A stretch of DNA of 49,399 nucleotides from IMG/VR virus record IMGVR_UViG_3300041402_000217, positions 1-49,399 of that record, one strand, 5' to 3'. Under the pieces are notes generated by a model that made no database searches, was not told the DNA's origin, and saw only the letters and a program-made list of their open reading frames with translations. Of the stretch, positions 1 through 49,399 are shown piece after piece. The DNA comes from a virus. The translations under genes were made by a program, and so were the position numbers. How positions within the stretch are numbered: position 1 is the stretch's first letter; each line of letters starts with the position of its first letter.

Positions 1-127
1 CCTTTAATCTCGCTCCGCCTTTTCGGAATCTACGTTCTTCTTTGGCGGCAGTCTCCTGTTCCTCTGTGGCTTGGCGTTCAGCGAGTTGAGCATTGTATTC
101 GTCCCATGCGGCTTGACTTCTTCCCGC
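1..127. repeat. Terminal direct repeat copy 1, identical to 49273-49399 (overlap of a circular or terminally redundant assembly)
   Basis: Read by eye: bases 1-127 (cctttaatctcgctccgcc...cttgacttcttcccgc) recur exactly as the last 127 bases of the window. Confidence 0.95.
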
Positions 128-208
128 TGCCTCGGCTTCTCTGCCTGCCTGTAAAGAACCCGCTACGCCTACGCCTACGCCTACTGCTATTAAAACTGCT
201 GGCGGCAT
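1..208 (-). CDS. N-terminal part of a junction-spanning small virion protein (T7 gp14 position), Gly/Val-rich hydrophobic start MPPAVLIAVGVGVGVAG
   Basis: ATG at 208-206 is preceded by AGGAGA. The ORF runs off base 1 and continues in frame from 49272 to the stop at 48956 (525 nt, 174 aa once the 127-nt overlap is removed). Confidence 0.7.
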   Translation of the reverse strand, partial: MPPAVLIAVGVGVGVAGSLQAGREAEAAGRSQAAWDEYNAQLAERQATEEQETAAKEERRFRKGGARLK

Positions 209-219
209 AATATTATCTC

Positions 220-399
220 CTATAATTCACTGGCCAGGCTATCAGTAGTTCGGCCCGACAATCTTCTCCGCCTGCCAAACAGACGGTCTTTTGTTTTCGT
301 TATAGACTGGGTTGATTCCGGCAATAAATTCAACTGGCGCGAAGTATGCGTAAGCCGACCAAACGCTCTATCCAACGGGCCCATTCCACCTAAGGGCAT
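220..399 (-). CDS. Hypothetical small basic protein (59 aa, below the ORF-track cutoff)
   Basis: Hand translation MPLGGMGPLDRAFGRL...DSLASEL. ATG lies 5 nt after the stop of the upstream gene. Its TAG stop sits inside the AGGAGA site of the next gene. Confidence 0.4.
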   Translation of the reverse strand: MPLGGMGPLDRAFGRLTHTSRQLNLLPESTQSITKTKDRLFGRRRRLSGRTTDSLASEL

Positions 400-403
400 A
401 ATG

Positions 404-862
404 TTACTCCCTAATTATCGACATTAAAAAACAATCTACTAAACTACCATCAGGGTCCGGCATATACTTACGCCGTTTGCCCTCGACCTTAAACCCTAAA
501 AATCGGGCATAACTCAGTCCCGGCGCCCAGTCGCAGCGGGGCGAAATCTCAGTCCTCTTCAAATCGTTGCTCTCAATCATTTCATGTAACTTCGCTTTGG
601 CTAATTGCGGGTCTATATGCTTGGCGCCTATGCCCTCCGGCATAACTACCCACGCCTCGCCAAAACCTTTCCAGTGTATTACTATCCCACCGCAACCGAC
701 AATCACGCCGTTTAGTACCCCCGTCCACGATGGGCCGTTTTTCATGTTGTGTCGCAACCATTTTTCGTAGTCCTTATGACCTTTAAGTCCTTTCTGGTTG
801 GGCTTGTCTTTTAAGGAAAGGCCGTCTTCGAACTTGAATTGTCTAAATATCATTTCAGCCAT
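404..862 (-). CDS. GNAT-fold (acetyltransferase-like) protein at the T7 gp13 / internal virion protein A position
   Basis: 152 aa. GNAT-like C-terminal pattern (...SYARFLGFKVEGKRRKYMPDPDGSLVD...). Sits between the nozzle-like gene and the internal virion protein genes, and its ATG overlaps the upstream stop. Confidence 0.5.
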   Translation of the reverse strand: MAEMIFRQFKFEDGLSLKDKPNQKGLKGHKDYEKWLRHNMKNGPSWTGVLNGVIVGCGGIVIHWKGFGEAWVVMPEGIGAKHIDPQLAKAKLHEMIESNDLKRTEISPRCDWAPGLSYARFLGFKVEGKRRKYMPDPDGSLVDCFLMSIIRE

Positions 863-3800
863 AGACTTTCAACCTCGCTGTAATTGACCTGACCGTCATC
901 GGCAGGGGTTGGTCCTGCTCTACGTAAACATCACCTTGAGTTCGGTATCCACTTTCAATCTTCTTAGACTTCTCGCCTGTAAATAACGGCGGCGGCTCTC
1001 CGGTTATATCGCCTACCTTGCGGAACGGGACAGTCAGTAACGTATCGCCCTCACTTAGGCCAACCCGCGCCCCTAAAGTCTTATCGAAAGATACAATCAT
1101 TTCATGGACCCTTATGGCCTTGCCCCTTATGTTAGTGCCCGGCACCGTTAATTTCATGGGCTGTACCTTCGATTTATAGGGCAGACCTATATGAACTTTA
1201 TTATAATAATCGGTCAAGGTAACAGCGCCGCTGCTCACTATTACATTGTCGTGGACCGAACCGTCGCCTAAGACCGAAACAGTCTTTCCCTCAAGGTGGT
1301 CGAGGCCGAAAAAGGCGTTTTCGACCTGCATAATCCTGCCCCTGACCGTGATAGTTACGGCTGTAGTAGTCGCCGTACCCTTCTTGGACATTGTAAACGT
1401 ATCGTCACCGATGGCCGTAATAGTTGTATCGGACGGTATGCCCGTGCCTGTTACAGTGCCTCTTGTTGCTAACTTGGCTATATCGGCGGCGCTTACGTTG
1501 GTTACGGCATAACTATCCCATTCGACATCACCGGTAACAGAAGACTCGAAAGCGGTATAATCAGAACCCAATGTACTCCAGTCGATGGAATCGAGTTTGT
1601 CTTTTAAAGCTACCGTGTCAGTAGCGGCGCTGGCGACGGTAAATACTTTATTATTGATTTCAACCATGCCCGGAACGCCTATGATTTTGACCTGGTCGCC
1701 GTTGCTGTACCCGTTAGCGACCGCCGTTACCACAGCAGGGTCGGCCTTGGTAATGCCCGTAATGGTAATAGCGTCACCGCCGTCGAAAGTAAGACCGGAA
1801 TCTACAAAGAAACAATCGGCCTGATCGCTGCCCCAGTCGCGGGGCATGAAATATTCGACATATCTCTTGGTATCGCCGTCTATCGTACGATTGACAATTA
1901 TCCACACTTCGTCCTCACTGACGCCGGGAATGACAGCTACGTCCTCTACCAGGCCATCGGTTACTACATTGAACCACCCCCAAACCTTTTCGCCCGGCTC
2001 GAACGTCATGCCAATAAGATTGCCATTACCCAACACGCACCACAAAACCGGCTCAGGTTGTTGCTGGTAGGCCATACTGACTACCCCGCTCTTGGTGATA
2101 TGGTTGGCTAACGTAGTATAATCCGGCGCATCATAACCCCCGGACTCGCCCCGGTCGAAAATATATTGCGCGCCCCTGACGGACTTGCCCTCACTCTGGA
2201 CGAATAAAACTATGTTCGCTAACATTATCGCCTGAATATCTTTACTGCCGTAAGTGGTCTGTATTCGTGGCATTATGGGATTACCGGGAGTAAGCGGGCC
2301 GTCTGTATCGAATGATCCTAACTTCCATTCCGCGCCGGCAGTACCTAATAACAAGACCTCTTTCGATATTAACCACCTGACAGCATTCATTTCATTAGCA
2401 GCAAGTGAATACGAAATAGAGTCGTCATCGAGTATAGAATCGGTCCTGAAGTTCTCCCAATCATCGGTCCTGCTTCCCTTTATGCTGTGCGGCTCAAAGG
2501 TCGTACCGCCTGTCATCAACCGCTCTTCGTGGAACGTGGCACTTGAAGGATACCCTCTTTCGTCCGACCACGAACCTTCGGACCACAACTTCGTGGCGCT
2601 CGTAGAACCTATGGCCCTTATAGTCGTTCCGATGGCCGCTGTTGCGCTCGTGACACTCGTTATCCTGACAATGCCGTAATGATAGAAACGCTCACACGAT
2701 AAAGTAACTGTAGGGTCTTTACCGGCTGTATCAACAGTCCTGCGCATCCGAAGATAAGCGTCGCCTGATTCTTCTTCTCCTATAATAATAAAATCTTTAT
2801 TCCCTGCCGACTGGACAGTCTCTAATATGTGCCATCCCTCGTATCGAGGCCACGTCGCCGCGGTATCTCGGCTATTGGCATCTTGATTACTGAGCACTTC
2901 GCCGTCTGTGAAACTGCCGGACAACTGCTTGATGGTGTAATGTGTAGTATCTGTTGCCGAGACAATAACACAAGTTTCCTCGCTTGTTGCGCCGGTAATA
3001 ATATCGTCTTTCGCCCAAGCCCCACTTGCAGGCGCTGCATCGAGGACCAGTGTGAGCAACCCGTTGTAAGAGCGTTCGAGAACGAGCGTTCCTATCCATG
3101 CGTTGTTGGTCGTATAATCAGTTCTGGCTTTGTACGAACCCTTAACATCAACTAATATATCAGTTACCCCCTCTGCCGCGTAAGAATCGGCGGCATCACC
3201 CAAAACTATCAAGGTAGCGATGTCAGTTAATTTTTTTGTGATGTTATTATTCGTCCTGTTGTGTTTAATCAGCCAATATGAATCAACATGGCCAGGCGCA
3301 AATATCGCCGAAGTCGCTGTCAGTGTTACCGTTCCTGCTGTTGCAGACGGCGTTATAGTCGTAGGCGAACCGTTCTCGGTCATAAACGGCGGCCAGTCGA
3401 AATCGATACTATCCAGCTCCCATGCATTGTGAGCAAGCCTGGACAACTTTCGGGGATTATAACCGGAATGAAAACTGTACATCACGTCCGCCGACTGGAT
3501 ACGCTGGAGGCCGAATAAATCATCCTCTGAATAGGGGCTGGTTATCTCGTAAGCCGAAGTACTGTAAAGGCTTGCGATTTCAGAAGCACTCAGGACATCA
3601 CCGAATAAAGCGATATTGTCTAATTTGTCAGCCCATACTTTCTCTATCACTCCGCCCGCAGAAAATTGCGCGCCCATTCTCGGCGCTGCGCCTGTGTCCT
3701 CCATCGCGGAATAAGTCGCAAGATTAGTTGCCGTTACATCTACGGCGATTCCGTCAACATACATAATTATATCGTCCGCCGCTGCGTCACCACCGTCATT

Positions 3801-5288
3801 TTGGCCGTTATAAGTTACCGCCACAAACCGCCAGCCAACATCTAAAGCATTGTCAGATAATGCCGAAGGATAGACTGTATTTAATTCCTCAATTCCATCG
3901 CCATCATTGTACAAGGCAGTAACTTCGGGAGCGGTAAGCTCTCTACCAAAAACCATAACATTATCTATTTTGCCCTCAGCGTAATTTCCGCCATGTTCCA
4001 TAAGTCCGATATAAACATCGTGTGCGTTACCGTGCATAGCCGTATAACCACCAGCCTCTTCATCGGCATCATCTACGGCAGTGCCGTTCAAATACAACGT
4101 GATCCCCGCAGATACCTCGGTTGCATCATAAGTCGCTACAACGTGAATCCACGAACCCTGTTGCGCGGTCAAGGCCGCCGCATCGTATTTCCTGCCTATA
4201 CGATTACCTTCCGCATCGTCATGTAAATTGAGAACCAACTTATCATCAGCGCCAACACGGAATCGCCATTCTTCGCCACTATCGTTATATTTACATAATA
4301 TCGGAAAATCGGTGGCATCGGCCATATTTATCCATGCGCTTATCGAAAACGGACTGTCGTCGGCGCCATCACCGAACCTGAAATCAGCGTGGTCATCTAT
4401 TTTGACACTATCGTCTGACCCGTCAAGATCGAAAGCATTGTTTACTTTACCTGCAACGCTGTGGTCGGATGTATAGTTGTTGTCACCGTCAGCCAGTGTC
4501 CCGTCGTGACTTCCTGTCGCATCATCTACAACGGCATTAGCAGCGCTGTCGTTTAACTTCCAGTGAGCTATAAGAAGGTCTGAGTCCAACAAAAGACTCT
4601 CATCGGCAATACATAATTTGAGTTTACGAGATGAATCCAAAAGCAATTTCCACTCCCTCGCCTGTGAACCGATAGTCTCGTCCCATTTCGATAATATAAC
4701 CTGTTCTGCGCCCGTATTCTTGACATACGCCCAGCCCGCAATACTGAAATCTCCGTCAACCCCTTCAACGAAAGTAAAGTCGGCGTGGTCCGTCATAGTA
4801 ACGACATTAGTGCCGTCGAAATCAAAACTTCCCGTACCCACCTGGGCGTCAGCGTGTAGAACATCTGTATTGACGCTCGCTATCCCGTCGTGAGTATTAC
4901 CGTCGTCGTCTAAGACCGCTGTATTAGTTGTGTCATCGTTTAACAGCCAATGCGCTATGATATTATCAAGTGCGCCCAAGTCTTCCGTGCCGGCTCCGCC
5001 AAGTATCTGCCCCCTGTCCCTGTAGAATCTTAAATACTCATCCCCGGCCTCTAAGATATAAGACTGAACCGTAGAATATTTAAACGGCAGCAATCTTGTA
5101 GTCTTGGAGTTGTCTTTGACCTCGCCGACGTAATAAGTGCCCGGCCTGCGGTCAGCAGGGCCGTACCGGGTTGGAAACATATTATCTAAGACCCGGCAGG
5201 CGGAGTAGTACTTCTCAAGGTCAGACCGACCATCGAGGTTAGGTGCGAATACTCCCGCGTTAAAAGATTGTACAATTAAATCAGCCAT
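855..5288 (-). CDS. Large tail nozzle / tail tubular protein B-like protein carrying a nested pair of LamG (Laminin_G_3) domains
   Basis: 1477 aa. The N-terminus (F.AG..AP.L.GR.DL.KY......N..P...GP...RPG) resembles podovirus nozzle/gp12-type starts. LamG signatures HW.LND...D..G.HDG and ...LSASEIASLY occur at aa 105-576. Gene position matches T7 gp12. Confidence 0.55.
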   Translation of the reverse strand: MADLIVQSFNAGVFAPNLDGRSDLEKYYSACRVLDNMFPTRYGPADRRPGTYYVGEVKDNSKTTRLLPFKYSTVQSYILEAGDEYLRFYRDRGQILGGAGTEDLGALDNIIAHWLLNDDTTNTAVLDDDGNTHDGIASVNTDVLHADAQVGTGSFDFDGTNVVTMTDHADFTFVEGVDGDFSIAGWAYVKNTGAEQVILSKWDETIGSQAREWKLLLDSSRKLKLCIADESLLLDSDLLIAHWKLNDSAANAVVDDATGSHDGTLADGDNNYTSDHSVAGKVNNAFDLDGSDDSVKIDDHADFRFGDGADDSPFSISAWINMADATDFPILCKYNDSGEEWRFRVGADDKLVLNLHDDAEGNRIGRKYDAAALTAQQGSWIHVVATYDATEVSAGITLYLNGTAVDDADEEAGGYTAMHGNAHDVYIGLMEHGGNYAEGKIDNVMVFGRELTAPEVTALYNDGDGIEELNTVYPSALSDNALDVGWRFVAVTYNGQNDGGDAAADDIIMYVDGIAVDVTATNLATYSAMEDTGAAPRMGAQFSAGGVIEKVWADKLDNIALFGDVLSASEIASLYSTSAYEITSPYSEDDLFGLQRIQSADVMYSFHSGYNPRKLSRLAHNAWELDSIDFDWPPFMTENGSPTTITPSATAGTVTLTATSAIFAPGHVDSYWLIKHNRTNNNITKKLTDIATLIVLGDAADSYAAEGVTDILVDVKGSYKARTDYTTNNAWIGTLVLERSYNGLLTLVLDAAPASGAWAKDDIITGATSEETCVIVSATDTTHYTIKQLSGSFTDGEVLSNQDANSRDTAATWPRYEGWHILETVQSAGNKDFIIIGEEESGDAYLRMRRTVDTAGKDPTVTLSCERFYHYGIVRITSVTSATAAIGTTIRAIGSTSATKLWSEGSWSDERGYPSSATFHEERLMTGGTTFEPHSIKGSRTDDWENFRTDSILDDDSISYSLAANEMNAVRWLISKEVLLLGTAGAEWKLGSFDTDGPLTPGNPIMPRIQTTYGSKDIQAIMLANIVLFVQSEGKSVRGAQYIFDRGESGGYDAPDYTTLANHITKSGVVSMAYQQQPEPVLWCVLGNGNLIGMTFEPGEKVWGWFNVVTDGLVEDVAVIPGVSEDEVWIIVNRTIDGDTKRYVEYFMPRDWGSDQADCFFVDSGLTFDGGDAITITGITKADPAVVTAVANGYSNGDQVKIIGVPGMVEINNKVFTVASAATDTVALKDKLDSIDWSTLGSDYTAFESSVTGDVEWDSYAVTNVSAADIAKLATRGTVTGTGIPSDTTITAIGDDTFTMSKKGTATTTAVTITVRGRIMQVENAFFGLDHLEGKTVSVLGDGSVHDNVIVSSGAVTLTDYYNKVHIGLPYKSKVQPMKLTVPGTNIRGKAIRVHEMIVSFDKTLGARVGLSEGDTLLTVPFRKVGDITGEPPPLFTGEKSKKIESGYRTQGDVYVEQDQPLPMTVRSITARLKVYG

Positions 5289-5332
5289 TTTCTTTAGCCA
5301 TAATTTCTTTTTCCAGTAAACACATTTTCCCG

Positions 5333-7573
5333 TTATTGATATAAAGCTACTTCGTCAATAACTAAAAGATGGTTATTGACTGTAGTTGTACTATGTAACA
5401 ATCTAACCTTGACTACCCCGCTATTTATATATGCGTCGTCGTCTACCACAAAGAAACTAAGATTCTCATTAAACTGGTCAACAGATTGGTCTCGAACCAT
5501 GCCGTATGTGTGCCATGTAGTTCCGTCGAAAGGCGCCACCTCAAGTTGGGCAAAAACGAAATGTGCGGCACTACCCTGATACCTCAATAATATCTGCACC
5601 CAATTAAAAGCGTGTACGCTGGTAAAATTTACCACCACATCGTTATTACCACCCGCAACCTCAGTCGCAGTGAACACAGTGCTGTCGTCATGGCTCTGTA
5701 ACCAAGCATCGTTTTGTCCAACTTCTGTAAAACCAGTCACGTCAACAGCACCAGCAGTATATTTAGTCCAGTTGATTCTTGCAGACCCATAAAAGGTCAT
5801 TATAGCCGTAGAACGATGAATGTCAATATAGCTACCACCATCCACATTACCCATCTTAACTTTGGCCAATGGCCCAACCGGAACAATCTCAACACTACCA
5901 GATGCAGATATGCGATTAGCACTTAATGTAAGATTAGTCGCAACATTGAGCGTGCCTCTATTAACAACATTACCTGTCGCTCCAGCACACGACCAATTCA
6001 AAACATCACTGCTGCCGGGGGTATTGCCGTATATGTGGGCTAAATCCGAAGCCCTTAATTCAAACGGCACAGCATTACTATAAAAGAACCTCGAAGCCGC
6101 AAGGCCCTGCTGAAAAAGAATCGCTCCATCAGGATTACCGCCACCGTTTGTCTCACACGTTATTAAAAACTTACCTGCCGTTGTTCCTTTTATATCCACT
6201 CCCAAATCTAAGCCTGCTGTATTTATAGTATGTGTGTTAGACTTAAGTGTTCCTGTAGTTGTCAAGTTCTCATCATCAAAACCTATCTCACCACTTGATG
6301 CGGTTATTTTTAAATCGCAAGCACCTACAGTGCTTATTACTGGAACGTGGGCAACAGTGTTAAGTTGTAAATAGTCATCCTCGTCATCGTCTGATATTAA
6401 AGTTAAAGTACCAGCCGTCCCTATTTTAATGCTTGATACCCCATTAGTTATCCCTGCAGATGTAAGTTGTGTATTTGTGGCTAAAAAAGTTGCTGCTTTT
6501 ATAACTTCACCGGCACAATCGATTATATTATCTGTAGTATCAATAGTCAATGTGCCAGTAACAGTTATAGACGCATCATTGCCAAGAACCAGGCCGGCAA
6601 ATGTCGGGCTGTTTCCTGTACCCAAATCAAGCGACGATCGCACAGTATTGCCGTTTTCAGCAACCCAATTAGAACCATCCCCAACTATAAAATTACTGTC
6701 AGTAACAGCCAGGGCGGCTATGTCGTCTAACTGTGCATCCCACGCCTGTACGTCTGTTCCTATCTCCAGATTGACCGTAGCCTTAAATGTGGCCTCGTCT
6801 GCATCATCGAGGATAGACCGGGCAAAAGCCGTTATCGCCGTCTCGGCCCAAGTGTCTTCGCCCGTGGTATAAATCATTTTATCTGCGGCAGTGCCAAGCA
6901 GGGCGATACTCGTTAGCGTGGCATCCGAAGGCTGATAATTACTATCGGCATAATTCGTCCACATCGCGCCATCATAACGAAGGATATGCCCGGCGACGGG
7001 ACCGGTAATCGTTACATCGCTAAGGTCGGTTAATTCTTCAGGAACAGTACCAAGTCCAAGCTCTTCTGAAACGAGAACAGCTATAGCCGACGAACTTATA
7101 TTAGCCAGATTAGACCCGCCCGCGTTCCAGCCGATAAACTCATTAGCTGCCGGTTCGGGGAAGGTTATATCAGTGGTTGAGGACGATGTTAAAAACTTGG
7201 GGCAACGGTCGAGTTCGTCCTGCATCTGTAAGTCCCTCATTACACTGCGGTCGAAATCCGCTAAATGCTGAGGCCCGGTATGGTTGTCGTTGTAAATCCA
7301 TTCAGTCTGCTGGGTGAGTTCTATATGCCTGATGATAAGAAGTTTACCGGCAGCCAGCGGCGCAGTGTATCCGTCCGTACTGGCAGAGCCGCCGTCGTCT
7401 GTAAAAACTATACCATAATCCGTATCGAGGACAAGCTGGGCGTACTCGCCGCCAGCAGGTTCATACCAAACTTGCGCTTCGGTATTGAGATGGATGAGCA
7501 TGTTGAAGTCAAACTCGACAACTATGCCGTCGCAAGTCAACTCCGTGGTCCTGTTGTCCTCTGAGGTTATCAT
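5333..7573 (-). CDS. Tail fibre / tailspike with a gp17-like N-terminal anchor, a repetitive beta-rich shaft and a C-terminal carbohydrate-binding-like domain
   Basis: 746 aa. The N-terminal 120 aa is paralogous to the 176-aa protein at 42410-42940 (DG..V.FDF.F...DY...GG...LTQ...D...L..QE). ATGA overlap with the upstream gene. Confidence 0.65.
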   Translation of the reverse strand: MITSEDNRTTELTCDGIVVEFDFNMLIHLNTEAQVWYEPAGGEYAQLVLDTDYGIVFTDDGGSASTDGYTAPLAAGKLLIIRHIELTQQTEWIYNDNHTGPQHLADFDRSVMRDLQMQDELDRCPKFLTSSSTTDITFPEPAANEFIGWNAGGSNLANISSSAIAVLVSEELGLGTVPEELTDLSDVTITGPVAGHILRYDGAMWTNYADSNYQPSDATLTSIALLGTAADKMIYTTGEDTWAETAITAFARSILDDADEATFKATVNLEIGTDVQAWDAQLDDIAALAVTDSNFIVGDGSNWVAENGNTVRSSLDLGTGNSPTFAGLVLGNDASITVTGTLTIDTTDNIIDCAGEVIKAATFLATNTQLTSAGITNGVSSIKIGTAGTLTLISDDDEDDYLQLNTVAHVPVISTVGACDLKITASSGEIGFDDENLTTTGTLKSNTHTINTAGLDLGVDIKGTTAGKFLITCETNGGGNPDGAILFQQGLAASRFFYSNAVPFELRASDLAHIYGNTPGSSDVLNWSCAGATGNVVNRGTLNVATNLTLSANRISASGSVEIVPVGPLAKVKMGNVDGGSYIDIHRSTAIMTFYGSARINWTKYTAGAVDVTGFTEVGQNDAWLQSHDDSTVFTATEVAGGNNDVVVNFTSVHAFNWVQILLRYQGSAAHFVFAQLEVAPFDGTTWHTYGMVRDQSVDQFNENLSFFVVDDDAYINSGVVKVRLLHSTTTVNNHLLVIDEVALYQ

Positions 7574-8160
7574 ATTCTACCTGCATCTCTCCAACTTTGT
7601 TTGCCCCGCTCTACATATCTTTCACCGGCGTCCTGGGCTTTCGCCTGTTGCAACACCACGGTTTCAAGATACTCAATCAACTCGATACGTAACTGGTTGG
7701 TCTGCTGTAGCGGGAAACTCAATTTAATAGCCAACTGAGCGGAAATCGCCTCGGCTAATAACGGGTCGAACTCGTTAGTATCGATAATCCTCTTGGTGTA
7801 AATCAACTCACAGGCAGAGGCGTTCGTATAAATAGCCCTGCCCTCTTTCTTGTACTCCGTCTGACCGTCGTTAAACTGCCTGATGAACAAACACCACGGG
7901 TTAGAGGGTAGCTGAAAACGATAAGCTTGTTTGTAACTGAAAGCATCAGGATCATAATCGCTGTCAGATGCTATTACTTTAGTGTGCTTGGCGCAACCCC
8001 ATTCGTGTCTTACCAGGATTTCATCTACTGCGGGATTGTAAAACAAATTACATAACCGAGAGGTTTCGCTGCCCTTTTCAATCGGGAATACCGACGTTAC
8101 AGGGTCGGCGCCCACCATACCAAGCCCTATATTGCATATATCAGCTATTGACCTTGACAT
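7570..8160 (-). CDS. Tail tubular protein A (T7 gp11-like adaptor)
   Basis: Start moved to ATG 8160 (AAGGAG 8 nt upstream), giving 196 aa. Pattern IADICN.GLG.VG..PV.S......S....C...Y......IL....W..A matches the gp11 family by eye. Confidence 0.7.
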   Translation of the reverse strand: MSRSIADICNIGLGMVGADPVTSVFPIEKGSETSRLCNLFYNPAVDEILVRHEWGCAKHTKVIASDSDYDPDAFSYKQAYRFQLPSNPWCLFIRQFNDGQTEYKKEGRAIYTNASACELIYTKRIIDTNEFDPLLAEAISAQLAIKLSFPLQQTNQLRIELIEYLETVVLQQAKAQDAGERYVERGKQSWRDAGRI

Positions 8161-9511
8161 CAGATAACTCCTTTGGTAAACAACATTCATCGAACACGGT
8201 CTTCATTTCAGTTAGCCTTGCGTGCTCGCACTTAATTGACGGGTCGCACCATAACTCAAAATTATATTGTTTGGCTTTTGCGGTAAAGAATAAATCCTGG
8301 CCTAACAGTAACGCGCCGGGAGCGAATACATCCTGATACCAGGGATAGCCCATTGTTTCCAGAACGTGCCGCTTAATTAAACAAGTAGTCCCCCCGAAGT
8401 GGTGCGCCCTGAATAATTCGCTTGGCAATTCGGCATACGGTATAGCGTTAAAGACATTATCGCAGGTCTCATCGGGGTCGTACTTCATTACCGACCAGAC
8501 CGGCTCGCCTCTATATATGGGCGTAGCACCGACGATTATATCCTTATCATGGGCAAGCAGTCTTTCTATCGCATCCACAGGCGGCAAAACGTCTTTATCT
8601 ATAAAGAAAACGTGGGTAACTCCGGGCAAGTGCTCTAACGTCTTGTGTATTACGTTGTTTCTACCGAAAGAGGCGAAACGGGTAGGCTCGTACAGAGCGA
8701 TCATGTTAGGTTTTCGTTTTTGGTACTCTATCCACAGGCAGGTTTGAACGTCAATACCTCTGTTGTAGGGGAGCGGGGCACCGATAACGATGAAATTGTC
8801 ATCCTTGCATCTCTGAATCTTGCCCTGGGCCGCCTTTATATCCATCCCCGCTTCCTCTTTCTTTACCTCGACCTTTACCTGACCTGTGTCATACGGCACC
8901 ATTATTTCGTTCTTTTTTAGAACTTCCTCCGGCTTTGGAACGTCCGCCCTGTTTATCCCGTCCGCCCTGTGCCAGTGATAGACATACACCCCACACATAA
9001 GACCGACCTTATGGCCTTTGTCCCGCAGGTCAAGATGCAAGAGATTGTCGATTCCCGTAAGACGGTTCGGTTCCATCAGCCTGAAAGGAACTTCTTTCCA
9101 TGCCGATTTCTTGTACAGAATCACTACCCCGCTAAGGGGGCTTTTGTCAGGCGGGGCCGGTAAATCAGAGCAGGTCGTTACATCTACCACCTTAACGCCG
9201 TTGTCCGCCTGAAATTCAGCGCCTATCTTCCTGTGATAAGCTATGTCATGGTTGATGTTATTGATACCCATTGGTATCTGCCAGTCCGCATACGCCCTGT
9301 TCACAGATGACGTTAAGCAGGAATATTCGGGATTCGCCTCGATAATTCTCTCCATTTGGGGATACCAGTCCGACGCAGTGAACATAGCGTCATGGTCTAT
9401 AAAGCATGCCCAATCGTCGTCATTCGGCAATAGGCGCATAAATTTATTATAGGCCCAGGCCAAGTCTCTTTCGTGCTCCTTTGGAGCGTAAGCAATAAAT
9501 GTGTAAATCAT
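8141..9511 (-). CDS. Two-domain GT-A fold glycosyltransferase (GT2-like x2)
   Basis: 456 aa. The first domain has the DxD-like FIDHDAMF, the second has FFIDKDVLPP ... IVGATPIY. The two halves have similar GT-A layout. Confidence 0.6.
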   Translation of the reverse strand: MIYTFIAYAPKEHERDLAWAYNKFMRLLPNDDDWACFIDHDAMFTASDWYPQMERIIEANPEYSCLTSSVNRAYADWQIPMGINNINHDIAYHRKIGAEFQADNGVKVVDVTTCSDLPAPPDKSPLSGVVILYKKSAWKEVPFRLMEPNRLTGIDNLLHLDLRDKGHKVGLMCGVYVYHWHRADGINRADVPKPEEVLKKNEIMVPYDTGQVKVEVKKEEAGMDIKAAQGKIQRCKDDNFIVIGAPLPYNRGIDVQTCLWIEYQKRKPNMIALYEPTRFASFGRNNVIHKTLEHLPGVTHVFFIDKDVLPPVDAIERLLAHDKDIIVGATPIYRGEPVWSVMKYDPDETCDNVFNAIPYAELPSELFRAHHFGGTTCLIKRHVLETMGYPWYQDVFAPGALLLGQDLFFTAKAKQYNFELWCDPSIKCEHARLTEMKTVFDECCLPKELSDVKVNS

Positions 9512-9514
9512 ATT

Positions 9515-10960
9515 TCAGTCCTTTCTGAACCAAAAACATCCGCACCCGTTGTTCTGCTCGGCTACCAGTTCTTTTGCATCTCTGATAAGATTGCCCGGCG
9601 TCACATCGGGTATTAACATAAACTCAACCAATTTGAGTTCTTCAAAATAACTCATAATCTGTTCATAGCTGTAAATTCGGTGGATATTGAATATAACTCT
9701 CGGCTTGCCAACCGGGACTACAAATAATAAATCGCCGGCAAGAACCCGTTTAAGTTCCGATATTGCTTTTAAGTCTCCGTCCGGGTCGAGAGGGTCGCCG
9801 TACCTGCCTAACCCTATATGCTCGACAACGTGCATACAGGAAAGAGAGGGAATCGAATTATCAGCAAACGGTAACTGTGCCAGGTCTGCAAAGTTCGTCC
9901 GCAGGCCCGACAGCGGAATATCAAGAGGGCGATAGTCATAAGAATCTATCGGGATAAACGCCGAGACTAACGTGTTGAAATAAAGCAATGAAGAGATGTC
10001 AACGTGCTTTTCGGGCGGACAGGCGGCCAGAATACGAGCGGCCCAGCCGGTGTGCATGATGTAAGGCTTGTCGCCTTTCTGTTCGGGTTCTTCCAGGCAA
10101 CGCGGGCTTCGCCTAATCTCAAACCTATTGTCTTCTTTAGACATTTGTACGAACGTCTGGTATTCCGCCACACATTTTCTTGTCCCAAATAAATAGTAAT
10201 GCTTGATTCCGTGCGGGAACTCATACGGCATTTCCAAACAGTCAAACTCGTAACTTGTGTTTTCGTGAACGAACTTTTCAAAATAATCATAGTTGTCAAA
10301 ATCATTGTGTGTTGCCTGGAATATTATGAGTACATACTTGGTGTTTATCCCGCCCAGTATCCTTTTCCGCATCTCATAAGAAACTTCCGAGATGGACCAT
10401 GTAGCGATAAAAAGGCTTTCGTCGCGTGTCATTTGTTTTTTGAAATCAACCTCATCCCGCAAATATGTAATCCGGCCATTGGTCATTTCGCCGAGATAAT
10501 ATTGCTGAAGTTGAAGTACCGCAGGCAGGTCCATAATCGTATACTCGCCGGTAAAGCCGAAATTGTGTATAAGTCTGCACATGCAGCCGTAACCGCCCCC
10601 GAACTCATAAATCTTGTTGAGATTTTCTATTTTACAGTCCGTATTTGAAAGAAAACGCGCCAGGAGTTCAGCCTGCATTATTAAATTACCACTGCTCTGC
10701 GGATACAATTCGTACGGCTCCGGATTCCCTACGGGGGATTCGACTATGGCTTTTTCCCATTTCTCCCAGTCCGGCAGGCTTTGGAGATACTCCAGGGGCG
10801 AGAGCGACCTCAACTTGGTAAACATTGTCTGTCTAATCACGTCCCATTCCGTAAAGTGGGAAATGTCGCCTGTGAGTATTTGGTCGGCTATGGCATTGTT
10901 GTAATGCCCCCAGTCCGACTCTACGCACGGCCCTGTTGCTATATCATCTATCGTCTGCAT
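9515..10960 (-). CDS. Fusion of a sugar O-methyltransferase-like domain and a DUF268-like class I SAM methyltransferase domain
   Basis: Start moved to ATG 10960 (MQTIDDIA..., parallel to the paralog start MQKIELD). The N-terminal half has YEFGGGYGCMCRL (motif I). The C-terminal half has CMHVVEHIGLGRYGDPLDPDGD...FNIHRIY. Confidence 0.65.
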   Translation of the reverse strand: MQTIDDIATGPCVESDWGHYNNAIADQILTGDISHFTEWDVIRQTMFTKLRSLSPLEYLQSLPDWEKWEKAIVESPVGNPEPYELYPQSSGNLIMQAELLARFLSNTDCKIENLNKIYEFGGGYGCMCRLIHNFGFTGEYTIMDLPAVLQLQQYYLGEMTNGRITYLRDEVDFKKQMTRDESLFIATWSISEVSYEMRKRILGGINTKYVLIIFQATHNDFDNYDYFEKFVHENTSYEFDCLEMPYEFPHGIKHYYLFGTRKCVAEYQTFVQMSKEDNRFEIRRSPRCLEEPEQKGDKPYIMHTGWAARILAACPPEKHVDISSLLYFNTLVSAFIPIDSYDYRPLDIPLSGLRTNFADLAQLPFADNSIPSLSCMHVVEHIGLGRYGDPLDPDGDLKAISELKRVLAGDLLFVVPVGKPRVIFNIHRIYSYEQIMSYFEELKLVEFMLIPDVTPGNLIRDAKELVAEQNNGCGCFWFRKD

Positions 10961-11769
10961 CTTAAGGCCTCTTCTGAAACTTCCCCGAACAAATAGAAAT
11001 GATCGGGACGATTCGTTATTTTGTTGGGAAGGGCGATAGCGGTCCATCTATAGTCAGGAATCTGCTGCGTCGTCTGACAAAAATAGGCCAGGTTGTCAAG
11101 CTCTTCGTGACTTCCCTGAAAAGCAATGAGGATGTAGTTCGCTTTATCGAGGACTGCCTGTAAAATCGCATCTCTCAACGCATAAGACACTTCTGATAAA
11201 GACCATGTTGCTATAAAAAGACTGCCGCCTTCTATTTGTTCCATAAATTCCTTACTATCCAATAAATACACAAGCTGTCCCTGTTTTACCGTTCTCCCAA
11301 GATACCACTTTTGAAGGACTTGTACGGCTGGTAAATCCATGATCGTGTACTTGCCTGAAAAACCGAGATTGTGTATAAGCCGGCACATACAACCATAGCC
11401 GCCACCGAACTCATAAATTGCTTTCAGGTCTGTCAACTTACAACTCGTTCTTGAAAGGAACTGGGAAATATGGTTCGCTTGATGTATCATGTGGTCGCTA
11501 CTCAAAGGATACCACTGGTTAGGTGTGGGATTCCCCTCCGGCACTTCCTTGATAGCTTCTTTCCATTTGTCCCAGTCGGGCAGGTTCCGGAGATATTCAA
11601 AAGCACCCTGACTGTCACCCCCCTGGCTATCGTTGTAGTGCATTGTATTACTTACTATCGGCCATTTTGTAAAGTTGTTAATGTCATCTTCTTCAATATG
11701 TTTCGCTATCTTGTTGTTGTACCCTATCCAATCGTACCGAACACAAGTGTCGAGTTCTATTTTCTGCAT
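10948..11769 (-). CDS. Sugar O-methyltransferase-like class I SAM methyltransferase (paralog of the N-terminal half of 9515-10960)
   Basis: 273 aa. Shares LPDWDKWKEAI...YEFGGGYGCMCRLIHNLGF.G.YTIMDLPAV with the adjacent gene. GGGAGG lies upstream of the ATG. Confidence 0.65.
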   Translation of the reverse strand: MQKIELDTCVRYDWIGYNNKIAKHIEEDDINNFTKWPIVSNTMHYNDSQGGDSQGAFEYLRNLPDWDKWKEAIKEVPEGNPTPNQWYPLSSDHMIHQANHISQFLSRTSCKLTDLKAIYEFGGGYGCMCRLIHNLGFSGKYTIMDLPAVQVLQKWYLGRTVKQGQLVYLLDSKEFMEQIEGGSLFIATWSLSEVSYALRDAILQAVLDKANYILIAFQGSHEELDNLAYFCQTTQQIPDYRWTAIALPNKITNRPDHFYLFGEVSEEALRCRR

Positions 11770-13043
11770 AGCAAAGCCTCCCTCTGTAATTCACCTATCC
11801 GCTCGGCGCTCAGCCCTGATGTCTCGATGACTATATCAGCTTCGCCGTTTTTCTTTTTGTACGCACCGTAACCGTTTGAATCAATTTGCTTCCATGTAAG
11901 ACCCTCTTTCGGTTTGATGTCGTATTCCCCGCCGTTGCGGGCAGCATCGCCTATCGCCGTACCCTTATAGGGGAAGAATACCGTACAGTCGAAGTCAAAC
12001 TTATCAGGATATTTCTCTCTGTATTTCCTGATGAAAATGTTTGTCTGACGTGCGGTTCTTTCCGTCTCGCCCGGTAGCCCGATTATGAAGAACGCTTTGA
12101 CTCTCATGCCAGCAGCGATAACTGTATCTATGAAATAGCCCATCTGAGGAACCGTTGTCTTTTTATTGACAGTATCGAGTATCTTCTGGCTGGCGCTCTC
12201 GGCGCCAAACCCTATCTCAACACAACCGGACTCCGCCAAAAGTTCTGCCATTTTTAATGTCATTGTCGCGGCGTGGCCGAAACACCGAAAGGCCATAGAG
12301 TGCCTTTTAAGCACTTCTAAGTAGGGTTTCGCGCGTTCGATATTTAGTGCAAAAAGGTCGTCAAAAATCATCACACCCTCATACCCCAACTCTTTGATGC
12401 TCTTAATCTCTGCCTCGAAGTGTGCTACAGAAAACCACTTGGGTTTAGTTCCCCCGCTTTCACAGAATCCGCACCGCATGGGACAACCACGCGAATTGAC
12501 CATAGTTGTAGTCTTTGCCCCGTTCAAAGTATAATTGTACCTGTCAGCATACCGATGAGGAATAGGATAGCTGTTCATCTCATCCTCGGATAGTGTGTCG
12601 CAGTACATCCTCTGTTCCGGTGTGGACTTCGGCGACAGGCGGGAACATCCACCTGTAAGTAGTTCCTCCCATATCCGCTCACCGTCACCGCAGACGATAA
12701 TATCAAAGGGGTGCTTCATGCACTCGTCGAGATAGTACGTTGCGTGTGGCCCGCCTATCATTACTGTTGTATGCGGATAATACTTTTTAATATCCTCGCA
12801 TAGCCGATAAGCCTGTGGGCCTTGCGGTGTCATGCAGGAAATAGCGACAACATCATATATCCCTACCGCGCAATGGACAAGGTTGTTGTCAGTATAATCA
12901 ACATCGGCGCCTACCCTCTCCGCTACCGCCTGTAGATACTTAACACCCAGGTACGGGAATACAAACTGGTCGTCCAGAAACGGACTATCCAGCGTGGCAA
13001 GCAATATCCGCTTGCCTGATAAATTGTCTGTATTTTTCTTCAT
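11757..13043 (-). CDS. B12-binding (class B-like) radical SAM enzyme
   Basis: 428 aa. N-terminal cobalamin-binding-like segment (VVAISCMTPQGPQ...VMIGGPHATYY), followed by RGCPMRCGFCESG, which is a CxxxCxxC radical SAM cluster motif. Confidence 0.75.
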   Translation of the reverse strand: MKKNTDNLSGKRILLATLDSPFLDDQFVFPYLGVKYLQAVAERVGADVDYTDNNLVHCAVGIYDVVAISCMTPQGPQAYRLCEDIKKYYPHTTVMIGGPHATYYLDECMKHPFDIIVCGDGERIWEELLTGGCSRLSPKSTPEQRMYCDTLSEDEMNSYPIPHRYADRYNYTLNGAKTTTMVNSRGCPMRCGFCESGGTKPKWFSVAHFEAEIKSIKELGYEGVMIFDDLFALNIERAKPYLEVLKRHSMAFRCFGHAATMTLKMAELLAESGCVEIGFGAESASQKILDTVNKKTTVPQMGYFIDTVIAAGMRVKAFFIIGLPGETERTARQTNIFIRKYREKYPDKFDFDCTVFFPYKGTAIGDAARNGGEYDIKPKEGLTWKQIDSNGYGAYKKKNGEADIVIETSGLSAERIGELQREALLCRK

Positions 13044-13758
13044 TTTCCATTACACATTTAGGAGCATCTAACGGTTCTGTCGTAAACGTCATTCCGCGCT
13101 CAAATATATCCTCTCCGGCTGCTACGCGCTCTTGCAGCCTGTTCACGTCCTTGAAGTAGTCCGTATCGTATTCGGCGTGGGCAAAAGCCTCTAACTTCTT
13201 TGGTATCTGGTCAGGCGGGACAAGGTAAGAAAAGTGCCAACCGGCGTCTGGTATATAGTCTTTATACTCGCCAAGCCGTAACTTGTCCGGCGTAACGAGA
13301 TCCTTGTACTGGCAAAAAGCGGGGTACATCCATTCCTCGTTCGCCCTGCAGTTAAAGGAATAATAAAACAGCTTCATTTGCAGCCTGGTGGGATGATGGA
13401 AATGTTTCATCAGCGGCACTACCCCACGTCTCGGTATCTCATCGAGGTCGGAAACTATGATAATGTCGTCCGCCATAGCCCCCCTCAGTCCGTACAGGAT
13501 AGCGTTTCGCTGGTTCCTGTCGTTCTCAAACCTGTCAGGTCCCATCGGAGCAGAGCAGGCAATGTGGGTTATCTTGTCCTTGAACGGACCGAATATCTCA
13601 TTGTCCTTGACCTCGTCATAGTAAAGCCGTTTTGGTTTGCCTGAGTGGGTATGAGTCGCCTCTACCAGTACAAACCTGTCAACTACCGGGGACAGTTCTT
13701 TCAGGCGAATCTCCAGTAGCATCAACTCATCGAAAAACGGGAAGCAGTCGAAAATCAT
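12985..13758 (-). CDS. Glycosyltransferase family 17-like (GnT-III-like)
   Basis: 257 aa. MIFDCFPFFDELMLLEIRLKEL..VDRFVLVEA..THSGKPK ... DDIIIVSDLDEIP ... GWHFSYL is the GT17 signature as I recall it. Confidence 0.75.
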   Translation of the reverse strand: MIFDCFPFFDELMLLEIRLKELSPVVDRFVLVEATHTHSGKPKRLYYDEVKDNEIFGPFKDKITHIACSAPMGPDRFENDRNQRNAILYGLRGAMADDIIIVSDLDEIPRRGVVPLMKHFHHPTRLQMKLFYYSFNCRANEEWMYPAFCQYKDLVTPDKLRLGEYKDYIPDAGWHFSYLVPPDQIPKKLEAFAHAEYDTDYFKDVNRLQERVAAGEDIFERGMTFTTEPLDAPKCVMENEEKYRQFIRQADIACHAG

Positions 13759-15083
13759 TTTATCGCCTCCACTCTCAGGCAGGGGGTGTCTTTGGCGTGA
13801 TAGTCCGTTGCCTCAGTAAACTTAATATATTTGAACCCGGCCCTATCGAGTATGTACCTCAGCCGGTCCTCACTCGCGCCCCATCGGTGGATGTCTGTAT
13901 CGTCGTCGTTGCGGTAACTTCCATAAATGCTTATCAGGAGTTCCTCTTTCCTCGACTCGTCGGCCTCTAAATACTCCCTCATTACGGCGTCAAGGTCGGG
14001 CATTTCAATTACCAGGTTGCCTTCAGGCTTTAAGACACGTCGCCATTCCTCTAAGACGGCTATTAACGACGCATACTTCATACCGTAATCCGGGTTTACC
14101 GCAGCGTGCAGACATACCGGGATATGTTCGAGAACATGATAGCACTCGATTGTATCGACAGTGTTGTCTTGATATGGAAGTTGCCTTATGTCGCAGATTT
14201 TGTCTGTTACCGGCGTCTTCTTGCAATCGATGTTTACGTAGCCCGGAAGATATTGTGTACCGCAGCCAAGATGAAGCCTGACGGCTTCCTTTTCATGGTG
14301 AGGAAAGGGCGAAATCGGGTCGGCGTCCCACGGGTCGAACTCTACAAGTAGTTTCTTCTGGTAATCCGGCCTCCAACATTTCTGTTCTTTTTCGCTTAAC
14401 ATCGCAGCCGTAAATGAAAATGTACTGTTAGATGCTAACAAAACGTCGCAATGCTGCAGGATGTAGTGGTCGAGGAACATGCTCAAAAGCTCCGTATTCG
14501 GCTTCAACATCATCGGCTTATATTTCTCGAAGTCCGGGAAAACGGCCTCTGGGTCGTCACTTGCGAGAAAGAGGGTTGGGTTGTTAAACCTGTCCCAGTT
14601 CTTTTCCAGCCAGTCGAGATACCACTCGTTCGGAGCTACCCGGTTCGGAGGTCTGCTGTAATCACCCCTGCGTATGTGAATACCTATCAATGGCCCTGTT
14701 AATTTATCAAAAGTCTTGCTCACCCTGTCTCGTAAGGCTTGTATCGGGGTAAATAACTCCCTGAAGAAAGTTTTGTGCGGAGCATATACAGAAGTGTGAT
14801 ATTGGAAATAACCCTTTATATTGCAGTCTTCCAGTAATTCGCCGTTGCTCCATATACACTCCTGACTTGAACCGAAATCCTTTTGCGCCCGGCCCAGCCC
14901 GGAAACAGGAAAGTCTTTGCACCCCTCAAACAGTTCCCGCCCTATCCATCTTTCAGGTATCTCTACTTTCAGATGATATTTCTCAGCGTATATCTTTAAC
15001 GCCGCGTATTGGAATAACTCGTTACCATACGAACGATTCCCGACTGTTTCGTAATCAGCCAATGTTGTCATTGATACAAACAT
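13755..15083 (-). CDS. Fusion of a GT11-like (alpha-1,2-fucosyltransferase-type) domain and a class I SAM methyltransferase domain
   Basis: The track start at 15098 is TTG; the real ATG is at 15083 with AAGGAG 6 nt upstream. GIHIRRGDY motif and ...LASNSTFSFTAAML (GT11). C-terminal LHLGCG...YHVLEHIP...VLKPEGNLVIE (Methyltransf_11-like). Confidence 0.65.
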   Translation of the reverse strand: MFVSMTTLADYETVGNRSYGNELFQYAALKIYAEKYHLKVEIPERWIGRELFEGCKDFPVSGLGRAQKDFGSSQECIWSNGELLEDCNIKGYFQYHTSVYAPHKTFFRELFTPIQALRDRVSKTFDKLTGPLIGIHIRRGDYSRPPNRVAPNEWYLDWLEKNWDRFNNPTLFLASDDPEAVFPDFEKYKPMMLKPNTELLSMFLDHYILQHCDVLLASNSTFSFTAAMLSEKEQKCWRPDYQKKLLVEFDPWDADPISPFPHHEKEAVRLHLGCGTQYLPGYVNIDCKKTPVTDKICDIRQLPYQDNTVDTIECYHVLEHIPVCLHAAVNPDYGMKYASLIAVLEEWRRVLKPEGNLVIEMPDLDAVMREYLEADESRKEELLISIYGSYRNDDDTDIHRWGASEDRLRYILDRAGFKYIKFTEATDYHAKDTPCLRVEAIK

Positions 15084-15099
15084 AATATCTCCTTTCAAT

Positions 15100-15152
15100 C
15101 CTTTTCGGTTAAAAGGGGTCGGGGTAGAAAGGATTGAAATCCAACCTACCCC
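15100..15152 (-). terminator. Tandem stem-loops directly after the capsid/cement genes (possible attenuating terminator or RNA-stability element)
   Basis: Minus strand GGGGTAG..GGATTTCAATCC..CTACCCC (15121-15152) followed by CCTTTTAACCGAAAAGG (15100-16). Lies in the 68-nt gap between the cement stop and the next SD. Confidence 0.4.
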
Positions 15153-15166
15153 TCGCCCTTATTTAC

Positions 15167-15616
15167 TTACGTACCTACTTTAGTCAAAGGTGTAGCACCA
15201 CTAACCCAGGCATTGAACTCTGTTGCCCATGCGGTTTCCGCATTATGCCGCCAGTACATCAGCCGCAGATAACGACTGTGAGAGTTGGGGATTGCAACTT
15301 GCAATATCACCCCATCACTGTCGCTTGCCGCTTGTATCTCCGGAATACGCATTCTTTTCTCTAACAAGAATGTGTCCGTAGCCGCAAAAGCTGCGCCTGT
15401 GCTGCCCTGCAACTTGAAGCTGCACCATTCCGTTGCACCAATAAAGGTGTAAGGAGTGGCGATTGTTATGTTCAGGTAAAGCGGAGTGCCGGAACCGATG
15501 TCTAAATTCTCGGCTCCGAGGTCGATGATATTGGTGGAAAACGTCTGAGTTGCCGCGGCCGTTGCTCCGACCGTCTGAGTAGAACTAAAGATAAGTTTTG
15601 CGTCTCTTATACTCAT
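15167..15616 (-). CDS. Capsid cement/decoration protein (Bordetella phage BPP-1 Bbp16-like)
   Basis: 149 aa. MSIRDAKLIFSSTQTVGATAAATQTFSTNIIDLG...GSGTPLYL pattern. ATGA overlap with the capsid gene immediately upstream. Confidence 0.6.
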   Translation of the reverse strand: MSIRDAKLIFSSTQTVGATAAATQTFSTNIIDLGAENLDIGSGTPLYLNITIATPYTFIGATEWCSFKLQGSTGAAFAATDTFLLEKRMRIPEIQAASDSDGVILQVAIPNSHSRYLRLMYWRHNAETAWATEFNAWVSGATPLTKVGT

Positions 15617-16647
15617 GTTAAGGGTACCTCCTTACTTCCAATAGCATCCACTCGCCTTACGGGAACACCCCTGAACAGGGTTGTCGGCCTACCGCTCCAG
15701 TCACCAATGGTGTAAAGCACGTTCGTCCTGTCGACAGCGTGAATATCCATCTGCGTCTTGGTGTTTTCGTTGCAATAGATTCTGGCACCTGCACCCTTAT
15801 AAGGCAGGGCGTTAAGCGCCTCAATCAACTTGTGATGGATAGTTGCCGTGCTGCTACCGAATGACATGGTTGCAGCTATCTCTGTACGGAGGTTGGCAAT
15901 TCGCCTGATACAACGGTCGTCTCGGACTACAAGACCCGGATGGACCTTGAAGTGACTTACCAACGCCTGCATTAAAGCAGGTGCAGCGTAAGTGCCGCTT
16001 GCCTCGATGGTCTGTTCGCCGAGATTCTCATGGACTATACCCATAGTGGGTGAACCTTTCGGGTAGACCATGTGAACCTTATCCGCACCCCACTGAACGA
16101 TATAGATACTCGTATCAGCAGTGGTAGACGCTGCGCCACCGTCATAGACGTTAAATAGATTTATATCGTCTAATCGAGCAGGAAAACCGTTGAACCTTGC
16201 GGGGTATGTCTCGGCGTCGCCGTAAATAGTCGTCACGTCGCCTGAATTGTCCGCAGTGAACATGACCTTCGACAGTTCCTTGGCAAGTCCTTGTACAAAG
16301 GCTTTGTCCTCACCAGAACGAAACTGGTTGGTATTGCCGGACAGTTCTGCCAGGAGTTTATCAACACGGCTGTACGCCTCAAGGATACCAATACCCTCGG
16401 TGATTTGATTGGTACTGGATGCTTCAGGAGCAACACCTTGATTGATTGCACGCCATGTTCCGGTCGGCTCACTGGTCCGCTGGGTCGTAATATGACTCAT
16501 CGGCTGGTTTGCCTGTATCCAGATGGCGTCTTCCATCCATTCTTCAGTTGTCAGAAGAACTTCAACAATCGCTTGGAGGGCACCGAAATTGGTCCGCTTG
16601 GCTAACTGTTCAAGAGTAAGCTGGTCTCTGGTATTAAATTCAGTCAT
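15613..16647 (-). CDS. Major capsid protein (HK97-fold family)
   Basis: 344 aa. Position after the scaffold gene. Pattern ...W.QAN.P..H.TTQRTS.PTGTWRAINQGV...S...Q.TE......AYS.VDK matches the podovirus capsid family by eye. GGAG precedes the ATG. Confidence 0.8.
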   Translation of the reverse strand: MTEFNTRDQLTLEQLAKRTNFGALQAIVEVLLTTEEWMEDAIWIQANQPMSHITTQRTSEPTGTWRAINQGVAPEASSTNQITEGIGILEAYSRVDKLLAELSGNTNQFRSGEDKAFVQGLAKELSKVMFTADNSGDVTTIYGDAETYPARFNGFPARLDDINLFNVYDGGAASTTADTSIYIVQWGADKVHMVYPKGSPTMGIVHENLGEQTIEASGTYAAPALMQALVSHFKVHPGLVVRDDRCIRRIANLRTEIAATMSFGSSTATIHHKLIEALNALPYKGAGARIYCNENTKTQMDIHAVDRTNVLYTIGDWSGRPTTLFRGVPVRRVDAIGSKEVPLT

Positions 16648-16727
16648 AGCTTATTCTCCAATAAAAAAGCGAGATTTATCGGAGAACTCCCCGCTACCGT
16701 AGCGGACTCTCCTGCAAGTTACGCCTG

Positions 16728-17756
16728 TTAGACGACCTGACTTACAGGTTTACACTGGACCCTGCCGCTTCCACCGACCTGACCTCGGCTTTCACTGGTA
16801 GAGCTACCCAGGTTATCTTTCTCGCTGCCTACCCTTTCGGAACAGCGAAAATAATCTATTGTTCTTTTTAATCCTTCACGTAATAATACTTTTGGATTCC
16901 AACCCAACTTCTGCGCTAAAGTTATATCCGGGCATCTTCGCTTGGGGTCGTCTTCCGGCAAATCCTTAAATACTATGTTTAGCTTTGAGTTTATCATATC
17001 TTTGATGATTTTTGCCAGCGCGTATATATGTCTTTCGTCTGGATTGCCCAAGTTGACTGGATAATGGTCCCCCGAATCCATCAACGTAATAAGCCCATCA
17101 ACCATATCATCAACATAGCAGAAACTCCGGGTCTGTTGGCCGTCTCCGAAAATGATAAAATCCTGACCTCTTAGAGCCTGCATAATAAAGTTACTGACCA
17201 CTCTGCCATCGTCCACAGCCATACGCGGGCCGTAAGTATTGAATATCCGGGCTATTCTTATATCGACTCCATACTCGCGATGATAGTCCGTAAAGAGAGT
17301 CTCCGCGCACCGCTTACCCTCGTCATAACACGACCTCGGACCGATAGGATTGACATTGCCCCAGTATTCCTCACCTTGCGGGTGCTCTAACGGATCGCCG
17401 TAAACCTCCGATGTTGACGCCTGGAGTATCCTGGCGCCTACCCGTTTGGCCAAACCAAGCATATTGATAGCCCCGATAACCGCTGTCTTCGTGGTCTGAA
17501 CGGGGTCAACCTGATACCAGAGCGGTGAGGCCGGACACGCTAAATTGTATATCTCATCGACCTGGACGTACAGGGGGAGTGTAATATCATGCCTGATGAA
17601 TTCAAAACGGGGGTGTTTGAGTAAATGATGGATATTGCTCCTACTGCCGCTAAAGCAGTTATCTACGCATATAACCTCATTGCCCCATGCAATCAGCCTA
17701 TCGCACAAGTGCGACCCTATGAATCCTGCACCGCCTGTTACCAAAATTGTTTTCAT
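16728..17756 (-). CDS. UDP-glucuronate decarboxylase / UDP-xylose synthase-type SDR (UXS-like)
   Basis: 342 aa. [12 protein letters not shown] Rossmann motif, [21 protein letters not shown] (YxxxK) and [12 protein letters not shown] are classic UXS strings. About 38 extra C-terminal residues. ATGA overlap with the scaffold stop. Confidence 0.8.
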
Positions 17757-18511
17757 TTGCCAGTATTTCCTACTACTTTTGAATAATCCAACTCGCCCGG
17801 CTCGGTGGTCTTACCTGGTGGTTCTCCGCCAGACGGTGCAACATCGCCCTTGACCAGCTTCCACGCTTCCATAAAGAACTCAATAACCGCAGGGTGAGAA
17901 TCCAAACCGTTGGCTTTCAGTACCTCCACGAAAGACTGGTTGACTACATCGTCGCCCGGCAAGTTGTAGAACCGATTAGCCATGTCAACACCTGCATCGT
18001 ACTGGGCGCCCAGCTTGGCCTTCAACTCGTTGGTCTTGGTCTCTACCGCCTGGTCGTTGGCTGTCTTTAATGCGGTTACTGCATCATCGTTCGCCTTGAA
18101 TAAGGCGTCAATAACCATCTTCGCCTGGCCCTCATAGACGGTCTTTGAAATGCCGTTGTCGTGAGCATACTTGGACATAGCTGTAATAAGTTTCTCGTTA
18201 TACTCCTTGCCATCTTCCCTGGCTATCTCATAGCCCTCGACCGTCGGAGGACAGCCCTGCTTGGTGTAATGGGCGCGTTTCTGCTCTGGCGTAGCGTCAG
18301 CGGCTAAAGGCTGTATCGCCGTACCCAGCATCTTGTCCTTGTTGAGATAGCTCTTTACTACCGACCCAATGTTCTTGTGGTCGGCTAAATCGCCTTGTTT
18401 CGGCTTTCCGGCATCGTCGTTCTCAAACGTACCTGCCGGCAGACTGTCCATCCAGCCATCTGTAAAAGACCCATCTTCGCCTAAAACTGCTACTGCTTCT
18501 GTCTCAGCCAT
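17753..18511 (-). CDS. Scaffolding protein
   Basis: 252 aa, acidic and helical, no enzymatic motifs. Lies in the portal-to-capsid interval as in T7-like order. Confidence 0.6.
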
Positions 18512-19568
18512 CGTTCAACCCTTTCTGTTTTACTAAGCCACAAATATTGATTATCTGCTCGTCCGTCAGATTCACCGACGACGGCAGCCATAAACCCCGA
18601 TGGCTGAATCTCTTAGATACAGGATAACTCTTGCCATCAGCGTATATCTTCTGTTCGTTAATAGGCTTATATACCAGTCTCGAACCAACCCCATTCTCCT
18701 TAAGATGCTCTTGAACTACCGTAGGGTTGTCGAGATAAATGTCCACAAACCAAGGCGTTGACTCGTTTGAGCCGTGGATCATCTCAAATACATCGCTTAA
18801 CTGTGATTCATACACTTGGTAGATATGCCTTTTCCGCCCTGAAGCCCAAGGCAGTTTCTTCATCTGCTCTATACCAATAACCGCCTGTAAGTCTGTGAAC
18901 TTGAAATTGTAACCCAAAGTATTGTGTATATCACTGCCGTCTCTGCCCCAGTCCTTTAACTTCCTTATTTTGTCGTACAACCCCTCATCGTCCGTTACCA
19001 AGGCCCCGCCCTGACCGGTGGTAACTATCTTGGGCGAACTGAATGAAAATACGCCTATATCGCCGAAAGTGCCTAAATGCCTACCATTGTGGAATGAGCC
19101 TAATGACTGGCAGGCGTCTTCAATGAGAGTCAAGTTGTTTGCTGTGCAGAAATCCTGAAACCTTGCCATATCCAAAGCACGGCCATTAAGCGAAACATTT
19201 ATGATTGCTCTTGTTTTTTCTGATAATGACCATACACAATCTAAATCCATACACAGCGATTTAGCCTCTATATCCACCAGAACCGGCGTTGCGCCTACCA
19301 TTCTAACGGCGTTGGGCGTGGCTATCATCGTGTAATTGGGCACGAGAACCTCATCGCCGTATCCGATACCACAGGCCCACAGAGCTACCGCAAGGGCAAC
19401 CGTGCCGCTTGGTACGACTACGCAATACTTACTGCCGACATATTCAGCTATCTTGCACTCGAACTCCGTAGTCCTGTCGTATTCAGTCAACCACGCGCCT
19501 GACTGTAAGTAATTGTTCATGGCCTCGACTTCGTATCCGTCTATGTTTGGCTCTATCTGGTTTATCAT
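18504..19568 (-). CDS. DegT/DnrJ/EryC1/StrS-family PLP-dependent sugar aminotransferase
   Basis: Start placed at ATG 19568 (MINQIEPNIDGYE...), 1 nt after the upstream stop; the track start is 19649. Motifs VPSGTVAL..AL, DEVLVPNYT and FSFSSPKIVTTGQGGALVT (PLP lysine). Confidence 0.8.
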   Translation of the reverse strand: MINQIEPNIDGYEVEAMNNYLQSGAWLTEYDRTTEFECKIAEYVGSKYCVVVPSGTVALAVALWACGIGYGDEVLVPNYTMIATPNAVRMVGATPVLVDIEAKSLCMDLDCVWSLSEKTRAIINVSLNGRALDMARFQDFCTANNLTLIEDACQSLGSFHNGRHLGTFGDIGVFSFSSPKIVTTGQGGALVTDDEGLYDKIRKLKDWGRDGSDIHNTLGYNFKFTDLQAVIGIEQMKKLPWASGRKRHIYQVYESQLSDVFEMIHGSNESTPWFVDIYLDNPTVVQEHLKENGVGSRLVYKPINEQKIYADGKSYPVSKRFSHRGLWLPSSVNLTDEQIINICGLVKQKGLNDG

Positions 19569-19569
19569 A

Positions 19570-21306
19570 TCAATACCTGCCTCTTGTGCGGGCAAAACCG
19601 GTATCCTTTTTCGTACCATATCTATGACGAGCGGATTTTGTGCCTGCATAGTATTCTCTTTTTATTTCGCTTGCCGACAATACCCCTGAATATATCCTTA
19701 CGTCGCTTATACTGCCTGTAACAAGCTGGACCGGGCCACCATCACTGTCTGGTTTTCCCCCAATAGTTACGATGTCAACCGTGGTTGGAAAATCAGTAGC
19801 CGCCGTATCCGTTGTACTATTGGCCGAAAAAACACCATTTACATATATATCTCTATTTGCGTCCGAGTGCCAGATTCCTACTACGTGAACCCATTCGTTG
19901 TAAATCGCTGAAATCGCAGAAACAGTGTCAACGGGTACAGCTGCGCCGCCTTTCATTCTCATTATCGGGACACCGTTTTTAAGGTCTAATCCCATCCATC
20001 GGAGATTAATCCCCGTAACACCATCAAGGGCAATCATTAATAATGTGGAGGTTTGGGAAGAAGGTATTTTATACCACGCAGAAAAGGTGCACGGAAAACT
20101 CAACAACGGCACAGCGGCGTCATCTATATAATCGCCCGTTCCGTCTAATGTTAAGCCATGACCGACAGGTGCTAATACTGAAACTACATCCTCGCTGTTT
20201 GTTCCGTGATAAGCGTTGCCGCTGCTGTCAATAATGGCCCCCGCGCCAGCCGCCGTTCCATCCGCCTCGTCTAATTTCCAATGAGCGACAAGGGGTGTAG
20301 CCGTTTTGTAGCTTCTCTGGTGGCCGTAACCTGTTAAAGTTACCAACCCCTCCTGTCCGTTAATTGTTGTATGGGTCGGTGATGTTATCTCTAAGACCGC
20401 ATGAGAGAATCGGCCCGTATCAGTTTCGTCTTCACCCCACAAATCCCCTCGTAAGTTGATGTACACAATTCCATTTACGATTTCAGTTCTATCGTCAACG
20501 TGAATATGACCCTGAATGACTACGGGTTTTATCGTCTGGGCTTCCATTGCAATTACAGCAGCCGCGCCGCCGCCAGTTGCCCCTTCAGCGCGGGTTGTGT
20601 ATAATGGCTGATGGGTTACTACTATTACCGGCGTCCCAGCCCCCTCTGCGACAGCCAAGTGGCTTTCAAACCAAGCCTCTTGTGTCGATGCCCCGCCCGA
20701 ATCATCGCCGGTAGTCTCCATATCTATAACTGCACCCGGATTGCATAAAACAAGTATCATAAAGCCGCTATCGTCAAAACGATAAGCACAGTAAGTGTCG
20801 TTGGCGACATCAGGGTTAAGATTGTCCGGCCACCACATATCAGCGTCTCTGCCCGCTGGTATAATATCAGTAACCCCGCTCGAAAGACCCGTAAACGCAG
20901 CGGCAACATCCGTCCCAGTCATAGTAGCGCCGCCTATATCCCAATGGCCGAAACAATACAGCATATCCGCATTAAGACCGTTACTCGATGCGTGAGCGCC
21001 ATCTATCCAACTGACAAGTTCTGCGTAATTCTGGGCGACAGTGCCATCGGTAGCGTCGTTTATCATATCGCCACCGTGAATTACCAAATCGACTACGTCT
21101 GTGTTGAACTGGTCAATGGCCTTGCCCATTGAATTGTCTTGGAAACCAGGTAATCGTTTTCCGGGTTTGTCGCCATACGGGTCAGCCGCAGTACCCTCTG
21201 TAAGACGAATATGAGTATCATACCATAAGCCTACTTTAATAGTTGCCGAAGGCCAACAGACCGAACACGATAACAACAACAGAAATAAGATTATAAACTT
21301 TCGCAT
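19570..21306 (-). CDS. Exported (lipoprotein-type signal) calcineurin-like metallophosphoesterase fused to a C-terminal LamG domain
   Basis: 578 aa. MRKFIILFLLLLSCSV has a lipobox-like LLSC. Phosphoesterase motifs YDTHI, HGGDMIND, GHWD, VVTHQP and QGHIHVDD. The C-terminus has LVAHWKLDE...GVLSASEIKREY (LamG). Confidence 0.7.
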   Translation of the reverse strand: MRKFIILFLLLLSCSVCWPSATIKVGLWYDTHIRLTEGTAADPYGDKPGKRLPGFQDNSMGKAIDQFNTDVVDLVIHGGDMINDATDGTVAQNYAELVSWIDGAHASSNGLNADMLYCFGHWDIGGATMTGTDVAAAFTGLSSGVTDIIPAGRDADMWWPDNLNPDVANDTYCAYRFDDSGFMILVLCNPGAVIDMETTGDDSGGASTQEAWFESHLAVAEGAGTPVIVVTHQPLYTTRAEGATGGGAAAVIAMEAQTIKPVVIQGHIHVDDRTEIVNGIVYINLRGDLWGEDETDTGRFSHAVLEITSPTHTTINGQEGLVTLTGYGHQRSYKTATPLVAHWKLDEADGTAAGAGAIIDSSGNAYHGTNSEDVVSVLAPVGHGLTLDGTGDYIDDAAVPLLSFPCTFSAWYKIPSSQTSTLLMIALDGVTGINLRWMGLDLKNGVPIMRMKGGAAVPVDTVSAISAIYNEWVHVVGIWHSDANRDIYVNGVFSANSTTDTAATDFPTTVDIVTIGGKPDSDGGPVQLVTGSISDVRIYSGVLSASEIKREYYAGTKSARHRYGTKKDTGFARTRGRY

Positions 21307-21314
21307 AGCTTCCC

Positions 21315-21914
21315 TTAATAACCTGAAACCTCAACAATGCAATCCTCATCGAATGTGTCCCATCCGTGGAACAGGAACCTGTTATAACCAAGTGTATCAT
21401 CAATATAAAACAGGGCCATCGTATCATCGTCGTCGGAAATAGCCGAAACACCGCCGCGCCACGTTTCGTTAGAGATGTTTATAGTTTGCGCAAAATGATT
21501 CGTAGCATTGGTATAGTTCTGCAACCCACAAATTACATCCAGCGTACATACCCGCCTCATCTCGTTAATACCCCGACACGCCCAGACATCTATATCCACA
21601 TCTTCGTCGTTGGTAGTTAAGACAAATCGTACCTCGAGAGCGTTCATGCCCGGCAATGTTTCCACATATACGGAATTATCCAGGGCAGCGGCAGAAGCAA
21701 AGTCTCTTTCGGCTACACCTAATGTGTCGTCAGCGTCGCCAGCGGTTGCGTCTATCGTGCCAATCGGAAGCCACGGCAAGTGGGCTGAAGACAGAATTGT
21801 TTCGTTAGTCGGCAGATACTTCGCTCTGTCGATTATGTCCGCTCTCATAAGATTAGCGCCAACAAACAGAATGAGCAATAAGGCGATAGTCATTACACTG
21901 TGTTTCGATGTCAT
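21315..21914 (-). CDS. Signal-anchored/secreted protein of unknown function
   Basis: 199 aa. N-terminal hydrophobic segment VMTIALLLILFVGANLM. AGGAGA lies 6 nt upstream of the ATG. Confidence 0.6.
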   Translation of the reverse strand: MTSKHSVMTIALLLILFVGANLMRADIIDRAKYLPTNETILSSAHLPWLPIGTIDATAGDADDTLGVAERDFASAAALDNSVYVETLPGMNALEVRFVLTTNDEDVDIDVWACRGINEMRRVCTLDVICGLQNYTNATNHFAQTINISNETWRGGVSAISDDDDTMALFYIDDTLGYNRFLFHGWDTFDEDCIVEVSGY

Positions 21915-21924
21915 TTTGATTCTC

Positions 21925-22329
21925 CTAAATTAGTACCTTGTCCTTTTCTACCGTAATATACGGCCCGTTCTTGCACTCTATTATTTTGGTGTCGGGCTGT
22001 CTTATCTTGAAACCATGCGCGCCATTGACCATGACTATAAAATCGCCGCTACTAAGCACCTCAGTACGAAACAGCCGATTATTCTCGTCATACAAGTTCA
22101 CTTCCAGTAACCCCGATAAGACGATATTGCACTCTTGCGTCAGATTGTTTGGCCGTTCGTTCTCAATATGGCGGTGAGGCTTGCATTTGTTGTCCTCCTG
22201 ATACCAGAATGTGCCTACTTGCAAGAACATCTCATCCGGTGTGATGAAGTTAAGCCCTTTCTGCCAGCCTGCTGCCCGGAGTATAATCGCGTAAAGCACG
22301 CCGTCTTTCCTTATTTCCTCTGCCACCAT
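21925..22329 (-). CDS. Cupin-fold protein, possibly a nucleotide-sugar ketoisomerase/epimerase
   Basis: The cupin core (KPHRHIENE...ECNIVLSGLLEVNLYD) lies after Met54 of the track ORF (21925-22488, TTG start). The shorter start is chosen because the upstream 93-aa ORF is coupled on both sides. The start remains uncertain. Confidence 0.5.
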   Translation of the reverse strand: MVAEEIRKDGVLYAIILRAAGWQKGLNFITPDEMFLQVGTFWYQEDNKCKPHRHIENERPNNLTQECNIVLSGLLEVNLYDENNRLFRTEVLSSGDFIVMVNGAHGFKIRQPDTKIIECKNGPYITVEKDKVLI

Positions 22330-22592
22330 TGCCTCCGTTTCTGCGGGATAATACCCAGCATATTCTGTATTATTATCTGGTAATTGCCAGGCTTCCAGAA
22401 CCCGCTTTTCTCTAATATCTTCTTGGCGTGGATATTGAGTACGTTCTGTTCCGCCGGGGTCAAGGCCTTTGAAGTGCATGTATCCCAAAAGCCTAAAGCG
22501 CCCAATATGTCCACTAATACCCGCGCACCGTCACCAGAAGTAAAGGTGTTGCGATAAGCCTGGTTGCGCTCTGTGTCATTATTGAATATCAT
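22311..22592 (-). CDS. Small head-module protein (hypothetical)
   Basis: 93 aa. ATGA overlap with the upstream ORF. The segment AYRNTFTSGDGARVLVDILGALGF resembles small proteins found next to portal genes in some podoviruses (from memory only). Confidence 0.45.
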   Translation of the reverse strand: MIFNNDTERNQAYRNTFTSGDGARVLVDILGALGFWDTCTSKALTPAEQNVLNIHAKKILEKSGFWKPGNYQIIIQNMLGIIPQKRRQWWQRK

Positions 22593-22834
22593 CTCTTGTT
22601 ACCTAAACAGACCTTTTCTATCGGCAGCCATTCCCACATATCAAAGGCAGAACAATAAAGAGCGTGATCCTCTGTTGCCCTGCCGCGAGTTGTATATAAC
22701 TTTTTGCAAAGAGGGCACGCCGCTAACCAACGGCCACAATTTGTTTTAAGCAAAAGGCTTAATAATTTAGTCACTTTACATTTAACGCACAGAGCAGTAC
22801 CATACTTGCCAGATGCTTCAAAAACCGCCATCAT
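22589..22834 (-). CDS. Small zinc-ribbon-like protein
   Basis: 81 aa with CVKC...CPLC. ATGA overlaps at both ends (portal stop and next start). Confidence 0.45.
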   Translation of the reverse strand: MMAVFEASGKYGTALCVKCKVTKLLSLLLKTNCGRWLAACPLCKKLYTTRGRATEDHALYCSAFDMWEWLPIEKVCLGNKR

Positions 22835-24549
22835 CCACCCCCTGTCAATGCAGCCACCGGACTGCCCGATTCTATCTCTTTGCCTAAGCCCGGAACTACC
22901 TTAGCGGCCTCTAACGCCATTTCAGCCGTTCGCCTTTCCTGTTCCGCCTGTGCCCTTATTTCCTGTATTTCTTTAACCTCGTCATCAGTCCGCATAAGTT
23001 TGACCGGCATACCGTGAGCGTCAAATATCTCCTCAACAGTCTCCTCAACCTTCAGGCGGTCAAGGGCTGTTACCGGCTGCTGGGCCGCTATCTGTAATTG
23101 AACCAACGGCTCTAAGGCTGCTATGCCCTGATTGATACCCTGTGTCTTGAATAACCGTTTCTGGGCCTGTGCCAGAGGTCCTACGTAATCAACGTCAATC
23201 AATCGAGCCTTGCCGCCCGTGCCGGTCTGTTCGTCCCGGACCATCTCGTCAAGGACTATCTGGGGTGGGGGTGGTATGCGCCCCGCGGCCATCTCAATAT
23301 CGAATACCTGGGCGTGAATTATATCCAAGACAGTATTGAGCGTGCCGAGGTCAGGCCCCATGGCTGCCGCCTTTTCGCCTTGAATCTCCATGACCTGTGG
23401 GACAGTAAGGGTCCGGCCCTCCATCGCGGCCTGGGTAAGTGCCATAAAGAAACTCACCTTGAAATTGTCCATTACCCCCTGGCGAACCCGGTCCATCATC
23501 TCTACACTGAAACTCTTATTACTGCCAGTGTCAATCCGGCGTATTTCGTCCCTGTCGTCGTTATAATAGTTCTGGCCGCCTGGGTTGAGGTCAGCTTCGC
23601 CACGCTTGCCCTCCGGTACCATCCAAAGACCATCAGCTTCCATCTGGGCCGATCCCAGCATCGAACTAGCCATCGAATTGGCGGTATAAACCGAGATAAG
23701 GGCTTCACCTATAAGACCCCTGCCGTAAGGTAGATTAGACGGCTTCTTGACACGCCAGACGGGCGGGAACCTGTCCAAACTGCTGGTCCGTATCAAGTTA
23801 GTGCCATCGACCTGGACCATGTATGTATTGAACTTGCGCCTGCCCTGTACTAAACTACCCCTGACATAGTCCGGGTTCGGCCATACCGCCCAGATAAACT
23901 CCGTCTTTTCCGCTATATTCGTGTTGTTACTAATCGCGGTCCGGACACCCTCAGAGAGCTTCTTTATCTCCGTATCGGTAAAAGCACTCTTAACCTGGTG
24001 GATGGTCCATTTATACTTGCGGTGCATTAAGTTGGCATAACCAAACTTATCGTCCGCTAACCATACCTCGCGAGGGTGAGGGACCATGAACCCTATCTTG
24101 CCCTCGCCCTCTATGTCCTCAATGAACATCGTTGCCAAACCTATGCCGTCACCATCCCGTAAGAAACTGCCGATTACAGAAGCATCATAGAAGTTCGACC
24201 GACTGTAAGCATAGTATATACCCTCGTCACACTCCTGTAGCCAGCCCTGGACCTCGTCTAATTCCCGCAGTTCCTTATCAGCCGACCGAGACATGAACCA
24301 CGTTATAGCCGGTGATACGTGATAGCCACTAATGCCATCAGCACGGATATTGAGGGCTTTTATACAACTGTCGTCGAAAACCTGGTATTCCTTGTCCCTG
24401 CCGGTCTGAGCTATGCCCTCCCAATCGTTGCGGGCGGGATAACCTAAAGCAGTAGATTCCTTCCATAAATCCACAAACGGGTCCTTGACCTGCTCTAACT
24501 CCGTCTGGCGATTAACTACCTGCTGCTCTATTGTTTGCTCGTTAGCCAT
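22831..24549 (-). CDS. Portal (head-to-tail connector) protein
   Basis: 572 aa. Lies immediately downstream of the large terminase. Size and N-terminal pattern are typical of podovirus connectors. Confidence 0.8.
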   Translation of the reverse strand: MANEQTIEQQVVNRQTELEQVKDPFVDLWKESTALGYPARNDWEGIAQTGRDKEYQVFDDSCIKALNIRADGISGYHVSPAITWFMSRSADKELRELDEVQGWLQECDEGIYYAYSRSNFYDASVIGSFLRDGDGIGLATMFIEDIEGEGKIGFMVPHPREVWLADDKFGYANLMHRKYKWTIHQVKSAFTDTEIKKLSEGVRTAISNNTNIAEKTEFIWAVWPNPDYVRGSLVQGRRKFNTYMVQVDGTNLIRTSSLDRFPPVWRVKKPSNLPYGRGLIGEALISVYTANSMASSMLGSAQMEADGLWMVPEGKRGEADLNPGGQNYYNDDRDEIRRIDTGSNKSFSVEMMDRVRQGVMDNFKVSFFMALTQAAMEGRTLTVPQVMEIQGEKAAAMGPDLGTLNTVLDIIHAQVFDIEMAAGRIPPPPQIVLDEMVRDEQTGTGGKARLIDVDYVGPLAQAQKRLFKTQGINQGIAALEPLVQLQIAAQQPVTALDRLKVEETVEEIFDAHGMPVKLMRTDDEVKEIQEIRAQAEQERRTAEMALEAAKVVPGLGKEIESGSPVAALTGGG

Positions 24550-24758
24550 TACACCGTGGCTCCCAACTTCTGCTTCAATTCACGCCTTCTTACCGTAGCG
24601 GATTGCAACTGGCCACGACCGGCTATTATGGATTGCCCGCGACTTCGACCACGCAAACGCCCGCTCTCGTCTTTGCCCGCCGCGCCTGTATCTATCGTCT
24701 TAACCGGTGGCGGTAAAGGCGGTGGCCTTCTTGATTTAGGTGAACCTCCAAGTGGCAT
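24549..24758 (-). CDS. Small basic Pro/Arg-rich protein (hypothetical)
   Basis: 69 aa. Starts 3 nt after the terL stop, and its TAA overlaps the portal ATG (TAATG). Low-complexity composition. Confidence 0.4.
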   Translation of the reverse strand: MPLGGSPKSRRPPPLPPPVKTIDTGAAGKDESGRLRGRSRGQSIIAGRGQLQSATVRRRELKQKLGATV

Positions 24759-24760
24759 AG

Positions 24761-26134
24761 TTAAGCTCCTATTCTAATCCCGTGTTTTAAGCGATTATAG
24801 CTACGACCGCCCATGTTAATATTAGCCGGCATCGGCTGTGGATAGCCGATACGCTGATTATTGACTATCATTTGATAACGATACGCCATAGCAAGGTAGC
24901 GGAAAGCGTCTGCTCCATGACTAAACTCATCGTGAAGGGGCCGCCCGCTATAAGCTTTCAACCTATCATCATACTTCTGCCGGTAATTCTCCAGGCAGTC
25001 CAGCCCCGTGACACATCTTGTCTCATCAAACCAACAAAGGGAAATTATGCCCTTTGTCGCTGCTATCCCGTCCTCAATAAGATGTTCCCGAACTACCTCA
25101 ATCGGATCACTCAGTAACGACCTTAATATCTCTAACCGGGTCTCTACCATCTTTCCCTGCATCCTGGCCTTAACATCATGGGGCAAGTAATGTATGCCAT
25201 AGTTATATGGTAGATTCCTTAACACTTTGACATAATGATTAAGCCCCTCCCCGTGATGATGATAGTAATCTATAAGCCTGATTTCTTTGCCTATGAACTG
25301 CGCAAACCAGATAGCGGTGTCATCATCAACTCCTAAGTCCCAGAATGTATAAACCAGGGCGGTACTGTCGTAAGGTACGTTTGTTACTCTTGATGGGACT
25401 TCATTACGCGCTGCTGCGATAAGTTTGGCATAATAGCTACCCTCGGCCCCCAAATCGAATGAACAGTAAAACTCCTGCTGGACCATGTCGGGGGCCATGC
25501 CGGCATCAATTTCGTCCTGAATTGCCTCCTGCGTAATAGATTCTTTTGTATCATCAACTGTAAGAAGTTCGCAAAACCACTTTGGGTTACTCCTGGCCAT
25601 AGCATACAATTTATAACCGTGGTTTTTGCCTCTCGGCGTGTAATTAAAGACCGCCCAGCCGTTATTCTCAGCTAAAATAGGTCGAATCTTATCCCATACG
25701 CCCGGACGCTGAAGGCTATATTCGCTAAACACACAGCCCACAGGGTTAGGGCCGACCGGTTCCTTCATATCTGTCCCAATGATCCTGAAAACCGAACCAT
25801 TCACCGCCTCAATTCTCATCTCGGTAGCATTGCGTTTGTTACGCGGGAATAGTTCTTTCGGGAAATGATCGAGGAACTGAAAGCCGTCCCGGTCAATATT
25901 GTCCCATATAGCCTTTCGGCCATCAGTAGCAGCGGGGAAATAATAGTAATAGTTGCCTATTCGCTTAAACATCCGCTTAATCATAAAATTAAGAAATGTT
26001 TTATCTTTGCCCGCCCTGCGATGCCACACGCACACCGCCCGGTCAAGCCCATCATCCATGGCCCGCAAGAAAGGAACCTGGTAGGACCGTGGCTCAAACC
26101 TGTAGGGTAGTCTTATTTTGTTCTCTGTTACCAT
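24761..26134 (-). CDS. terL: Terminase large subunit
   Basis: 457 aa. Walker A-like WHRRAGKDKT near the N-terminus, with a nuclease-half pattern at the C-terminus. Adjacent to the portal gene. Confidence 0.85.
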   Translation of the reverse strand: MVTENKIRLPYRFEPRSYQVPFLRAMDDGLDRAVCVWHRRAGKDKTFLNFMIKRMFKRIGNYYYYFPAATDGRKAIWDNIDRDGFQFLDHFPKELFPRNKRNATEMRIEAVNGSVFRIIGTDMKEPVGPNPVGCVFSEYSLQRPGVWDKIRPILAENNGWAVFNYTPRGKNHGYKLYAMARSNPKWFCELLTVDDTKESITQEAIQDEIDAGMAPDMVQQEFYCSFDLGAEGSYYAKLIAAARNEVPSRVTNVPYDSTALVYTFWDLGVDDDTAIWFAQFIGKEIRLIDYYHHHGEGLNHYVKVLRNLPYNYGIHYLPHDVKARMQGKMVETRLEILRSLLSDPIEVVREHLIEDGIAATKGIISLCWFDETRCVTGLDCLENYRQKYDDRLKAYSGRPLHDEFSHGADAFRYLAMAYRYQMIVNNQRIGYPQPMPANINMGGRSYNRLKHGIRIGA

Positions 26135-26462
26135 AGCCTACTATTTCCACAGTTATATTTCCAGTATGCTCAAGATTCACCGGCTGCTCAGGTTTGCCCA
26201 TGCACCTGTTGAGAACCTCCTGAGCTGCTTTAACGTCGCCGGTCTTTGCTTTAGTAAGCATCGCCTTGGCTATGTCCAGCATATCCTGGTCAGTGATGGC
26301 AGATTGAAATATCTTCTTGAACTCCATCGCCCTTGAATGTTCCCTATTAGTTGTTTTCACCCCCGCGGTATTCCCTTTAGCAAAATCCCCGTTTGGCTTG
26401 TGATTGGCGCTGACACCCGCCACTTTTTCCTTGGAAACAGGTTTTACTGCGTCTTCTGCCAT
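26094..26462 (-). CDS. terS: Terminase small subunit (DUF5681-like)
   Basis: Start placed at ATG 26462 (MAEDAVKP...) with GAGG upstream. GDFAKGNTAGVKT motif. Overlaps the terL start. Confidence 0.55.
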   Translation of the reverse strand: MAEDAVKPVSKEKVAGVSANHKPNGDFAKGNTAGVKTTNREHSRAMEFKKIFQSAITDQDMLDIAKAMLTKAKTGDVKAAQEVLNRCMGKPEQPVNLEHTGNITVEIVGYGNREQNKTTLQV

Positions 26463-26482
26463 TATCTTTGCCTCTAAAGACC

Positions 26483-26523
26483 AAAAAAAGGGGCGCATCG
26501 AGTATTAAACCCAACGCGCCCCT
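26483..26523 (-). terminator. Intrinsic terminator immediately upstream of terS
   Basis: Minus strand AGGGGCGC-(19 nt)-GCGCCCCT followed by TTTTTTT. Perfect 8-bp GC-rich stem. Lies 20 nt before the terS ATG. Confidence 0.65.
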
Positions 26524-26595
26524 GAAAAGGCTAACGATGTTTCAGCATCTAACGGGGATCAAACCGTCTTCAGCCTGAATTTTTTTGGTCATGGT

Positions 26596-26826
26596 TTACT
26601 TTCGTATTTGTGGCAACTCTTTCCAACTATCATAAGTAATGAGACCCCCGCTATTTAGGGTTATAGTATAAATAGGCCCTTTTGCTGCAAAAGTAATGTG
26701 CATCGCCTCGTGTCCTGATAAGGGTATTAATGGGGTGCTTGCCGGCTTCCTCTTGCATTTCCTCAAAAACGCTAACGGCACAGCAAATAAACCTGCAATT
26801 AGTTTTCCAAATGTTCGTCTGTTCAT
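26596..26826 (-). CDS. Small protein with a twin-arginine-like signal peptide
   Basis: 76 aa. MNRRTFGKLIAGLFAVPLAFL resembles the S/T-R-R-x-F-x-K Tat motif. ATGA overlap with the upstream gene. Confidence 0.5.
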   Translation of the reverse strand: MNRRTFGKLIAGLFAVPLAFLRKCKRKPASTPLIPLSGHEAMHITFAAKGPIYTITLNSGGLITYDSWKELPQIRK

Positions 26827-27281
26827 GTCTTACTCGCCCCAAAAACTGTTGTGCGTATAATATCTTGCCTTAATTTCCCCCAATCTATCCTTTTCTCTAT
26901 GTCCCGCCTACAAGACCTGAGCCATTGCATAACCTCCTTATAGCTCTTCTTGTTCAGCTTTCTAATCTCGCTGTCTTTTAGCCGTAATTCGAAACTATAC
27001 TTACTCATATTTTTGTCTCCGTCTGTTTGACGGGTTAAGTAGGCCACAAACTCGCCTTTCGGCCTAGCAGAGTTAGCAATTTTTACAAGTTTCTTGTCTT
27101 CAAATGTGCCCGCCGCATCGCTCCAGTAAATCGTCTGGCCTTGCCACCAGATAATGTCCCCGAATTGGACATTAACGCCCTTTGACGTTCTTACTTGGGT
27201 TCTGTCGCCATGGTCATAGACTGTTATCCTTGTAACTGGGCCATCATCATAAACATCAACTACTATTCCACCTACACTCAT
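26823..27281 (-). CDS. Hypothetical protein
   Basis: 152-aa ORF. Its stop overlaps the next ORF's ATG (ATGA at 26823-26826); no motif recognised. Confidence 0.5.
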   Translation of the reverse strand: MSVGGIVVDVYDDGPVTRITVYDHGDRTQVRTSKGVNVQFGDIIWWQGQTIYWSDAAGTFEDKKLVKIANSARPKGEFVAYLTRQTDGDKNMSKYSFELRLKDSEIRKLNKKSYKEVMQWLRSCRRDIEKRIDWGKLRQDIIRTTVFGASKT

Positions 27282-27384
27282 ATATTACTCACTTTTCAGT
27301 GTTAAGTTCAGGACAGGCCAAAGGACACAAGGCCCGCCCTAATATTACCTGTTTTTGTCAATGCTTACGCAAGATTCCTTGTCT

Positions 27385-27618
27385 TTATGACGAAAACAGC
27401 AAACGCCCGGATTTCTTGCCACGCCTGCGATTTGCTGTCCGCCTGTTATCCCGCCAGAAAAACATCTTTATCCTCGTTTTTAGCGGGACTAAAGCTATAT
27501 TATGAACCAAACCACAATCGCAACAAGCAAAATTCATATTCGCTACCTTTTGCCCCCTCACTCGCCGATATTCCAGAACAACAGGAATGTCTTCTTTTAT
27601 ATCAACAAAGCCACTCAT
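27385..27618 (-). CDS. Hypothetical basic protein
   Basis: 77-aa ORF with an Arg-rich C-terminus. First ORF after the long non-coding region. Confidence 0.4.
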   Translation of the reverse strand: MSGFVDIKEDIPVVLEYRRVRGQKVANMNFACCDCGLVHNIALVPLKTRIKMFFWRDNRRTANRRRGKKSGRLLFSS

Positions 27619-28121
27619 ATATTCTCACCAATCTGGTGTATTATTGCAGGACAGGCCAGCCGACAATCCGGTCTGCCCAAAGTGCCTTTTTAGCACCCGA
27701 CTTAATGGGATAAACCCATTTAATCACTATTCGTATGTAACATAGCCCTGACGGGATGAGGCTTGTATATCATGTCCCGCGTCGATGTTTGAGCAGTGAT
27801 GTGCGAACGCCTTTGTTTATCCCATTTAGGTAGGCTTGTAACTGGGTATGACACTTTGTTACATTGTCGGTCTGCCCGCTTCGTTCCATCATATTACTCG
27901 GTCTCAATATTTCTAACTATTATTTGCTTACAATGCGGTCGGCAGGATTTTAACCCGCTTGCTACTCACACCTGTACATGCTTTCGCTATGTTACACCTG
28001 GTCCGTGGCCCCTGTACAGCAGGATGCGCGTTCGATGTTAGCGTTTCACACACGCCGCAACCGCATAACTGCGACCCCCGAAAGTGCCGCAGGCTCAGTG
28101 GTTAAACCGCCGAGGATGTAA

Positions 28122-28196
28122 TGGGGCAGACTGGAATCGAACCAGCGTAGCCTCCTGATTACAAAACAGGTGCTCTCCCTGCTGAGCTACCGCCCC
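28122..28196 (-). tRNA. tRNA-Thr (anticodon UGU), non-standard length
   Basis: Hand-folded reverse complement GGGGCGG TA GCTC AGCAGGGA GAGC A CCTGT TTTGTAA TCAGG AGGCTAC GCTGG TTCGATT CCAGT CTGCCCC A. T-loop TTCGATT. About 7 nt in the variable region. No encoded CCA. Confidence 0.7.
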
Positions 28197-28443
28197 ACTC
28201 TTAGCTTTTTTCTCAATATCTCATGCTTCTGCCCTTTCAATTAAACGCGCGTTCTTTTGATTAGAACAGTTTCGTAACGTCCAATTCTAACCTATTACGT
28301 TTCAAAGTCAAGATAAATCTGAGAATTATTTCAATTTTTTCCCGGCATTTGGGCTAAGTCCCTGAAAGAGCGGAAGTTAGCATACGAAAAAATATTTAAG
28401 TTTCCTGCGCGGATCGCCGATGTTTCAAGAGAAAGGAGCAACC

Positions 28444-28632
28444 ATGAAAAAACGAGATAGAAAACTTGAACGCATCCTACTCTCAAACCTGCCTATCACA
28501 CAAGAGGAATTATCGCCCGTATTCGACGATATTGACCTCGATGAGCTTATGACGGCCTGGAATATACTGCCTGAATCCAAGATTGAGCAGGTGCTACGTT
28601 CCATTGCGCGGCTCTTGAGGACTTTTGGCTGA
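28444..28632 (+). CDS. Hypothetical acidic protein, the only convincing plus-strand gene
   Basis: ATG 28444 is preceded by AAAGGAG with a 5-nt spacer. 62 aa (MKKRDRKLERILLSNLPITQEEL...). Convergent with and overlapping the 3' end of 28594-29019. Confidence 0.5.
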   Translation: MKKRDRKLERILLSNLPITQEELSPVFDDIDLDELMTAWNILPESKIEQVLRSIARLLRTFG

Positions 28633-29019
28633 TTGAGAAGCGGGTTTTGCGACGAGTCCTTTTACGTATTTGCGGAAATTACCAGAGGCGAACGGCTCTG
28701 TTATTGTTAGATAGAAGTTATTCAGCCTGAAGAACATATTTTGCCCCGCGGGGTGGTTGTAAGTGTGTATTATAATTGTGCCGATGTTCCTCTTATTGTC
28801 TACCAGCCATTTTGCTACGGTCATTCCTGTATTATGCTCTTCGCTATCTACAAAAATTTCCCCGCCGAGGTCGTGGTCAAGAAACAGGTAATCAACTCTG
28901 CTTTCGGCCTCAATAGCGGCTATCGTCTCGTCTGCGGTGCGTGTTTGTATTATGCAAGGCAGCATAGACTTCATAAGCCTTTGCCTGTTCTCGTCGTCAT
29001 CAAGAAAAATCACTACCAT
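28594..29019 (-). CDS. Stand-alone receiver (REC/CheY-like) domain protein, cREC-like
   Basis: 141 aa. VIFLDDDENRQ ... DYLFLDHDLG ... IIIHTYN pattern of phage receiver domains. SD-like AAAGGAAA upstream. Confidence 0.55.
   Translation of the reverse strand: MVVIFLDDDENRQRLMKSMLPCIIQTRTADETIAAIEAESRVDYLFLDHDLGGEIFVDSEEHNTGMTVAKWLVDNKRNIGTIIIHTYNHPAGQNMFFRLNNFYLTITEPFASGNFRKYVKGLVAKPASQSAKSPQEPRNGT
28631..28651. repeat. Direct repeat flanking the receiver-domain gene (copy 1: GATTGAG-N3-CGGGTTTTGCG)
   Basis: Shares GATTGAG and CGGGTTTTGCG, in the same order, with 29045-29074. Confidence 0.5.
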
Positions 29020-29044
29020 TCGCTTTTCCTTTCACTGCCCGGAA

Positions 29045-29074
29045 GATTGAGCAGATAGAGCGGCGGGTTTTGCG
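29045..29074. repeat. Direct repeat flanking the receiver-domain gene (copy 2: GATTGAG-N12-CGGGTTTTGCG)
   Basis: See copy 1. Lies in the 55-nt gap upstream of the REC gene start. Confidence 0.5.
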
Positions 29075-29326
29075 CTAGGGCTCAATTTCGCCCGTTTCTA
29101 TTTTCGCCGCGATGTTGTCACCGAGCGTTTGAGCGTGTTTACACAGTGCCGCCGACTTGCCATAGGTTGTTACTTTCAGCTTGCCATCATGCGTAACGCC
29201 AATAAGCGCTACCATCGGCAGCTTGTATTTAACCGCATATGCCCCTAATTCTCTTACTTCGGGGTCGTCATTCCATGCCATATTCCAACTCACTTCCTGC
29301 CCGGTTTCGGGCGGTTCACTGACCAT
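29075..29326 (-). CDS. Hypothetical protein
   Basis: 83-aa ORF in the gene chain. Confidence 0.45.
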   Translation of the reverse strand: MVSEPPETGQEVSWNMAWNDDPEVRELGAYAVKYKLPMVALIGVTHDGKLKVTTYGKSAALCKHAQTLGDNIAAKIETGEIEP

Positions 29327-29444
29327 GATTTCCTGTTCCTGCCCACGCCGTACTTGCGGTCGTAAAACTCCTGGCCGTTATCTCGCATAAATATACCCCG
29401 TCCCGGTTAATCTTGGCTGTGTTTGGGCATTGGGCGCACTTCAT
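29316..29444 (-). CDS. Small Cys-containing (zinc-ribbon-like) protein, 42 aa
   Basis: Hand translation MKCAQCPNTAKINRDGVYLCEIT.... ATG lies 2 nt after the methyltransferase stop. Overlaps the next start by 11 nt. Confidence 0.35.
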   Translation of the reverse strand: MKCAQCPNTAKINRDGVYLCEITARSFTTASTAWAGTGNHGQ

Positions 29445-29446
29445 TC

Positions 29447-29980
29447 CTATTGCTCCGCCATAGATTTTGCCTCGACTGTGCAGATTGTGTCATTATGCCA
29501 ACTTCCGTGCGGCACAAGCAATATTTCCTCTATTTTAAATCCCAGGCCCTTTCCTATGCCGCCACTATTCCACCCGCACGTTAGTACGTGACCGCCCGGC
29601 TCAATTATGCGGGCTATTTCCTTTTTGAGCTTTGTCCAGTAAGACGATTGGGTTGTTTGCATATTTACGCTCTTGCTCATTTTTCTGTAATATTCCGACA
29701 CCTGCCGGGGAGAGTAAGGTGGGTCAAGCAACACAAGCCCACAACTTCTATCGCCAATTTGCTCCAGGAACTCGGCGGCGTCTAAGTGATACGAGGCCGG
29801 TTTGTCGGGGTCAAGGTCATTCGTTATTGTGGCATAATGATACCCGTTAGAAAAAGGGTCTACAGACACCTTGTGCGTCTTGGTCAACCGCAATACCAGC
29901 CGGTTTATAGGCTTTATTGTGAACGTGTTCTTGTTGGGCATCGCCCAAATTCTTTGAAATTGTATGATTTCGTCTTTCAT
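29447..29980 (-). CDS. DNA (N6-adenine or N4-cytosine) methyltransferase, DPPY type
   Basis: 177 aa. VDPFSNG (motif I-like) and VLLDPPYSPRQ (motif IV). No obvious target-recognition domain. Confidence 0.65.
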   Translation of the reverse strand: MKDEIIQFQRIWAMPNKNTFTIKPINRLVLRLTKTHKVSVDPFSNGYHYATITNDLDPDKPASYHLDAAEFLEQIGDRSCGLVLLDPPYSPRQVSEYYRKMSKSVNMQTTQSSYWTKLKKEIARIIEPGGHVLTCGWNSGGIGKGLGFKIEEILLVPHGSWHNDTICTVEAKSMAEQ

Positions 29981-30333
29981 TCGTCGCCTTTCTTGTGCAG
30001 TGCGGCAGGGTCATGGGCTGCCTCTTGGGTTAGGGCTTGATCGGATTCGCTTTCAAATTGCACTTCATCCCTTTCTTGCATAACAAACCAAGTTAAAAAA
30101 CCTGCTGTTATACACAAAGCCCACAAGCAATGACCTAATGTATCGAGAATCGGGACTCGATTTGCTTGTTGTTGTAACATTTTACTTATTTGCCAATCTT
30201 CCCCCTTGGGTTCGATATTTATATAAATATCCGCCTTAACTATTCGTTCTTTGTCATCTCCAGACAATTCCTGATAAGCCTTATCGACCCAAGCAGGATA
30301 CTTGGGAGCTTTCAATCCTACATGTATCGCCAT
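29977..30333 (-). CDS. Membrane protein (one TM), possible holin-like
   Basis: 118 aa. The TM segment is LGHCLWALCITAGFLTWFVM, followed by an acidic C-terminus. Confidence 0.4.
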   Translation of the reverse strand: MAIHVGLKAPKYPAWVDKAYQELSGDDKERIVKADIYINIEPKGEDWQISKMLQQQANRVPILDTLGHCLWALCITAGFLTWFVMQERDEVQFESESDQALTQEAAHDPAALHKKGDE

Positions 30334-30345
30334 CTTTCGTTACTC

Positions 30346-30498
30346 CTAAAAATAATATCTCATTATCCAATCCCGATTCTGCAACAACCATACCGTAGCA
30401 ACCACGCCTGCACAGACCAAGTATAGCACAAAAGCAAAACAAGTGTACTCTACTATCTTGGGCAATGCGCGGCTAAAGGGGGTTCCGTGACGGGTCAT
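30346..30498 (-). CDS. Small membrane protein, 50 aa
   Basis: Hand translation MTRHGTPFSRALPKIVEYTCFAFVLYLVCAGVVATVWLLQNRDWIMRYYF. ATGA overlap with the upstream stop. Its TAG lies in the SD of the next gene. Confidence 0.45.
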   Translation of the reverse strand: MTRHGTPFSRALPKIVEYTCFAFVLYLVCAGVVATVWLLQNRDWIMRYYF

Positions 30499-30701
30499 GC
30501 CATCCTTTCTCGATTATATTTATGTAGACATTTTTTGCAGAGGAATTCTGAGTAAATCATATCAACGTTCTTTTTTGCTATAGGAAAAAGCGTGTTCTTG
30601 AACCAATCAAACCTTTCTCCAGAAACCCCTATTCTTCTTCCACATACCGTTGCTAAACTATGCTCGGCTATATGTATTTTCTTCATTTTACCTCCGGTCA
30701 T
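30495..30701 (-). CDS. Hypothetical protein
   Basis: 68-aa ORF in the chain. Confidence 0.4.
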   Translation of the reverse strand: MTGGKMKKIHIAEHSLATVCGRRIGVSGERFDWFKNTLFPIAKKNVDMIYSEFLCKKCLHKYNRERMA

Positions 30702-30722
30702 GGCTTAATCACCTTATCCATG

Positions 30723-31298
30723 TCATGATCCTGTTAAATGGTTAATCTTATAGCCCTTGTCCACCAGCCAGCGAGAGAGACGCCGCGGGGATGGGCAACG
30801 GTAGTAATCAAGAATATTCCAAATCCACAAAACCCAATCGCAAATTTCTGAACATATCCATTTTGGCCCTTTGTACCACCGCCTAAGAGGACAACAAATA
30901 AAACTAACGATACACCAAGTATCGTAGCCGGGATTATTAAAAACCTCCCCGTCTAATGCGTTTATCCCATTTTCATACCTTTTCTCATCAATCTCAATCT
31001 CGATATAATCCCACCGCCCCGGATTCTTCAGCACCTGCGCCGCCGGGCGCTTGACTACACCCTTCACATCGCCACGCATTGTGCTGGTGTAGCATGTGCC
31101 CCAGTATTCATCTTCCGCACAGTCCATTTCCACCAATGCTCTTGGGGCTTGAAATCTATCGCCACATTCCGGTATCCATATCTCAGCATGAGAATAAGGC
31201 CCAGTCCCCATGTTGAACGGCCATGTCCAGCTACTTATTGCGTCATCGAGTAAATGGCCGTCCCAATCTGCTTTGTAAAATAATACTCTTATCTTCAT
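30723..31298 (-). CDS. Possible permuted papain/NlpC-P60-like hydrolase (endolysin candidate)
   Basis: 191 aa. His (YSHAEIW) precedes Cys (WICSEICDW), as in permuted NlpC/P60 folds. AGGAGA upstream. The assignment is weak. Confidence 0.3.
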   Translation of the reverse strand: MKIRVLFYKADWDGHLLDDAISSWTWPFNMGTGPYSHAEIWIPECGDRFQAPRALVEMDCAEDEYWGTCYTSTMRGDVKGVVKRPAAQVLKNPGRWDYIEIEIDEKRYENGINALDGEVFNNPGYDTWCIVSFICCPLRRWYKGPKWICSEICDWVLWIWNILDYYRCPSPRRLSRWLVDKGYKINHLTGS

Positions 31299-31372
31299 GT
31301 CATTCTCCTAAAATACAGGCGACGCCTTACGTCAATGCCAACACGTTTGAGGCACGGCGCCGCCCTTGGTTC

Positions 31373-31426
31373 TTACTTAATAAGTTTCAATTCTGCTTTC
31401 AAAACCTCGTGCAACTGCCGGTAATC
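31373..31426 (-). repeat. Duplicated copy of the HNH gene 3' end (encodes DYRQLHEVLKAELKLIK*), in frame after a TAG
   Basis: About 80 percent identical over about 45 nt to 31596-31655 (NYRQLHEILKQELKILKGQ*), including the exact 18-mer cgtgcaactgccggtaat. Confidence 0.7.
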
Positions 31427-31594
31427 CTAACTTGTTTCTTTCGATGTTATCTTTATAGTTATATCATGGCCTTGGTTATCGTCCGAATTTAACCACGCCC
31501 CATCGTCGTTGTCGGCTAATCCGCAATAACCGTACGCGTCTTTCAAGGTATTAACTGCATCTCTTTTGATTTTGTCCAACACTTCGTTCTTCAT
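31427..31594 (-). CDS. Small hypothetical protein, 55 aa, ending at an in-frame TAG
   Basis: Hand translation MKNEVLDKIKRDAVNTLKDAYGYCGLADNDDGAWLNSDDNQGHDITIKITSKETS*. ATG lies 1 nt after the HNH stop. Confidence 0.4.
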   Translation of the reverse strand: MKNEVLDKIKRDAVNTLKDAYGYCGLADNDDGAWLNSDDNQGHDITIKITSKETS

Positions 31595-31595
31595 T

Positions 31596-32021
31596 TTACT
31601 GCCCTTTCAAAATTTTAAGTTCCTGTTTCAATATTTCGTGCAACTGCCGGTAATTTGTACCCGGTGGCCACTTCTTGTCTTTGTTCTCCTGATACCACTT
31701 AAATTGTTCGAGTTTAATAGATTTTACCATCAGCCAGAATACTCTCTTTTCTTCGTCCGTGCCGTGAGCATTGTATTTGTGATTCCGGCGTTGCGGGTAT
31801 GCTCCGTGGTGGGTCAGGCATAAAACGATTATATTGTCCGGGTCAAACCGGAATAAAAACCGCGCCCGCTCAATCAGGTGGTGAACCTCCAAGCCCTTAA
31901 TCATTAAGCCGTCTTTTTTCCGGGTCGTGCCGGGCTTGCCGCATAACTCGCACTCGCAGACCTTGGCGCGTTCAATGTCGCTGAATATCTCATCGCATTT
32001 TGCCATCCATGTCTTAGCCAT
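31596..32021 (-). CDS. HNH endonuclease (NinG/HNH-like)
   Basis: 141 aa. CECELCGK...LEVHHLIERA...NIIVLCLTHH pattern. Confidence 0.65.
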   Translation of the reverse strand: MAKTWMAKCDEIFSDIERAKVCECELCGKPGTTRKKDGLMIKGLEVHHLIERARFLFRFDPDNIIVLCLTHHGAYPQRRNHKYNAHGTDEEKRVFWLMVKSIKLEQFKWYQENKDKKWPPGTNYRQLHEILKQELKILKGQ

Positions 32022-32508
32022 TGTCTTTGTCCTTTATTACTTCGCAGTGAAGAAATTCTTCGGTATTACTCCAATTTATTTTCCCCTCTGTCTCTATCGC
32101 CCACCTTGCAGCATCTTTAATCCATACAATACGACCTATTTCTTCGCCCTTTAATCCATTTGCCTCATCATTTTCCCAATGATAGTCTTCCGGCCACCAT
32201 GTTACATCATCCCCGCCTTCGCTCATCTTGCCGTCCACTGGGAACGACCCGAATATCTCGGCCTTGTTCCTGTCATTTATGCCCATGCTCATGGCAAGGG
32301 ACTGAGGGGTGACTTGATAATAAACTCCACGATGAATAGTGCCTTCTGCGTCATAAGGATTAGAACATTCCTGCTTTACTGGGAATATCATGTGTCTGTC
32401 GTGCTCCTTGGGGTCATCATCCATCCAGCCGCCCGGAAAATGTTTAAGGTATAAGTAATACCCCTCAACCACTTTGCCCTCTTTTGTTTCGCCTCGGAAT
32501 TTAATCAT
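32014..32508 (-). CDS. YopX-family protein
   Basis: Start at ATG 32508 (MIKFRG..., AGGAG 7 nt upstream, ATGA-coupled to the small upstream ORF). Pattern ...VTPQSLAMSMGINDRNKAEIFGS... Confidence 0.55.
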   Translation of the reverse strand: MIKFRGETKEGKVVEGYYLYLKHFPGGWMDDDPKEHDRHMIFPVKQECSNPYDAEGTIHRGVYYQVTPQSLAMSMGINDRNKAEIFGSFPVDGKMSEGGDDVTWWPEDYHWENDEANGLKGEEIGRIVWIKDAARWAIETEGKINWSNTEEFLHCEVIKDKDNG

Positions 32509-32624
32509 GGTCTTGCTCCTGTCTTTGCCTGTAAATACTTGCTCAATGCGCGGCGACATAATATAAGTATCCAGCCCACATAAAAAGCGATTATCGCCGC
32601 ACTAACCATTACTATCGTTTTCAT
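32505..32624 (-). CDS. Small membrane peptide, 39 aa
   Basis: Hand translation MKTIVMVSAAIIAFYVGWILILCRRALSKYLQAKTGARP. ATGA overlaps at both ends. Confidence 0.45.
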   Translation of the reverse strand: MKTIVMVSAAIIAFYVGWILILCRRALSKYLQAKTGARP

Positions 32625-32803
32625 TTTTTACTCCCCGGCCTTGAGTCTTCTTTCTTTTTACATCGCTTGCATTTGTGCTCGTCTTTGAGACGGGCAAAAA
32701 CCCACCCACCAACGGATACTACACTTCCCCTGCATAGCATAATGCCACAATCCGTAGCATACACGTCATCTTCGTTTTCACAATGTATTTTGTCTAATCT
32801 CAT
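32621..32803 (-). CDS. Small Cys-rich protein
   Basis: 60-aa ORF with a CKRC motif, in the coupled chain. Confidence 0.4.
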   Translation of the reverse strand: MRLDKIHCENEDDVYATDCGIMLCRGSVVSVGGWVFARLKDEHKCKRCKKKEDSRPGSKK

Positions 32804-32805
32804 TT

Positions 32806-33237
32806 TTACTCCTTTGCCTGTATCTCGTCAACTAACCACATATAGTCGTTATTCTTCGCCCAAGCCATCTTCTCGTCCTGTGATATTTTGGGGTCTTTCA
32901 ACCATGCCGTGTATAACCTGCGGGCGTCCGCTTTCTTGCGCTCGGCCATCTTGCCGTCAGGCTCGCTGTGCGTCTGTTCGGGGTAGTGGTCTTCCCATGC
33001 CCGTTGCTTACCTAACCACGTCTTGAAATTCTTCCATTCTGCCACCCAGCCTGTGTGCCGTGCCCGCCACGCCGCTTGATATTCTATGGCTGGCAAGAGC
33101 AAGGGCAAAACTTTACGCCAGTCCTTATGCCTGCCCTTGAACTCCTCGAACTCCGTGGCTACGGTTCTGACCGCGCCATACTTTTTGTATAGCTTGTATG
33201 CCTGGTCAAAGACTGCCATGTGATTATTTGTTTGCAT
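32806..33237 (-). CDS. Hypothetical protein
   Basis: 143-aa Trp/Lys-rich ORF. Confidence 0.5.
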   Translation of the reverse strand: MQTNNHMAVFDQAYKLYKKYGAVRTVATEFEEFKGRHKDWRKVLPLLLPAIEYQAAWRARHTGWVAEWKNFKTWLGKQRAWEDHYPEQTHSEPDGKMAERKKADARRLYTAWLKDPKISQDEKMAWAKNNDYMWLVDEIQAKE

Positions 33238-33389
33238 TAGCCCCTGCTCTTAGCGTTATTTAGCTGGACACGGGCCGCATATAGGCTCTCTACGGCGAAC
33301 TTTTTGCGGGGGTTTTTGCGCCATTCTTGCTCGACTTCAAAAACAAGAGTGGTTGCTTTTTCCAGCTTGTCTAATTGGTCTTGGGTCAT
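33237..33389 (-). CDS. Small hypothetical protein, 50 aa
   Basis: Hand translation MTQDQLDKLEKATTLVFEVEQEWRKNPRKKF.... AAAGGGA upstream. Its TAA overlaps the next ATG (TAATG). Confidence 0.4.
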   Translation of the reverse strand: MTQDQLDKLEKATTLVFEVEQEWRKNPRKKFAVESLYAARVQLNNAKSRG

Positions 33390-33428
33390 ATCGTCCCTTT
33401 CTCTATCAGTTCCGGGTTTTCGTGTATG

Positions 33429-33917
33429 TTAAAAAGTCCATTTACGGCTATTGCAATTTCGGCAAAGTGGTTGAATGTTTTCGATATAATCCGAACCGCC
33501 CTTCGAAAGCGGGATGATGTGGTCTTTCGTGAGCTTTTTTCGTTTGCCGCAAATTGCGCAACGGTGTTTATTCTTTTTTTTAAGTTCCTGCCATTCGGCG
33601 AGGGTGTGGCTTCCTTCCGCCCCCTTTTTTCTTGCATACCGCCTTGCTTTGAGAAAAGCCATTCTTTCGGGGTTTTTGTGCCTCCAGCGACGATGCGCTT
33701 CAGTAGCGCTAACCCCGCCCTTCCACGTAGGCTGTTCGTGCGGTGGCATAATTTCTTTTCGGTAAGCAGAATAACAGCCCCTGCTACAAAAATGCCGCTT
33801 TTTCTTAAGGTAGCTACTACGTGACTCCCAGAACGTTGTTTGGCAATATTCGCACTGTGCCTCAATGGCCGTGTTGTAACCACGATGTTTCGGTTTGTTT
33901 TTGTATCTGTCCGACAT
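33429..33917 (-). CDS. HNH endonuclease
   Basis: 162 aa. [40 protein letters not shown] is a canonical HNH core, with an N-terminal Zn-finger-like CEYC...CSRGC. Confidence 0.8.
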
Positions 33918-33929
33918 ATTTGCATTATA

Positions 33930-34358
33930 TCACATCTGGGTTTTCGTGTCAAGCAATTTTTTATGTTCGTGTATGTTGCCTATGACCTCGCCGTTTGTTT
34001 TATTGCACACATTATGCCAATACAAGTTCCGTACAGGAGTGCCTTTCTGGACTGGAAACAATGCCCAGCCAGCGACAGCCATTTTGACGACGCTTATTAT
34101 ACCAGCAGCATCTTTGTATATGTCCCTGCTGTATATCTCCTGCCCCTTCTTGTCGTGCAGGTCGGCAAAGGTCTCGATAGGCCCGATTTCCTCGGTATCC
34201 GAAAACGGCGCCTCCATCGGGTCGCTCGGCGTTTTTTCAACTATCGCCCAAGCCTTTAATACCCCGTTCTCAAAGCCCCAGCAGTAATGTTCGCTTTCTT
34301 CGCTGGAATAGGAATAACAACCAGCGTCTTCGTCCCATGACCGATATTTGTGTATCAT
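33930..34358 (-). CDS. YopX-family protein
   Basis: 142 aa. KYRSWDE... and C-terminal GEVIGNIHEHKKLL are typical of YopX. Confidence 0.6.
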   Translation of the reverse strand: MIHKYRSWDEDAGCYSYSSEESEHYCWGFENGVLKAWAIVEKTPSDPMEAPFSDTEEIGPIETFADLHDKKGQEIYSRDIYKDAAGIISVVKMAVAGWALFPVQKGTPVRNLYWHNVCNKTNGEVIGNIHEHKKLLDTKTQM

Positions 34359-34750
34359 TCTGTCCTCTCTTCCGGGGGTTCAATTGTCAGCCCCTCTTCG
34401 TGGTAATATTGCTGTAAAGTAATTCCCCTGGCCTTGGCTATCGTCCGCTCTAATAAATCACGAACGGCGGATTTGGCCTCTATCAGGCCCAGGGTTTTCA
34501 GCTGATAATCGTCCGGCCTGAGCACCTGTAACCCCAATAGCTTTCTCTTGAATAAGTCCCGCCAGTCCTCAAGAGCCTCGACTGTTGTTAAGCCCTGTAC
34601 CGTGTGAAAGGTTATCAGCCTTATCCCTACCGTCAAGCCGAGCAAACATGAATCGTATCTTGACCTGTCGTTGCTGTAAAGCCAGCTACGCCTTGCATTT
34701 ATGGCGTCTATTGCGTGCTTCTTGGCATTGCCTGTTATGGTTTGAGTCAT
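34355..34750 (-). CDS. Hypothetical protein
   Basis: Start moved to ATG 34750 (MTQTITG...), ATGA-coupled to the upstream small ORF. Confidence 0.45.
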   Translation of the reverse strand: MTQTITGNAKKHAIDAINARRSWLYSNDRSRYDSCLLGLTVGIRLITFHTVQGLTTVEALEDWRDLFKRKLLGLQVLRPDDYQLKTLGLIEAKSAVRDLLERTIAKARGITLQQYYHEEGLTIEPPEERTE

Positions 34751-34908
34751 TTTGGCCTCCAGAATTTCGGACTTCGCTGCCACCACTTGCGTTTTTTGTA
34801 CTGTGGGCAGTTGACCGCAGTTTCATAGTCTATTTTGTATCCAACATGATACGCTGCGGCATATCCAAAGCAAATATTTCTCCAATAACAATCTTCGCAA
34901 TCTTTCAT
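34747..34908 (-). CDS. Small Cys/Trp-rich protein, 53 aa
   Basis: Hand translation MKDCEDCYWRNICFGYAAAYHVGYKIDYETAVNCPQYKKRKWWQRSPKFWRPK. Starts 1 nt after the upstream stop. ATGA overlap downstream. Confidence 0.4.
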   Translation of the reverse strand: MKDCEDCYWRNICFGYAAAYHVGYKIDYETAVNCPQYKKRKWWQRSPKFWRPK

Positions 34909-34909
34909 T

Positions 34910-35188
34910 TTACACCTCAAATAACGTTTCTTTTTGTTTTATGCGGGATACACGAACCATCCGCCCCATAGGGCCTCTAATCCTGTTACATTCTTCAAGT
35001 GCGCCCATCTTGACTAACTCCCCAATTCTGGGGTCAACCCGGTTAATCTCCCATCGTAATTGTTTGGCGGCCTGCCTGTCAGTCATCTTTACTCCGCCAC
35101 ACGATAAAAACGCCTGCAAAACCTCTTTCTGCCTTTCGGTCAGATTCAGTTCGGCATAAGCGGCGAGGCTGTTTTCGTGCATGGTCAT
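34910..35188 (-). CDS. Winged-helix DNA-binding protein (putative transcriptional regulator)
   Basis: 92 aa. ...LTERQKEVLQAFLSCGGVKMTDRQAAKQLRWEINRVDPRIGELVKMGAL is MarR/wHTH-like. Confidence 0.5.
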   Translation of the reverse strand: MTMHENSLAAYAELNLTERQKEVLQAFLSCGGVKMTDRQAAKQLRWEINRVDPRIGELVKMGALEECNRIRGPMGRMVRVSRIKQKETLFEV

Positions 35189-35207
35189 TGCTTTTCCTCT
35201 TGCAGGG

Positions 35208-35468
35208 CTAGGATTCTAATTGCCTTAAACAGCGGGTGCAATAATCGTGGTTTATTACGTTGCCGCAACTGCACTTTTTGTCCGCCGCTTCCCGTAGCAG
35301 CTTGCTCTCGGCTTGGGCCTTGCACCAATACACGAAAGCCTTGTGCCGTGTCTCGTAACCATCAGGCTCACACATTGTTCTTGGCATATCTTTGCCGGGC
35401 GGCCAAATATCCGTTTCTGTTCGGAAAAGGCTTGCTTTCTGCTCAAATTCTTCATTTATATCCATCAT
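35208..35468 (-). CDS. Hypothetical protein
   Basis: 86-aa ORF. Confidence 0.4.
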   Translation of the reverse strand: MMDINEEFEQKASLFRTETDIWPPGKDMPRTMCEPDGYETRHKAFVYWCKAQAESKLLREAADKKCSCGNVINHDYCTRCLRQLES

Positions 35469-35538
35469 AACTTCCTTTTCATATAGGCGGCGGCTTCGTC
35501 CGTTTGCGACACCCGCCGCCGCCCGGAGGGGAGAAAAC

Positions 35539-35763
35539 TTAGTCTATTTCGTTTACATCGTCACATTCACAGTCCATTACAAAACAATGCGTCAGCTTGT
35601 CATCGCCATCTGTTTCGAGAGAAATGCGTTGGCCGTCAAGTTTGCCGCCTGGCACATGCCTTAGGTATTCCTTTACTTTAATTTCCGCCTCGCCCTCAGT
35701 TTGTGCCGTGACCTCAAAATCCATTGTCATTTGTACGCCTGCTCTCACTTCAAACTTTGCCAT
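35539..35763 (-). CDS. Hypothetical acidic protein
   Basis: 74-aa ORF with GGAGA upstream. Confidence 0.4.
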   Translation of the reverse strand: MAKFEVRAGVQMTMDFEVTAQTEGEAEIKVKEYLRHVPGGKLDGQRISLETDGDDKLTHCFVMDCECDDVNEID

Positions 35764-35886
35764 TTCATTATCTCCTGTCTAAGTTAATTCTTGCTTTCAA
35801 ACTCTGTCATTGTAATATTGGGCGGCAACCAACCGCGCTCATCTTGAGAAGCTGCCGCCCGCCAATCCGTGCCGGCCTCCCTGCCG

Positions 35887-36336
35887 CTAAACTGTCGGTC
35901 TCTTTGCCTTAATTGCTTCTTCGTTCATGCCCAAATTAACACAAGCAAACTCCACAACGTTGTCTATGAATCGGATTGTTTCATGCTTGCCACACTCACT
36001 GAGCCGTAAATGCTTGCCCTCAGACCCCACATGACCGCACAGGGCCGTCAGTAGTTCATGTGTGGCCGTTTCGTTCGTTGGTATCTCTCTGGATAGCCCG
36101 CGTGCTCTCACGGTGATTGTGTGGCCCTCGGCGATAAGCTGACGATTTATCTCTGGAACAAGACATGCCCAATAATAGCCAAGCTGTTCGGCGGTTTTCG
36201 GGTCTTCGTGTTTGCCGAGTATCTCAAACTTAGCCCTGAACCACGAATTGACGTTTCTCCTCGACCATTTACCAAATAAGTCCGGCCTGAGAAACGTCAA
36301 CTTCTTATCCATTATTCTTCCGTCATACGTAGGCAT
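35887..36336 (-). CDS. NinB/Orf-like recombination mediator (tentative)
   Basis: 149 aa. The internal MDKKLTF... start and QLGYYWACLVPEI pattern recall lambda NinB (MKKLTFEI..., QNRKLWACLGDV). Adjacent to the SSB-like gene. Confidence 0.4.
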   Translation of the reverse strand: MPTYDGRIMDKKLTFLRPDLFGKWSRRNVNSWFRAKFEILGKHEDPKTAEQLGYYWACLVPEINRQLIAEGHTITVRARGLSREIPTNETATHELLTALCGHVGSEGKHLRLSECGKHETIRFIDNVVEFACVNLGMNEEAIKAKRPTV

Positions 36337-36782
36337 TAGAAAGGTATCCCGTCTTGGTCAACTTGCGGCTCTCCGCCCGAAGCCTTGTTGTAATCTACTT
36401 GCTGGCTTGGGGTTGGTTTAGTCGTGGGCTGCGGCGCGTTCGGCTGTGGCATAAGCACTCGAATACCGCCAGTCAACTTGCCGCCAAAAGACACCGACTT
36501 GTCGTTGAACAGAGTAATCTTGAACCCAATCCAGTCATCAAAATCATCCTTGCCAGTCATTGCTGCAATACGCTGGCCGTTGGTGTTGTTCAAAACCAGC
36601 GGTTTTTCCACTTCCTTGAACATCAGAACATACTTCATCTTAGTTGGTTGTGATTCCAGCGATACATCCACATTGTCCCAACCCGCAATAGTTACTTCTA
36701 CAGCGGGGTCTGTGTCTTCCTTGGTCAAAAACTTACTGTCTTTTAAGTCATGTACATTTGCCATTTCCTTGTCCCTTTCCAT
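36336..36782 (-). CDS. SSB-like protein with a C-terminal acidic ...DQDGIPF tail
   Basis: 148 aa. The tail resembles the bacterial SSB DDDIPF partner-binding tip, preceded by a Pro/Gln-rich linker. Alternative start at ATG 36764. Confidence 0.5.
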   Translation of the reverse strand: MERDKEMANVHDLKDSKFLTKEDTDPAVEVTIAGWDNVDVSLESQPTKMKYVLMFKEVEKPLVLNNTNGQRIAAMTGKDDFDDWIGFKITLFNDKSVSFGGKLTGGIRVLMPQPNAPQPTTKPTPSQQVDYNKASGGEPQVDQDGIPF

Positions 36783-37062
36783 AATAGTCTCTGTACTGTT
36801 TAGTTTTACCCACTATTGCGGGCTTGAGGGAATGTCCCTCTAATTTCCCGTCCTTACATCTTAATTTCCAATGCTGAACCTGGCCCTCGTCGTCTACGCC
36901 AATAAAGCCCTCCTCGTCCCTGGCCTTGTTCACAATCACGTATTCGCCAGAGCTGTCACTTATCGTTACCATCTGCTCCCCAAGGCACGGCCTCCACGCT
37001 GAGACTACCTCTACTACTACTTCTTTCCAGAACTTTGAATTGTAACAGTCTTTGATACTCAT
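36748..37062 (-). CDS. Hypothetical protein
   Basis: 104-aa ORF. Confidence 0.4.
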   Translation of the reverse strand: MSIKDCYNSKFWKEVVVEVVSAWRPCLGEQMVTISDSSGEYVIVNKARDEEGFIGVDDEGQVQHWKLRCKDGKLEGHSLKPAIVGKTKQYRDYYGKGQGNGKCT

Positions 37063-37208
37063 TGTTCCGGCTCCGCCTCCAAGTCCACGCCCTCGGCGAT
37101 AACTATTTCCTGGTCTGTTTCGGGCAACATCTTGCGATTGCCCCAGTTTATTCGTATCTTCGCCATCTCTAACTCCACGGCGGTCATGTTGTCAAGTATA
37201 TATCTCAT
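37059..37208 (-). CDS. Small hypothetical protein, 49 aa
   Basis: Internal ATG 37208 of the track ORF 37059-37367, ATGA-coupled to the stop of 37205-37408. Confidence 0.35.
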   Translation of the reverse strand: MRYILDNMTAVELEMAKIRINWGNRKMLPETDQEIVIAEGVDLEAEPEQ

Positions 37209-37408
37209 TCTTTGGCCTCGAATTCGCGCAGTCTGTGTAGCGTTATGGGCCAAAATGTTAATTCGTATAAGCCATCTGTCAACGAAATTGAGCCTCGCAT
37301 TTTCGCAAGCCTGTCCGTGTAAATCGCTAAAACAGTAAAGGCTACAATCAGCCACAATAAATAACAAAGCAGCAACAATAATATGAACAATCCTATCAGC
37401 TCTTTCAT
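37205..37408 (-). CDS. Small membrane protein
   Basis: 67 aa. The TM stretch is LIGLFILLLLLCYLLWLIVAFTVLAIY. ATGA overlap with the upstream stop. Confidence 0.5.
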   Translation of the reverse strand: MKELIGLFILLLLLCYLLWLIVAFTVLAIYTDRLAKMRGSISLTDGLYELTFWPITLHRLREFEAKE

Positions 37409-37434
37409 TCGTCTATCTCCTGTTCTTCTGGTTC
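37404..37434. repeat. 31-nt gene-junction repeat, copy 1
   Basis: ttcattcgtctatctcctgttcttctggttc matches 37676-37706 at 29 of 31 positions. Confidence 0.8.
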
Positions 37435-37680
37435 TGTGTCTTTCTGGAACGCTATTAAGGCTTTCGTATATTCATCTTTTTTGCTCTCGTCCCAGTTAGT
37501 GCTTGGCAATACCTGCCCTCCGGGGTGAAATTCAGGGTCGGGGATTCGGATAATGTCGGCTTCGACTAAATCCAACAATGCCGCTACACCGCCCGTGTCC
37601 TCAAGGATTTGGCTGGGGTAGAACTTTCTTAAAAACTCCAACGCCGTCTTTCTCACACAAGTCGCAAATCTAACCTTCAT
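37405..37680 (-). CDS. Hypothetical acidic protein
   Basis: 91-aa ORF ending ...EPEEQEIDE. Confidence 0.45.
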   Translation of the reverse strand: MKVRFATCVRKTALEFLRKFYPSQILEDTGGVAALLDLVEADIIRIPDPEFHPGGQVLPSTNWDESKKDEYTKALIAFQKDTEPEEQEIDE

Positions 37681-37706
37681 TCTTCTGTCTCCTGTTCTTC
37701 TGGTTC
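37676..37706. repeat. 31-nt gene-junction repeat, copy 2 (orphan 3' end EPEEQETEE* plus the ATG of the next gene)
   Basis: ttcattcttctgtctcctgttcttctggttc. The upstream reading frame is closed after 19 codons by a TAG. Confidence 0.8.
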
Positions 37707-37781
37707 AATATAATTTATTATTGCTTTGCGGTTCACCTATACACCGCAAGGTTTATTTCTTTTGTCCCTAATTATGGGTCA

Positions 37782-37813
37782 CTGAATACTTGACTAATTG
37801 CAAGACTATACTG
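37782..37813. repeat. About 30-nt repeat ACTGA-N3-CTTGACT-N-ATTGCAAGA, copy 1 (intergenic)
   Basis: Matches 37884-37915, which encodes the C-terminus of the 118-aa protein. Confidence 0.6.
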
Positions 37814-37866
37814 CTCTTTTCGGGGATTCTTTGGAAAGGCATCTGCTTATAGCGTAGCCTTAAATG

Positions 37867-38223
37867 TTACCCTACTTGTCGAGACTGACTGCTTGACTGA
37901 TTGCAAGAATTACTTCTGCCATTTTCAGGACTGTCTGTTTCTTGTGCATCAGATTCTCCTTTCTTCTTAAATCCGTTACAGTTCTCTAACCATACGGGGT
38001 CGAAATTGTACGGCCAATTAAACCAGCCGCTCCGTATGCCGTGAGCATTCCCACGAATATCTAAATAATTTTCCATTATAATAGTAGGAACTCTACCAAC
38101 ACTTCCCAACATGCCCATTATCTCACCTATTGAGGTTTTTTCTATGCTCGGATGCTCGCAGCACGAAGAGGCAGAGCCAGCACAACCACCCCTGTATTCA
38201 CATTCGTAACAATTTGCTTCCAT
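37867..38223 (-). CDS. Cys-rich hypothetical protein
   Basis: 118 aa. N-terminal CYECEYRGGCAGSASSCCEHP. Confidence 0.45.
   Translation of the reverse strand: MEANCYECEYRGGCAGSASSCCEHPSIEKTSIGEIMGMLGSVGRVPTIIMENYLDIRGNAHGIRSGWFNWPYNFDPVWLENCNGFKKKGESDAQETDSPENGRSNSCNQSSSQSRQVG
37884..37915. repeat. About 30-nt repeat, copy 2 (inside the 3' end of CDS 37867-38223)
   Basis: cttgactgattgcaaga compared with cttgactaattgcaaga at 37789-37805. Confidence 0.6.
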
Positions 38224-38332
38224 TTTCGTCTTCCTCTATTTTAGGTTCAAAAGCGGCCCGCCGCCGTAAGCCCACTGTCTTGCCAGTATGGCGTATGTGA
38301 AACTACCACGTTATACCTGCTGCACGGGCCGC

Positions 38333-38569
38333 TCATTCTATTACCTCTATCGTTATCTTGACCTTGTTTTTCTGGCCGGGGCGTATATTGAGTCGGAATA
38401 ATTTGCTGAATTGTTTTGAACAAAAGTTTTCCAAAGAATCACAATCCCAACAGTTGCCCACCCTGGCCGGTTCGTCTCTCGACAGGTCAAAAGTGGGCTT
38501 TCTGTAGGAGGAACTATACCTGTCTCTGCTAATCCACAACACCCTTGATTTTTTTATCTTCTGTTTCAT
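38333..38569 (-). CDS. Hypothetical basic protein
   Basis: 78-aa ORF with ATGA overlap to the upstream gene. Confidence 0.4.
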   Translation of the reverse strand: MKQKIKKSRVLWISRDRYSSSYRKPTFDLSRDEPARVGNCWDCDSLENFCSKQFSKLFRLNIRPGQKNKVKITIEVIE

Positions 38570-38931
38570 TGCGCCGCCGCCTTTCGCTTGGCCGTGGCGA
38601 TGAGCCTGCCAAATTCACGATGGAATGTTATCGCAATATCCAGTTCCAACTCGGCGAGTAAGCAATCCTTGTTTTCGTCTTGGGTGTAAATATCTATGCC
38701 GTAATCAGTCACGTTGGCGCAAATCGCCCTTCCGTGCATTGCAGAGATATTAAGATAGTCCAGCGGCTCGGCCTGGGCAGCGAGGGCGGCGAAGATGTTA
38801 AAATCTGCCTCAATATTGTAATCCCCATGCCTCAATACAGGCTTGTCAAGGGCTGATAACTCGGACTGGGCCTTGCTTAGGGCTTCTTGCAGGCCATCAA
38901 CTGTCTTTTGGAGTTGGTCTTTGGTTTTCAT
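38566..38931 (-). CDS. Hypothetical protein with an N-terminal coiled-coil module
   Basis: Start placed at ATG 38931 (MKTKDQLQKTVDGLQEALSKAQSEL). This module is paralogous to aa 124-150 of the upstream gene. Confidence 0.45.
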   Translation of the reverse strand: MKTKDQLQKTVDGLQEALSKAQSELSALDKPVLRHGDYNIEADFNIFAALAAQAEPLDYLNISAMHGRAICANVTDYGIDIYTQDENKDCLLAELELDIAITFHREFGRLIATAKRKAAAQ

Positions 38932-39611
38932 TCTCGTTTCCCTTTCTGGCGGTTCCAATAGCGACGAAACTCGCCTTTGCCGCTGGAACAAATCACGTCA
39001 AATTCCTTGGCGGTGATGCTGTGTCGGTCTTCAACTTGCCTTGGGTCTGTCCACCTTCCGCCATCCCCAAGATTGATTAAATTGACCTTTCCGCAATCGA
39101 CATGAATCATTATGTACTTGCTCTCGCATCTCTTAAACCTATCCCCAATCGAATAAGTCACTTCCGCCTCGGCCAACTCACTCTGGGCCTTGTCGAGGGC
39201 TTTCTGTAAATCCTTGACTGTTTTTTGTAATTTCTGTTTCTTGTCCATGCTCTTGTCTCCTGAATAAAGATTTGCTTTGATTTGTTTCAGGCGGTCGAGT
39301 AGCGCGGTCTCGGCCTTGATGAAGGCTTTGTGGTTGCCGTCCTGACAGCTTTGAAGTGCCTCTTGGTACAATGACGAGGAAACAAAGCAATCGACGCCAC
39401 TTTTTCCCAACGGGCACGCCTTGCAACCGCCATTATTCTTCTGGTTGTAGTACCAACACAAGCCACATAAAGCCTCGGCCAACGGGTCTTGTCCAGCCAA
39501 CTGCTTTTCCGTCGCGTCCACATTCTGCTGGTGGTGCTCGATTGATATATCAAGCGCCCGTTCCGGTGTAGTCGCCGCCTCTCTTACTTGTTCTTTTGTT
39601 AGCCATTTCAT
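38928..39611 (-). CDS. Hypothetical two-part protein (Cys-rich N-terminal half plus a coiled-coil/beta C-terminal half)
   Basis: 227 aa. CGLCWYYNQKNNGGCKACPLGKSGVDC in the N-terminal half. An internal ATG (MDKKQKLQKTVKDLQKALDKAQSEL) is preceded by AGGAGA. Confidence 0.5.
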   Translation of the reverse strand: MKWLTKEQVREAATTPERALDISIEHHQQNVDATEKQLAGQDPLAEALCGLCWYYNQKNNGGCKACPLGKSGVDCFVSSSLYQEALQSCQDGNHKAFIKAETALLDRLKQIKANLYSGDKSMDKKQKLQKTVKDLQKALDKAQSELAEAEVTYSIGDRFKRCESKYIMIHVDCGKVNLINLGDGGRWTDPRQVEDRHSITAKEFDVICSSGKGEFRRYWNRQKGKRE

Positions 39612-39670
39612 AATTATTCTCCATTAAGGCTTAGAGCTTATTTCTTTGTACTTCGCTATCGCCCCGGCCT

Positions 39671-39853
39671 TCAACATAGTCCATTCAGTTGCACCGGACT
39701 GCTCCCATATATGACACATGGGGCTGAAATACACAAATTGCAAAAGAATCGAATATTCCAATTAAACCCACCAATAGGCACATCAAAACAACTCCATACG
39801 CCAAAGACGGTTATACAACCAAAAAAGATAATCGCAAAAGTTTTCATGTTCAT
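39671..39853 (-). CDS. Possible small membrane/secreted peptide
   Basis: 60 aa, MNMKTFAIIFFGCITVFGVWS.... Lies downstream of tRNA-Glu. Odd composition. Confidence 0.3.
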   Translation of the reverse strand: MNMKTFAIIFFGCITVFGVWSCFDVPIGGFNWNIRFFCNLCISAPCVIYGSSPVQLNGLC

Positions 39854-39881
39854 TTACTCCCGTATTAAGTTAATAAAACAC

Positions 39882-39953
39882 TAACCCTGCCCGGAATCGA
39901 ACCGAGGCCAACGGACTGAAAATCCGTTATGCTAGCCGCTACACCACAGGGCC
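39882..39953 (-). tRNA. tRNA-Glu (anticodon UUC)
   Basis: Hand-folded reverse complement GGCCCTG TG GTGT AGCGGCTA GCAT A ACGGA TTTTCAG TCCGT TGGC CTCGG TTCGATT CCGGG CAGGGTT A. Two G-U pairs at the acceptor end. Confidence 0.65.
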
Positions 39954-39962
39954 AACCGTACC

Positions 39963-40310
39963 TTAAAGCAATTCCTTTAATGCACGTACTACACCCACAA
40001 ATAACGCATCTTTCACTTTCTGTTCAGCAGGCAAGTCTTCATAAGGCACGCAACAGGGGTGTTCTTTCTTTTCAGGGTCTTTGACTTCGCCGTACACCCA
40101 CCCATCGGCCGCTTTTTCTTTCAGCCAATTCTCATGCGAGCCGGAACAACCGGCGTCAGGATTGTCAATGTGGAATTGAACGCCATTTATGGCGCTTTTC
40201 CTTTGCCAAGTCGGAGCAGCTTGCCAGGGAGGCTGGCTTAAATCACCCTGCGTCAAACAATAAATCCTGTTCGTTCCGTGTGCTACCCATGCAATTTCTT
40301 CAATCTTCAT
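39963..40310 (-). CDS. RyR-domain protein
   Basis: 115 aa. SHENWLKEKAADGWVYGEVKDPEKKEHPCCVPYEDLPAEQKVKD matches the ryanodine-receptor RyR repeat pattern seen in phages. Confidence 0.6.
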   Translation of the reverse strand: MKIEEIAWVAHGTNRIYCLTQGDLSQPPWQAAPTWQRKSAINGVQFHIDNPDAGCSGSHENWLKEKAADGWVYGEVKDPEKKEHPCCVPYEDLPAEQKVKDALFVGVVRALKELL

Positions 40311-40334
40311 TCTTGTTCTCCTAAAAAAAAGTTA

Positions 40335-40823
40335 TCATTTGTCAGGAAAGTTCAAACAAGCGAACTCTCCATGCAATAATTTTGCTAATTTGTCGTATTC
40401 TCTTGCCGCTGATGCTTCTCGATAATAACGGCCCAAATAATGCTTCACGTTGTTGGCAGATATATTAACCACCCAAGCACCGTTTGTCCAAGTGAGGCCC
40501 TTGTATTTACTTGTAGGTCGCTTACCCTTGTAAAGAGATTTTGTGCGATTCCAAAGATTCTTGGGCGGATTACATGTTCTCAGATTGCTTTTTTGGTTAT
40601 TCAGGCCATTTCTGTCAATATGGTCTATATTCATGCCTTTCGGGACTTCTGTAACCAACCTGTGCATCCTTTGCGTAAATATCTTGTCTCTTATCCTGTA
40701 ACAAGAAACAGCGTAATATGTATTTCTCGCTTTTACAGCACTCCATTTGATAGACCGCATCCGCTGGTAATCCTCGTCGTCAACTAATGCGAACTTGCCC
40801 TGCGTGAGTGGTATTTTTTTCAT
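40335..40823 (-). CDS. HNH homing endonuclease with a C-terminal AP2 DNA-binding domain
   Basis: The track ORF starts at TTG 40964; ATG 40823 gives MKKIPLTQGKFALVDDEDY...MHRLV...IDHIDRNGLNNQKSNLR...YKGLTW...WVVNI...YLGRY..EASAAREYD..A..LHGEFACLNFP. Confidence 0.8.
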   Translation of the reverse strand: MKKIPLTQGKFALVDDEDYQRMRSIKWSAVKARNTYYAVSCYRIRDKIFTQRMHRLVTEVPKGMNIDHIDRNGLNNQKSNLRTCNPPKNLWNRTKSLYKGKRPTSKYKGLTWTNGAWVVNISANNVKHYLGRYYREASAAREYDKLAKLLHGEFACLNFPDK

Positions 40824-41082
40824 AATAGAGACCTGCCGAATACAAAAAGAGGGTATGCTACTACAATCAAGAGGTATCCGGCAGGTAGAGGGTGAGCTGC
40901 GTTGAATTTCAGGGCAATCACGATTGTAGTAGCATTTATATTCATGCTTACAATCGTAACACAAAACGCGCAGAAGTCAAATTAAATCTGGCGATTCAGC
41001 GAAAATAGTTGATATTAGCCCAAAAACGAAGCGAATTCTTAAAAAAAATTCGGGCTTAATTTCGGGGTTTGTAAAGTTCTAC

Positions 41083-41122
41083 GAAAAAAGAAGTAAAATG
41101 GGCCGCCAAAATGACGACCCAT
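41083..41122 (-). terminator. Intrinsic terminator at the end of the late (structural) block
   Basis: Minus strand ATGGGTCG-(9 nt)-CGGCCCAT followed by TTTACTTCTTTTTT. Lies 46 nt after the stop of the last late gene. Confidence 0.55.
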
Positions 41123-41168
41123 TCGGAGGAGGGTAATGAAAACTGCACACTTTTAATCTTGTATTTGC

Positions 41169-41372
41169 TTATGTATTCTCAAAATCCTCAACAAATTCTT
41201 CGGCTTCCTTTCGTATGGCCTTGGCGCGTTCGATGTTCTTATCAATCCGGTCTTTGAGTTCGCCGCCTTTTTTTATAATATCCGCCAAATCAGACTCAAG
41301 GCATAGCGCACGGCGCAATAATCCTTGCATCTTTTCCTGCTTTTCCTCAAATGGACGTTTGGTTGCATCCAT
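41169..41372 (-). CDS. Small coiled-coil protein
   Basis: 67-aa ORF. Its ATG shares base 41372 with the stop of the upstream ORF. Confidence 0.45.
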   Translation of the reverse strand: MDATKRPFEEKQEKMQGLLRRALCLESDLADIIKKGGELKDRIDKNIERAKAIRKEAEEFVEDFENT

Positions 41373-41572
41373 TATTCCCCTTTTACCGTCCTTAATATTT
41401 CTTTTACATCGCCTTTTATCTCCGTGATGTCCTCTTTGATATTCGCCACCTCTGTTTCGGTTACGGCAATTCTCACCATAGCCTTTGTGTATCCGGTTAT
41501 GCCACTGACCAACAATCCCACTAACGCGATTATTGTTACTATTATCTTCCAGTTCCCGTTCTTCTTTGCCAT
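41372..41572 (-). CDS. Small membrane-anchored coiled-coil protein (holin/spanin-like candidate)
   Basis: 66 aa. The TM segment is WKIIVTIIALVGLLVSGITGY, followed by a charged helix. Confidence 0.45.
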   Translation of the reverse strand: MAKKNGNWKIIVTIIALVGLLVSGITGYTKAMVRIAVTETEVANIKEDITEIKGDVKEILRTVKGE

Positions 41573-41582
41573 AGTTACTCCC

Positions 41583-41816
41583 TTATGGTTGCTTCTCTTT
41601 TTTCAAGATGTCCAATTCCTGTAATGCTCTACCGAGCCGGGCTATTGACTGCTGTACCTGGATATGTACTTGCCTTTCCAGCGGCGCTAAACCTGATACG
41701 CGGTCAAGTAACTGCAAGTCCTGTTGCGGCGTCGGTCCCAGTTTCGGCGCCGCCTTCCGTTCGATAGTCTTTGCCAAGTTCTGTCTCGCCTTCACTTTTT
41801 TTCGATCCTTTGCCAT
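41583..41816 (-). CDS. Small basic hypothetical protein
   Basis: 77-aa ORF. Confidence 0.4.
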   Translation of the reverse strand: MAKDRKKVKARQNLAKTIERKAAPKLGPTPQQDLQLLDRVSGLAPLERQVHIQVQQSIARLGRALQELDILKKEKQP

Positions 41817-41833
41817 TTTTCACTTCTCCATTA

Positions 41834-42010
41834 AGAGGTTATTATCGCTTCAACTGCCTCGAGCCTTACATTCTGTTCGCCAAGGTCTGCCTGCAACGTG
41901 TCTATCATCTTCTGCTTTTTAGCTCCGTCAGCCTCCAAAGCAGCGACTTCTGCCTGTAGTTTATCTACGGCCCCAGGCTTGACCCTTCGGGTTATTACTT
42001 CAGTTTTCAT
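41834..42010 (-). CDS. Small coiled-coil protein, 58 aa
   Basis: Hand translation MKTEVITRRVKPGAVDKLQAEVAALEADGAKKQKMIDTLQADLGEQNVRLEAVEAIITS. ATGA overlap with the upstream stop. Confidence 0.45.
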
Positions 42011-42399
42011 GCTGGTCGTAAAGTACCGTACAGATACACTTCGCCTGTAACGCCATTACCGCCAGTTGTTACATCAAGCTCAATTACTGTACCCGCGGCA
42101 TATCTTATTAATGTCGCCGGGGTTGCTGATGGCACTGGCGCCATTAAGATACATTCTTCCGCGGCGTCGAGGTTATCCCCGTTAGTTGTACCGACAAAAT
42201 CATCAGCCGCACCGTTCTGGCCGATAGTTGCCACCAGTGCCGCTCCTACATCGCCCTCGTCGGCTACAAGAATCGCTTTCGTCAAGATAAGCGTCTTGCC
42301 GACAGGAACGGTGTAAAGCGTTGTCTGGGCGACCGAACTCAGGTCGGCTATGGCCGTTACACTCAGCAAACCATCTGTGTTTTCAAGTAAATCTGCCAC
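42007..42399 (-). CDS. Small beta-rich virion protein (possible distal fibre / receptor-binding partner)
   Basis: 130 aa. GTG start with AGGAGA 6 nt upstream. Follows the fibre-anchor gene. Confidence 0.45.
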   Translation of the reverse strand: MADLLENTDGLLSVTAIADLSSVAQTTLYTVPVGKTLILTKAILVADEGDVGAALVATIGQNGAADDFVGTTNGDNLDAAEECILMAPVPSATPATLIRYAAGTVIELDVTTGGNGVTGEVYLYGTLRPA

Positions 42400-42409
42400 T
42401 GTAAATCTC

Positions 42410-42940
42410 CTAAACTGTTACTATTTCATTATTTACACACACCACTGCATCGCCTGCGCACACAATGGTTTCCGCTATTCGCAGAGAATCAAACGCCGCC
42501 TTTGCGGTTGGTTTGGTTAATTGTGTTTTGTAAAACTCCGTTATTGCAGTCTGTTCGATAGTACCCTGCAATTCGGCTTCTTGGATTAGGCGGACCAATC
42601 TGTCCTCGGCGTCCTCCAGGTTGTCTACATTCAGCTTGTCATTGGTCGTAAAACGAAACTCCTGGCTACGGGTAAGGTTCGACTTGATGGTTATCGTCTG
42701 GCTTGAAGTATAAGTTGCTATGGTTGTTACCGTCCCGCCAGATGAATAATCGTTGTTAGGCGCGCTGAGAGTGTAGTCCGTGCTGTAGGCGAGCGTTTCT
42801 TCTGTGCTCTCGCCTTCGTCAATTACGACAGCTATCTCATCGGATACCGTGTCAGTCCACATCTTGAAAGCAAAGTCAAAATCGACCGTACCTCCGTCCC
42901 CGGCGTAAGTTACTTGTGGCGTTGTACTTGCTAATGTCAT
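42410..42940 (-). CDS. Tail-fibre N-terminal anchor / adaptor protein (T7 gp17 N-domain-like)
   Basis: 176 aa. YAGDGGTVDFDFAF...STDYTL...GGTVT...LTRSQEF...DRLVRLIQEAE. Paralogous to the N-terminus of 5333-7573. At the gp17 position after the gp16-like gene. Confidence 0.55.
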   Translation of the reverse strand: MTLASTTPQVTYAGDGGTVDFDFAFKMWTDTVSDEIAVVIDEGESTEETLAYSTDYTLSAPNNDYSSGGTVTTIATYTSSQTITIKSNLTRSQEFRFTTNDKLNVDNLEDAEDRLVRLIQEAELQGTIEQTAITEFYKTQLTKPTAKAAFDSLRIAETIVCAGDAVVCVNNEIVTV

Positions 42941-45900
42941 TCCGTGCTCCTTTCTATTAAGGATTTTATTCTGTCATACATTCTTTTGCGGTCTGATGTT
43001 TTGTCGGTTTTATGTAACCGTGTTGCGATAGTGGATATGCCGCCAGCTATCTTATCGAACCGCCTGGACAACCGTTTCTCTTTATCATCTGCGGTATTGC
43101 CTTTAACCTTACGGTTCAATATCCCCTTGTCGGCGTAGAACCTCGCTATCTCGGTCTTGAGCATATCATCTGCATCGCCCGCTTTCATCTCCAGTATTAT
43201 CTTGCGGTGTTTCATTTCATATACAGCAAGCTGGTGACGGAACTGGTTGTCAGGAACGTCGAAGTTTTTGAGCCATTTTTTATCTCTTGTGATTTTGTCG
43301 GCTTCGGGCTTGTCTGTTACTTTCTCCAGTTCCAGGGTATGCACTTTGTTGGATATAAGCCTTTCGGTATCAATAATGAGATTCTTGCCCCACTTCTGTT
43401 TCATATCCTGTGTGGTAATCGGGTTGTCCAGTACGCTCTGGGCTATCTTGTTGTACTCGTTGATATGCTTGCGGGGGTTCTTAATAGAGCCGAGGAAGTG
43501 ATATAACCTTTCCTGTCTGTCCCTGAGAGAAAATATCCTACTGATTATCTGCGATTCACGCCGGTCTTTTTCGCTTGTCGTCGGCCTTGCCCCTGCCAGC
43601 GTAGTAATAGCAGCGGCCATCCGGGTCAAGCCCCTGTCTCTTGATTGTCTGTAAATATTGGTCGAGATTGGCTCTACCTTTTGCATTTCAAAAGCTACGA
43701 GGCCGGCGGCACGTTTCAGGAATGGGTCTGTTACCTCAACAACCCTATCGCCCTTCCAGTCATATATCGCTTTGCCCATAGACATATCGTTCAGGTCAGA
43801 TATAACCTCAAATGTCGTTGCAGTCATACCGCCGAGCCGGCGGATTACTTCAGCCGGGACTTCCCCGCCCTGGCCGACAAGGGGCTTGCCAAACACCGCC
43901 CAGTAATCCTTGTCGTAGGTCATCATATCAATCATTATCCTGCGACCCTTGGCGTCAACCTTGCCAGTATCTATCTTGAATAAATCCCTGTAATCCTTTG
44001 AGGTTTCCGGTTTCTTCGGTGGCTTGCCAGTAAATGCCAATGTTCCTACCGTGGCCGCTATACCTGTAAGAATTAGTGAATTGACAATATTAGCTCTCGA
44101 CCTGCCAGCATTCCATGTGCCCTCCTGTCCCCATTGAGAGATAGCCTTGAGCATTGTTCGATAGTTGCCCTCAGCAAAGCCCGGCGCCATGAATTTCAAC
44201 CTGAGTACCGTTGTTACCGTTCCTGACCGCCCAAACAACCTTTCATTCATCATGCCGTAGAAGTTCTGGCCCTCTTTGATAACCTCAACATGCTCTGCCG
44301 GGCCCAATTCTCGTTTAAGTCTCTTTTGTTTTTCATTGACGGTATCAAGGTATTTCGTGTATTTTACTTCGGGGATATAGTTCTCAAATAACCACTTGAC
44401 GTAACCTTTCGGTATTGTAACCGGAGCGATAGCGACTTGTGCTGCCGCCTTTATTCCTGGCCCTGCCTTGCCAGCCACCTCTATCAACGGCTTTGTGAGT
44501 TTGTCCATCGCTCTGACAAAAGCCCGCTCTGCCTCTGAATCAATGCTAAACCTATGGCCTCCGCCGTGTTCGATATACTTCTTGTATTCCTCAGTTTTGA
44601 ACCTTGGGTCGCTTTTCCTGAATCCCAAGGTAAGCCCCCTGAGTGCCGTTGGTTTGTATATCCAGCCCAAATAACCGCTATCTGCTACAGCTTGCTTGGC
44701 AATTACAAGATGGTGGAATCCACTGAATATAAACTTAATCGACCGCAGGAAGTTATTTGTTTTCCGCAAAGCATTAAGAACAGGGATTTTGGCAATCTTA
44801 TTGGCTGATATGAGTTTCTTAATCTCCTGCGCAAGTACCGGGTCAAACCATAAACCCTTGAAAACCGGCTCTGGTATTTTCTCTGCGTCTTTTATATCGC
44901 CAGGGTCTTTACTGATAAACTTGCCCTCTCCGGTTCTCAGCAGTTCGTCCCTCATCCATATCATGCCGTCCAGCCTTGATATAGCCATAAACTCAGAACG
45001 CAGGTTATTGACCGGATTCGGATCGCGCAACTCTAAGCCGTATGCCTTTGCGTCGGCTACGGTTGGAAGCTTCTTTTCTTTGGTGAATTTCTTAGTCGTC
45101 CGCCAGAAGTCGATGAACCTTTCGACCTTTTTCGGGTCTTTGTAGATACCGAAGAAGTAGTCCTCTACATAACCCACCTTATCGCCTACCACGTCTGTCA
45201 GGAATTTATAATTGAAATCGGCTATCCGGTTTATCATCTTGCGCACACCTACTAATTCAGGCGCTTCTTTCGCCAGTTTCGCAAGGGCCTCGTCCCTTAT
45301 GGCAATAGCTTCCTTGGTAGCAGGCTTGCCTCTCGATAACATCAGGGTTTCAAGTATGTCGTTTGAATACTTACCTAACTTCTGGCCGAACTCCTGCAAA
45401 GTACTGTCAAGGCTCTCAATCTCTTTTTCGTTAAACTCTATCCTTGCCACGTCTGGTTTGTGAATACCCCTGATAACCGTGGCCGAAACGTCTTTACCGA
45501 GTTTTATGTCCGTCCGCTTGGCTGGTTCGAGTATATCGAGTACTGCATCGAATGACTTTTGCAGGGGTTCTACGTTTAGTTTTCCCGGCTTGCCTTTGGG
45601 AGCTACTCTCTCAGGGACGGTTTTTACTGCCTCTGCCTTAGGAGTGGGGGCTAATAAAGGATGTTTTTCCGCGAACTCTTTGGTCTCTTTCTGAATCCGT
45701 TTTTCCTCAGAAATTGCTCGTTTGGCAATTTCTGTTTCAGCCATAGCCTCAAAGTCTGGGCCTTCGTGGTCTTTCCTCCATTGCTTGTATGAGGGTTCGC
45801 CCTTACGTGGTTGATACGGCCTTGGGAAACCAAGCCCAATTTCTATGTCATCAAGGTCCTTATATTTATCTGCCAATTCCTTGCTGGCCTTATTGCTGTC

Positions 45901-47439
45901 ATCACGGCGGACATATTTACGTTCAAGCGTTTTCCTGGTGTCCTCAACACCCCGCTTGCCCTGTTTGACAGCAATCATAACTATATCCTTGAAAGGTACT
46001 CCAGGAAGTGCCTTTTCGGCTCTTTCGGCATCTTCGTATGACTGCTTAATGCTTCCCCAACGCGCTTTCGATGTTTCGATAATACCCTTAATCGCCTCAG
46101 GTGCTTTTGCGGGTGTAATTGCTGCCTTGGCGGGGGGTTTAGCCACTGGCGCGGCGGCAGGTGGCCCTGTGGGGGCTTCTGGCGGCTCAAACGCTTTCGC
46201 AAGCGCATCTTCGGTAGTCATAAGCTGGGCCGGGACTTTCGGGGCTTCAGGAGTAACGGGTTTGGCTTTGGCTAATACCACGTCAGGCTTTTTCAGCCAA
46301 TTCTTGTACGCCTTTTGCCACAATCTTTGACTCTCTCTGGCGACGTGTTGGGCTACAGCTTGCTCTTTCGGAGTCAATTCTATCCACGACTTGCCTGTTT
46401 TGTTTCCAACAAACTCCATTGTTTTATTCAGGAAATACTGGTCTGGGTTCGGGCGTATCATATCTGTTGTCTGGGGGAATTTCTTTGATACAGCGATAAC
46501 CGCTTTGTGTGCGCCCTCGGAAATTGCCTTGCCTGTATCGGTCTCGCCAGCCCACTTCGCTATCCTGCCACCCGCAGAGCCGGCAAGACTGAATCCAAAC
46601 CCAATGCCAAAATCGACTATAACGCCTTTTGCTCCGTCGTAATTGTAGTCCGCTTCAGGGTTTATCTTCTCTGCGCCGAACTTCGACAACTCTTTGCCTA
46701 TCCGCGCCAATGCCCATCTTTCGCCTGTCTCTAAAGCCTTGTCGAAAATAGACTTATACTTTGACGCCGCTTTCGGTATGAGTTTGCCTGCTGTTACGAT
46801 ACCGCCGACAAAATCGGTTATACCGCCTACCATAGCTGAAAACCCCGGTGGGTCGTAATCCAAGCCCTCTAATATGAACTGGTCAAGGGTTTGGTCCTTA
46901 AGCTCTTCCTGCATATCTTCAGGTAATGCCCGTTTCATCGCTGCCCATGCAATATCAGTTGAGCCTAAAGACAGCCCTTTCATAGCCTTGTAAGTAGCCC
47001 ACAACGGTAGAGAAAACACCCTGTCCAGTATATGACTGAACTTTTCCTGCCGGGTAGCGTTAGGGGGTAACGTGCTTCTCTGCTCGTCTGTGCCCGTGAA
47101 AAACTCCTTGATTTTCTGCCCTGTTGTCCTCTCAGCGGGCGTAGTAAACATCATAGATGAACGCGGTCTAACATCTATGTCAAATTCCTCTTTTTTGGCT
47201 TGCGGTGGTTCGGATGGGTCAAATAAACGCCCGCCCGCTTGCCAGTCCTGCACTTCGGGCCAAATAGATTCTATGTCCTCAATCGGAATACCCTGCTCGA
47301 CCGACATATCCTGTATCTTGACGCCATCGGCGTAGGCCTGGTCCGGGTCGATAGGGTCTTGTTCTGGACGTTCCTCTACCGCGACAGTATCGAATATGTC
47401 TTTTGGTTCTTCTGAGATTGTATCAAATATATCGCCCAT
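42937..47439 (-). CDS. Very large internal virion / DNA-ejection protein (T7 gp16 position)
   Basis: 1500 aa with an Ala/Pro/Lys-rich linker (KPVTPEAPKVPA...AAPVAKPPAKAAITPAKAPE). No catalytic motif recognised. The call rests on synteny only. Confidence 0.5.
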   Translation of the reverse strand: MGDIFDTISEEPKDIFDTVAVEERPEQDPIDPDQAYADGVKIQDMSVEQGIPIEDIESIWPEVQDWQAGGRLFDPSEPPQAKKEEFDIDVRPRSSMMFTTPAERTTGQKIKEFFTGTDEQRSTLPPNATRQEKFSHILDRVFSLPLWATYKAMKGLSLGSTDIAWAAMKRALPEDMQEELKDQTLDQFILEGLDYDPPGFSAMVGGITDFVGGIVTAGKLIPKAASKYKSIFDKALETGERWALARIGKELSKFGAEKINPEADYNYDGAKGVIVDFGIGFGFSLAGSAGGRIAKWAGETDTGKAISEGAHKAVIAVSKKFPQTTDMIRPNPDQYFLNKTMEFVGNKTGKSWIELTPKEQAVAQHVARESQRLWQKAYKNWLKKPDVVLAKAKPVTPEAPKVPAQLMTTEDALAKAFEPPEAPTGPPAAAPVAKPPAKAAITPAKAPEAIKGIIETSKARWGSIKQSYEDAERAEKALPGVPFKDIVMIAVKQGKRGVEDTRKTLERKYVRRDDSNKASKELADKYKDLDDIEIGLGFPRPYQPRKGEPSYKQWRKDHEGPDFEAMAETEIAKRAISEEKRIQKETKEFAEKHPLLAPTPKAEAVKTVPERVAPKGKPGKLNVEPLQKSFDAVLDILEPAKRTDIKLGKDVSATVIRGIHKPDVARIEFNEKEIESLDSTLQEFGQKLGKYSNDILETLMLSRGKPATKEAIAIRDEALAKLAKEAPELVGVRKMINRIADFNYKFLTDVVGDKVGYVEDYFFGIYKDPKKVERFIDFWRTTKKFTKEKKLPTVADAKAYGLELRDPNPVNNLRSEFMAISRLDGMIWMRDELLRTGEGKFISKDPGDIKDAEKIPEPVFKGLWFDPVLAQEIKKLISANKIAKIPVLNALRKTNNFLRSIKFIFSGFHHLVIAKQAVADSGYLGWIYKPTALRGLTLGFRKSDPRFKTEEYKKYIEHGGGHRFSIDSEAERAFVRAMDKLTKPLIEVAGKAGPGIKAAAQVAIAPVTIPKGYVKWLFENYIPEVKYTKYLDTVNEKQKRLKRELGPAEHVEVIKEGQNFYGMMNERLFGRSGTVTTVLRLKFMAPGFAEGNYRTMLKAISQWGQEGTWNAGRSRANIVNSLILTGIAATVGTLAFTGKPPKKPETSKDYRDLFKIDTGKVDAKGRRIMIDMMTYDKDYWAVFGKPLVGQGGEVPAEVIRRLGGMTATTFEVISDLNDMSMGKAIYDWKGDRVVEVTDPFLKRAAGLVAFEMQKVEPISTNIYRQSRDRGLTRMAAAITTLAGARPTTSEKDRRESQIISRIFSLRDRQERLYHFLGSIKNPRKHINEYNKIAQSVLDNPITTQDMKQKWGKNLIIDTERLISNKVHTLELEKVTDKPEADKITRDKKWLKNFDVPDNQFRHQLAVYEMKHRKIILEMKAGDADDMLKTEIARFYADKGILNRKVKGNTADDKEKRLSRRFDKIAGGISTIATRLHKTDKTSDRKRMYDRIKSLIERSTE

Positions 47440-48956
47440 CAGAATCTAAATCCTCGGTCCTTTGCTATTTTACGGGCTTTGTCTTTGTCTCCGCCCGCTT
47501 CTTCGAGGATTGACCGCGCTGTCGCTGCATCCAATTCGGGTTTTGATTCCTTTACCCTCAATCCCGTCTGTATCTCAGTTTCCTGCCGCTCCGCTTCCTC
47601 GTCGGAAATCTGGTAGGTTGCCGCCATTCTGCGGCCCTCTGGATAAATATCAGATAGTTTCAGTTTGTCGCCTTGTTCGGCTACCCACTCTAACCATGCC
47701 TCTTGAAAATCACCAAAGGTCCGGTGCCTTACCGGGGCGTTTTTGATAAACCCCAGCGAATCAGGATTAAGCAGTATCCCCTCTGCGTAATCCGTCACCT
47801 TTGACATTGCTTGCCCGAACCCCTGCTCGTATTGGGCCTCAATGCCGGATACCAGGCTATTGTAAGTGCCCTCGTCTATCGTTGGCTCTGTGGGGTTAGC
47901 GGGGTCGGCGAAATTACCAAACCTTGCTTCGTTGGCCTGCGCCATAACTTCCGACCTGGTTTTTGCTCCGGTAATAATACTCGTCGTATCCCTGAGAATC
48001 TGGGACCGGACCTGCGGGTCAGTTATAATCAATTCGCCTTCCGCCTGGCGTTTGGCCTCCCGCCGTGTCATTTCCCACATAGCAAATTGTTCTTTTTCGT
48101 CAAGGGAAGTGGCCTCAATCTCGGCCCTGGTTATCGCTCCTTGATGGATTTTGTCGTAAATCATTCCTCTGTCAATCTCTTGCTGCTCTTCAAGTCTTTC
48201 GTCGTCGCGACCATCTTGCAAAGCTTTCTGCGTCTTGGCATTTTCAAGCTGATTATCTACTACGTCAGCGGGGAGGCCCTTGACGTTCTCCGCCTGGGCA
48301 AACCATTCTACCGCTTGCGACCAGTCAACTTCGCCGTCCGGGCGTATAACGGCTGTAGCACGGTTCCAGACATCTGCTTCTATCCAGCCGTCCATAATCC
48401 TCTCGAAATCAGAATGCGCCTGGGCCGGCGTCCTCACCTTGTCGTCGATAGCCCCTTGTGTTAATAACCTGGCTTCCGCCTGGGCCGTAGCGAAATCCGG
48501 CTCGGTGGCTATGGCGGCGGTATTCTTGAAGTAAGCGATAGCATTATGTCGAGCTATCATGCGAATTTTCTTCTCCGCGGCGATATTGTCAAGGTTGGGG
48601 CTTACGAAATCGAACCAACGCTGATATTTGCGCGACCCGCTGTTATTGCTTTCAGGGAATGTTTTAATGTCGGCCTTTAGTCTCTCGTATGCCGTATCGT
48701 GACTGGCGGAATCCGGGAAATCCGTTAAATTGAAAGCGTTTATCTTTTCCCTCGCTAATCTGCGGGAAGTATCGAATTGGCTATTGCCCTCACGTTCATA
48801 CCACTTTGTCGCTATGTCAACCGTGGCCGCGCCTAAGCCCGCTATGGCCTGAGCCTCTATACCCTGCCCTACGTCGGCTAACTGCGCTGACGGAGCGCGG
48901 GGTAATTGAGTAACCCTCTGCGGTATTCTTGCATAATATTTCGGTATCTCAGCCAT
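47439..48956 (-). CDS. Internal virion protein (T7 gp15 position)
   Basis: 505 aa. One-base start/stop overlaps at both ends (TGATG at 47439, TAATG at 48956). The call rests on synteny only. Confidence 0.45.
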   Translation of the reverse strand: MAEIPKYYARIPQRVTQLPRAPSAQLADVGQGIEAQAIAGLGAATVDIATKWYEREGNSQFDTSRRLAREKINAFNLTDFPDSASHDTAYERLKADIKTFPESNNSGSRKYQRWFDFVSPNLDNIAAEKKIRMIARHNAIAYFKNTAAIATEPDFATAQAEARLLTQGAIDDKVRTPAQAHSDFERIMDGWIEADVWNRATAVIRPDGEVDWSQAVEWFAQAENVKGLPADVVDNQLENAKTQKALQDGRDDERLEEQQEIDRGMIYDKIHQGAITRAEIEATSLDEKEQFAMWEMTRREAKRQAEGELIITDPQVRSQILRDTTSIITGAKTRSEVMAQANEARFGNFADPANPTEPTIDEGTYNSLVSGIEAQYEQGFGQAMSKVTDYAEGILLNPDSLGFIKNAPVRHRTFGDFQEAWLEWVAEQGDKLKLSDIYPEGRRMAATYQISDEEAERQETEIQTGLRVKESKPELDAATARSILEEAGGDKDKARKIAKDRGFRF

Positions 48957-49399
48957 TATACAATCCTATGTTTTAGAGCTAATCGTTGGTCGTTTGTTAA
49001 ACTTCCCTGTCCTAACGACCCTGCACCCAATAAACCCAAACTCGCTGCCTGATAATATGACCCCCTGCGTGCCGCCCTGCCTCTTAATATAGCACTCTTG
49101 CCGGAAAACCGACTCAATACAGCGGCGGCTGTCAGTTGTTGAGCGCCTACCTGTCCACCTCGTCTAATCTCTAAGGCGTCTAATTCCAGTTCGGAGGCAG
49201 TTTCTTCTAAGACCGCTAAAGGTGAACCCTCAAAAGTCACTCCTGCCTGGGCAAACCCTACGCGCTGTTTGGCCTTTAATCTCGCTCCGCCTTTTCGGAA
49301 TCTACGTTCTTCTTTGGCGGCAGTCTCCTGTTCCTCTGTGGCTTGGCGTTCAGCGAGTTGAGCATTGTATTCGTCCCATGCGGCTTGACTTCTTCCCGC
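48956..49399 (-). CDS. C-terminal part of the junction-spanning small virion protein (same gene as 1-208)
   Basis: The reading frame is open from the stop at 48956 to the window end. The true ATG is at 208 after circularisation. Confidence 0.7.
   Translation of the reverse strand, partial: AGRSQAAWDEYNAQLAERQATEEQETAAKEERRFRKGGARLKAKQRVGFAQAGVTFEGSPLAVLEETASELELDALEIRRGGQVGAQQLTAAAVLSRFSGKSAILRGRAARRGSYYQAASLGLLGAGSLGQGSLTNDQRLALKHRIV
49273..49399. repeat. Terminal direct repeat copy 2, identical to 1-127
   Basis: Exact 127-nt match to the window start. Confidence 0.95.

Follow-up and report, generated by a model that had tools for sequence, protein, structure and literature searches.

About one fifth of the DNA of the 49-kb podophage genome IMGVR_UViG_3300041402_000217, recovered from sediment metagenomes, is given over to sugar-making and sugar-attaching enzymes whose genes are set among those for the head and tail. 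The best explanation, to which we give an even chance, is that the phage glycosylates its own virion, with one of its structural proteins as the presumed acceptor. We judge just as evenly that the pathway is phage-encoded, cytoplasmic and part of the morphogenesis module in a lineage of epsilon15/BPP-1-like podophages. The new result of this analysis, namely the conservation of a three-gene core of glycan enzymes in related genomes, strengthens the case for a virion-linked role at the level of sequence comparison.

Glycan genes interrupt the head and tail gene series

The window, i.e., the whole stretch of 49,399 nucleotides analysed here, is a complete circular podophage genome. All of its genes are carried by the minus strand, to which the coordinates given below refer, and the ORFs were found where a preliminary description of this DNA had placed them. 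Profile searches located the genes for the portal protein (22831..24549; Pfam Head-tail_con, 1.8e-69), the scaffold protein (17753..18511; phrog_3742, 2.9e-17), whose position is the same as in vir555, the major capsid protein of the epsilon15/BPP-1 GP7 type (15613..16647; Pfam GP7, 5.7e-81; PDB matches 3j4u, 1.7e-44, and 3j40, 4.3e-38), the Bbp16-type cement or decoration protein (15167..15616; Pfam Bbp16, 1.9e-10), and tail tubular protein A (7570..8190; phrog_394, 3.9e-33). The likely start of the latter is ATG 8160, which is preceded by a Shine-Dalgarno sequence, and alignments of its relatives start near residue 10. Between tubular proteins A and B is encoded a 746-aa tail fibre (5333..7573; PHROG tail-fibre matches) with an N-terminal anchor; only about its first 210 residues are kept in relatives, the distal part being variable. 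The 1477-aa tubular protein B homologue (855..5288), recognized by tblastn against the vir555 tail protein, contains a LamG insertion (Laminin_G_3, 4.9e-30).

As the preliminary description had stated, portal, scaffold, capsid, and tail genes are normally contiguous; this is the case in vir555, L040, and L050, save for one or two short genes of unknown function. Here, again as described, carbohydrate genes interrupt the series three times: between portal and scaffold, the portal gene forming the upstream boundary, between scaffold and capsid, and between cement and tubular protein A, whose gene forms the downstream boundary. The glycan genes are indeed co-oriented with the structural genes, and the start/stop overlaps that had been pointed out, of 4 nt at 17753-17756 and 13755-13758 and of 8 nt at 18504-18511, are borne out by the ORF coordinates. 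An assembly artefact was ruled out as an explanation for this layout, since the same genome was recovered by independent assembly and eight relatives have the same arrangement. GC content is even throughout the head-tail and glycan region. With a single coding strand and no integrase, the layout is that of a lytic phage; no integrase was found in the complete genome, as no early ORF exceeds 227 aa.

A core of three enzymes conserved with the capsid

The first gene of the core encodes a fusion between a fucosyltransferase-like (GT11/GT23-type) domain and a class I SAM methyltransferase (FucT-MT; 13755..15083). Both Pfam domains, GT11 and Methyltransf_11, score above the cut-off, an HIRRGDY motif is present, and the structural model (pLDDT 86) matches FUT8, NodZ, and AtFUT1 as well as class I methyltransferases. 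It is followed by a GT17-family glycosyltransferase (12985..13758; Pfam GT17, 7.1e-33; DLD motif). The last and most conserved member is a double GT-A glycosyltransferase (8141..9511), whose model (pLDDT 87) comprises two GT-A domains, with DHD and DKD motifs. All three enzymes had been proposed previously from the DNA, and the profiles and models agree. Among the best fold matches of the double GT-A protein in Foldseek are two-domain enzymes that glycosylate proteins (LH3, ColGalT1, and mimivirus R699); the matches also include polysaccharide polymerases (K4CP, LARGE1, and PmHS2) and STIV A197.

The same interleaved synteny was found in eight related genomes whose contigs extend past the cement gene (L005, L006, L008, L013, L014, L015, L016, and L018; capsid 66-83% identical). 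The FucT-MT (45-73% identity) and GT17 (54-71%; two copies in L013) genes directly follow the cement gene in all eight, and the double GT-A gene (64-83%) directly precedes that of tubular protein A in all seven whose contig reaches that far. Identity of the double GT-A protein tracks that of the capsid in these seven relatives (GT/capsid, in %: 83/83, 74/73, 74/72, 74/72, 64/70, 66/66, and 67/66); it is thus conserved as much as the capsid, and more than the portal (44-66%), the scaffold (45-58%), or tubular protein A. Such conservation points to a core gene that was passed on vertically and is no recent addition. In outgroups with a capsid about 50% identical, a GT2-type gene is still found directly after the cement gene. 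Farther away, a two-domain homologue is encoded among the head and tail genes of an unrelated sipho-type contig, and in a lambda-like contig another homologue occupies the space between protease/scaffold and capsid genes. The two-domain GT-A form and the FucT-MT fusion were seen only in phage-like contigs.

Accessory enzymes and exported proteins

Between scaffold and capsid lies the gene for UXS, a UDP-glucuronate decarboxylase that makes UDP-xylose (16728..17756). It matches human UXS1 at 2e-119, versus 4e-43 for the next-best family, and has GGAGFIG and YDEGK motifs; it occupies the same slot in L014, L016, and L018 and is absent from L005, L006, L008, L013, and L015. A DegT/DnrJ/EryC1-type PLP-dependent sugar aminotransferase (18504..19568; Pfam, 2.9e-90), whose start, ATG 19568, lies across the stop codon of the preceding gene, has as best PDB relatives sugar aminotransferases such as perosamine synthetase, QdtB, and ArnB. 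The B12-binding radical SAM enzyme (11757..13043; B12-binding, 7e-16; Radical_SAM, 2.8e-17; CPMRCGFC motif) is a probable sugar C-methylase or dehydratase, present in L006, L013, L014, L015, and L016 and absent from L005, L008, and L018. Two further genes encode paralogous methyltransferases: an accessory class I enzyme (10948..11769; FGGGYG motif) and a two-domain protein (9515..11047; likely true start ATG 10960), the N-terminal half of which is 47% identical to the former (2e-81). Both match the sugar O-methyltransferase model TIGR04371 below its cut-off (4.2e-7 and 1.6e-7, respectively), and the C-terminal half of the second corresponds to DUF268 (3.2e-13), also found in L005, L006, L014, L015, and L016. 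These assignments coincide with those made in the preliminary description. The glycan genes of this genome encode four SAM methyltransferase domains in total, and no glycan enzyme has a membrane segment, all being soluble.

The small protein previously called a cupin (21925..22329) is a probable nucleotide-sugar tailoring enzyme of the WbuC-like kind, a weak assignment: an HRH motif and a match to the WbuC model TIGR04366 (7.6e-9, below cut-off) speak for it, while no Pfam match and no significant PDB match were obtained for the protein alone or its family profile, and Cupin_2 and Cupin_3 are merely marginal matches in its homologues. It is present in L006, L013, L014, and L015, adjoining a DegT-like gene of about 240 aa, and homologues adjoin SDR and methyltransferase genes in unrelated viral contigs.

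The two neighbouring proteins described as exported do carry signal or anchor segments. One (21315..21914), with an N-terminal hydrophobic signal or anchor, had no family match in profile searches and is an accessory confined to this genome within the clade, with a 46% identical homologue upstream of the L010 terminase gene. The other (19570..21306; signal peptide MRKFIILFLLLLSC) is further recognizable as a calcineurin-type phosphoesterase with a LamG lectin-like domain (Metallophos, 3.8e-6; Laminin_G_3, 6.9e-20), and is possibly a lipoprotein. It matches phrog_8510, annotated as "virion structural protein" (1.5e-11), and this accessory was seen only in this genome.

A conserved hairpin between the cement and FucT-MT genes

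The region between the cement and FucT-MT genes (15084..15166) folds into a conserved RNA hairpin (-26.7 kcal/mol, z -2.8) whose loop is complementary to a stretch just upstream of the FucT-MT start codon, adjoining the ribosome-binding site. The stem and the 12-14-nt pairing of the loop with the downstream sequence are kept in seven of eight genomes, with compensatory changes. No Rfam family corresponds to this hairpin, which is a candidate attenuator or translational control element of the glycan module. On the coding strand, a single strong terminator was found, upstream of the terminase gene. The head-tail and enzyme genes, which share a strand and are not separated by any strong terminator, would be co-transcribed late in infection, and the hairpin probably keeps the enzymes at a lower level than capsid and cement; the late co-expression with virion proteins that had been proposed is hence likely, in a modulated form.

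Which glycan would be built, and on what?

In the proposed mechanism, FucT-MT, GT17, and the double GT-A protein would act in the cytoplasm, before or during virion assembly, and build up an oligosaccharide on a structural protein itself. Candidate acceptors are the capsid and cement proteins, one of which would be the most likely target, and possibly a tail protein. Genome-specific accessories would diversify the sugar, with UXS supplying UDP-xylose, DegT and the cupin converting a host keto-sugar to an amino sugar, and up to four SAM methyltransferase domains together with the B12 radical SAM enzyme methylating or deoxygenating it; GDP-fucose, UDP-glucuronate, and SAM would come from the host. 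Of the virion-decoration hypothesis of the preliminary description, the enzyme assignments and the interleaving stand, and the conserved position strengthens a virion-linked role. "Self-contained" was an overstatement, as the genome encodes no enzymes leading to GDP-fucose or UDP-glucuronate and lacks a dehydratase that would generate the keto-sugar used by DegT; nor is there one fixed pathway, UXS, DegT, the cupin, the radical SAM enzyme, and the extra methyltransferases being variable accessories. On the acceptor side, no Ser/Thr-rich tail or module-specific feature was found in the capsid protein, and a Ser/Thr-rich capsid loop that looked clade-specific has its counterpart in BPP-1 and epsilon15, in a segment of similar length.

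Several observations support glycosylation of the virion: the solubility of the enzymes, the conserved position and capsid-level conservation of the core, the GT2-type gene after the outgroup cement gene, the GT-A homologues within sipho-type and lambda-like structural modules, the location of the single strong terminator, and the protein-glycosylating fold matches. In addition, profile searches of the complete genome found no initiating phosphoglycosyltransferase, flippase, polymerase, or ligase, and there is no integrase. The serious rival, unlikely in our judgement yet carrying real weight, is that the soluble enzymes work on a lipid-linked glycan of the host (O-antigen, capsule, or S-layer), which they would lengthen or tailor at the inner face of the membrane and which the host would then export; the altered surface would block superinfection or keep progeny off debris. 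Bacterial soluble GT11 and GT2 enzymes normally extend lipid-linked glycans, and bacterial O-antigen loci typically encode GT11, GT2, and DegT enzymes along with WbuC-type cupins. This alternative stays alive because the same slots hold exported-protein genes, namely the two beside DegT here, one of them the phosphoesterase-LamG protein, and small signal-peptide genes in relatives, as well as, in one relative (L011/L043), a Wzy_C membrane protein gene between the cement and tubular protein A genes; the slots may simply tolerate insertions acting on the envelope. The polysaccharide polymerases among the fold matches and the homologues of the N-terminal GT-A domain in bacterial chromosomes also count against a virion target. 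However, an envelope pathway has to contend with the missing initiating transferase, flippase, polymerase, and ligase; the single-strand layout without integrase rules out lysogenic conversion; the two-domain GT and the FucT-MT fusion were found in phage-like contigs only; and the core is fixed and conserved like the capsid while distal tail-fibre parts differ between genomes, so that the module does not track receptor specificity.

Two other readings fare worse. It is highly improbable that the interruptions have no joint function and are independent auxiliary genes with different targets at permissive intergenic sites. The patchy distribution of UXS, DegT, cupin, radical SAM, and extra methyltransferase genes among close relatives would fit, as would the unrelated small genes that fill the portal-to-scaffold slot in different genomes, but the order and position of the three-gene core are invariant in all relatives reaching that far, the inserted enzymes share the single theme of making, transferring, or methylating sugars, and the same combinations (SDR, cupin, methyltransferase, and short DegT; GT-A, GT17, and DegT) recur in unrelated viral contigs. 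Least probable of all is that the transferases act on the phage DNA, attaching sugars to a modified base just ahead of packaging and thereby shielding the genome from restriction. Distant homologues of the N-terminal GT-A domain do occur in replication or early regions of other contigs, beside DNA polymerase and primase or near a C5 DNA methylase, which also counts against a virion target, and the window contains a small DNA methyltransferase-like gene (phrog_11619). Against this, we know of no fucosyltransferase-type or GT17 enzyme that acts on DNA, and no modified-base pathway was found in the complete genome: thymidylate-synthase homologues, TET/5mYOX enzymes, and Pfam-recognisable C5 methylases are all missing, and the early ORFs reach 227 aa at most. 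The glycan module adjoins no DNA-metabolism gene, and what is encoded around related viral GT genes is mainly further glycan enzymes, thymidylate synthase being absent from the top families of these neighbours. Phage GT-A enzymes can glycosylate DNA, and hypermodification takes place late, before packaging (10.1101/2023.12.21.572611; PMC13326640), but ribulose-5-phosphate is the starting point of the known phage pentose-DNA route, in which UXS has no part (PMC13326640).

Comparison with known systems

By analogy, the closest precedent is that of the Corndog-type mycobacteriophages, a tested case with the same kind of gene layout (PMC4351075, PMC11600133). Virion glycosylation is described there for Corndog (cluster O) and Che8 (cluster F) actinobacteriophages (Freeman et al. 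2023, cited in PMC11600133), whose enzymes reportedly act on subunits of the capsid and tail tube (PMC11600133). The likenesses are phage-encoded glycosyltransferases and O-methyltransferase, a lytic phage without integrase, and enzymes not found in the virion. In contrast to those siphophages of Mycobacterium, the present phage is a podophage of an unrelated lineage, with an epsilon15/BPP-1 capsid and a cement protein, known from sediment metagenomes. Its enzyme families differ (FucT-MT fusion, GT17, and double GT-A), with likeness to an actinophage GT, that of Gordonia phage Sixama, at fold level only, and its module is much larger, with UXS, DegT, cupin, four methyltransferase domains, and a B12 radical SAM enzyme. 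Glycosylation, tested in the Corndog-type virion, is here a prediction from the genes.

The capsid glycosylation machinery of chlorovirus PBCV-1, with A064R and related enzymes, likewise consists of virus-encoded soluble multi-domain proteins joining glycosyltransferase and methyltransferase domains, accompanied by the virus's own nucleotide-sugar enzymes. The sugars predicted here (fucose, xylose, and O-methylated sugars) match the chlorovirus repertoire, and PBCV-1 protein Q98454 is among the fold matches. Chloroviruses are, however, eukaryotic giant viruses with a double-jelly-roll capsid and an established N-linkage to Vp54; their enzymes show no sequence-level homology to those described here, and their glycan genes are scattered and not embedded in a morphogenesis operon.

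Serotype-converting systems, such as Gtr clusters and the O-antigen modification by epsilon15 and phiV10, also rely on phage genes acting on sugars, and the present capsid protein is 34-36% identical to the epsilon15 and phiV10 homologues. Those systems are temperate and prophage-expressed, with membrane-embedded enzymes encoded near integration or lysogeny genes, whereas the present phage lacks an integrase and encodes its enzymes, all of them soluble, among the late structural genes. Phage DNA glycosylation, as by the T4 glucosyltransferases, the 5mYOX- or ThyS-associated GTs, or in the formation of arabinosyl-5-hydroxycytosine, similarly involves phage-encoded GT-A enzymes, sometimes with sugar-nucleotide enzymes, late in infection, but needs an enzyme making the hydroxylated base, encoded beside the GT, and none was found in the complete genome.

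To our knowledge, coating of the virion with a methylated glycan has so far been shown only for phages of mycobacteria. With glycan enzymes set among the head and tail genes here and in eight relatives, these podophages, too, probably cover their virions with such a glycan themselves.

Genome organization

The first 127 bases of the window are identical to bases 49273-49399, so that the record represents a genome assembled to a closed circle, complete at about 49,272 bp; an independent assembly in a public collection (Logan SRR13165000) gives the genome as 49,302 bp. The minus strand carries every plausible gene, and the window shows an even GC content (0.42-0.54). The late block begins with the terminase gene (24761-26134) and continues with portal (22831-24549; Head-tail_con, 1.8e-69), scaffold (17753-18511; phrog_3742), major capsid (15613-16647; GP7, 5.7e-81; PDB entries 3j4u of BPP-1, 1.7e-44, and 3j40 of epsilon15, 4.3e-38), the cement or decoration protein (15167-15616; Bbp16, 1.9e-10), tail tubular A (7570-8190; phrog_394), tail fibre and tail tubular B, after which it passes round the circle into large internal-virion genes. 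These Pfam, PHROG and PDB matches agree with the structural assignments of the preliminary description. Tail tubular B (855-5288) is unusually long (1477 aa) and contains a LamG insertion.

Just upstream of the terminase gene lies a strong terminator-like hairpin (26489-26523, minus strand; 15 pairs followed by a T-run), the only such site on the coding strand of the 7-26.6 kb scanned, which probably marks the early/late boundary. The early region contains small ORFs only, the largest of 227 aa, and an ORF scan of it yielded no polymerase, integrase, thymidylate-synthase homologue or TET-like enzyme. No integrase or repressor match was obtained in the complete circular genome, nor is any lipid-carrier machinery encoded there. 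Early genes include two tRNA genes (Thr-TGT, 28121-28197, and Glu-TTC, 39881-39954), two HNH endonuclease genes (40335-40964 and 31596-32021) and a gene for a small protein (28594-29019) with a cREC_REC domain (cyclic-phosphate processing receiver, 2e-16), which might act against a cyclic-nucleotide defence system; PADLOC returned no meaningful defence-system match.

Megablast of the region against GenBank phages gave no match, no GenBank phage record has a capsid protein more than 40% identical (vir555 comes closest, at 40%), and a capsid-profile scan of representative genomes for prophage relatives or a host returned nothing.

Glycan enzymes within the structural genes

Between portal and tail tubular A, the structural genes are interrupted three times by co-oriented enzyme genes with overlapping stops and starts, as previously noted. 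The enzyme genes occupy 9.4 kb, or 19% of the genome, and 24% when two adjoining genes for exported proteins are counted. Each enzyme call was tested, and the proposed tally of four glycosyltransferase (GT) domains, four SAM-methyltransferase domains, one radical SAM enzyme and three nucleotide-sugar enzymes holds; profile, motif and fold evidence sustained all the calls except that of the cupin, which is weak, and several start codons need shifting from the earlier ORF calls. All genes described below are on the minus strand.

Three genes form the core of the module. The FucT-MT fusion (13755-15083) matches Pfam GT11 and Methyltransf_11, both past their cut-offs (28.7 bits versus 23.9 for GT11), and contains the motif HIRRGDY. 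In its structural model (pLDDT 86), the N-terminal domain resembles FUT8, NodZ and plant AtFUT1 (E 5e-9 to 1e-7) and the C-terminal domain class I methyltransferases; with motif I, HxRRGD(Y/F), and a modelled GT-B-variant fold, it falls among the GT11/GT23-type fucosyltransferases, fucose being the predicted sugar. The second core gene (12985-13758) encodes a GT17 protein (Pfam, 7e-33). The third encodes a double GT-A protein (8141-9511), modelled at pLDDT 87 with GT-A domains at about residues 1-180 and 225-445 and with the motifs DHD at residue 39 and DKD at residue 305. Its best fold matches include the two-domain protein glycosyltransferases LH3, ColGalT1 and mimivirus R699, and equally polysaccharide polymerases. 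PDB sequence searches with the FucT-MT, GT17 and cupin proteins gave no significant match.

Among the accessory genes, 16728-17756 is 2e-119 to human UXS1 over residues 2-306, the next family reaching 4e-43, and carries GGAGFIG (the GxxGxxG NAD motif) at residue 8 and YDEGK (YxxxK) at residue 144; full-length similarity and both motifs identify it as a UDP-glucuronate decarboxylase (UXS) of the extended SDR type. The DegT protein (18504-19568; Pfam, 2.9e-90) has sugar aminotransferases as its nearest solved relatives. An ArnA/ArnB-like 4-amino-pentose pair made of UXS and DegT was considered, and obligatory coupling was rejected, as the two genes occur independently among relatives; the UXS is moreover far closer to true UXS than to ArnA. 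The product of 11757-13043 matches PF02310 (B12-binding, 7e-16) and PF04055 (2.8e-17) and contains CPMRCGFC (CxxxCxxC) at residue 187, the features of a class B (cobalamin-binding) radical SAM enzyme, with all NCBIfam subfamily models far below their cut-offs. A methyltransferase gene (10948-11769) is paralogous to the first half of a two-domain gene (9515-11047; 47% identity, 2e-81) whose second half is DUF268; the paralogues share an FGGGYG SAM motif and a sub-threshold similarity to a sugar O-methyltransferase model.

The putative WbuC-type cupin (21925-22329) scores 35.5 bits against TIGR04366 (7.6e-9; cut-off 42). It has no Pfam match, and no significant PDB match alone or as a family profile; cupin profiles are weakly matched by its homologues only (Cupin_2, 0.009; Cupin_3, 0.04). 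Read from an upstream TTG (21925-22488), the ORF overlaps the preceding 93-aa gene (22311-22592) by about 180 nt in another frame, and both overlapping frames align to contig L002 by tblastn. The longer cupin frame is probably untranslated, since cupins of relatives begin near the ATG at 22329.

No enzyme has a hydrophobic segment, and an N-terminal signal is found only in two accessory proteins. These are the two described earlier as exported proteins: the signal peptide is there, and the larger one (19570-21306) is more precisely a phosphoesterase-LamG protein. Its LamG domain is related to that of tail tubular B and 28% identical to the LamG region of a tail protein in contig L010.

Conservation of the module among relatives

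When protein, metagenome and viral collections were searched with the capsid, eight distinct relatives emerged whose capsids are 66-83% identical to that of the window (contigs L005, L006, L008, L013, L014, L015, L016 and L018). Contiguity of the structural genes had been assumed to be the norm, and indeed portal to tail tubular B is broken in vir555 only by short genes of no assigned function, while two IMG/VR outgroups have an uninterrupted capsid-to-tail tubular B order. The synteny search of viral collections proposed earlier found the interleaved layout in all eight relatives: FucT-MT and GT17 directly follow the cement gene in 8/8, and the double GT-A gene directly precedes tail tubular A in each of the seven whose contig extends that far. 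Between GT17 and double GT-A stand one to three variable genes (radical SAM, DUF268 or other methyltransferases, DegT, a second GT17). UXS lies between scaffold and capsid in four genomes (window, L014, L016 and L018) and is missing from near relatives; a cupin follows the portal in five (window, L006, L013, L014 and L015). A full-length DegT in the post-portal slot, together with the two exported proteins, occurs within the clade in the window alone.

Identity to the window was tabulated for L006, L014, L015, L016, L008, L005 and L018, amounting in this order to 83, 73, 72, 72, 70, 66 and 66% for the capsid, 83, 74, 74, 74, 64, 66 and 67% for double GT-A, 66, 65, 66, 65, 60, 48 and 44% for the portal, and 60, 58, 58, 57, 61, 58 and 50% for tail tubular A. 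In its rate of change, double GT-A therefore resembles the most constrained of the structural proteins. Homologues at 50% identity or more fall into at least 30 protein clusters for double GT-A and about 36 for the FucT-MT fusion; all of them come from metagenomic assemblies, on contigs no longer than about 49 kb, and no named bacterial or archaeal genome contributes any. Outgroups with a capsid about 50% identical are devoid of FucT-MT and GT17, yet have a GT2-type gene directly after cement. The module consists of soluble enzymes of the classes described, keeps its position and is inherited vertically.

Other variants were seen in the same slots. In many relatives the FucT fusion is longer, at 600-630 aa, owing to an additional methyltransferase domain at the N-terminus (MT-FucT-MT; L005 11526-13439 and proteins P0183-P0200). 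L011 (the same contig as L043; capsid 47% identical) encodes a 543-aa Wzy_C O-antigen ligase/polymerase-like membrane protein (11950-13581) in the cement-to-tail tubular A slot, where the clade has its glycan module. Small genes in insertion slots (L015 15541-15888 and 6416-6682, L008 7893-8435) have twin-arginine-like or hydrophobic N-termini (MNRRNLIK..., MNRRIFMK...), and the slots therefore also gather exported-protein genes.

Gene coupling and a conserved RNA hairpin

ORF coordinates bear out the start/stop overlaps reported previously. Gene pairs coupled by such overlaps include scaffold and UXS, DegT and scaffold, FucT-MT and GT17, and capsid and cement. The 83-nt gap after cement and before FucT-MT (15084-15166, minus strand) is occupied by a GC-rich hairpin (-26.7 kcal/mol, z -2.8) that is kept among relatives (L005 11506-11600, L006 9973-10060, L013 3821-3905, L014 11493-11580, L015 11493-11582, L016 9379-9465), with compensatory changes both in the stem and in a pairing of the loop. 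In the latter, 12-14 nt of the loop are complementary to a segment whose end lies about 9-10 nt ahead of the start codon of FucT-MT: loop UUCAAUCCUUUC and downstream partner GAAAGGAUUGAA in the window, L014 and L016, UUCAUUCCUUUC and GAAAGGAAUGAA in L013, and UUCAGUUCUUUC and GAAAGAACUGAA in L015. The pairing was scored by direct complementarity search with shuffles, the MAFFT alignment having a one-column register shift, and the observed complementarity length was reached by at most 6 of 1000 shuffles in seven of eight genomes. No Rfam family matches the hairpin. Judging from this pairing pattern, it looks like a pseudoknot or a device sequestering the ribosome-binding site, and is a predicted attenuator or translational throttle of the enzyme genes. 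With such a throttle, the enzymes would be co-expressed with the virion proteins in smaller amounts.

Homologues outside the clade

On the sipho-type contig L154, a 33%-identical two-domain GT-A homologue (10001-11164) stands among head-completion and tail genes, roughly where the major tail protein is expected, and on the lambda-like contig L155 another double GT-A homologue (6547-8235) lies between an S49 protease/scaffold gene and a putative capsid gene. Contexts of distant GT homologues are mixed overall: two structural, one unclear and two in replication or early regions. Searching representative genomes with a double GT-A profile returned only homologues of the N-terminal domain (Planctomycetota, Desulfobulbaceae, Syntrophales and cyanobacteria), none of which stands next to phage genes. 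GenBank phage matches to double GT-A belong, among the matches listed, to enterobacterial, cyanobacterial and Campylobacter phages, and a likeness to an actinophage GT was seen at fold level (Gordonia phage Sixama, E 1.2e-8).

A truncated DegT-like gene (about 240 aa) comes next after the cupin in L006 (6177-7297), L014 (6329-7446), L015 (7379-8627) and L013, and the cupin also stands beside SDR and methyltransferase genes in the unrelated viral contigs L151 (11457-13966, downstream of a terminase gene), L133 (7021-8586) and L097 (5192-7028). Such gene neighbourhoods suggest a mobile nucleotide-sugar tailoring cassette common to phages. In a census of 38 viral contigs, most neighbours of related GT-A genes likewise encode glycan enzymes (TOD1/MUCI70-like transferases, methyltransferases, GT2, GT-D, epimerases and sulfotransferases). 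Clusters of several glycan genes are thus apparently frequent in environmental viral contigs of this kind, and the literature surveyed contains no account of them there.

What the module may act on

The preliminary description had proposed a self-contained system decorating virion proteins. The enzymes and their placement support this in part; self-containment fails, as no gene was found for GDP-fucose, UDP-glucuronate or the keto-sugar substrate of DegT. Self-glycosylation of the virion is to us about an even proposition. Acting in the cytoplasm, the enzymes would assemble a methylated oligosaccharide that contains fucose, xylose and an amino sugar, with a virion protein as the putative acceptor. 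In favour of this are the kept position and capsid-like conservation of the core, enzymes free of membrane segments in a genome encoding no lipid-carrier machinery, the lytic layout, the GT-A homologues inside structural modules of sipho-type and lambda-like contigs, and the fold matches of double GT-A to LH3, ColGalT1 and mimivirus R699. Against it count the equal matches to polysaccharide polymerases, the exported-protein genes in the slots and the Wzy_C gene of L011/L043, the distant N-terminal GT-A homologues in replication or early regions and bacterial chromosomes, and a pathway that is not self-contained. The capsid sequence, which has no C-terminal extension, revealed no signature of an acceptor site; a Ser/Thr-rich capsid insertion, seemingly clade-specific relative to near outgroups, was rejected as such a signature because a segment about as long occurs there in BPP-1 and epsilon15.

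Late remodelling of a host envelope glycan is a serious rival, though to us clearly less likely than virion glycosylation. It agrees with the enzyme families and the adjoining exported proteins; it is hard to reconcile with the lytic layout, the lack of membrane steps and the capsid-like conservation of a core that stays constant while distal parts of the tail fibre vary. Lysogenic conversion of the Gtr/epsilon15 type differs further in relying on a temperate phage with integrase and lysogeny module, neither of which was found here, and on a membrane-embedded transferase, flippase or polymerase, whereas the enzymes of the window have no hydrophobic segment. Independent insertions without joint function are very improbable, being contradicted by the invariant core and the recurrence of the same enzyme combinations in unrelated viral contigs. 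Hardly any weight, and the least, goes to glycosylation of phage DNA, for which glycosyltransferases would be expected beside an enzyme making a hydroxylated base, usually their neighbour and the defining partner (10.1101/2023.12.21.572611; PMC13326640): no Pfam or PHROG match to a thymidylate-synthase homologue or 5mYOX/TET enzyme was found among early, late and internal-virion ORFs of 120 aa or more, and UXS is no part of the known phage arabinosyl-DNA route (PMC13326640).

Relation to known systems and significance

Virion self-glycosylation would place the module closest in function to the actinobacteriophage systems and in concept to chlorovirus capsid glycosylation, although it does not appear to be a sequence-level member of either. 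To our knowledge, the only tailed phages demonstrated to glycosylate their own particles are some actinobacteriophages, in which the modification changes recognition by antibodies. The likeness lies in phage-encoded GTs and methyltransferases placed in the structural operon; those systems are defined by glycans shown by mass spectrometry to be covalently attached to capsid and/or tail subunits, and the window is a metagenomic genome. Phage GT and methyltransferase genes inside a structural operon are already known, as in mycobacteriophage Corndog, where they lie co-oriented within or beside it (PMC4351075). New are the phage lineage, the enzyme families, a set of tailoring genes that is far richer, and an RNA element of the module's own, the function being predicted.

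We tentatively put forward, at somewhat less than even confidence, a widespread sediment podophage lineage in which glycosylation is a core, vertically inherited step of morphogenesis, with swappable tailoring genes giving strain-specific glycans and expression set by an RNA element. Outside actinobacteriophages, such a self-encoded virion glycome would be the first, and chlorovirus capsid glycosylation would have a counterpart in a prokaryotic virus. The nine genomes, with the same core and different accessories, constitute a test set, and the lineage offers compact, soluble and, by prediction, acceptor-specific modules for glyco-engineering expression, as well as a B12 radical SAM enzyme of phage origin, the probable substrate of which is a sugar. 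If the lineage does glycosylate its own particles, virion glycosylation is not confined to mycobacteria but would be a recurrent strategy of environmental phages with their own diversifying tailoring enzymes, which may be the reason why many of them carry otherwise unexplained clusters of GT, methyltransferase and epimerase genes.

What the first reader, a model, noticed from the sequence alone, without database searches (positions are those of the whole stretch)
11757..13043. Cobalamin-type radical SAM enzyme inside a phage glycan cluster
The ORF combines an N-terminal B12-binding-like segment with a CPMRCGFC (CxxxCxxC) cluster motif. This architecture is that of class B radical SAM methylases, which methylate unactivated carbons (for example sugar C-methylation in aminoglycoside pathways). 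It sits between a GT17 gene and two O-methyltransferase paralogs and overlaps both neighbours. Such enzymes are unusual in a roughly 49 kb phage and need cobalamin and a reductant from the host. It suggests C-methylated or otherwise radical-modified sugars on the product.
Basis: partly seen in the sequence, partly recalled or inferred. Interest (0 to 1): 0.7.

Follow-up and report, generated by a model that had tools for sequence, protein, structure and literature searches.

The report
Phage B12-type radical SAM glycan enzyme
A ~49 kb uncultured phage carries, inside a sugar-building gene cluster next to its capsid genes, a vitamin-B12-type radical enzyme from a large uncharacterised family that probably adds a methyl group (or another radical modification) to a sugar, suggesting some phages coat their particles with unusually modified glycans.

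Summary
Window 11757-13043(-) encodes a 428-aa protein with a Pfam B12-binding domain and a Radical_SAM domain (both above gathering score) and a canonical CPMRCGFC cluster motif. It overlaps a GT17 gene upstream and the first of two paralogous sugar-O-methyltransferase-like genes downstream.

A confident AlphaFold model (pLDDT 91.9) matches B12-type radical SAM structures. The top hit is AprD4, a cobalamin-free diol dehydratase, but that similarity is confined to the radical SAM core. The N-terminal domain carries every published cobalamin-binding motif of class-1 Cbl radical SAM enzymes, all conserved in 55 homologues.

No characterised subfamily model comes near its cutoff, so methylation is the most likely chemistry but is not shown.

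The family is large. It is always embedded in glycan genes, in bacteria (including a flagellin-glycosylation-like island) and in about 60 uncultured viral contigs. In several phage lineages it sits beside head genes. No close relative exists in 50,697 deposited phage genomes.

Best reading: a host-cobalamin-dependent sugar-tailoring enzyme of a late-expressed phage glycan pathway that probably decorates virion proteins. It is a new subfamily in a new setting, not a new enzyme class.

The parts
11757..13043 (-). B12-binding / radical SAM enzyme, 428 aa (the finding)
   Evidence: ORF; Pfam PF02310 + PF04055 above cutoffs; AF2 model pLDDT 91.9, pTM 0.89; fold matches to AprD4, MgmA/QCMT, TsrM, CysS, TokK, OxsB
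12660..12959 (-). N-terminal Rossmann-type cobalamin-binding domain (aa 29-128) carrying the downstream motif A67-x-S69-x-M71-T72-P73-Q74, G97-G98 and G121-E122
   Evidence: Pfam. Aligns to the Cbl domains of TokK, CysS, OxsB and TM0182/4Q37 but not to AprD4. Motif conservation in 55 homologues. Motif definitions from PMC9204698
12462..12485 (-). CX3CX2C [4Fe-4S]/SAM cluster motif C187-P-M-R-C191-G-F-C194, preceded by R185
   Evidence: Sequence. C187, C191 and C194 invariant in 55/55; R/K185 in 55/55 and aligned to TokK Arg204
12985..13758 (-). GT17-family glycosyltransferase; its last 59 nt overlap the rSAM start
   Evidence: PF04724 at 114.5 bits. A GT17-like gene co-occurs with the rSAM in other viral loci L011-L013, L015, L150
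13755..15098 (-). GT11-like glycosyltransferase fused to a class-I methyltransferase domain
   Evidence: PF01531 at 28.7 bits and PF08241 at 31.5 bits, both above cutoff; conserved in relative L002/L010
10948..11769 (-). NanM-like putative sugar O-methyltransferase, paralogue 1; start overlaps the rSAM stop by 13 nt
   Evidence: TIGR04371 at 29.8 bits, below its cutoff of 44; 47% identical to the N-terminal half of the next gene
9515..11047 (-). NanM-like methyltransferase (paralogue 2) fused to a DUF268 methyltransferase-fold domain
   Evidence: TIGR04371 at 31.1 bits; PF03269 at 50.3 bits; the DUF268 part is conserved in L002/L010
8141..9511 (-). GT2-like glycosyltransferase, 456 aa
   Evidence: PF00535 at 26.7 bits; 73% identical orthologue in L002/L010
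16728..17756 (-). NDP-sugar 4,6-dehydratase / UXS-like SDR, between the scaffold-position gene and the capsid gene
   Evidence: PF01370 at 177.6 bits. Best NCBIfam hits dTDP-glucose 4,6-dehydratase 139.7, LegB 117.7, UXS 93.6 bits, all below cutoffs. Absent from relative L002
18504..19649 (-). DegT/LegC/PseC-family sugar aminotransferase
   Evidence: PF01041 at 303.5 bits; LegC family 238.9 and PseC 220.6 bits, below cutoffs
15613..16647 (-). Major capsid protein (gp7/epsilon15 type), a candidate glycan acceptor (inferred)
   Evidence: NF045672 at 217 bits against cutoff 75
15167..15616 (-). Bbp16-type capsid cement/decoration protein, a candidate glycan acceptor (inferred)
   Evidence: PF21190 at 41.5 bits

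Best explanation
The gene encodes a genuine cobalamin-dependent (class-1 'B12-binding') radical SAM enzyme of a large, uncharacterised, glycan-associated subfamily. Proposed mechanism: the [4Fe-4S] cluster on C187/C191/C194, reduced by a host flavodoxin or ferredoxin, cleaves SAM to a 5'-deoxyadenosyl radical. That radical abstracts a hydrogen from an unactivated sugar carbon. Host-derived methylcobalamin, held base-off/His-off in the N-terminal Rossmann domain, then donates a methyl radical. This gives a C-methylated sugar, and a second SAM re-methylates cob(I)alamin. The enzyme works together with three to four glycosyltransferase domains and three to four class-I methyltransferase domains. 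These are transcribed with the late head genes, and the heavily methylated oligosaccharide they build is most likely attached to virion proteins (capsid or cement protein). Shown: the domains, the cofactor motifs, the fold, and the family-wide glycan context. Inferred: cobalamin actually bound, methyl transfer as the chemistry, the identity of the sugar, and the virion as target.
For: Architecture and fold: Pfam B12-binding plus Radical_SAM above cutoffs. AF2 model pLDDT 91.9. Foldseek matches true Cbl enzymes: MgmA/QCMT 9ccb, TsrM TMq 0.71, CysS 0.69, TokK 0.65, OxsB. QCMT is of similar small size, so 428 aa is enough for a Cbl methylase.

Cobalamin motifs defined in PMC9204698 are all present and conserved in 55 homologues sharing 39-75% identity:
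- a 14-residue beta1-alpha1 'His loop' without His
- downstream motif [G/A/C]67-x-S69 (55/55)-x-M/L71, with T72 and Q74 in 55/55, aligned to TokK A70-x-S72-x-Y74-x-W76
- G97-G98 in 55/55 at the end of beta4
- G121-E122 in 55/55 at the start of alpha5
- R/K185 in 55/55, aligned to TokK Arg204, which contacts the DMB tail

The N-terminal domain matches the Cbl domains of TokK, CysS, OxsB and TM0182 but not AprD4.

Glycan role: neighbours are GT17, GT11/MT, NanM-like MTs, DUF268 and GT2. Homologues lie in a flagellin/FlbT/FlaF plus TPR-GT41 island, in GHMP-kinase/NTP-transferase sugar-nucleotide clusters, and in a Lentisphaeria polysaccharide locus beside GT61. In 29 viral loci the 110 nearest neighbours are dominated by methyltransferases, GT2/GT1, NDP-sugar SDRs and carbamoyltransferases. 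Some homologues are fused to Methyltransf_24.

Virion target: the genes are interleaved with the scaffold-position gene, MCP and cement genes with overlapping stops and starts. There is no terminator-like site on the coding strand between 7532 and 22000. The same gene order is kept in a 70%-identical relative. In Gp23-type phages the gene abuts the prohead protease and MCP. Portal or capsid genes occur within 8 kb in further lineages. Virion glycosylation by phage GTs has a precedent in mycobacteriophages (Freeman 2023, as cited in PMC12619734).

Core-module argument against a dehydratase/reductase pair: relative L002 lacks the SDR but keeps the rSAM.
Against: No characterised methylase model is approached: PhpK family 103 against 600, QCMT TIGR04014 41.5 against 360, HpnR 27.2 against 650, KedN5 39.8 against 700. 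The radical SAM core is closest in sequence (profile 101 bits against TokK 52) and fold (TMq 0.74-0.75) to AprD4, a non-methylase that does not bind cobalamin. Two invariant cysteines, C254 and C274, are shared with AprD4 but not TokK in the alignments. Cbl-dependent radical SAM enzymes also catalyse ring contraction, cyclisation and thioether formation. Cobalamin binding, the substrate and the acceptor are all untested. The host is unknown, so cobalamin availability cannot be checked. Head-gene proximity is not universal among the viral loci.
Confidence: 0.5

Rival explanations
1. It binds cobalamin but is not a methylase. It would carry out another radical transformation of a sugar, such as ring contraction or carbon-skeleton rearrangement (HpnJ- or OxsB-like), cyclisation or C-C bond formation.
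For: HpnJ acts on a hopanoid-linked amino sugar and is among the top NCBIfam hits (77.7 bits). OxsB is a structural match. Reviews stress non-methylase Cbl radical SAM chemistry. The residue expected under the cobalt (Met/Leu71, Pro73, invariant Gln74) differs from the Trp, Arg and Asn seen in TokK, TsrM and OxsB, so cofactor tuning is not that of any known enzyme.
Against: HpnJ scores 77.7 against a cutoff of 577.6. Methylation is by far the commonest activity of the class (abstract of PMC11659888). The cluster's other tailoring enzymes are all methyltransferases, and some homologues are fused to an O-methyltransferase domain, which fits a methylation-rich glycan, though only weakly.
Confidence: 0.2
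2. It is an AprD4-like, cobalamin-independent radical SAM enzyme that dehydrates or deoxygenates a sugar diol, and its N-terminal domain is only structural.
For: AprD4 is the best PDB match by sequence (E 2e-13 single sequence; 4e-28 and 101 bits with the profile) and by fold (TMq 0.74-0.75). AprD4 acts on an amino-sugar substrate. C254 and C274 align with cysteines of AprD4.
Against: The similarity covers only the radical SAM core (profile positions 154-366); AprD4's N-terminal domain gives no significant match. In that alignment AprD4 shows one extra residue before the last Cys (CX3CX3C), whereas this family has an invariant CX3CX2C. The NF033070 AprD4 model scores 58.8 against 500. All Cbl-contact motifs (S69, G97-G98, G121-E122, R/K185) are invariant across a family that diverges to 39% identity, which is hard to explain for a domain with no cofactor. 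No partner reductase is kept in the core module, since the SDR is absent from L002.
Confidence: 0.1
3. It methylates a protein side chain, for example on the capsid or cement protein, as QCMT and Mmp10 do on methyl-coenzyme M reductase, rather than a sugar.
For: MgmA/QCMT is the third-best structural match and of similar size. The gene lies two genes downstream of the cement protein gene and three downstream of the capsid gene.
Against: Bacterial homologues sit in polysaccharide and nucleotide-sugar clusters beside GT61, GHMP kinase and nucleotidyltransferase genes, with no obvious protein-substrate gene. TIGR04014 scores 41.5 against 360. Viral neighbours are overwhelmingly sugar enzymes.
Confidence: 0.05
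4. The enzyme is as proposed, but the glycan is not put on the virion. It would instead modify phage DNA (glycan hypermodification) or host surface polysaccharide or flagellin, for superinfection exclusion or adhesion.
For: Phage GTs are known to glycosylate DNA and to alter O-antigen. Bacterial homologues occur in flagellin and polysaccharide loci. Head-gene adjacency is not universal.
Against: No hydroxymethylase, TET-like or thymidylate-synthase-like gene was found in the window, nor any flippase or polymerase. This rests on Pfam, NCBIfam and PHROG scans; the PHROG table lists only the first 25 of 46 families. The genes are embedded between the portal, scaffold-position, MCP, cement and tail genes with overlapping reading frames and no internal terminator-like sites. 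This layout is conserved in relatives and mirrored in unrelated phage lineages.
Confidence: 0.2
5. It is a viral copy of BchE (anaerobic Mg-protoporphyrin cyclase) or a similar tetrapyrrole or redox auxiliary metabolic gene, as some homologues are labelled.
For: JGI names several homologues 'anaerobic magnesium-protoporphyrin IX monomethyl ester cyclase'. Viromics papers discuss viral bchE as an AMG.
Against: The TIGR02026 BchE model scores 59.9 against a cutoff of 481. No tetrapyrrole genes appear among the most frequent families in 216 neighbouring ORFs of viral loci; the neighbours are sugar enzymes.
Confidence: 0.01

Closest known systems
Class-1 cobalamin-dependent radical SAM methylases with solved structures (TokK, CysS, TsrM; QCMT/MgmA)
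   Same: N-terminal Rossmann Cbl domain followed by a partial TIM-barrel radical SAM domain. Shared features: long His loop, A/G-x-S-x-X downstream motif, GG, GE, a basic residue before the first Cys, and CX3CX2C. Fold match TMq 0.65-0.71. QCMT is equally compact, about 420-450 aa.
   Different: Only 14-18% identity in the structural alignments. The lower-face residues are Met/Leu71-Thr72-Pro73-Gln74 instead of Trp (TokK, CysS), Arg (TsrM) or Asn (OxsB). The C-terminal cap is short (about 60 aa). The known substrates are carbapenams, peptides or Trp, not glycans. No family model cutoff is met.
Sugar-acting B12 radical SAM C-methyltransferases of antibiotic pathways (GenK, GenD1/GntE, Fms7, MoeK5, Fom3)
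   Same: They are listed as Csp3-methyltransferases of the same enzyme class (PMC12931638). They are the functional precedent for radical C-methylation of an unactivated sugar or sugar-like carbon (own knowledge for the individual reactions).
   Different: No sequences or models of these were available here, so relatedness could not be tested. They belong to actinobacterial secondary-metabolite clusters, not to protein, flagellin or virion glycan clusters or to phages.
AprD4 (radical SAM 1,2-diol dehydratase of apramycin biosynthesis, PDB 6FD2)
   Same: Best PDB match by sequence and fold. It has a similar length (457 aa) and two-domain layout and acts on an amino sugar. It shares the core motifs, including cysteines aligned with C254 and C274.
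   Different: AprD4 does not bind cobalamin (PMC12931638). Its N-terminal domain does not match this family's profile. In the alignment its cluster motif has one extra residue (CX3CX3C). NF033070 scores 58.8 against 500.
Mycobacteriophage virion glycosylation (Che8, Corndog and others; Freeman et al. 2023)
   Same: Phage-encoded glycosyltransferases associated with structural genes decorate capsid and tail-tube subunits (as summarised in PMC12619734). It is the nearest precedent for the proposed role of the cluster.
   Different: Those are actinobacteriophages. To my knowledge (the paper is not held) no radical SAM or cobalamin enzyme is involved. Here the host is unknown, the phage is an epsilon15/BPP-1-like podovirus, and glycosylation of the virion is inferred, not shown.
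Bacterial flagellin O-glycosylation islands with TPR-glycosyltransferases (FlmG-type)
   Same: A 48%-identical homologue directly follows, and overlaps, a TPR+GT41 gene beside flagellin, FlbT and FlaF genes. TPR-GT genes also flank homologues in L003, L005 and L150.
   Different: No B12 radical SAM enzyme turned up in a full-text search pairing flagellin glycosylation with these enzymes. The phage cluster has no TPR protein.

Membership tests
Radical SAM superfamily | CX3CX2C motif for the [4Fe-4S] cluster, in a partial TIM barrel with SAM-binding motifs | tested here: met
   C187/C191/C194 invariant; PF04055 at 63.8 bits against 29.5. Barrel strands in the model carry D228-D229 (GGE position), E282 (ribose motif position) and the K316...G322-L-P-G-E326 stretch (GXIXGXXE position).
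[quoted passage not shown] | N-terminal five-stranded Rossmann Cbl-binding domain preceding the radical SAM domain | tested here: met
   PF02310 at 58.6 bits against 32.1. The model shows alternating beta/alpha elements over aa 13-130. Sequence matches to the Cbl domains of TokK, CysS, OxsB and TM0182.
[quoted passage not shown] | Cbl-contact motifs: long His loop, downstream G/A-x-S/T-x-X motif, GG on beta4, GE at the start of alpha5, basic Cys-loop residue (PMC9204698) | tested here: met
   14-residue loop between beta1 (13-17) and alpha1 (32-43). [G/A/C]67-x-S69 in 55/55. G97-G98 in 55/55. G121-E122 in 55/55 at the start of helix 122-130. R/K185 in 55/55, aligned to TokK R204.
[quoted passage not shown] | Cobalamin actually bound and required for activity | not testable with these tools
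   Needs purified protein (UV-vis, cobalt analysis, activity with and without Cbl), or at least cofactor-aware co-folding or docking.
Class B radical SAM methyltransferases | Methyl transfer from methylcobalamin to a substrate radical, using two SAM per turnover (SAH plus 5'-deoxyadenosine) | not testable with these tools
   This is a biochemical property. I found no sequence motif in the reviews read that separates methylases from other Cbl radical SAM enzymes.
Class B radical SAM methyltransferases | Membership of a characterised methylase subfamily model (PhpK, Sden_1168, QCMT, KedN5, RiPP C-MT, TsrM-type, HpnR) | tested here: not met
   Scores against cutoffs: 103/600, 42.6/575, 41.5/360, 39.8/700, 37.3/281.85, 28.2/500, 27.2/650.
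AprD4 family radical SAM diol dehydratases | NF033070 equivalog score; the cluster-motif spacing seen in AprD4; Cbl-free degenerate N-terminal domain | tested here: not met
   58.8 bits against a cutoff of 500. This family has CX3CX2C, whereas AprD4 shows one extra residue before the last Cys in the alignment. Cbl motifs are conserved here, and AprD4's N-terminal domain does not match the profile.
BchE (anaerobic Mg-protoporphyrin IX monomethyl ester cyclase) | TIGR02026 equivalog score and a tetrapyrrole-pathway context | tested here: not met
   59.9 bits against a cutoff of 481.35. No tetrapyrrole genes in the window or among the most frequent neighbour families of viral loci.
HpnJ (hopanoid-associated radical SAM, sugar ring contraction) | TIGR03471 equivalog score and a hopanoid gene context | tested here: not met
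   77.7 bits against a cutoff of 577.6. No hopanoid genes in any context examined.
Phage virion (capsid) glycosylation systems | Phage-encoded GTs co-located and co-expressed with structural genes | tested here: met
   GT and sugar genes are interleaved with portal, scaffold-position, MCP, cement and tail genes on one strand, with overlapping ORFs and no terminator-like site on that strand. Conserved in L002/L010.
Phage virion (capsid) glycosylation systems | Glycan demonstrably attached to virion proteins | not testable with these tools
   Requires glycoproteomics on virions or on co-expressed proteins.

The most novel reading that the evidence does not exclude
Many uncultured phages of several unrelated lineages carry a conserved virion-glycosylation module in which a host-cobalamin-dependent radical SAM enzyme installs a C-methyl (or other radical) modification on capsid-linked sugars. 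The enzyme family is shared with bacterial flagellin and surface-glycan islands, so it would be a previously unrecognised general tailoring step of prokaryotic protein glycans. The 'viral bchE / B12 radical SAM AMGs' reported from anoxic viromes would then be members of this glycan family.
Probability: 0.3. Interest if true: 0.8.

Novelty: new variant of a known kind. Interest (0 to 1): 0.62.

Why it matters
If the reading is right, it matters in four ways.

- It extends radical, cobalamin-dependent sugar C-methylation from actinobacterial antibiotic pathways to protein and virion glycans.
- It gives a function to a family with hundreds of 50%-identity clusters that carries no specific annotation.
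- It widens phage virion glycosylation well beyond mycobacteriophages. It would also make phage particle chemistry depend on host vitamin B12 supply.
- It corrects a recurrent misannotation. Homologues are labelled BchE or YgiQ, and viral 'bchE' genes are read as heme, chlorophyll or redox auxiliary metabolic genes.

It also gives enzymologists a compact (428 aa) and well-predicted class-1 Cbl radical SAM scaffold with a new lower-face motif (Met/Leu-Thr-Pro-Gln).

Tried and rejected
- Nucleotide search of 7-20 kb against deposited phages: no match.
- Protein search against deposited phages: only Streptomyces phage SF3 (23%) and one fecal contig (22%). SF3's gene sits with thymidylate kinase and NUDIX genes, so it is a different context and not informative.
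- Cluster-member look-up of ten NCBI-sourced homologues: no names or accessions.
- Species-representative genome scan: only 40% identity or less, so no host clue.
- tblastn with Gp23, S77, gp7 MCP and portal probes against 63 viral loci found only the lineages they came from. The bundled Pfam scan was more useful.
- PADLOC: only a weak generic hit, PDC-M51A at 36 bits, so no defence-system link.
- BFVD fold search: only distant (14-16% identity) uncharacterised B12-like radical SAM proteins of uncultured phages.
- Literature: nothing links B12 radical SAM enzymes to flagellin or virion glycans. The Freeman 2023 paper is not held, and the search for AprD4 returned no structure paper. The CysS structure paper gave no motif that discriminates methylases.
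- BchE and tetrapyrrole AMG reading: rejected on model score and context.
- DNA-hypermodification reading: considered, but no supporting genes were found.


Full report
**1. Observation**

Pfam finds a B12-binding domain (PF02310, 58.6 bits, gathering score 32.1, aa 29-128) and a Radical_SAM domain (PF04055, 63.8 bits, gathering score 29.5, aa 184-332).

The upstream gene, 12985-13758, is a GT17 glycosyltransferase (114.5 bits), and its last 59 nt overlap the rSAM start. Homologues conserve the N-terminal K/R11-12 stretch, which supports the upstream ATG rather than the shorter 415-aa call of a public annotation.

The downstream gene, 10948-11769, overlaps the rSAM stop by 13 nt. It is 47% identical (E 2e-81) to the N-terminal half of the next gene, 9515-11047. 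Both resemble NanM-type sugar O-methyltransferases, below that model's cutoff, and the second carries an extra DUF268 methyltransferase-fold domain.

**2. The window**

All genes lie on the minus strand and about 90% of it is coding. The window encodes a gp7/epsilon15-type major capsid protein (NF045672, 217 bits), a Bbp16 cement protein, a PF12236 portal, a large terminase, tail proteins and two tRNAs. It is an epsilon15/BPP-1-like podophage with no close cultured relative; the best capsid match is 40%.

The sugar genes are interleaved with the head genes in this order:
- portal
- a Metallophos/lectin-domain protein
- DegT/LegC-like aminotransferase
- a 252-aa protein in the scaffold position
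- NDP-sugar 4,6-dehydratase/UXS-like SDR
- MCP
- Bbp16
- GT11/methyltransferase fusion
- GT17
- the rSAM
- methyltransferase
- methyltransferase-DUF268
- GT2-like
- tail genes

Several of these have overlapping stops and starts. There is no terminator-like site on the coding strand between 7532 and 22000. The rest of the genome shows no cobalamin, ferredoxin or flavodoxin gene, and no hydroxymethylase or TET-type DNA-modification gene (the PHROG table lists only the first 25 of 46 families).

**3. Is it a real cobalamin enzyme?**

A 55-sequence alignment (39-75% identity to the query) gave an AlphaFold model with mean pLDDT 91.9 and pTM 0.89. Foldseek against the PDB returns only B12-type radical SAM and MiaB-type architectures at the top. 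These are AprD4 (TMq 0.74-0.75), MgmA/QCMT, TsrM (0.71), CysS (0.69), MiaB, TokK (0.65) and OxsB.

The top hit needs care, because AprD4 is a diol dehydratase that does not bind cobalamin (PMC12931638). However, the similarity to AprD4 is confined to the radical SAM core (profile positions 154-366, 101 bits). The N-terminal domain gives no significant match to AprD4. It does match the cobalamin domains of TokK, CysS, OxsB and the isolated TM0182 domain.

The review PMC9204698 defines the Cbl-contact features of the structurally known enzymes. All are present and essentially invariant across the family:
- a long beta1-alpha1 loop (14 residues, no His)
- [G/A/C]67-x-S69-x-M/L71 on the beta3-alpha3 loop, aligned residue by residue with TokK A70-x-S72-x-Y74-x-W76
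- G97-G98 at the end of beta4
- G121-E122 at the start of alpha5
- R/K185 before the first Cys, aligned with TokK Arg204, which touches the dimethylbenzimidazole tail

The cluster motif is the canonical CX3CX2C, whereas the AprD4 alignment shows an extra residue. I therefore judge cobalamin binding likely (about 0.8). The lower-face sequence, Met/Leu71-Thr72-Pro73-Gln74, has not been seen in the solved enzymes (Trp in TokK, Arg in TsrM, Asn in OxsB).

**4. Which chemistry?**

No NCBIfam model of a characterised subfamily is approached. The scores against cutoffs are PhpK 103/600, TIGR04013 80.8/251, HpnJ 77.7/577.6, ApyD 70.5/750, BchE 59.9/481, AprD4 58.8/500 and QCMT 41.5/360. I found no sequence motif in the literature read that separates methylases from other Cbl radical SAM enzymes.

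Methylation is the commonest activity of the class (abstract of PMC11659888). It is also the one with sugar precedents, GenK, GenD1, Fms7 and MoeK5, listed as Csp3 methyltransferases. It needs no partner enzyme. That fits the fact that the 70%-identical relative keeps the rSAM while lacking the SDR.

Invariant R253, H257, K316, Y395 and K396, on or near barrel strands and the C-terminal cap, hint at an anionic substrate such as a nucleotide sugar. This is inference only. I put methylation at roughly 0.55-0.6 given cobalamin binding. Other Cbl-dependent radical chemistry is the main rival, and an AprD4-like Cbl-free reaction is a lesser one.

**5. Family and context**

The word-indexed search gave 482 relatives. 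The exhaustive profile search gave more than 150 clusters at 50% identity with near full-length matches of at least 243 bits.

Every context examined is a glycan locus:
- A 5.7-Mb bacterial contig has the gene overlapping the stop of a TPR+GT41 protein beside flagellin, FlbT and FlaF.
- Two metagenomic loci have it next to GHMP kinase, nucleotidyltransferase, split transketolase-like, DegT, GT61 and TPR-GT genes.
- A Lentisphaeria MAG has it beside GT61 and three flippase-family genes.
- Some homologues are fused to a Methyltransf_24 domain.

In viruses, IMG/VR holds 59 loci with relatives, of which about 35 are full length at 27-38% identity and one is at 70%. Pfam censuses were run on two ORF sets around the rSAM. 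The 110 nearest neighbouring ORFs in 29 viral loci are dominated by class-I methyltransferases (13), GT2 (10), NDP-sugar SDRs (7), GT1 (7) and carbamoyltransferases (4). A further 106 larger ORFs within 8 kb, in 25 of those loci, are dominated by GT1 (16), NDP-sugar SDRs (11), GT2 (6) and additional radical SAM genes (5). No tetrapyrrole family appears among the most frequent families of either set.

Head genes lie alongside in several lineages:
- the window and L002/L010 (MCP-Bbp16 directly upstream)
- two Gp23-type phages, where the gene abuts the prohead protease and MCP
- further loci with SU10-type portals, gpT-like capsids or HK97-type capsids within 8 kb

This proximity is not universal. 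Deposited phage genomes contain no close relative, and BFVD has only distant ones.

**6. Most likely function**

The protein is a host-cobalamin- and host-reductant-dependent radical SAM enzyme. It tailors a sugar, most likely by C-methylation, within a late-expressed pathway of three to four GT domains and three to four SAM methyltransferase domains. That pathway's product probably decorates virion proteins, as phage GTs do in mycobacteriophages.

Shown: domains, motifs, fold, and the conserved glycan context. Inferred: cofactor occupancy, reaction type, substrate and acceptor. Alternative targets (DNA or host surface) are not excluded, but no gene in the window supports them.

**7. Comparison and novelty**

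The protein works like, and passes the sequence and structure tests for, a class-1 Cbl-dependent radical SAM enzyme. It fails membership of every characterised subfamily tested, including AprD4, BchE and HpnJ. It is therefore a new subfamily of a known enzyme kind in a new biological setting: phage and flagellin-type glycan clusters.

Labels such as 'BchE' or 'YgiQ' on its homologues are probably misannotations. The same may apply to the viromics reading of viral bchE-like genes as heme, chlorophyll or redox AMGs.

**8. Verdict**

Interest is 0.62. The most novel reading not excluded is a widespread cobalamin-dependent virion-glycan modification system shared with bacterial protein-glycosylation islands, at probability about 0.3.

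Noticed in passing
window 42937-47439 (-) and 47439-48956 (-): Adjacent 1500-aa and 505-aa ORFs have no Pfam match, and no recognisable DNA polymerase was found anywhere in the window.
   Followed up: partly
window 19570-21306 (-) and 855-5288 (-): Two proteins carry ConA-like lectin (Laminin_G_3) domains. One is fused to a calcineurin-like phosphoesterase domain and lies between the portal-proximal genes and DegT. The other is a 1477-aa tail-region protein. They may be glycan-binding virion proteins.
   Followed up: no
window 28121-28197 (-) and 39881-39954 (-): tRNA-Thr(TGT) and tRNA-Glu(TTC) genes lie in the early region.
   Followed up: no
window 21000-49399, early/middle genes: One protein each matches cREC_REC, RyR and YopX domains. 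There are also several HNH endonuclease PHROG hits and a DNA methyltransferase (phrog_11619). The bundled scans do not say which ORF gave which hit.
   Followed up: no
L001 3130-11560 (5.66-Mb bacterial contig): A 48%-identical homologue overlaps the stop of a 1221-aa TPR+GT41 protein just downstream of flagellin, FlbT and FlaF genes, which suggests a flagellin-glycan tailoring role for the bacterial branch of the family.
   Followed up: partly
L002 / L010 (70%-identical phage relatives): The relative keeps GT11/MT-GT17-rSAM-DUF268-GT2. It lacks the SDR and the free NanM-like methyltransferase, and has only a 239-aa DegT-family ORF. This defines a core module and an accessory amino-sugar branch.
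   Followed up: partly
L150 4983-7013: In a 62-kb phage-like contig the NDP-sugar epimerase/dehydratase gene is split by a LAGLIDADG (intein or homing-endonuclease-like) insert. The same locus has a second, non-B12 radical SAM gene and a GT2-TPR fusion.
   Followed up: no
L005 7135-8643 and 14067-17750: This bacterial glycan locus has a second B12 radical SAM gene and a 1227-aa radical SAM-SPASM + GT + methyltransferase fusion protein.
   Followed up: no
P0128 (2096 aa), P0140 (2331 aa), P0145 (2279 aa): These giant proteins contain three to four matched stretches of this rSAM profile, so they are probably multi-module enzymes.
   Followed up: no
one search hit table; PMC13452462, PMC9723712: JGI labels homologues 'anaerobic Mg-protoporphyrin IX monomethyl ester cyclase' or 'YgiQ', and viromics papers discuss viral bchE or B12 radical SAM genes as metabolic AMGs. 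Context analysis here points to glycan tailoring instead.
   Followed up: partly
H4, BK063671.1 23395-24354: The closest capsid protein in the deposited phage collection (40% identity) belongs to a virus whose record names Methanomicrobiales as host. All other hits are phages of Proteobacteria.
   Followed up: no
L151 (Streptomyces phage SF3) 6872-8371: The only annotated cultured-phage B12-binding radical SAM protein (23% identical) sits next to thymidylate kinase and NUDIX hydrolase genes. It is a different, nucleotide-related context.
   Followed up: partly

Follow-up and report, generated by a model that had tools for sequence, protein, structure and literature searches.

Genes at the locus

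The window, that is, the whole 49,399-nucleotide stretch of DNA that was analysed (IMG/VR record IMGVR_UViG_3300041402_000217), carries an exact 127-bp terminal repeat and is, therefore, a complete (circular) genome, that of an uncultivated epsilon15/BPP-1-like tailed phage (podovirus). All of its sugar genes and head genes lie on the minus strand (Table 1), and the observation made in an earlier note on this DNA, at 16728–22329, is borne out: a gene for a UDP-glucuronate decarboxylase (UDP-xylose synthase, UXS) is flanked by a scaffold-like gene and the gene for the major capsid protein, with a DegT-type aminotransferase and a cupin upstream of them. The genes are co-oriented, with neighbours overlapping by 4–8 nt; 4 nt are shared by the scaffold stop and the UXS start, and 8 nt by the DegT stop and the scaffold start. 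Internal promoter- and terminator-like sites do not exceed their frequency in shuffled sequence. The spacer between UXS and capsid genes is predicted to fold, the modelled energy being −28.5 kcal/mol for the 96-nt stretch 16640–16735 that encloses it. The arrangement is not an assembly artefact, since an identical contig was recovered by two independent assemblies and the same gene order recurs in other samples (contigs L081, L092 and L093).

Table 1. Features of the head module and of the glycan genes inserted in it, in order of transcription
Feature	Coordinates	Strand	Evidence
Portal protein; upstream boundary of head module	22831..24549	-	PF12236 Head-tail_con, 235 bits
93-aa head-module ORF preceding first insertion site	22311..22592	-	Conserved in relatives
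Cupin, 134 aa (from Met54 of a 187-aa ORF)	21925..22329	-	WbuC-like (marginal), predicted fold
199-aa protein, N-terminal signal-like hydrophobic segment	21315..21914	-	Segment at residues 1–29
578-aa exported protein, calcineurin-like metallophosphoesterase and LamG/ConA-like lectin domain	19570..21306	-	PF13385 72 bits; PF00149 28 bits
DegT/DnrJ/EryC1/StrS sugar aminotransferase	18504..19649	-	PF01041, 303 bits
Putative scaffolding protein, 252 aa	17753..18511	-	phrog_3742 (E 3e-17), phrog_458
UDP-glucuronate decarboxylase (UXS), 342 aa	16728..17756	-	402 bits to human UXS1
UXS–capsid spacer: predicted RNA hairpin, T-run, GGAG ribosome-binding site	16648..16727	-	Sequence and fold prediction
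Major capsid protein, BPP-1/epsilon15 type	15613..16647	-	PF20911 GP7, 272 bits
Bbp16-like head decoration/cement protein	15167..15616	-	PF21190 41.5 bits; phrog_427
GT11-type glycosyltransferase–class I methyltransferase fusion	13755..15098	-	PF01531 28.7 bits; PF08241 31.5 bits; phrog_2644 glycosyltransferase
GT17-family glycosyltransferase	12985..13758	-	PF04724, 114.5 bits
B12-binding radical SAM enzyme	11757..13043	-	PF02310 58.6 bits; PF04055 63.8 bits
273-aa protein, weakly like sugar O-methyltransferases	10948..11769	-	TIGR04371 29.8 bits (cut-off 44)
Paralogue of 273-aa protein fused to DUF268 domain	9515..11047	-	PF03269, 50.3 bits
GT2-like glycosyltransferase, last gene of glycan block	8141..9511	-	phrog_14179 glycosyltransferase, E 6e-21; PF00535 26.7 bits
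Tail tubular protein A; downstream boundary of glycan block	7570..8190	-	phrog_394 tail protein, E 4e-33

Within the head module, the capsid protein is 34–40% identical to those of isolated phages, and the portal protein is 65–67% identical among relatives. The 252-aa gene is a putative scaffold, assigned by position and conserved synteny, the relatives also having a scaffold-like gene directly upstream of the capsid gene. The 93-aa ORF gave no match in family searches; it is kept in all close relatives, including those without sugar genes, and in the distant L086 (30%). Glycan genes have been acquired at three sites of this late head-and-tail operon, namely portal/scaffold, scaffold/capsid and decoration protein/tail. 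The second of these, which the earlier note had found very unusual, is an insertion relative to the ancestral module, given that in about a dozen more distant relatives the scaffold gene is followed directly by the capsid gene, with no UXS between.

Two exported proteins, of 199 and 578 aa, are window-specific insertions, found in none of the nine relatives. Family searches gave no match for the former. The latter, which has a signal-like segment at residues 1–25 and the phosphoesterase motifs DxH, GD and GHxH, is possibly a lipoprotein and probably stands outside the sugar pathway.

UXS, cupin and DegT in the phage and its relatives

The reading of the SDR as a UXS-type decarboxylase holds. 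It is an extended SDR which matches the Pfam Epimerase family (178 bits) and contains GxxGxxG, the Thr/Tyr/Lys triad and the UXS-specific Ser/Glu/Arg, with motifs GGAGFIGSH (residue 8), STSEVYGDP (114), YDEGKR (144) and a further ten-residue string (170). Its closest solved relative is human UXS1 (hUXS1; 2b69/4gll; E 2e-119), all six of whose active-site residues are kept, T118, S119, E120, Y147, K151 and R277 being T115, S116, E117, Y144, K148 and R274 in the phage enzyme. ArnA (~71–83 bits) and UDP-apiose/xylose synthase (78 bits) score lower. Over ~305 residues the enzyme shares ~60% identity with hUXS1 and ~70% with bacterial UXS (entries named ‘UDP-glucuronic acid decarboxylase family protein’ from Desulfovibrio, Methylobacillus and others). 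It differs from known UXS in being phage-encoded and sited between scaffold and capsid genes, and from hUXS1 in a ~36-residue low-complexity C-terminal tail, which is partly common to L081. In L081, L092 and L093, where portal and scaffold are only 59–67% identical, orthologues share this position and the 4-nt overlap; in a rough NJ tree these phage orthologues separate from named bacterial UXS. Elsewhere in IMG/VR, 27 contigs encode UXS in unrelated contexts.

The DegT protein is likewise an aminotransferase with the PLP lysine that had been proposed, Lys207 in SPKIVTTGQGG aligning with the Schiff-base lysine of solved aminotransferases. The ORF spans 381 aa, with a likely start placed by the gene caller at 19595 (363 aa). 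Its nearest curated models are LegC (239 bits), PseC (221), ArnB (163) and DesI (162), all under cut-off.

The third enzyme is indeed a cupin, as judged from an AlphaFold (AF2) model (pLDDT 86.5) in the form of a beta-barrel whose top PDB matches are cupins. Homologues of 132–139 aa back its start at 22329, and residues H52, H54, Q65, E66 and H105 are invariant. A Pfam search gave no match, and the NCBIfam WbuC-cupin model (TIGR04366) gave 35.5 bits, under its cut-off of 42. The protein belongs to a large uncharacterised family (2608 representatives, one of them fused to an NDP-keto-sugar C-methyltransferase architecture) which marginally resembles WbuC, and its predicted role is to isomerise or epimerise an NDP-keto-sugar before DegT acts. 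In this regard, FdtA/QdtA 3,4-ketoisomerases and RmlC-type epimerases are also small (~135 aa) cupins with a conserved H-x-H, encoded beside a sugar aminotransferase gene, as here. Unlike them, the phage cupin has no sequence match to any Pfam family, which places it outside the FdtA and RmlC families, or to solved structures; its predicted fold matches the FdtD ketoisomerase domain weakly in Foldseek (TM 0.49–0.50, E 0.03–0.1) and RmlC at TM 0.45, no better than it matches unrelated metal-binding cupins. In neither sequence searches nor fold comparison, then, does it fit a characterised sugar-cupin family. An FdtA/FdtB-like pathway, in which cupin and DegT act on a host dTDP-4-keto-6-deoxyhexose, had been one of two options in the earlier note; the cupin–aminotransferase pairing and the C-methyltransferase fusion leave it generically plausible, no more, given the missing Pfam match and the weak ketoisomerase fold match.

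The distribution of the three genes was followed through nine related phage contigs, all of them fragments. Cupin, DegT and UXS occur together in the window and L081; L092 has cupin, mini-DegT and UXS; L093 has UXS only; L085 has cupin and DegT without UXS; L001/L034 and L082 have cupin and mini-DegT without UXS; L084 has DegT and no UXS at the site, the contig end cutting off the cupin position; and the visible part of L035 has none of them. Wherever both positions are visible (six loci), the cupin is paired with an aminotransferase. In other words, UXS and cupin/DegT assort independently in related phages, where, the relatives being fragments, an SDR/UXS may yet lie elsewhere in the genomes of those that lack it here.

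Cellular genomes carry close homologues of both cupin and DegT in a widespread, uncharacterised SDR–cupin–methyltransferase–DegT cassette (loci L032 and L094–L096), often adjoining TPR/GT41 glycosyltransferases. Phage cupin and DegT are 56% and 62.5% identical to the cassette members (cupin of 132 aa), and the methyltransferase domain of the phage GT11 fusion, which sits 4 kb away, shares 36% identity with the cassette methyltransferase (~185 aa). The cassette SDR (305 aa, GalE/6VO6-like) is absent from the phage. It is of non-decarboxylating type, is only 26% identical to the phage UXS and reads STTSFYG where 4,6-dehydratases have Asp-Glu; its best solved relative is 6VO6 (236 bits), which we take to be C. 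jejuni Cj1427, a GDP-heptose C4-dehydrogenase.

As the earlier note had stated, neither a 4,6-dehydratase nor a nucleotidyltransferase is found in any other ORF of the complete genome, and the phage has to rely on nucleotide sugars from host pools. UXS is the sole enzyme in the genome able to generate a keto-sugar; necessarily, therefore, the substrate of cupin/DegT would come from the host, or after all from UXS.

The transferase block and its probable acceptor

Just downstream of the capsid genes lies a conserved glycosyltransferase/methyltransferase block, which is missing from the earlier note and which likely supplies the purpose of the sugar enzymes. This syntenic, clade-conserved block makes up ~20% of the genome and is 57–85% identical in every relative contig reaching that far; it is absent in distant relatives, which show a plain portal–scaffold–capsid–tail order. 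The GT11–methyltransferase fusion is 64–76% identical among relatives, the GT17 gene is kept in L034, L082 (two copies), L084, L092 and L093, the 273-aa protein is 81% identical in L082 and the GT2-like protein 74% identical in L092 and L093. Residues 33–288 of the DUF268 fusion share 47% identity with the adjoining 273-aa gene. The B12-radical-SAM enzyme, whose nearest curated models (PhpK, HpnJ and AprD4) all fall far under cut-off, is probably a methyltransferase acting on a glycan or sugar. No transferase or methyltransferase of the block has a transmembrane segment, and no flippase (Wzx), polymerase (Wzy) or priming transferase was detected genome-wide. Among the related contigs no block transferase co-varies with UXS, such that no phage xylosyltransferase is assigned. 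S/T-rich capsid insertions occur in the clade, including in L035, whose visible part is without cupin/DegT.

The explanation that we hold to be somewhat better than evenly supported is that the phage encodes a glycosylation system of its own in the cytoplasm, fed with sugar nucleotides by two independent modules and probably directed at virion proteins. Indeed, the position of the genes, the solubility of their products and the absence of export machinery suggest that the phage glycosylates its own particle. As a canonical UXS, the first module would convert host UDP-glucuronate to UDP-xylose, the 4-keto-pentose and NADH staying bound until reduction. In the second, the cupin would rearrange a host-made NDP-4-keto-sugar, which DegT would then aminate using PLP and an amino donor. 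The soluble enzymes whose genes directly follow those for the capsid and decoration proteins (the GT11–methyltransferase, GT17, GT2-like, B12-radical-SAM and methyltransferase proteins) would take up both products along with sugar nucleotides of the host, and would build a methylated oligosaccharide on a cytoplasmic acceptor late in infection. We infer that the likeliest acceptor would be virion proteins, for example the capsid or decoration protein.

The same enzymes could instead modify the host envelope (LPS, capsule or surface-protein glycans), and so block superinfection or the sticking of progeny to debris, after the manner of seroconverting phages. This is a possible but distinctly less probable reading. 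Epsilon15-type phages are classic O-antigen converters, and homologues of the cellular cassette accompany Wzy and MurJ-type flippases in clusters that resemble O-antigen loci; here, however, the transferases are all soluble, with no membrane-embedded Gtr-type transferase, flippase, polymerase or priming phosphoglycosyltransferase beside them, and the genes form part of a late structural operon in which stops and starts overlap, away from any lysogeny module, in a genome in which no integrase was detected. The two exported proteins among the sugar genes (p199 and the phosphoesterase–LamG protein) would fit an envelope target, but neither recurs in the relatives.

Less likely again is the other option of the earlier note, an ArnA/ArnB-like coupling in which UXS-made UDP-4-keto-pentose passes, perhaps via the cupin, to DegT to give a UDP-4-amino-4-deoxy-pentose for the phage glycan. 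It would account for a genome whose only keto-sugar generator is UXS, for the joint presence of UXS, cupin and full-length DegT in the window and L081, and for a cellular cassette in which cupin/DegT are accompanied by an SDR missing from the phage. Moreover, the hUXS1 lid mutants E120A and R277Q accumulate NADH or give decarboxylated product only, and, according to PMC12488480, a metabolite mimicking the UXS1 reaction intermediate regenerates the UXS1 cofactor. Nevertheless, Glu120 and Arg277 close the hUXS1 active site and stop the keto-pentose escaping (PMC3438964), and both are conserved in the phage as E117 and R274. The SDR gives 81 bits with the ArnA model (cut-off 777) and 94 with that for UDP-4-keto-pentose synthase (cut-off 294), DegT is nearer LegC, PseC and perosamine-synthase types than ArnB, and UXS occurs alone in L093 while L085, L001/L034, L082 and L084 keep one or both of the other genes with no UXS at the site. 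The coupling is accordingly disfavoured.

That the genes are generic auxiliary metabolic genes, either recent host captures boosting host polysaccharide metabolism or neutral passengers, with no phage-specific glycan, appears improbable. Metagenome surveys do report UXS as a viral auxiliary gene, its other viral contexts are unrelated and it is patchy among the relatives; yet its orthologues hold one site and one overlap despite the divergence of portal and scaffold, stand apart from bacterial UXS in the rough tree, and accompany a transferase block to which a fifth of the genome is given. Least probable is hypermodification of phage DNA (glycosylated modified bases) against restriction, for although phage glycosyltransferases put diverse glycans on 5-hydroxymethylpyrimidines (10.1101/2023.12.21.572611, PMC13326640), the complete genome yielded no hydroxymethylase, TET/JBP-type dioxygenase, DNA methyltransferase or gene of nucleotide metabolism, and the sugar genes stand among those for head and tail, not among replication genes.

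Relation to known systems

Further known systems can be compared with the phage genes. The ArnA C-terminal decarboxylase and ArnB likewise bring together an SDR-superfamily UDP-GlcA decarboxylase and a DegT-family aminotransferase in one region, but the phage SDR is a UXS, unlike ArnA, DegT is no ArnB equivalog (163 bits against a cut-off of 631), and their genes assort independently in relatives.

Capsid glycosylation in mycobacteriophages offers a precedent: according to PMC11256854, citing Freeman et al. 2023, Che8 and further cluster F phages encode glycosyltransferases that have been proposed or shown to add sugars to capsid proteins in the bacterial cytoplasm, and in Maravista, which like Che8 belongs to cluster F1, the genes for these enzymes are found close to the right-hand end of the genome. 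In the present phage, whose host is probably Gram-negative, some nine glycan genes, among them those for sugar-nucleotide enzymes and for four or five proteins of methyltransferase type, are instead interleaved with podovirus head genes.

Giant viruses differ in having eukaryotic hosts, genomes of >300 kb and other transferase families, and Mimivirus has its own 4,6-dehydratase, which this phage does not. They nonetheless glycosylate their capsid or fibril autonomously (PBCV-1 A064R and A061L; Mimivirus R141, L136 and L142; PMC9614988), encoding for their own particle sugar-nucleotide tailoring enzymes, among them a DegT-type aminotransferase (L136), as well as soluble transferases and transferase–methyltransferase fusions, such as the GT–GT–methyltransferase protein A064R; enzymes of these kinds are likewise encoded by the phage described here.

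The sugar genes in the late operon

Taken one by one, the sugar enzymes all fall in or near known families, some as ordinary members and others as marginal relatives. What is unusual is the arrangement, in which modular sugar-nucleotide feeder genes are inserted at the portal/scaffold and scaffold/capsid junctions. On the simplest reading, these feeder genes serve a clade-conserved transferase/methyltransferase block in the head–tail operon of a small podovirus. A limited literature search found no description of such an arrangement.

The window carries an exact 127-bp direct repeat at its two ends (1–127 and 49273–49399) and is therefore a complete genome of ~49.27 kb, either circular or with terminal redundancy; the contig was assembled independently in two collections. 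All genes lie on the minus strand, and the late operon is tabulated here as read along transcription.

Late operon genes in order of transcription
Feature	Position	Strand	Remark
Terminase	24761-26134	-
Portal	22831-24549	-	PF12236
93-aa ORF	22311-22592	-
Cupin	21925-22329	-
199-aa signal-peptide protein	21315-21914	-
578-aa exported metallophosphoesterase-LamG protein	19570-21306	-
DegT	18504-19649	-
Scaffold-like protein	17753-18511	-
SDR (UXS)	16728-17756	-
Major capsid protein	15613-16647	-	PF20911
Bbp16-like decoration protein	15167-15616	-
GT11-methyltransferase fusion	13755-15098	-
GT17	12985-13758	-
B12-radical-SAM enzyme	11757-13043	-
Methyltransferase-like protein	10948-11769	-
Paralogue of methyltransferase-like protein, fused to DUF268	9515-11047	-
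GT2-like protein	8141-9511	-
Tail tubular protein A	7570-8190	-	fibre and tail proteins next

At the DegT/scaffold, scaffold/SDR, capsid/decoration and GT11/GT17 junctions, neighbours overlap by 4–8 nt. Within the block, sites resembling promoters or terminators are at or below their frequency in shuffled sequence. None is notable around the inserts, and the idea that moron-type promoters or terminators flank them was dropped. The overlaps, together with the lack of any excess of such sites, mean that the sugar genes belong to the late transcription unit. About 20% of the genome (~9.7 kb) is given over to glycan genes proper. By megablast the 16-kb region has no match among GenBank phages, the closest isolated phages having capsid proteins at most 40% identical.

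Several features of the layout deserve mention in their own right. In the 80-nt spacer between UXS and capsid genes (16648–16727) a stable hairpin is predicted, and after it come a T-run and a GGAG ribosome-binding site; the level of capsid expression may be set here, by processing or by attenuation. Upstream, a 187-aa cupin ORF and the 93-aa ORF (21925–22592 together) overlap by 178 nt, both frames being apparently conserved in the related contig L001. Homologues place the start of the cupin at Met54 (22329), the apparent N-terminal extension reflecting the overlapping gene. Between cupin and DegT, the 199-aa protein, for which no homologues were found, and the phosphoesterase-LamG protein, possibly a lipoprotein, are both exported and, among the relatives compared, occur in the window only; they are probably an unrelated insertion. 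The LamG part bears a weak likeness (25% over 169 aa, E 3e-4) to the LamG insert of a 1477-aa tail protein. Beyond the operon, the early or other region (26500–49399) holds single ORFs with cREC_REC, RyR, YopX and HNH domains, a tRNA-Thr (28121–28197), a tRNA-Glu (39881–39954) and two large ORFs of 1500 and 505 aa with no family matches, which probably encode internal virion or tail proteins.

Identity of the decarboxylase, aminotransferase and cupin

An earlier note on this DNA had named a UXS-type decarboxylase, a DegT enzyme with a PLP lysine, and a cupin. These observations stand, and the motif strings it quoted for the first two are present in the window. The SDR has the NAD-binding motif GGAGFIGSH at residue 8, of the N-terminal GxxGxxG type, and matches the extended SDR fold (PF01370, 178 bits; PF16363, 176 bits). 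Human UXS1 (hUXS1) is matched with 402 bits (E 2e-119), as opposed to 151 bits for the next best subfamily (GalE-type), 71–83 for ArnA and 78 for UDP-apiose/xylose synthase (UAXS). Bacterial proteins that bear the name UDP-glucuronic acid decarboxylase share ~70% identity with the SDR. The active site of hUXS1 comprises six residues, the SDR triad Thr118, Tyr147 and Lys151 and the UXS-specific Ser119, Glu120 and Arg277; of these, Glu120 and Arg277 are reported to shut the site and hold back the keto-pentose (PMC3438964). All six align with identical residues in the phage protein (T115, Y144, K148, S116, E117 and R274), and they are likewise conserved in the orthologue of the related contig L081. 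The SDR falls short of the curated NCBIfam models for ArnA (NF005998, 81 of the 777 bits required) and for the bifunctional UDP-4-keto-pentose/UDP-xylose synthase (NF008872, 94 of 294). By sequence, then, the SDR is a UXS (EC 4.1.1.35), predicted to convert UDP-GlcA to UDP-xylose without net consumption of NAD+.

UXS genes have been annotated on viral contigs before. The only isolated-phage record so annotated, 'Aphanizomenon phage Yong-DA' (ON073792.1), was rejected as a comparator, since its UXS lies among Wzy, Wzc, Ugd, polysaccharide export and recombinase genes, in what looks like a cellular EPS island and not a typical phage module.

DegT matches PF01041 from end to end (303.5 bits, cut-off 19.8; residues 36–373 on profile positions 3–359 of 360). 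Its Schiff-base lysine, K207 in SPKIVTTGQGG, aligns with the Lys of 7B0M (GNKIITTGGGG), there being no dehydratase-type histidine at this position. Six aminotransferase equivalogs were compared (LegC, PseC, ArnB, DesI, WecE and RfbH), and no cut-off was reached: LegC gave 239 bits against 420, PseC 221 against 424, ArnB 163 against 631 and DesI 162 against 650. ArnB is a more distant match to DegT than the LegC, PseC and perosamine-synthase types are.

The cupin has no Pfam match at E ≤ 0.01, the FdtA and RmlC families included, and nothing significant among PDB sequences by single sequence or profile. On the WbuC-cupin model TIGR04366 it reaches 35.5 of the required 42 bits, and its cellular and phage homologues reach 33–34. 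Its AlphaFold model, a confident one (pLDDT 86.5), is a beta-barrel with cupins as best PDB matches; these are generic, with high rmsd, and in Foldseek the FdtD ketoisomerase (TM 0.49–0.50, E 0.03–0.1) ranks no higher than metal-binding cupins. Given the lack of a PDB sequence match and the generic fold matches, the protein was not assigned as FdtA, RmlC or WbuC. The family has 2608 representatives at E ≤ 0.001, one of which, P0394 (530 aa), is fused to the three-domain architecture of an NDP-sugar C-methyltransferase (PF08421 + PF13489 + PF08484), a Rosetta-stone hint that the cupin acts on NDP-keto-sugars.

Supply of the keto-sugar

Nine related contigs from IMG/VR, JGI, ENA, NCBI and Logan, with a capsid identity of 70–87% where the gene is present, were scored for gene presence by tblastn.

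Feeder genes in the window and nine related phage contigs
Locus	Cupin	Aminotransferase	UXS
Window, L081	yes	full-length DegT	yes
L092	yes	240-aa 'mini' DegT	yes
L093	no	no	yes
L085	yes	full-length DegT	no
L084	position beyond contig end	full-length DegT	no
L001/L034, L082	yes	mini DegT	no
L035	no	no	no

From this pattern it follows that UXS and the cupin/DegT pair assort independently. The cupin accompanies an aminotransferase in all six loci that show both positions, despite there being two aminotransferase types. Phage UXS copies share one insertion site and the same ATGA overlap, and group separately from named bacterial UXS in a rough neighbour-joining tree without bootstrap support; a single acquisition with later losses fits this history. 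The mini DegT-family protein (236–241 aa; L001 7812–8537, L082 5832–6542, L092 7821–8543), which stands in place of a 363-aa DegT, is only ~28% identical to the full-length enzyme. It matches PF01041 at 72 bits and keeps a lysine at the Schiff-base position, with ~120 residues missing.

Homologues of phage DegT, 55–64% identical, occur in cellular contigs as part of a recurrent cassette of a 305-aa SDR, a 132–139-aa protein 56% identical to the phage cupin, a ~185-aa methyltransferase and DegT. Between this methyltransferase and the corresponding domain in the phage GT11 fusion, identity is 36%. The SDR of the cassette shares only 26% identity with the phage UXS; at the position of Asp-Glu in 4,6-dehydratases and of Ser-Glu in UXS it carries STTSFYG. 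Among solved structures it is closest to 6VO6 (236 bits), which we take to be C. jejuni Cj1427. Cj1427 is a GDP-heptose C4-dehydrogenase (PMC10680097). TPR/GT41 glycosyltransferases flank the cassette in L032 (8097–11077) and in a marine gammaproteobacterial MAG (L094 4141–9649, also L095 and L096), where it forms a compact five-gene island; in one further cellular contig it sits within an O-antigen-like cluster. The cassette looks like an undescribed sugar pathway for protein glycosylation with a non-decarboxylating SDR. This context and the P0394 fusion together place the cupin in NDP-keto-sugar chemistry, before transamination.

Of the cassette, the phage has counterparts of the cupin, DegT and the methyltransferase, and lacks the SDR. 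A host enzyme must therefore make the keto-sugar or, less probably, UXS supplies it, as in the ArnA/ArnB-like logic of the earlier note, by which DegT aminates a keto-pentose made by the SDR. In this regard, the conserved hUXS1 residues, the wide margin by which the ArnA and keto-pentose synthase models were missed, the distance of DegT from ArnB and the independent assortment all argue that the SDR is probably not the supplier. The pathway logic of that note is thus partly wrong; its statement that the phage has no 4,6-dehydratase or nucleotidyltransferase holds across the other ORFs of the complete genome.

The proposed glycan and its likely acceptor

The block that follows the decoration gene (GT11-methyltransferase, GT17, radical-SAM, methyltransferase, DUF268 and GT2-like) is conserved at 57–85% identity in every relative that extends so far (L034, L082, L084, L092 and L093). 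In more distant relatives, among them contigs binned with Syntrophaceae MAGs, the order is simply portal–scaffold–capsid–(decoration)–tail. Residues 33–288 of the 510-aa DUF268 ORF are 47% identical to the adjoining 273-aa methyltransferase-like protein, of which it is a tandem duplicate fused to DUF268; in the relatives the DUF268 protein stands alone (223–229 aa).

Glycosyltransferases encoded by the phage itself (GT11, GT17 and GT2-like) are what a virion glycosylation system would entail at the gene level. No membrane segments are predicted in any transferase or methyltransferase of the block, and nowhere does the genome encode a flippase, a polymerase or a priming phosphoglycosyltransferase. 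Gene position, transferase solubility and this absence of export genes lend indirect support to the virion as target, and the most likely acceptor, by analogy with giant viruses (PMC9614988) and with mycobacteriophages (PMC11256854), would be the capsid or decoration protein. The simplest reading would have glycosylation occur in the host cytoplasm, the system being expressed together with the structural genes. A rival reading has the host envelope as target. Phage DNA is less likely still, and DNA modification was rejected, as the genome has no base-modifying enzyme.

We tentatively propose, while regarding it as somewhat less probable than its negation, that a podovirus clade with ~49-kb genomes and anaerobe hosts autonomously glycosylates its own capsid or decoration protein, within the host cytoplasm, with a complex, heavily methylated glycan, the composition of which is tuned by swappable feeder cassettes. 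UXS would provide xylose, and the cupin/aminotransferase pair an amino sugar by a pathway common with bacterial protein-glycosylation islands.

Two S/T-rich insertions in the capsid of the sugar-carrying clade (residues ~130–142, FTADNSGDVTT; ~262–270, FGSSTAT) are candidate glycosylation loops. They are missing from most distant relatives and were dropped as discriminating evidence, since L035 has them and some distant relatives do in part. Host inference was also dropped, its sole basis being the distant relatives (42–47% capsid identity) binned with Syntrophaceae MAGs.

If confirmed, the proposal would mean that phages, with relatives binned with Gram-negative anaerobes, can devote about one-fifth of a 49-kb genome to a glycan of their own, and that head-assembly operons tolerate insertions even between scaffold and capsid genes. 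Donor supply would be modular and exchangeable between close relatives, a possible mechanism of antigenic or receptor-masking diversity. It would also provide a handle on the widespread bacterial cassette adjoining GT41 protein glycosyltransferases. On the practical side, a glycan shield bears on how immunogenic and how stable a phage is. To our knowledge, mycobacteriophages are so far the only tailed phages in which glycosylation of the virion has been demonstrated, and they are described only as encoding glycosyltransferases. Set beside the glycosylation of giant viruses, the system proposed for this clade would be a miniature version in a tailed phage.

Follow-up and report, generated by a model that had tools for sequence, protein, structure and literature searches.

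Two adjacent late genes in the genome of a complete environmental podophage (the whole 49,399-nucleotide stretch analysed, hereafter the window) form a mobile cassette that moves between unrelated phages and is not a feature of the head module in which it lies here. Both products are probably exported, as judged from leader sequences compared across loci. The larger product (578 aa) combines, by its domain matches, a divergent calcineurin-like metallophosphoesterase (MPE) with a Laminin_G_3 (LamG) domain; the smaller (199 aa, PX) belongs to an uncharacterised phage family. We give about an even chance to the reading that the pair is an exported two-gene moron, in which a glycan-targeted phosphoesterase and its partner would act on the host envelope and would not be built into the virion. 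Established below are the domain content and conserved metal ligands, the leaders and their co-variation, and the mobility and rarity of the cassette.

The gene pair and its domains

Both open reading frames were recovered as the sequence-only reading had described them, including the tight spacing and translation signals: the intergenic gaps are 10 nt (21915-24) and 8 nt (21307-14), with AGGAG before PX and AAGGGAAG before MPE-LamG. The features, all on the minus strand, are as follows.

21922..21926 (-), Shine-Dalgarno AGGAG, which shares bases with the stop codon of the cupin gene and stands 7 nt ahead of the PX start codon (ATG); read from the sequence.
21315..21914 (-), PX gene, 199-aa beta-sandwich protein of an uncharacterised phage family with N-terminal leader; ORF, homologues and AF2 model.
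21840..21914 (-), PX leader, residues 1-25, MTSKHSVMTIALLLILFVGANLMRA; hydrophobicity maximum 3.26.
21309..21316 (-), SD-like AAGGGAAG ahead of the MPE-LamG start codon (ATG), sharing bases with the stop codon of PX; read from the sequence.
19570..21306 (-), MPE-LamG gene, 578 aa: leader, metallophosphoesterase, Laminin_G_3 and basic tail.
21250..21306 (-), MPE-LamG leader, residues 1-19, MRKFIILFLLLLSCSVCWP; hydrophobicity maximum 3.28.
20302..21243 (-), metallophosphoesterase domain, residues 22-335; Pfam PF00149, invariant columns, PDB and Foldseek matches.
19660..20145 (-), Laminin_G_3 (concanavalin-A-like lectin) domain, residues 388-549; Pfam, PDB and Foldseek.
19573..19644 (-), conserved basic C-terminal tail, residues 555-578 (…RHRYGTKKDTGFARTRGRY); alignment.

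The automatic gene caller starts MPE at M60 (519 aa) and PX at M8 (192 aa), shortening both. The M60 start was rejected and the long forms are correct, because M60 would delete the invariant DxH and because the MPE frame holds no in-frame start from the leader to D30. Within the pair, sigma-70-type promoter and terminator signals were not above chance. GC and GC3 of the pair are just slightly below those of the neighbours, MPE GC3 (0.44) being close to that of the tail fibre (0.42); on recent foreign origin the composition is not informative.

The MPE domain was recognised by Pfam Metallophos (PF00149, residues 53-270; 27.9 bits against a gathering cut-off of 21.5), a model on which the relatives P0049, P0058 and P0033 score 33-47 bits. 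Putative metal ligands are D30, H32, D80, H121, H232, H267 and H269, invariant in nine aligned relatives. Motifs I (D30-T-H32), IV (H232) and V (G266-H267-I-H269) are canonical, and unchanged both in an alignment of 7 relatives and in one of 9; motif II reads GDMIND (GDxxxD), with the second Asp and the Arg of canonical GDxxDR missing; motif III reads GHWD, not GNH(D/E), with His for the canonical Asn and Trp for the canonical His. Across the family motif III is G[HN][WH][DE], few members keeping GNHD/E. Of the full motif set claimed earlier, DxH and GHxH stand, and motifs II and III are non-canonical. Since motif III has neither the canonical Asn nor the canonical His, the protein is a candidate enzyme only.

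PDB sequence matches of the MPE are 2nxf (9e-8) and purple acid phosphatases (about 1e-3, residues 169-277). The AF2 model of the 578-aa protein is poor (mean pLDDT 58; core 70-89), and Foldseek with this low-confidence model gave 2xmo (Lmo2642; E 3e-8, TM 0.32/0.42). For the C-terminal 5'-nucleotidase domain of UshA/CpdB there was no Pfam or NCBIfam match.

The LamG domain previously placed at the C-terminus was borne out by Pfam Laminin_G_3 (residues 388-549; E 6.9e-20, 72.2 bits against a cut-off of 27.6), by the PDB sequence match 4qvs (6e-9), and by Foldseek matches at about 1e-8 to PTX3, laminin LG (LG5), BoNT Hc and NanA CBM. It resembles LamG inserts of the window phage's own tail protein, and the region matches phrog_8510, annotated 'virion structural protein' in PHROG. 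The basic tail has counterparts in distant MPE members, which end in comparable R-x-R-[YF]. In relatives, the MPE core is joined to varied modules (C-terminal LamG, N-terminal extras, other C-terminal ones, a dockerin-like motif); where these are non-LamG modules the Pfam match is Metallophos only, and in our reading the modules may be lectin-like.

PX has 17 homologues (E 1e-32 to 1e-70). Its AF2 model (mean pLDDT 82) shows an N-terminal helix followed by a beta-sandwich. No match to PX was found in Pfam, PHROG, NCBIfam or PADLOC, and fold searches of PDB and BFVD gave no annotated match, the best PDB fold match, to the prophage protein YomS, being weak (E 4.5e-3). Its genomic neighbours encode beta-helix or LamG proteins of the kind usual in tail spikes, its partners elsewhere including a beta-propeller-LamG protein (L008) and a beta-helix protein (L025). 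The 184-aa neighbour in L027 was rejected as a PX member (hhalign probability 0.4%).

The MPE clade is small, separate and rare, with about 50 clusters (50 representatives at E<=1e-3) among 1.84 billion representatives. NCBIfam holds no model for the clade and no match for either protein; tblastn with both proteins against 50,697 records of isolated phages gave no match; the IMG/VR scan with MPE-domain patterns found none. A profile search of the protein database with an MPE-only alignment added one new member (P0028), and the metagenome scan gave 3 loci, 1 of the 3 duplicating L001. The genome-contig scan returned LamG-domain matches only (Planctomycetota, Verrucomicrobiota, Saccharibacteria and other MAGs), with no full-length MPE-LamG and no host assignment. 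A phage MPE-LamG protein was not found described in the literature.

N-terminal leaders and their co-variation

The N-termini of MPE and PX have the highest Kyte-Doolittle 10-residue maxima (3.28 and 3.26) of the window's large proteins, and the signal segment noted earlier on the 199-aa ORF is present as a hydrophobic leader. Both leaders consist of a positively charged n-region and a hydrophobic core of 13-15 residues, which by its length is too short for a typical transmembrane helix; their n- and h-regions fit the Sec type I pattern. In PX, K4 lies in the n-region, the h-region spans 14 residues, candidate cleavage sites are VGA|N or MRA|D, and the leader is modelled by AF2 as a helix of low pLDDT. 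The c-region fits in PX (VGA|N) and relatives (VKA|Q, VTA|D, AAA|F, GFS|S); that of the window MPE is weak (P-S-A|T), its -3/-1 positions (W/P-S/P-A) being poor signal-peptidase I sites. PX leader sequences vary from phage to phage, as expected of real signal peptides.

The MPE leader is kept in 4 of 6 close homologues and missing in the other 2, which have upstream stop codons; its nucleotide identity among four phages is 82-88%, against 54-64% across the remaining gene. The string LLLLSC does occur in the window MPE (Cys at position 14, Leu at -2), as the sequence-only reading had it, but the lipoprotein label attached to it fails on conservation. Compared with the family consensus LLLCSVCWP, in which there is no lipobox, the window copy has two inserted residues, and these give rise to its LLSC; an LLSC lipobox was found only in the window copy and the distant relative P0042, and leader-bearing MPE homologues mostly read L-L-L-C or L-I-L-C. 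A lipoprotein (signal peptidase II substrate) was rejected, the pattern [LVI][ASTVI][GAS]C with Cys at about 15-35 being neither matched nor conserved among orthologues. By its sequence the MPE leader is probably of a generic Sec type, with no lipoprotein signature.

Leaders are missing in 16 of 19 PX family members and in about two thirds of the MPE family; most members being leaderless, export is not essential to the function of the fold. Where leaders occur, they occur together. In all seven loci with a leader-bearing MPE or PX (window, L005, L001, L026, L027, L028, L006) the adjacent partner also has one, and in all eight leaderless loci (L004, L003, L010, L110, L008, L025, L021, L024) neither partner does, giving a partner leader in 7/7 versus 0/8 over 15 loci (MPE subset 6 versus 3, Fisher p = 0.012). 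Leader-like ORFs make up 20 of 203 in the examined loci, and 17 of these 20 lie within MPE/PX clusters. In L026 the pair is followed by a leader-bearing gene of pectate-lyase fold. Both proteins are probably exported because unlike leader sequences recur on partner genes and are present or absent jointly; to that degree, and from sequence comparison only, the export proposed before is upheld.

Genomic setting

In the window, which has an epsilon15/BPP-1-like head module, the pair lies between a portal gene upstream (PF12236, 22831-24549) and a scaffold-like gene downstream (17753-18511), the position reported earlier. The meaning given to that position does not carry over: the same pair lies in the tail module of a P22-portal phage (L001), in the early region of a Mu-like phage, after Gam (L028), and elsewhere, and a relative of the window phage (L023) has PX alone, just upstream of terL. 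A gene of the cassette is the sole gene common to the window phage and the P22-portal and Mu-like phages. Position, examined as a mark of a virion structural protein, is not conserved (head, tail, Mu-like early region, upstream of terL).

Virion-associated accessories, with MPE-LamG as a tail- or head-attached glycan-binding enzyme and PX as an adaptor or decoration, are distinctly unlikely; on this view the hydrophobic N-termini would play no part in export in vivo, or would serve in assembly or in tethering to a membrane. Such a role is suggested by the occurrence of the pair or single genes mostly within structural modules, by the phrog_8510 match and the tail-protein LamG inserts, by the spike-like neighbours and YomS match of PX, and by the many leaderless members, those in L003, L010 and L110 lying among large, tail-like genes. 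Virion assembly in tailed phages is cytoplasmic, however, and a Sec-type leader would take the protein away from it; leaders co-vary on both partners; no N-terminal virion-anchor domain is present, the MPE fold beginning 2-3 residues past the leader or initiator Met; the cassette occurs in the early region of a Mu-like phage; and its position varies even among the window phage's relatives (L023). The former view that exported proteins stay out of the virion is upheld as likely for the leader-bearing forms, in which leader co-variation makes a virion role improbable; the setting of the leaderless members in L003, L010 and L110 is compatible with virion association.

The portal-scaffold interval also contains a WbuC-type cupin and a DegT aminotransferase, which flank the pair; since they share the interval, the pair lies in a glycan-gene insertion and not among the head genes proper. 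About 12 sugar genes are neighbours, those of the operon including an SDR dehydratase, three glycosyltransferases (GTs), a B12-radical SAM enzyme and O-methyltransferases, and PX-only relatives also adjoin DegT, radical SAM, GT and methyltransferase genes. This company would suit a role in the phage's own glycan pathway, at a periplasmic step; the sequence-only reading proposed such a role alongside sugar-phosphate release, superinfection exclusion and envelope remodelling. Exported MPE-LamG would act there on intermediates carried by Und-PP or a nucleotide, or would remove phosphate-linked substituents, the glycan being the product of the neighbouring genes. We regard that step as quite improbable. 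The link to the sugar genes is weakened because none adjoins MPE-LamG and PX in L001, L026, L027 or L028 (L028 has just methyltransferase genes, about 6 kb off on the opposite strand). Moreover, no flippase, polymerase or membrane glycosyltransferase was noticed in the window, where the transmembrane search was not systematic, and the GT11, GT17 and GT2 proteins have no leader-like N-terminus.

Proposed function and comparison with known systems

In the exported-moron reading, the cassette would be transcribed with the late operon and both products would leave the cytoplasm of a probably diderm host via their Sec-type leaders. The large protein would be a phosphoesterase with a binuclear metal site, joined to a lectin-like LamG module, and might cleave a phosphoester or phosphodiester bond in or beside an envelope carbohydrate polymer; candidate substrates are a phosphodiester-linked capsule, O-antigen, a teichoic-like polymer, or a sugar-nucleotide or lipid-linked intermediate. 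PX would be co-exported with it, as a partner that in many phages goes with one or another glycan-type enzyme. Late in infection a surface polymer or receptor would be remodelled or stripped, most likely to the benefit of easier release or of less re-adsorption and superinfection; leaderless pairs might serve the same end, but not before lysis. Export itself, the substrate and the gain to the phage are what we infer from the leaders, domains and setting.

A bolder form, which we hold to be rather unlikely, is a receptor- or matrix-destroying secretion module of a chemistry undescribed for phages, in which a metallophosphodiesterase directed by LamG, together with its beta-sandwich partner, would attack surface glycans built with phosphodiester links. 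Joint export before lysis, or release at lysis in leaderless variants, would let the glycans of the infected cell and its surroundings be cut, so that progeny would come free and re-adsorption or superinfection would be blocked; PX would serve as a general partner subunit for swappable secreted glycan enzymes (MPE-LamG, beta-propeller-LamG, beta-helix).

The domain matches bear on one more alternative. Nucleic acid could be a ligand of the basic C-terminal tail. Among solved structures, the closest relatives are phosphodiesterases of nucleotide diphosphates or cyclic nucleotides, and purple acid phosphatases; the behaviour is mobile and moron-like. An exported exclusion or nuclease-type function might follow, with a periplasmic MPE of Mre11/SbcD or cyclic-nucleotide-phosphodiesterase class degrading incoming DNA or signalling nucleotides or blocking superinfection, or else a phosphate-scavenging phosphatase carried as an auxiliary metabolic gene. 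These are very doubtful: PADLOC gave no match (best for MPE E 0.008 at 13.5 bits, none for PX), the LamG lectin module and glycan-enzyme neighbours suggest carbohydrate and not DNA, late-operon expression fits phosphate acquisition poorly, and defining features of purple acid phosphatase and UshA are missing.

If export is true, the pair would represent a phage-specific enzyme family without a cultured representative, and a two-gene unit traded by unrelated phages in which the exported or non-exported state is switched on both genes together; this would serve as a clean natural experiment in the retargeting of accessory enzymes to the envelope by phages. A lectin-tethered phosphodiesterase would be a candidate new activity among phage surface-remodelling tools. 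For annotation, both leaders were cut off here by gene callers, and position in a head module is no evidence for a structural role.

Nearest solved relatives are in the PF00149 superfamily (ADPRibase-Mn 2nxf, purple acid phosphatases, Listeria Lmo2642 2xmo). The window MPE shares the motif order DxH … GD … G-x-H/W … H … GHxH and, as written, 6 of the 7 usual metal-ligand positions, the seventh being His; it differs in its LamG fusion, its phage origin and its small separate clade, and from purple acid phosphatases in the missing GDxxY Tyr ligand and GNH(D/E) (GDMIND and GHWD in the window). UshA and CpdB of enterobacteria have a Sec leader directly before the MPE domain and hydrolyse nucleotide-linked phosphoesters in the periplasm. 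The window protein likewise has a leader, of putative Sec type, directly before its MPE domain, but carries LamG in place of the C-terminal 5'-nucleotidase substrate-binding domain, and beyond the superfamily has no detectable sequence relationship to them.

Exported phage proteins include Cor/Llp/Bor-type lipoproteins and signal-peptide or SAR endolysins. Host transport is also used by the T4 antiholin RI, which has a cleavable signal peptide (PMC8385771), and by the secreted lytic enzyme Tgl of Kayvirus (PMC7150955). The window pair resembles these exported proteins in N-terminal leaders, in presumed envelope action and presumed absence from the virion, and in mobility, such proteins being often mobile and non-essential; none of them is an MPE or LamG protein, none is described as a pair with leaders gained or lost jointly, and the window pair differs further in being expressed inside a structural operon.

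Known phage depolymerases are glycosidases, lyases or esterases, mostly of virion-attached beta-helix folds. To our knowledge, a metallophosphoesterase catalytic domain combined with Sec export is not a described pattern among them. Soluble depolymerases and receptor-destroying enzymes share with the window protein a glycan-binding module joined to a hydrolytic domain, genes beside tail-fibre or beta-helix genes, and an extracellular action compatible with secreted and lysis-released forms; the window protein differs from them as a putative metallophosphoesterase with a Sec-type leader.

The two ORFs and the late operon

Both ORFs named in the sequence-only reading, spanning 19570-21914, were recovered:

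19570-21306 (-), metallophosphoesterase (MPE)-LamG protein, 578 aa
21315-21914 (-), PX, beta-sandwich protein, 199 aa

Metallophos and Laminin_G_3 both exceed Pfam thresholds in the 578-aa ORF, bearing out the earlier domain reading; the reported SD sites and short spacing were likewise found (SD-like sequence before both starts; intergenic gaps of 10 and 8 nt). At each N-terminus a stretch of 13-15 hydrophobic residues comes after Lys or Arg, and no other large window protein begins with so hydrophobic a segment. Automatic gene calls in the database are shorter (519 aa for MPE-LamG, 192 aa for PX). The long forms are taken as correct because homologues align from residue 1 and, for MPE-LamG, because the invariant D30-x-H32 precedes the short start and no in-frame start lies between leader and D30; the short MPE start, which loses D30-x-H32, was ruled out.

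An exact 127-bp direct repeat at both window ends (1-127 and 49273-49399) shows a circularly closed, complete phage genome of ~49.27 kb, with all genes on the minus strand. By gene content the phage is assigned to the epsilon15/BPP-1-type podoviruses, on account of a T7-type head-tail connector (PF12236), a GP7 major capsid protein (PF20911), a Bbp16 cement protein, phrog_394 and phrog_376 tail proteins, and capsid relatives that share 34-40% identity and belong to phages of Pseudomonas, Burkholderia and Escherichia (phiV10) or to environmental phages. Further features are:

855-5288 (-), phrog_376 tail protein, end-to-end profile match
8141-9511 (-), GT2
9515-11047 (-) and 10948-11769 (-), two NanM-like sugar O-methyltransferases
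11757-13043 (-), B12-radical SAM enzyme
12985-13758 (-), GT17
13755-15098 (-), GT11+methyltransferase fusion
16728-17756 (-), SDR 4,6-dehydratase-like enzyme
18504-19568 (-), DegT/LegC-PseC-like aminotransferase
21925-22488 (-), WbuC cupin
26489-26523 (-), strong terminator-like hairpin (15-bp stem, 9 GC pairs, T-run) just upstream of a terS-like gene
28121-28197 (-), tRNA-Thr(TGT)
39881-39954 (-), tRNA-Glu(TTC)
40335-40964 (-), HNH endonuclease gene

The hairpin probably marks the boundary between early/middle and late operons; from it the late operon runs through terS, then terL, portal, head and tail genes, and continues across the contig ends as far as a holin-like gene. A putative 69-aa Pro/Arg/Gly-rich ORF, 24549-24758 (-), occupies the terL-portal gap. 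The phrog_376 tail protein has 1477 aa against 712 profile positions because of inserted Laminin_G_3 domains, which share 24% identity with the LamG domain fused to the MPE.

About 12 glycan-metabolism genes are interspersed with head and tail genes at 8141-22488 (-); they could act in glycosylating virions or in converting the host surface. For the B12-radical SAM enzyme the best NCBIfam match is a PhpK-type P-methyltransferase, far under its cut-off. In its longest form the DegT ORF runs 80 nt into the 3' end of MPE-LamG (19570-19649); its Pfam match begins at residue 36, so translation probably begins with the ATG at 19568, 1 nt past the MPE stop. PX and MPE-LamG are flanked by the WbuC and DegT genes. 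In the window genome they may act at a periplasmic stage of a glycan pathway that the phage itself encodes; this explanation is weakened by four other phages in which the cassette has no adjoining sugar gene.

Gene neighbourhoods and distribution

MPE-LamG is the single gene common to the window and the other MPE-LamG phages. Loci on other phages and contigs are arranged as follows:

L001 (= L002 and L109), phage with P22-type portal; MPE-LamG among large tail-region genes, then a PX member (hmmsearch E 3e-21) and a Gp53-like fibre gene
L026 and L027, short contigs; gene order as in L001
L005 and L004, PX then MPE-LamG, as in the window
L028, Mu-like phage (DDE transposase, GemA, Gam); MPE-LamG after the early region
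L010, 64.8-kb viral contig; two tandem leaderless MPE-LamG paralogues (1831-3588 and 3581-5371), motif III GHHD

Judged from these neighbourhoods, the pair is a mobile cassette. It had been placed in the head module, but it also occurs in a P22-portal tail region and in a Mu-like phage; the portal-scaffold position is thus peculiar to the window genome. Loci with PX alone outnumber those with both genes. PX lies directly upstream of terL in L023 (a window relative, terL 54% identical) and in L020; adjoins DegT, radical SAM, GT or MT genes in L021, L024, L006 and the P0019 contig; and is followed by a beta-propeller-LamG protein in L008 and a beta-helix protein in L025. These varied neighbours imply that PX accompanies a variable, glycan-type enzyme.

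No relative of either protein was found among 50,697 isolated phage genomes. Out of 1.84 billion representatives, exhaustive HMMER searching with the MPE domain gave 50 at E<=1e-3, of which 35 reach E<=1e-10; about half combine MPE with LamG (550-630 aa), ~13 are stand-alone MPEs (~320-346 aa), and a few have other appended modules, where Pfam reports Metallophos only and which we read as lectin-like at the C-terminus, as an extra domain at the N-terminus and as a dockerin-like motif. When one genome from each prokaryotic species was scanned, no full-length MPE-LamG homologue came up; all matches were to the LamG domain, most of them in MAGs of Planctomycetota, Verrucomicrobiota and Saccharibacteria.

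Co-variation of the leaders

MPE-LamG carries a leader (a hydrophobic, positively charged N-terminal segment) in the window, L005, L001, L026, L027 and L028, and in all six the adjoining small gene bears a leader too, of unrelated sequence (MTSKHSVMTIALLLILFVGA… in the window; MKRLMQVLMLLAVIGLCLLPVKA… in L005; MRKNVTLLIVLCVIFVGVLFDQHVTA… in L001 and L026; MVKKLGYIGLVIVLTLVVGA… in L027; MNKMKKQIALFLFLVIGMPLMA… in L028). L026 has a third leader-bearing gene (3800-4504, pectate-lyase fold) after MPE-LamG and PX, and in L006, the sole PX-only locus with a leader, the next gene (388 aa) is also leader-bearing. Both partners are leaderless in L004, with in-frame stops just upstream of each start; the MPE/PX gene and its neighbour are all leaderless in L003, L010, L110, L008, L025, L021 and L024. 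A partner leader thus occurs at 7/7 leader-bearing and 0/8 leaderless MPE/PX loci; for the 6-versus-3 MPE subset, Fisher's test gave p = 0.012, the loci being partly non-independent phylogenetically. Leader-like ORFs number 20 of the 203 ORFs >=100 aa at these loci, 17 of them within MPE/PX clusters. Within its structural region, just upstream of a tail-tubular-A homologue, L025 has leader-bearing 159-aa (8594-9073) and 639-aa (9057-10976) genes; the third leader-bearing gene of L026 is likewise in a structural region.

Joint gain or loss on both genes is expected of partners needing one compartment, and the co-variation speaks for the leaders being genuine targeting signals; the proposed export of both proteins gains comparative support. 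The lipoprotein signal did not survive comparison: LLSC arises by a two-residue insertion, the family consensus LLLCSVCWP has no lipobox, and elsewhere in the family LLSC occurs only in one distant member (P0042). As a signal-peptidase I site, the window MPE c-region (P-S-A|T) is weak, whereas PX and several relatives have good ones. The 17-codon MPE leader is conserved at nucleotide level (82-88% identity among four phages; remainder of the genes, 54-64%):

window, 21250-21306 (-)
L005, 756-806
L001, 10001-10051
L026, 1479-1532

Conservation above that of the gene body is the opposite of what signal peptides usually show; it may stem from a recombination junction, from a 5' RNA element or from a need for specific recognition. 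The basic C-terminal tail of MPE-LamG, ending R-x-R-[YF], is also conserved.

Folds, proposed role and known systems

A full phosphoesterase motif set had been read in the MPE domain. Seven ligand-type residues are indeed invariant, which makes a dinuclear metal site plausible, but motifs II (GDMIND) and III (GHWD) are non-canonical. Motif III, GNH(D/E) in the superfamily and G[HN][WH][DE] across the family, places His at the usual metal-binding Asn position and Trp at the usual catalytic His position. The domain is a divergent superfamily branch. Against PDB sequences the family profile matched zebrafish ADPRibase-Mn (2nxf, 9e-8) and purple acid phosphatases (~1e-3). With a low-confidence 578-aa model (pLDDT 58), Foldseek matched the N-terminal half to Listeria Lmo2642 (3e-8) and the C-terminal half to pentraxin, laminin-LG, neurotoxin-Hc and sialidase-CBM folds. 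The confident PX model (pLDDT 82) has an N-terminal helix, corresponding to the leader, and a beta-sandwich, with no significant PDB match (best, prophage protein YomS, 4.5e-3) and only uncharacterised phage proteins matched in BFVD. A conserved Thr/Asp/Gly-rich insert of ~70 aa (…TDGSSGT.TDNDGTTITVDDLTGG.DDQ…) lies within the MPE domain of family proteins P0040, P0047 and P0052.

The leaders resemble Sec signals and co-vary, and the cassette, within the late operon, joins a lectin-tethered MPE to a beta-sandwich partner; the observation is real and has no chance explanation. Both proteins would be translocated to the periplasm or cell surface, where the MPE may hydrolyse a phosphoester in or beside envelope glycan, remodelling the surface late in infection. 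Small leader/lipobox-bearing ORFs in L023 and the window, with the holin-like gene, may hint at a diderm host; none of these has a spanin-family match. Virion association keeps appreciable weight for the leaderless forms, since leaderless pairs would act only post-lysis, in the cytoplasm or on virions. Exclusion, nuclease or phosphate-scavenging roles have little specific support. A PADLOC search returned no match. Export is the reading that the comparisons support; they lend no support to casting the pair as lipoprotein or head-module genes.

Among known enzymes, the window MPE differs from purple acid phosphatases, whose defining Tyr ligand is absent, and from UshA/CpdB, whose defining C-terminal nucleotidase domain is absent. 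Phage accessory genes encoding exported envelope-active proteins are an already known kind, of which the pair appears to be a rare form.
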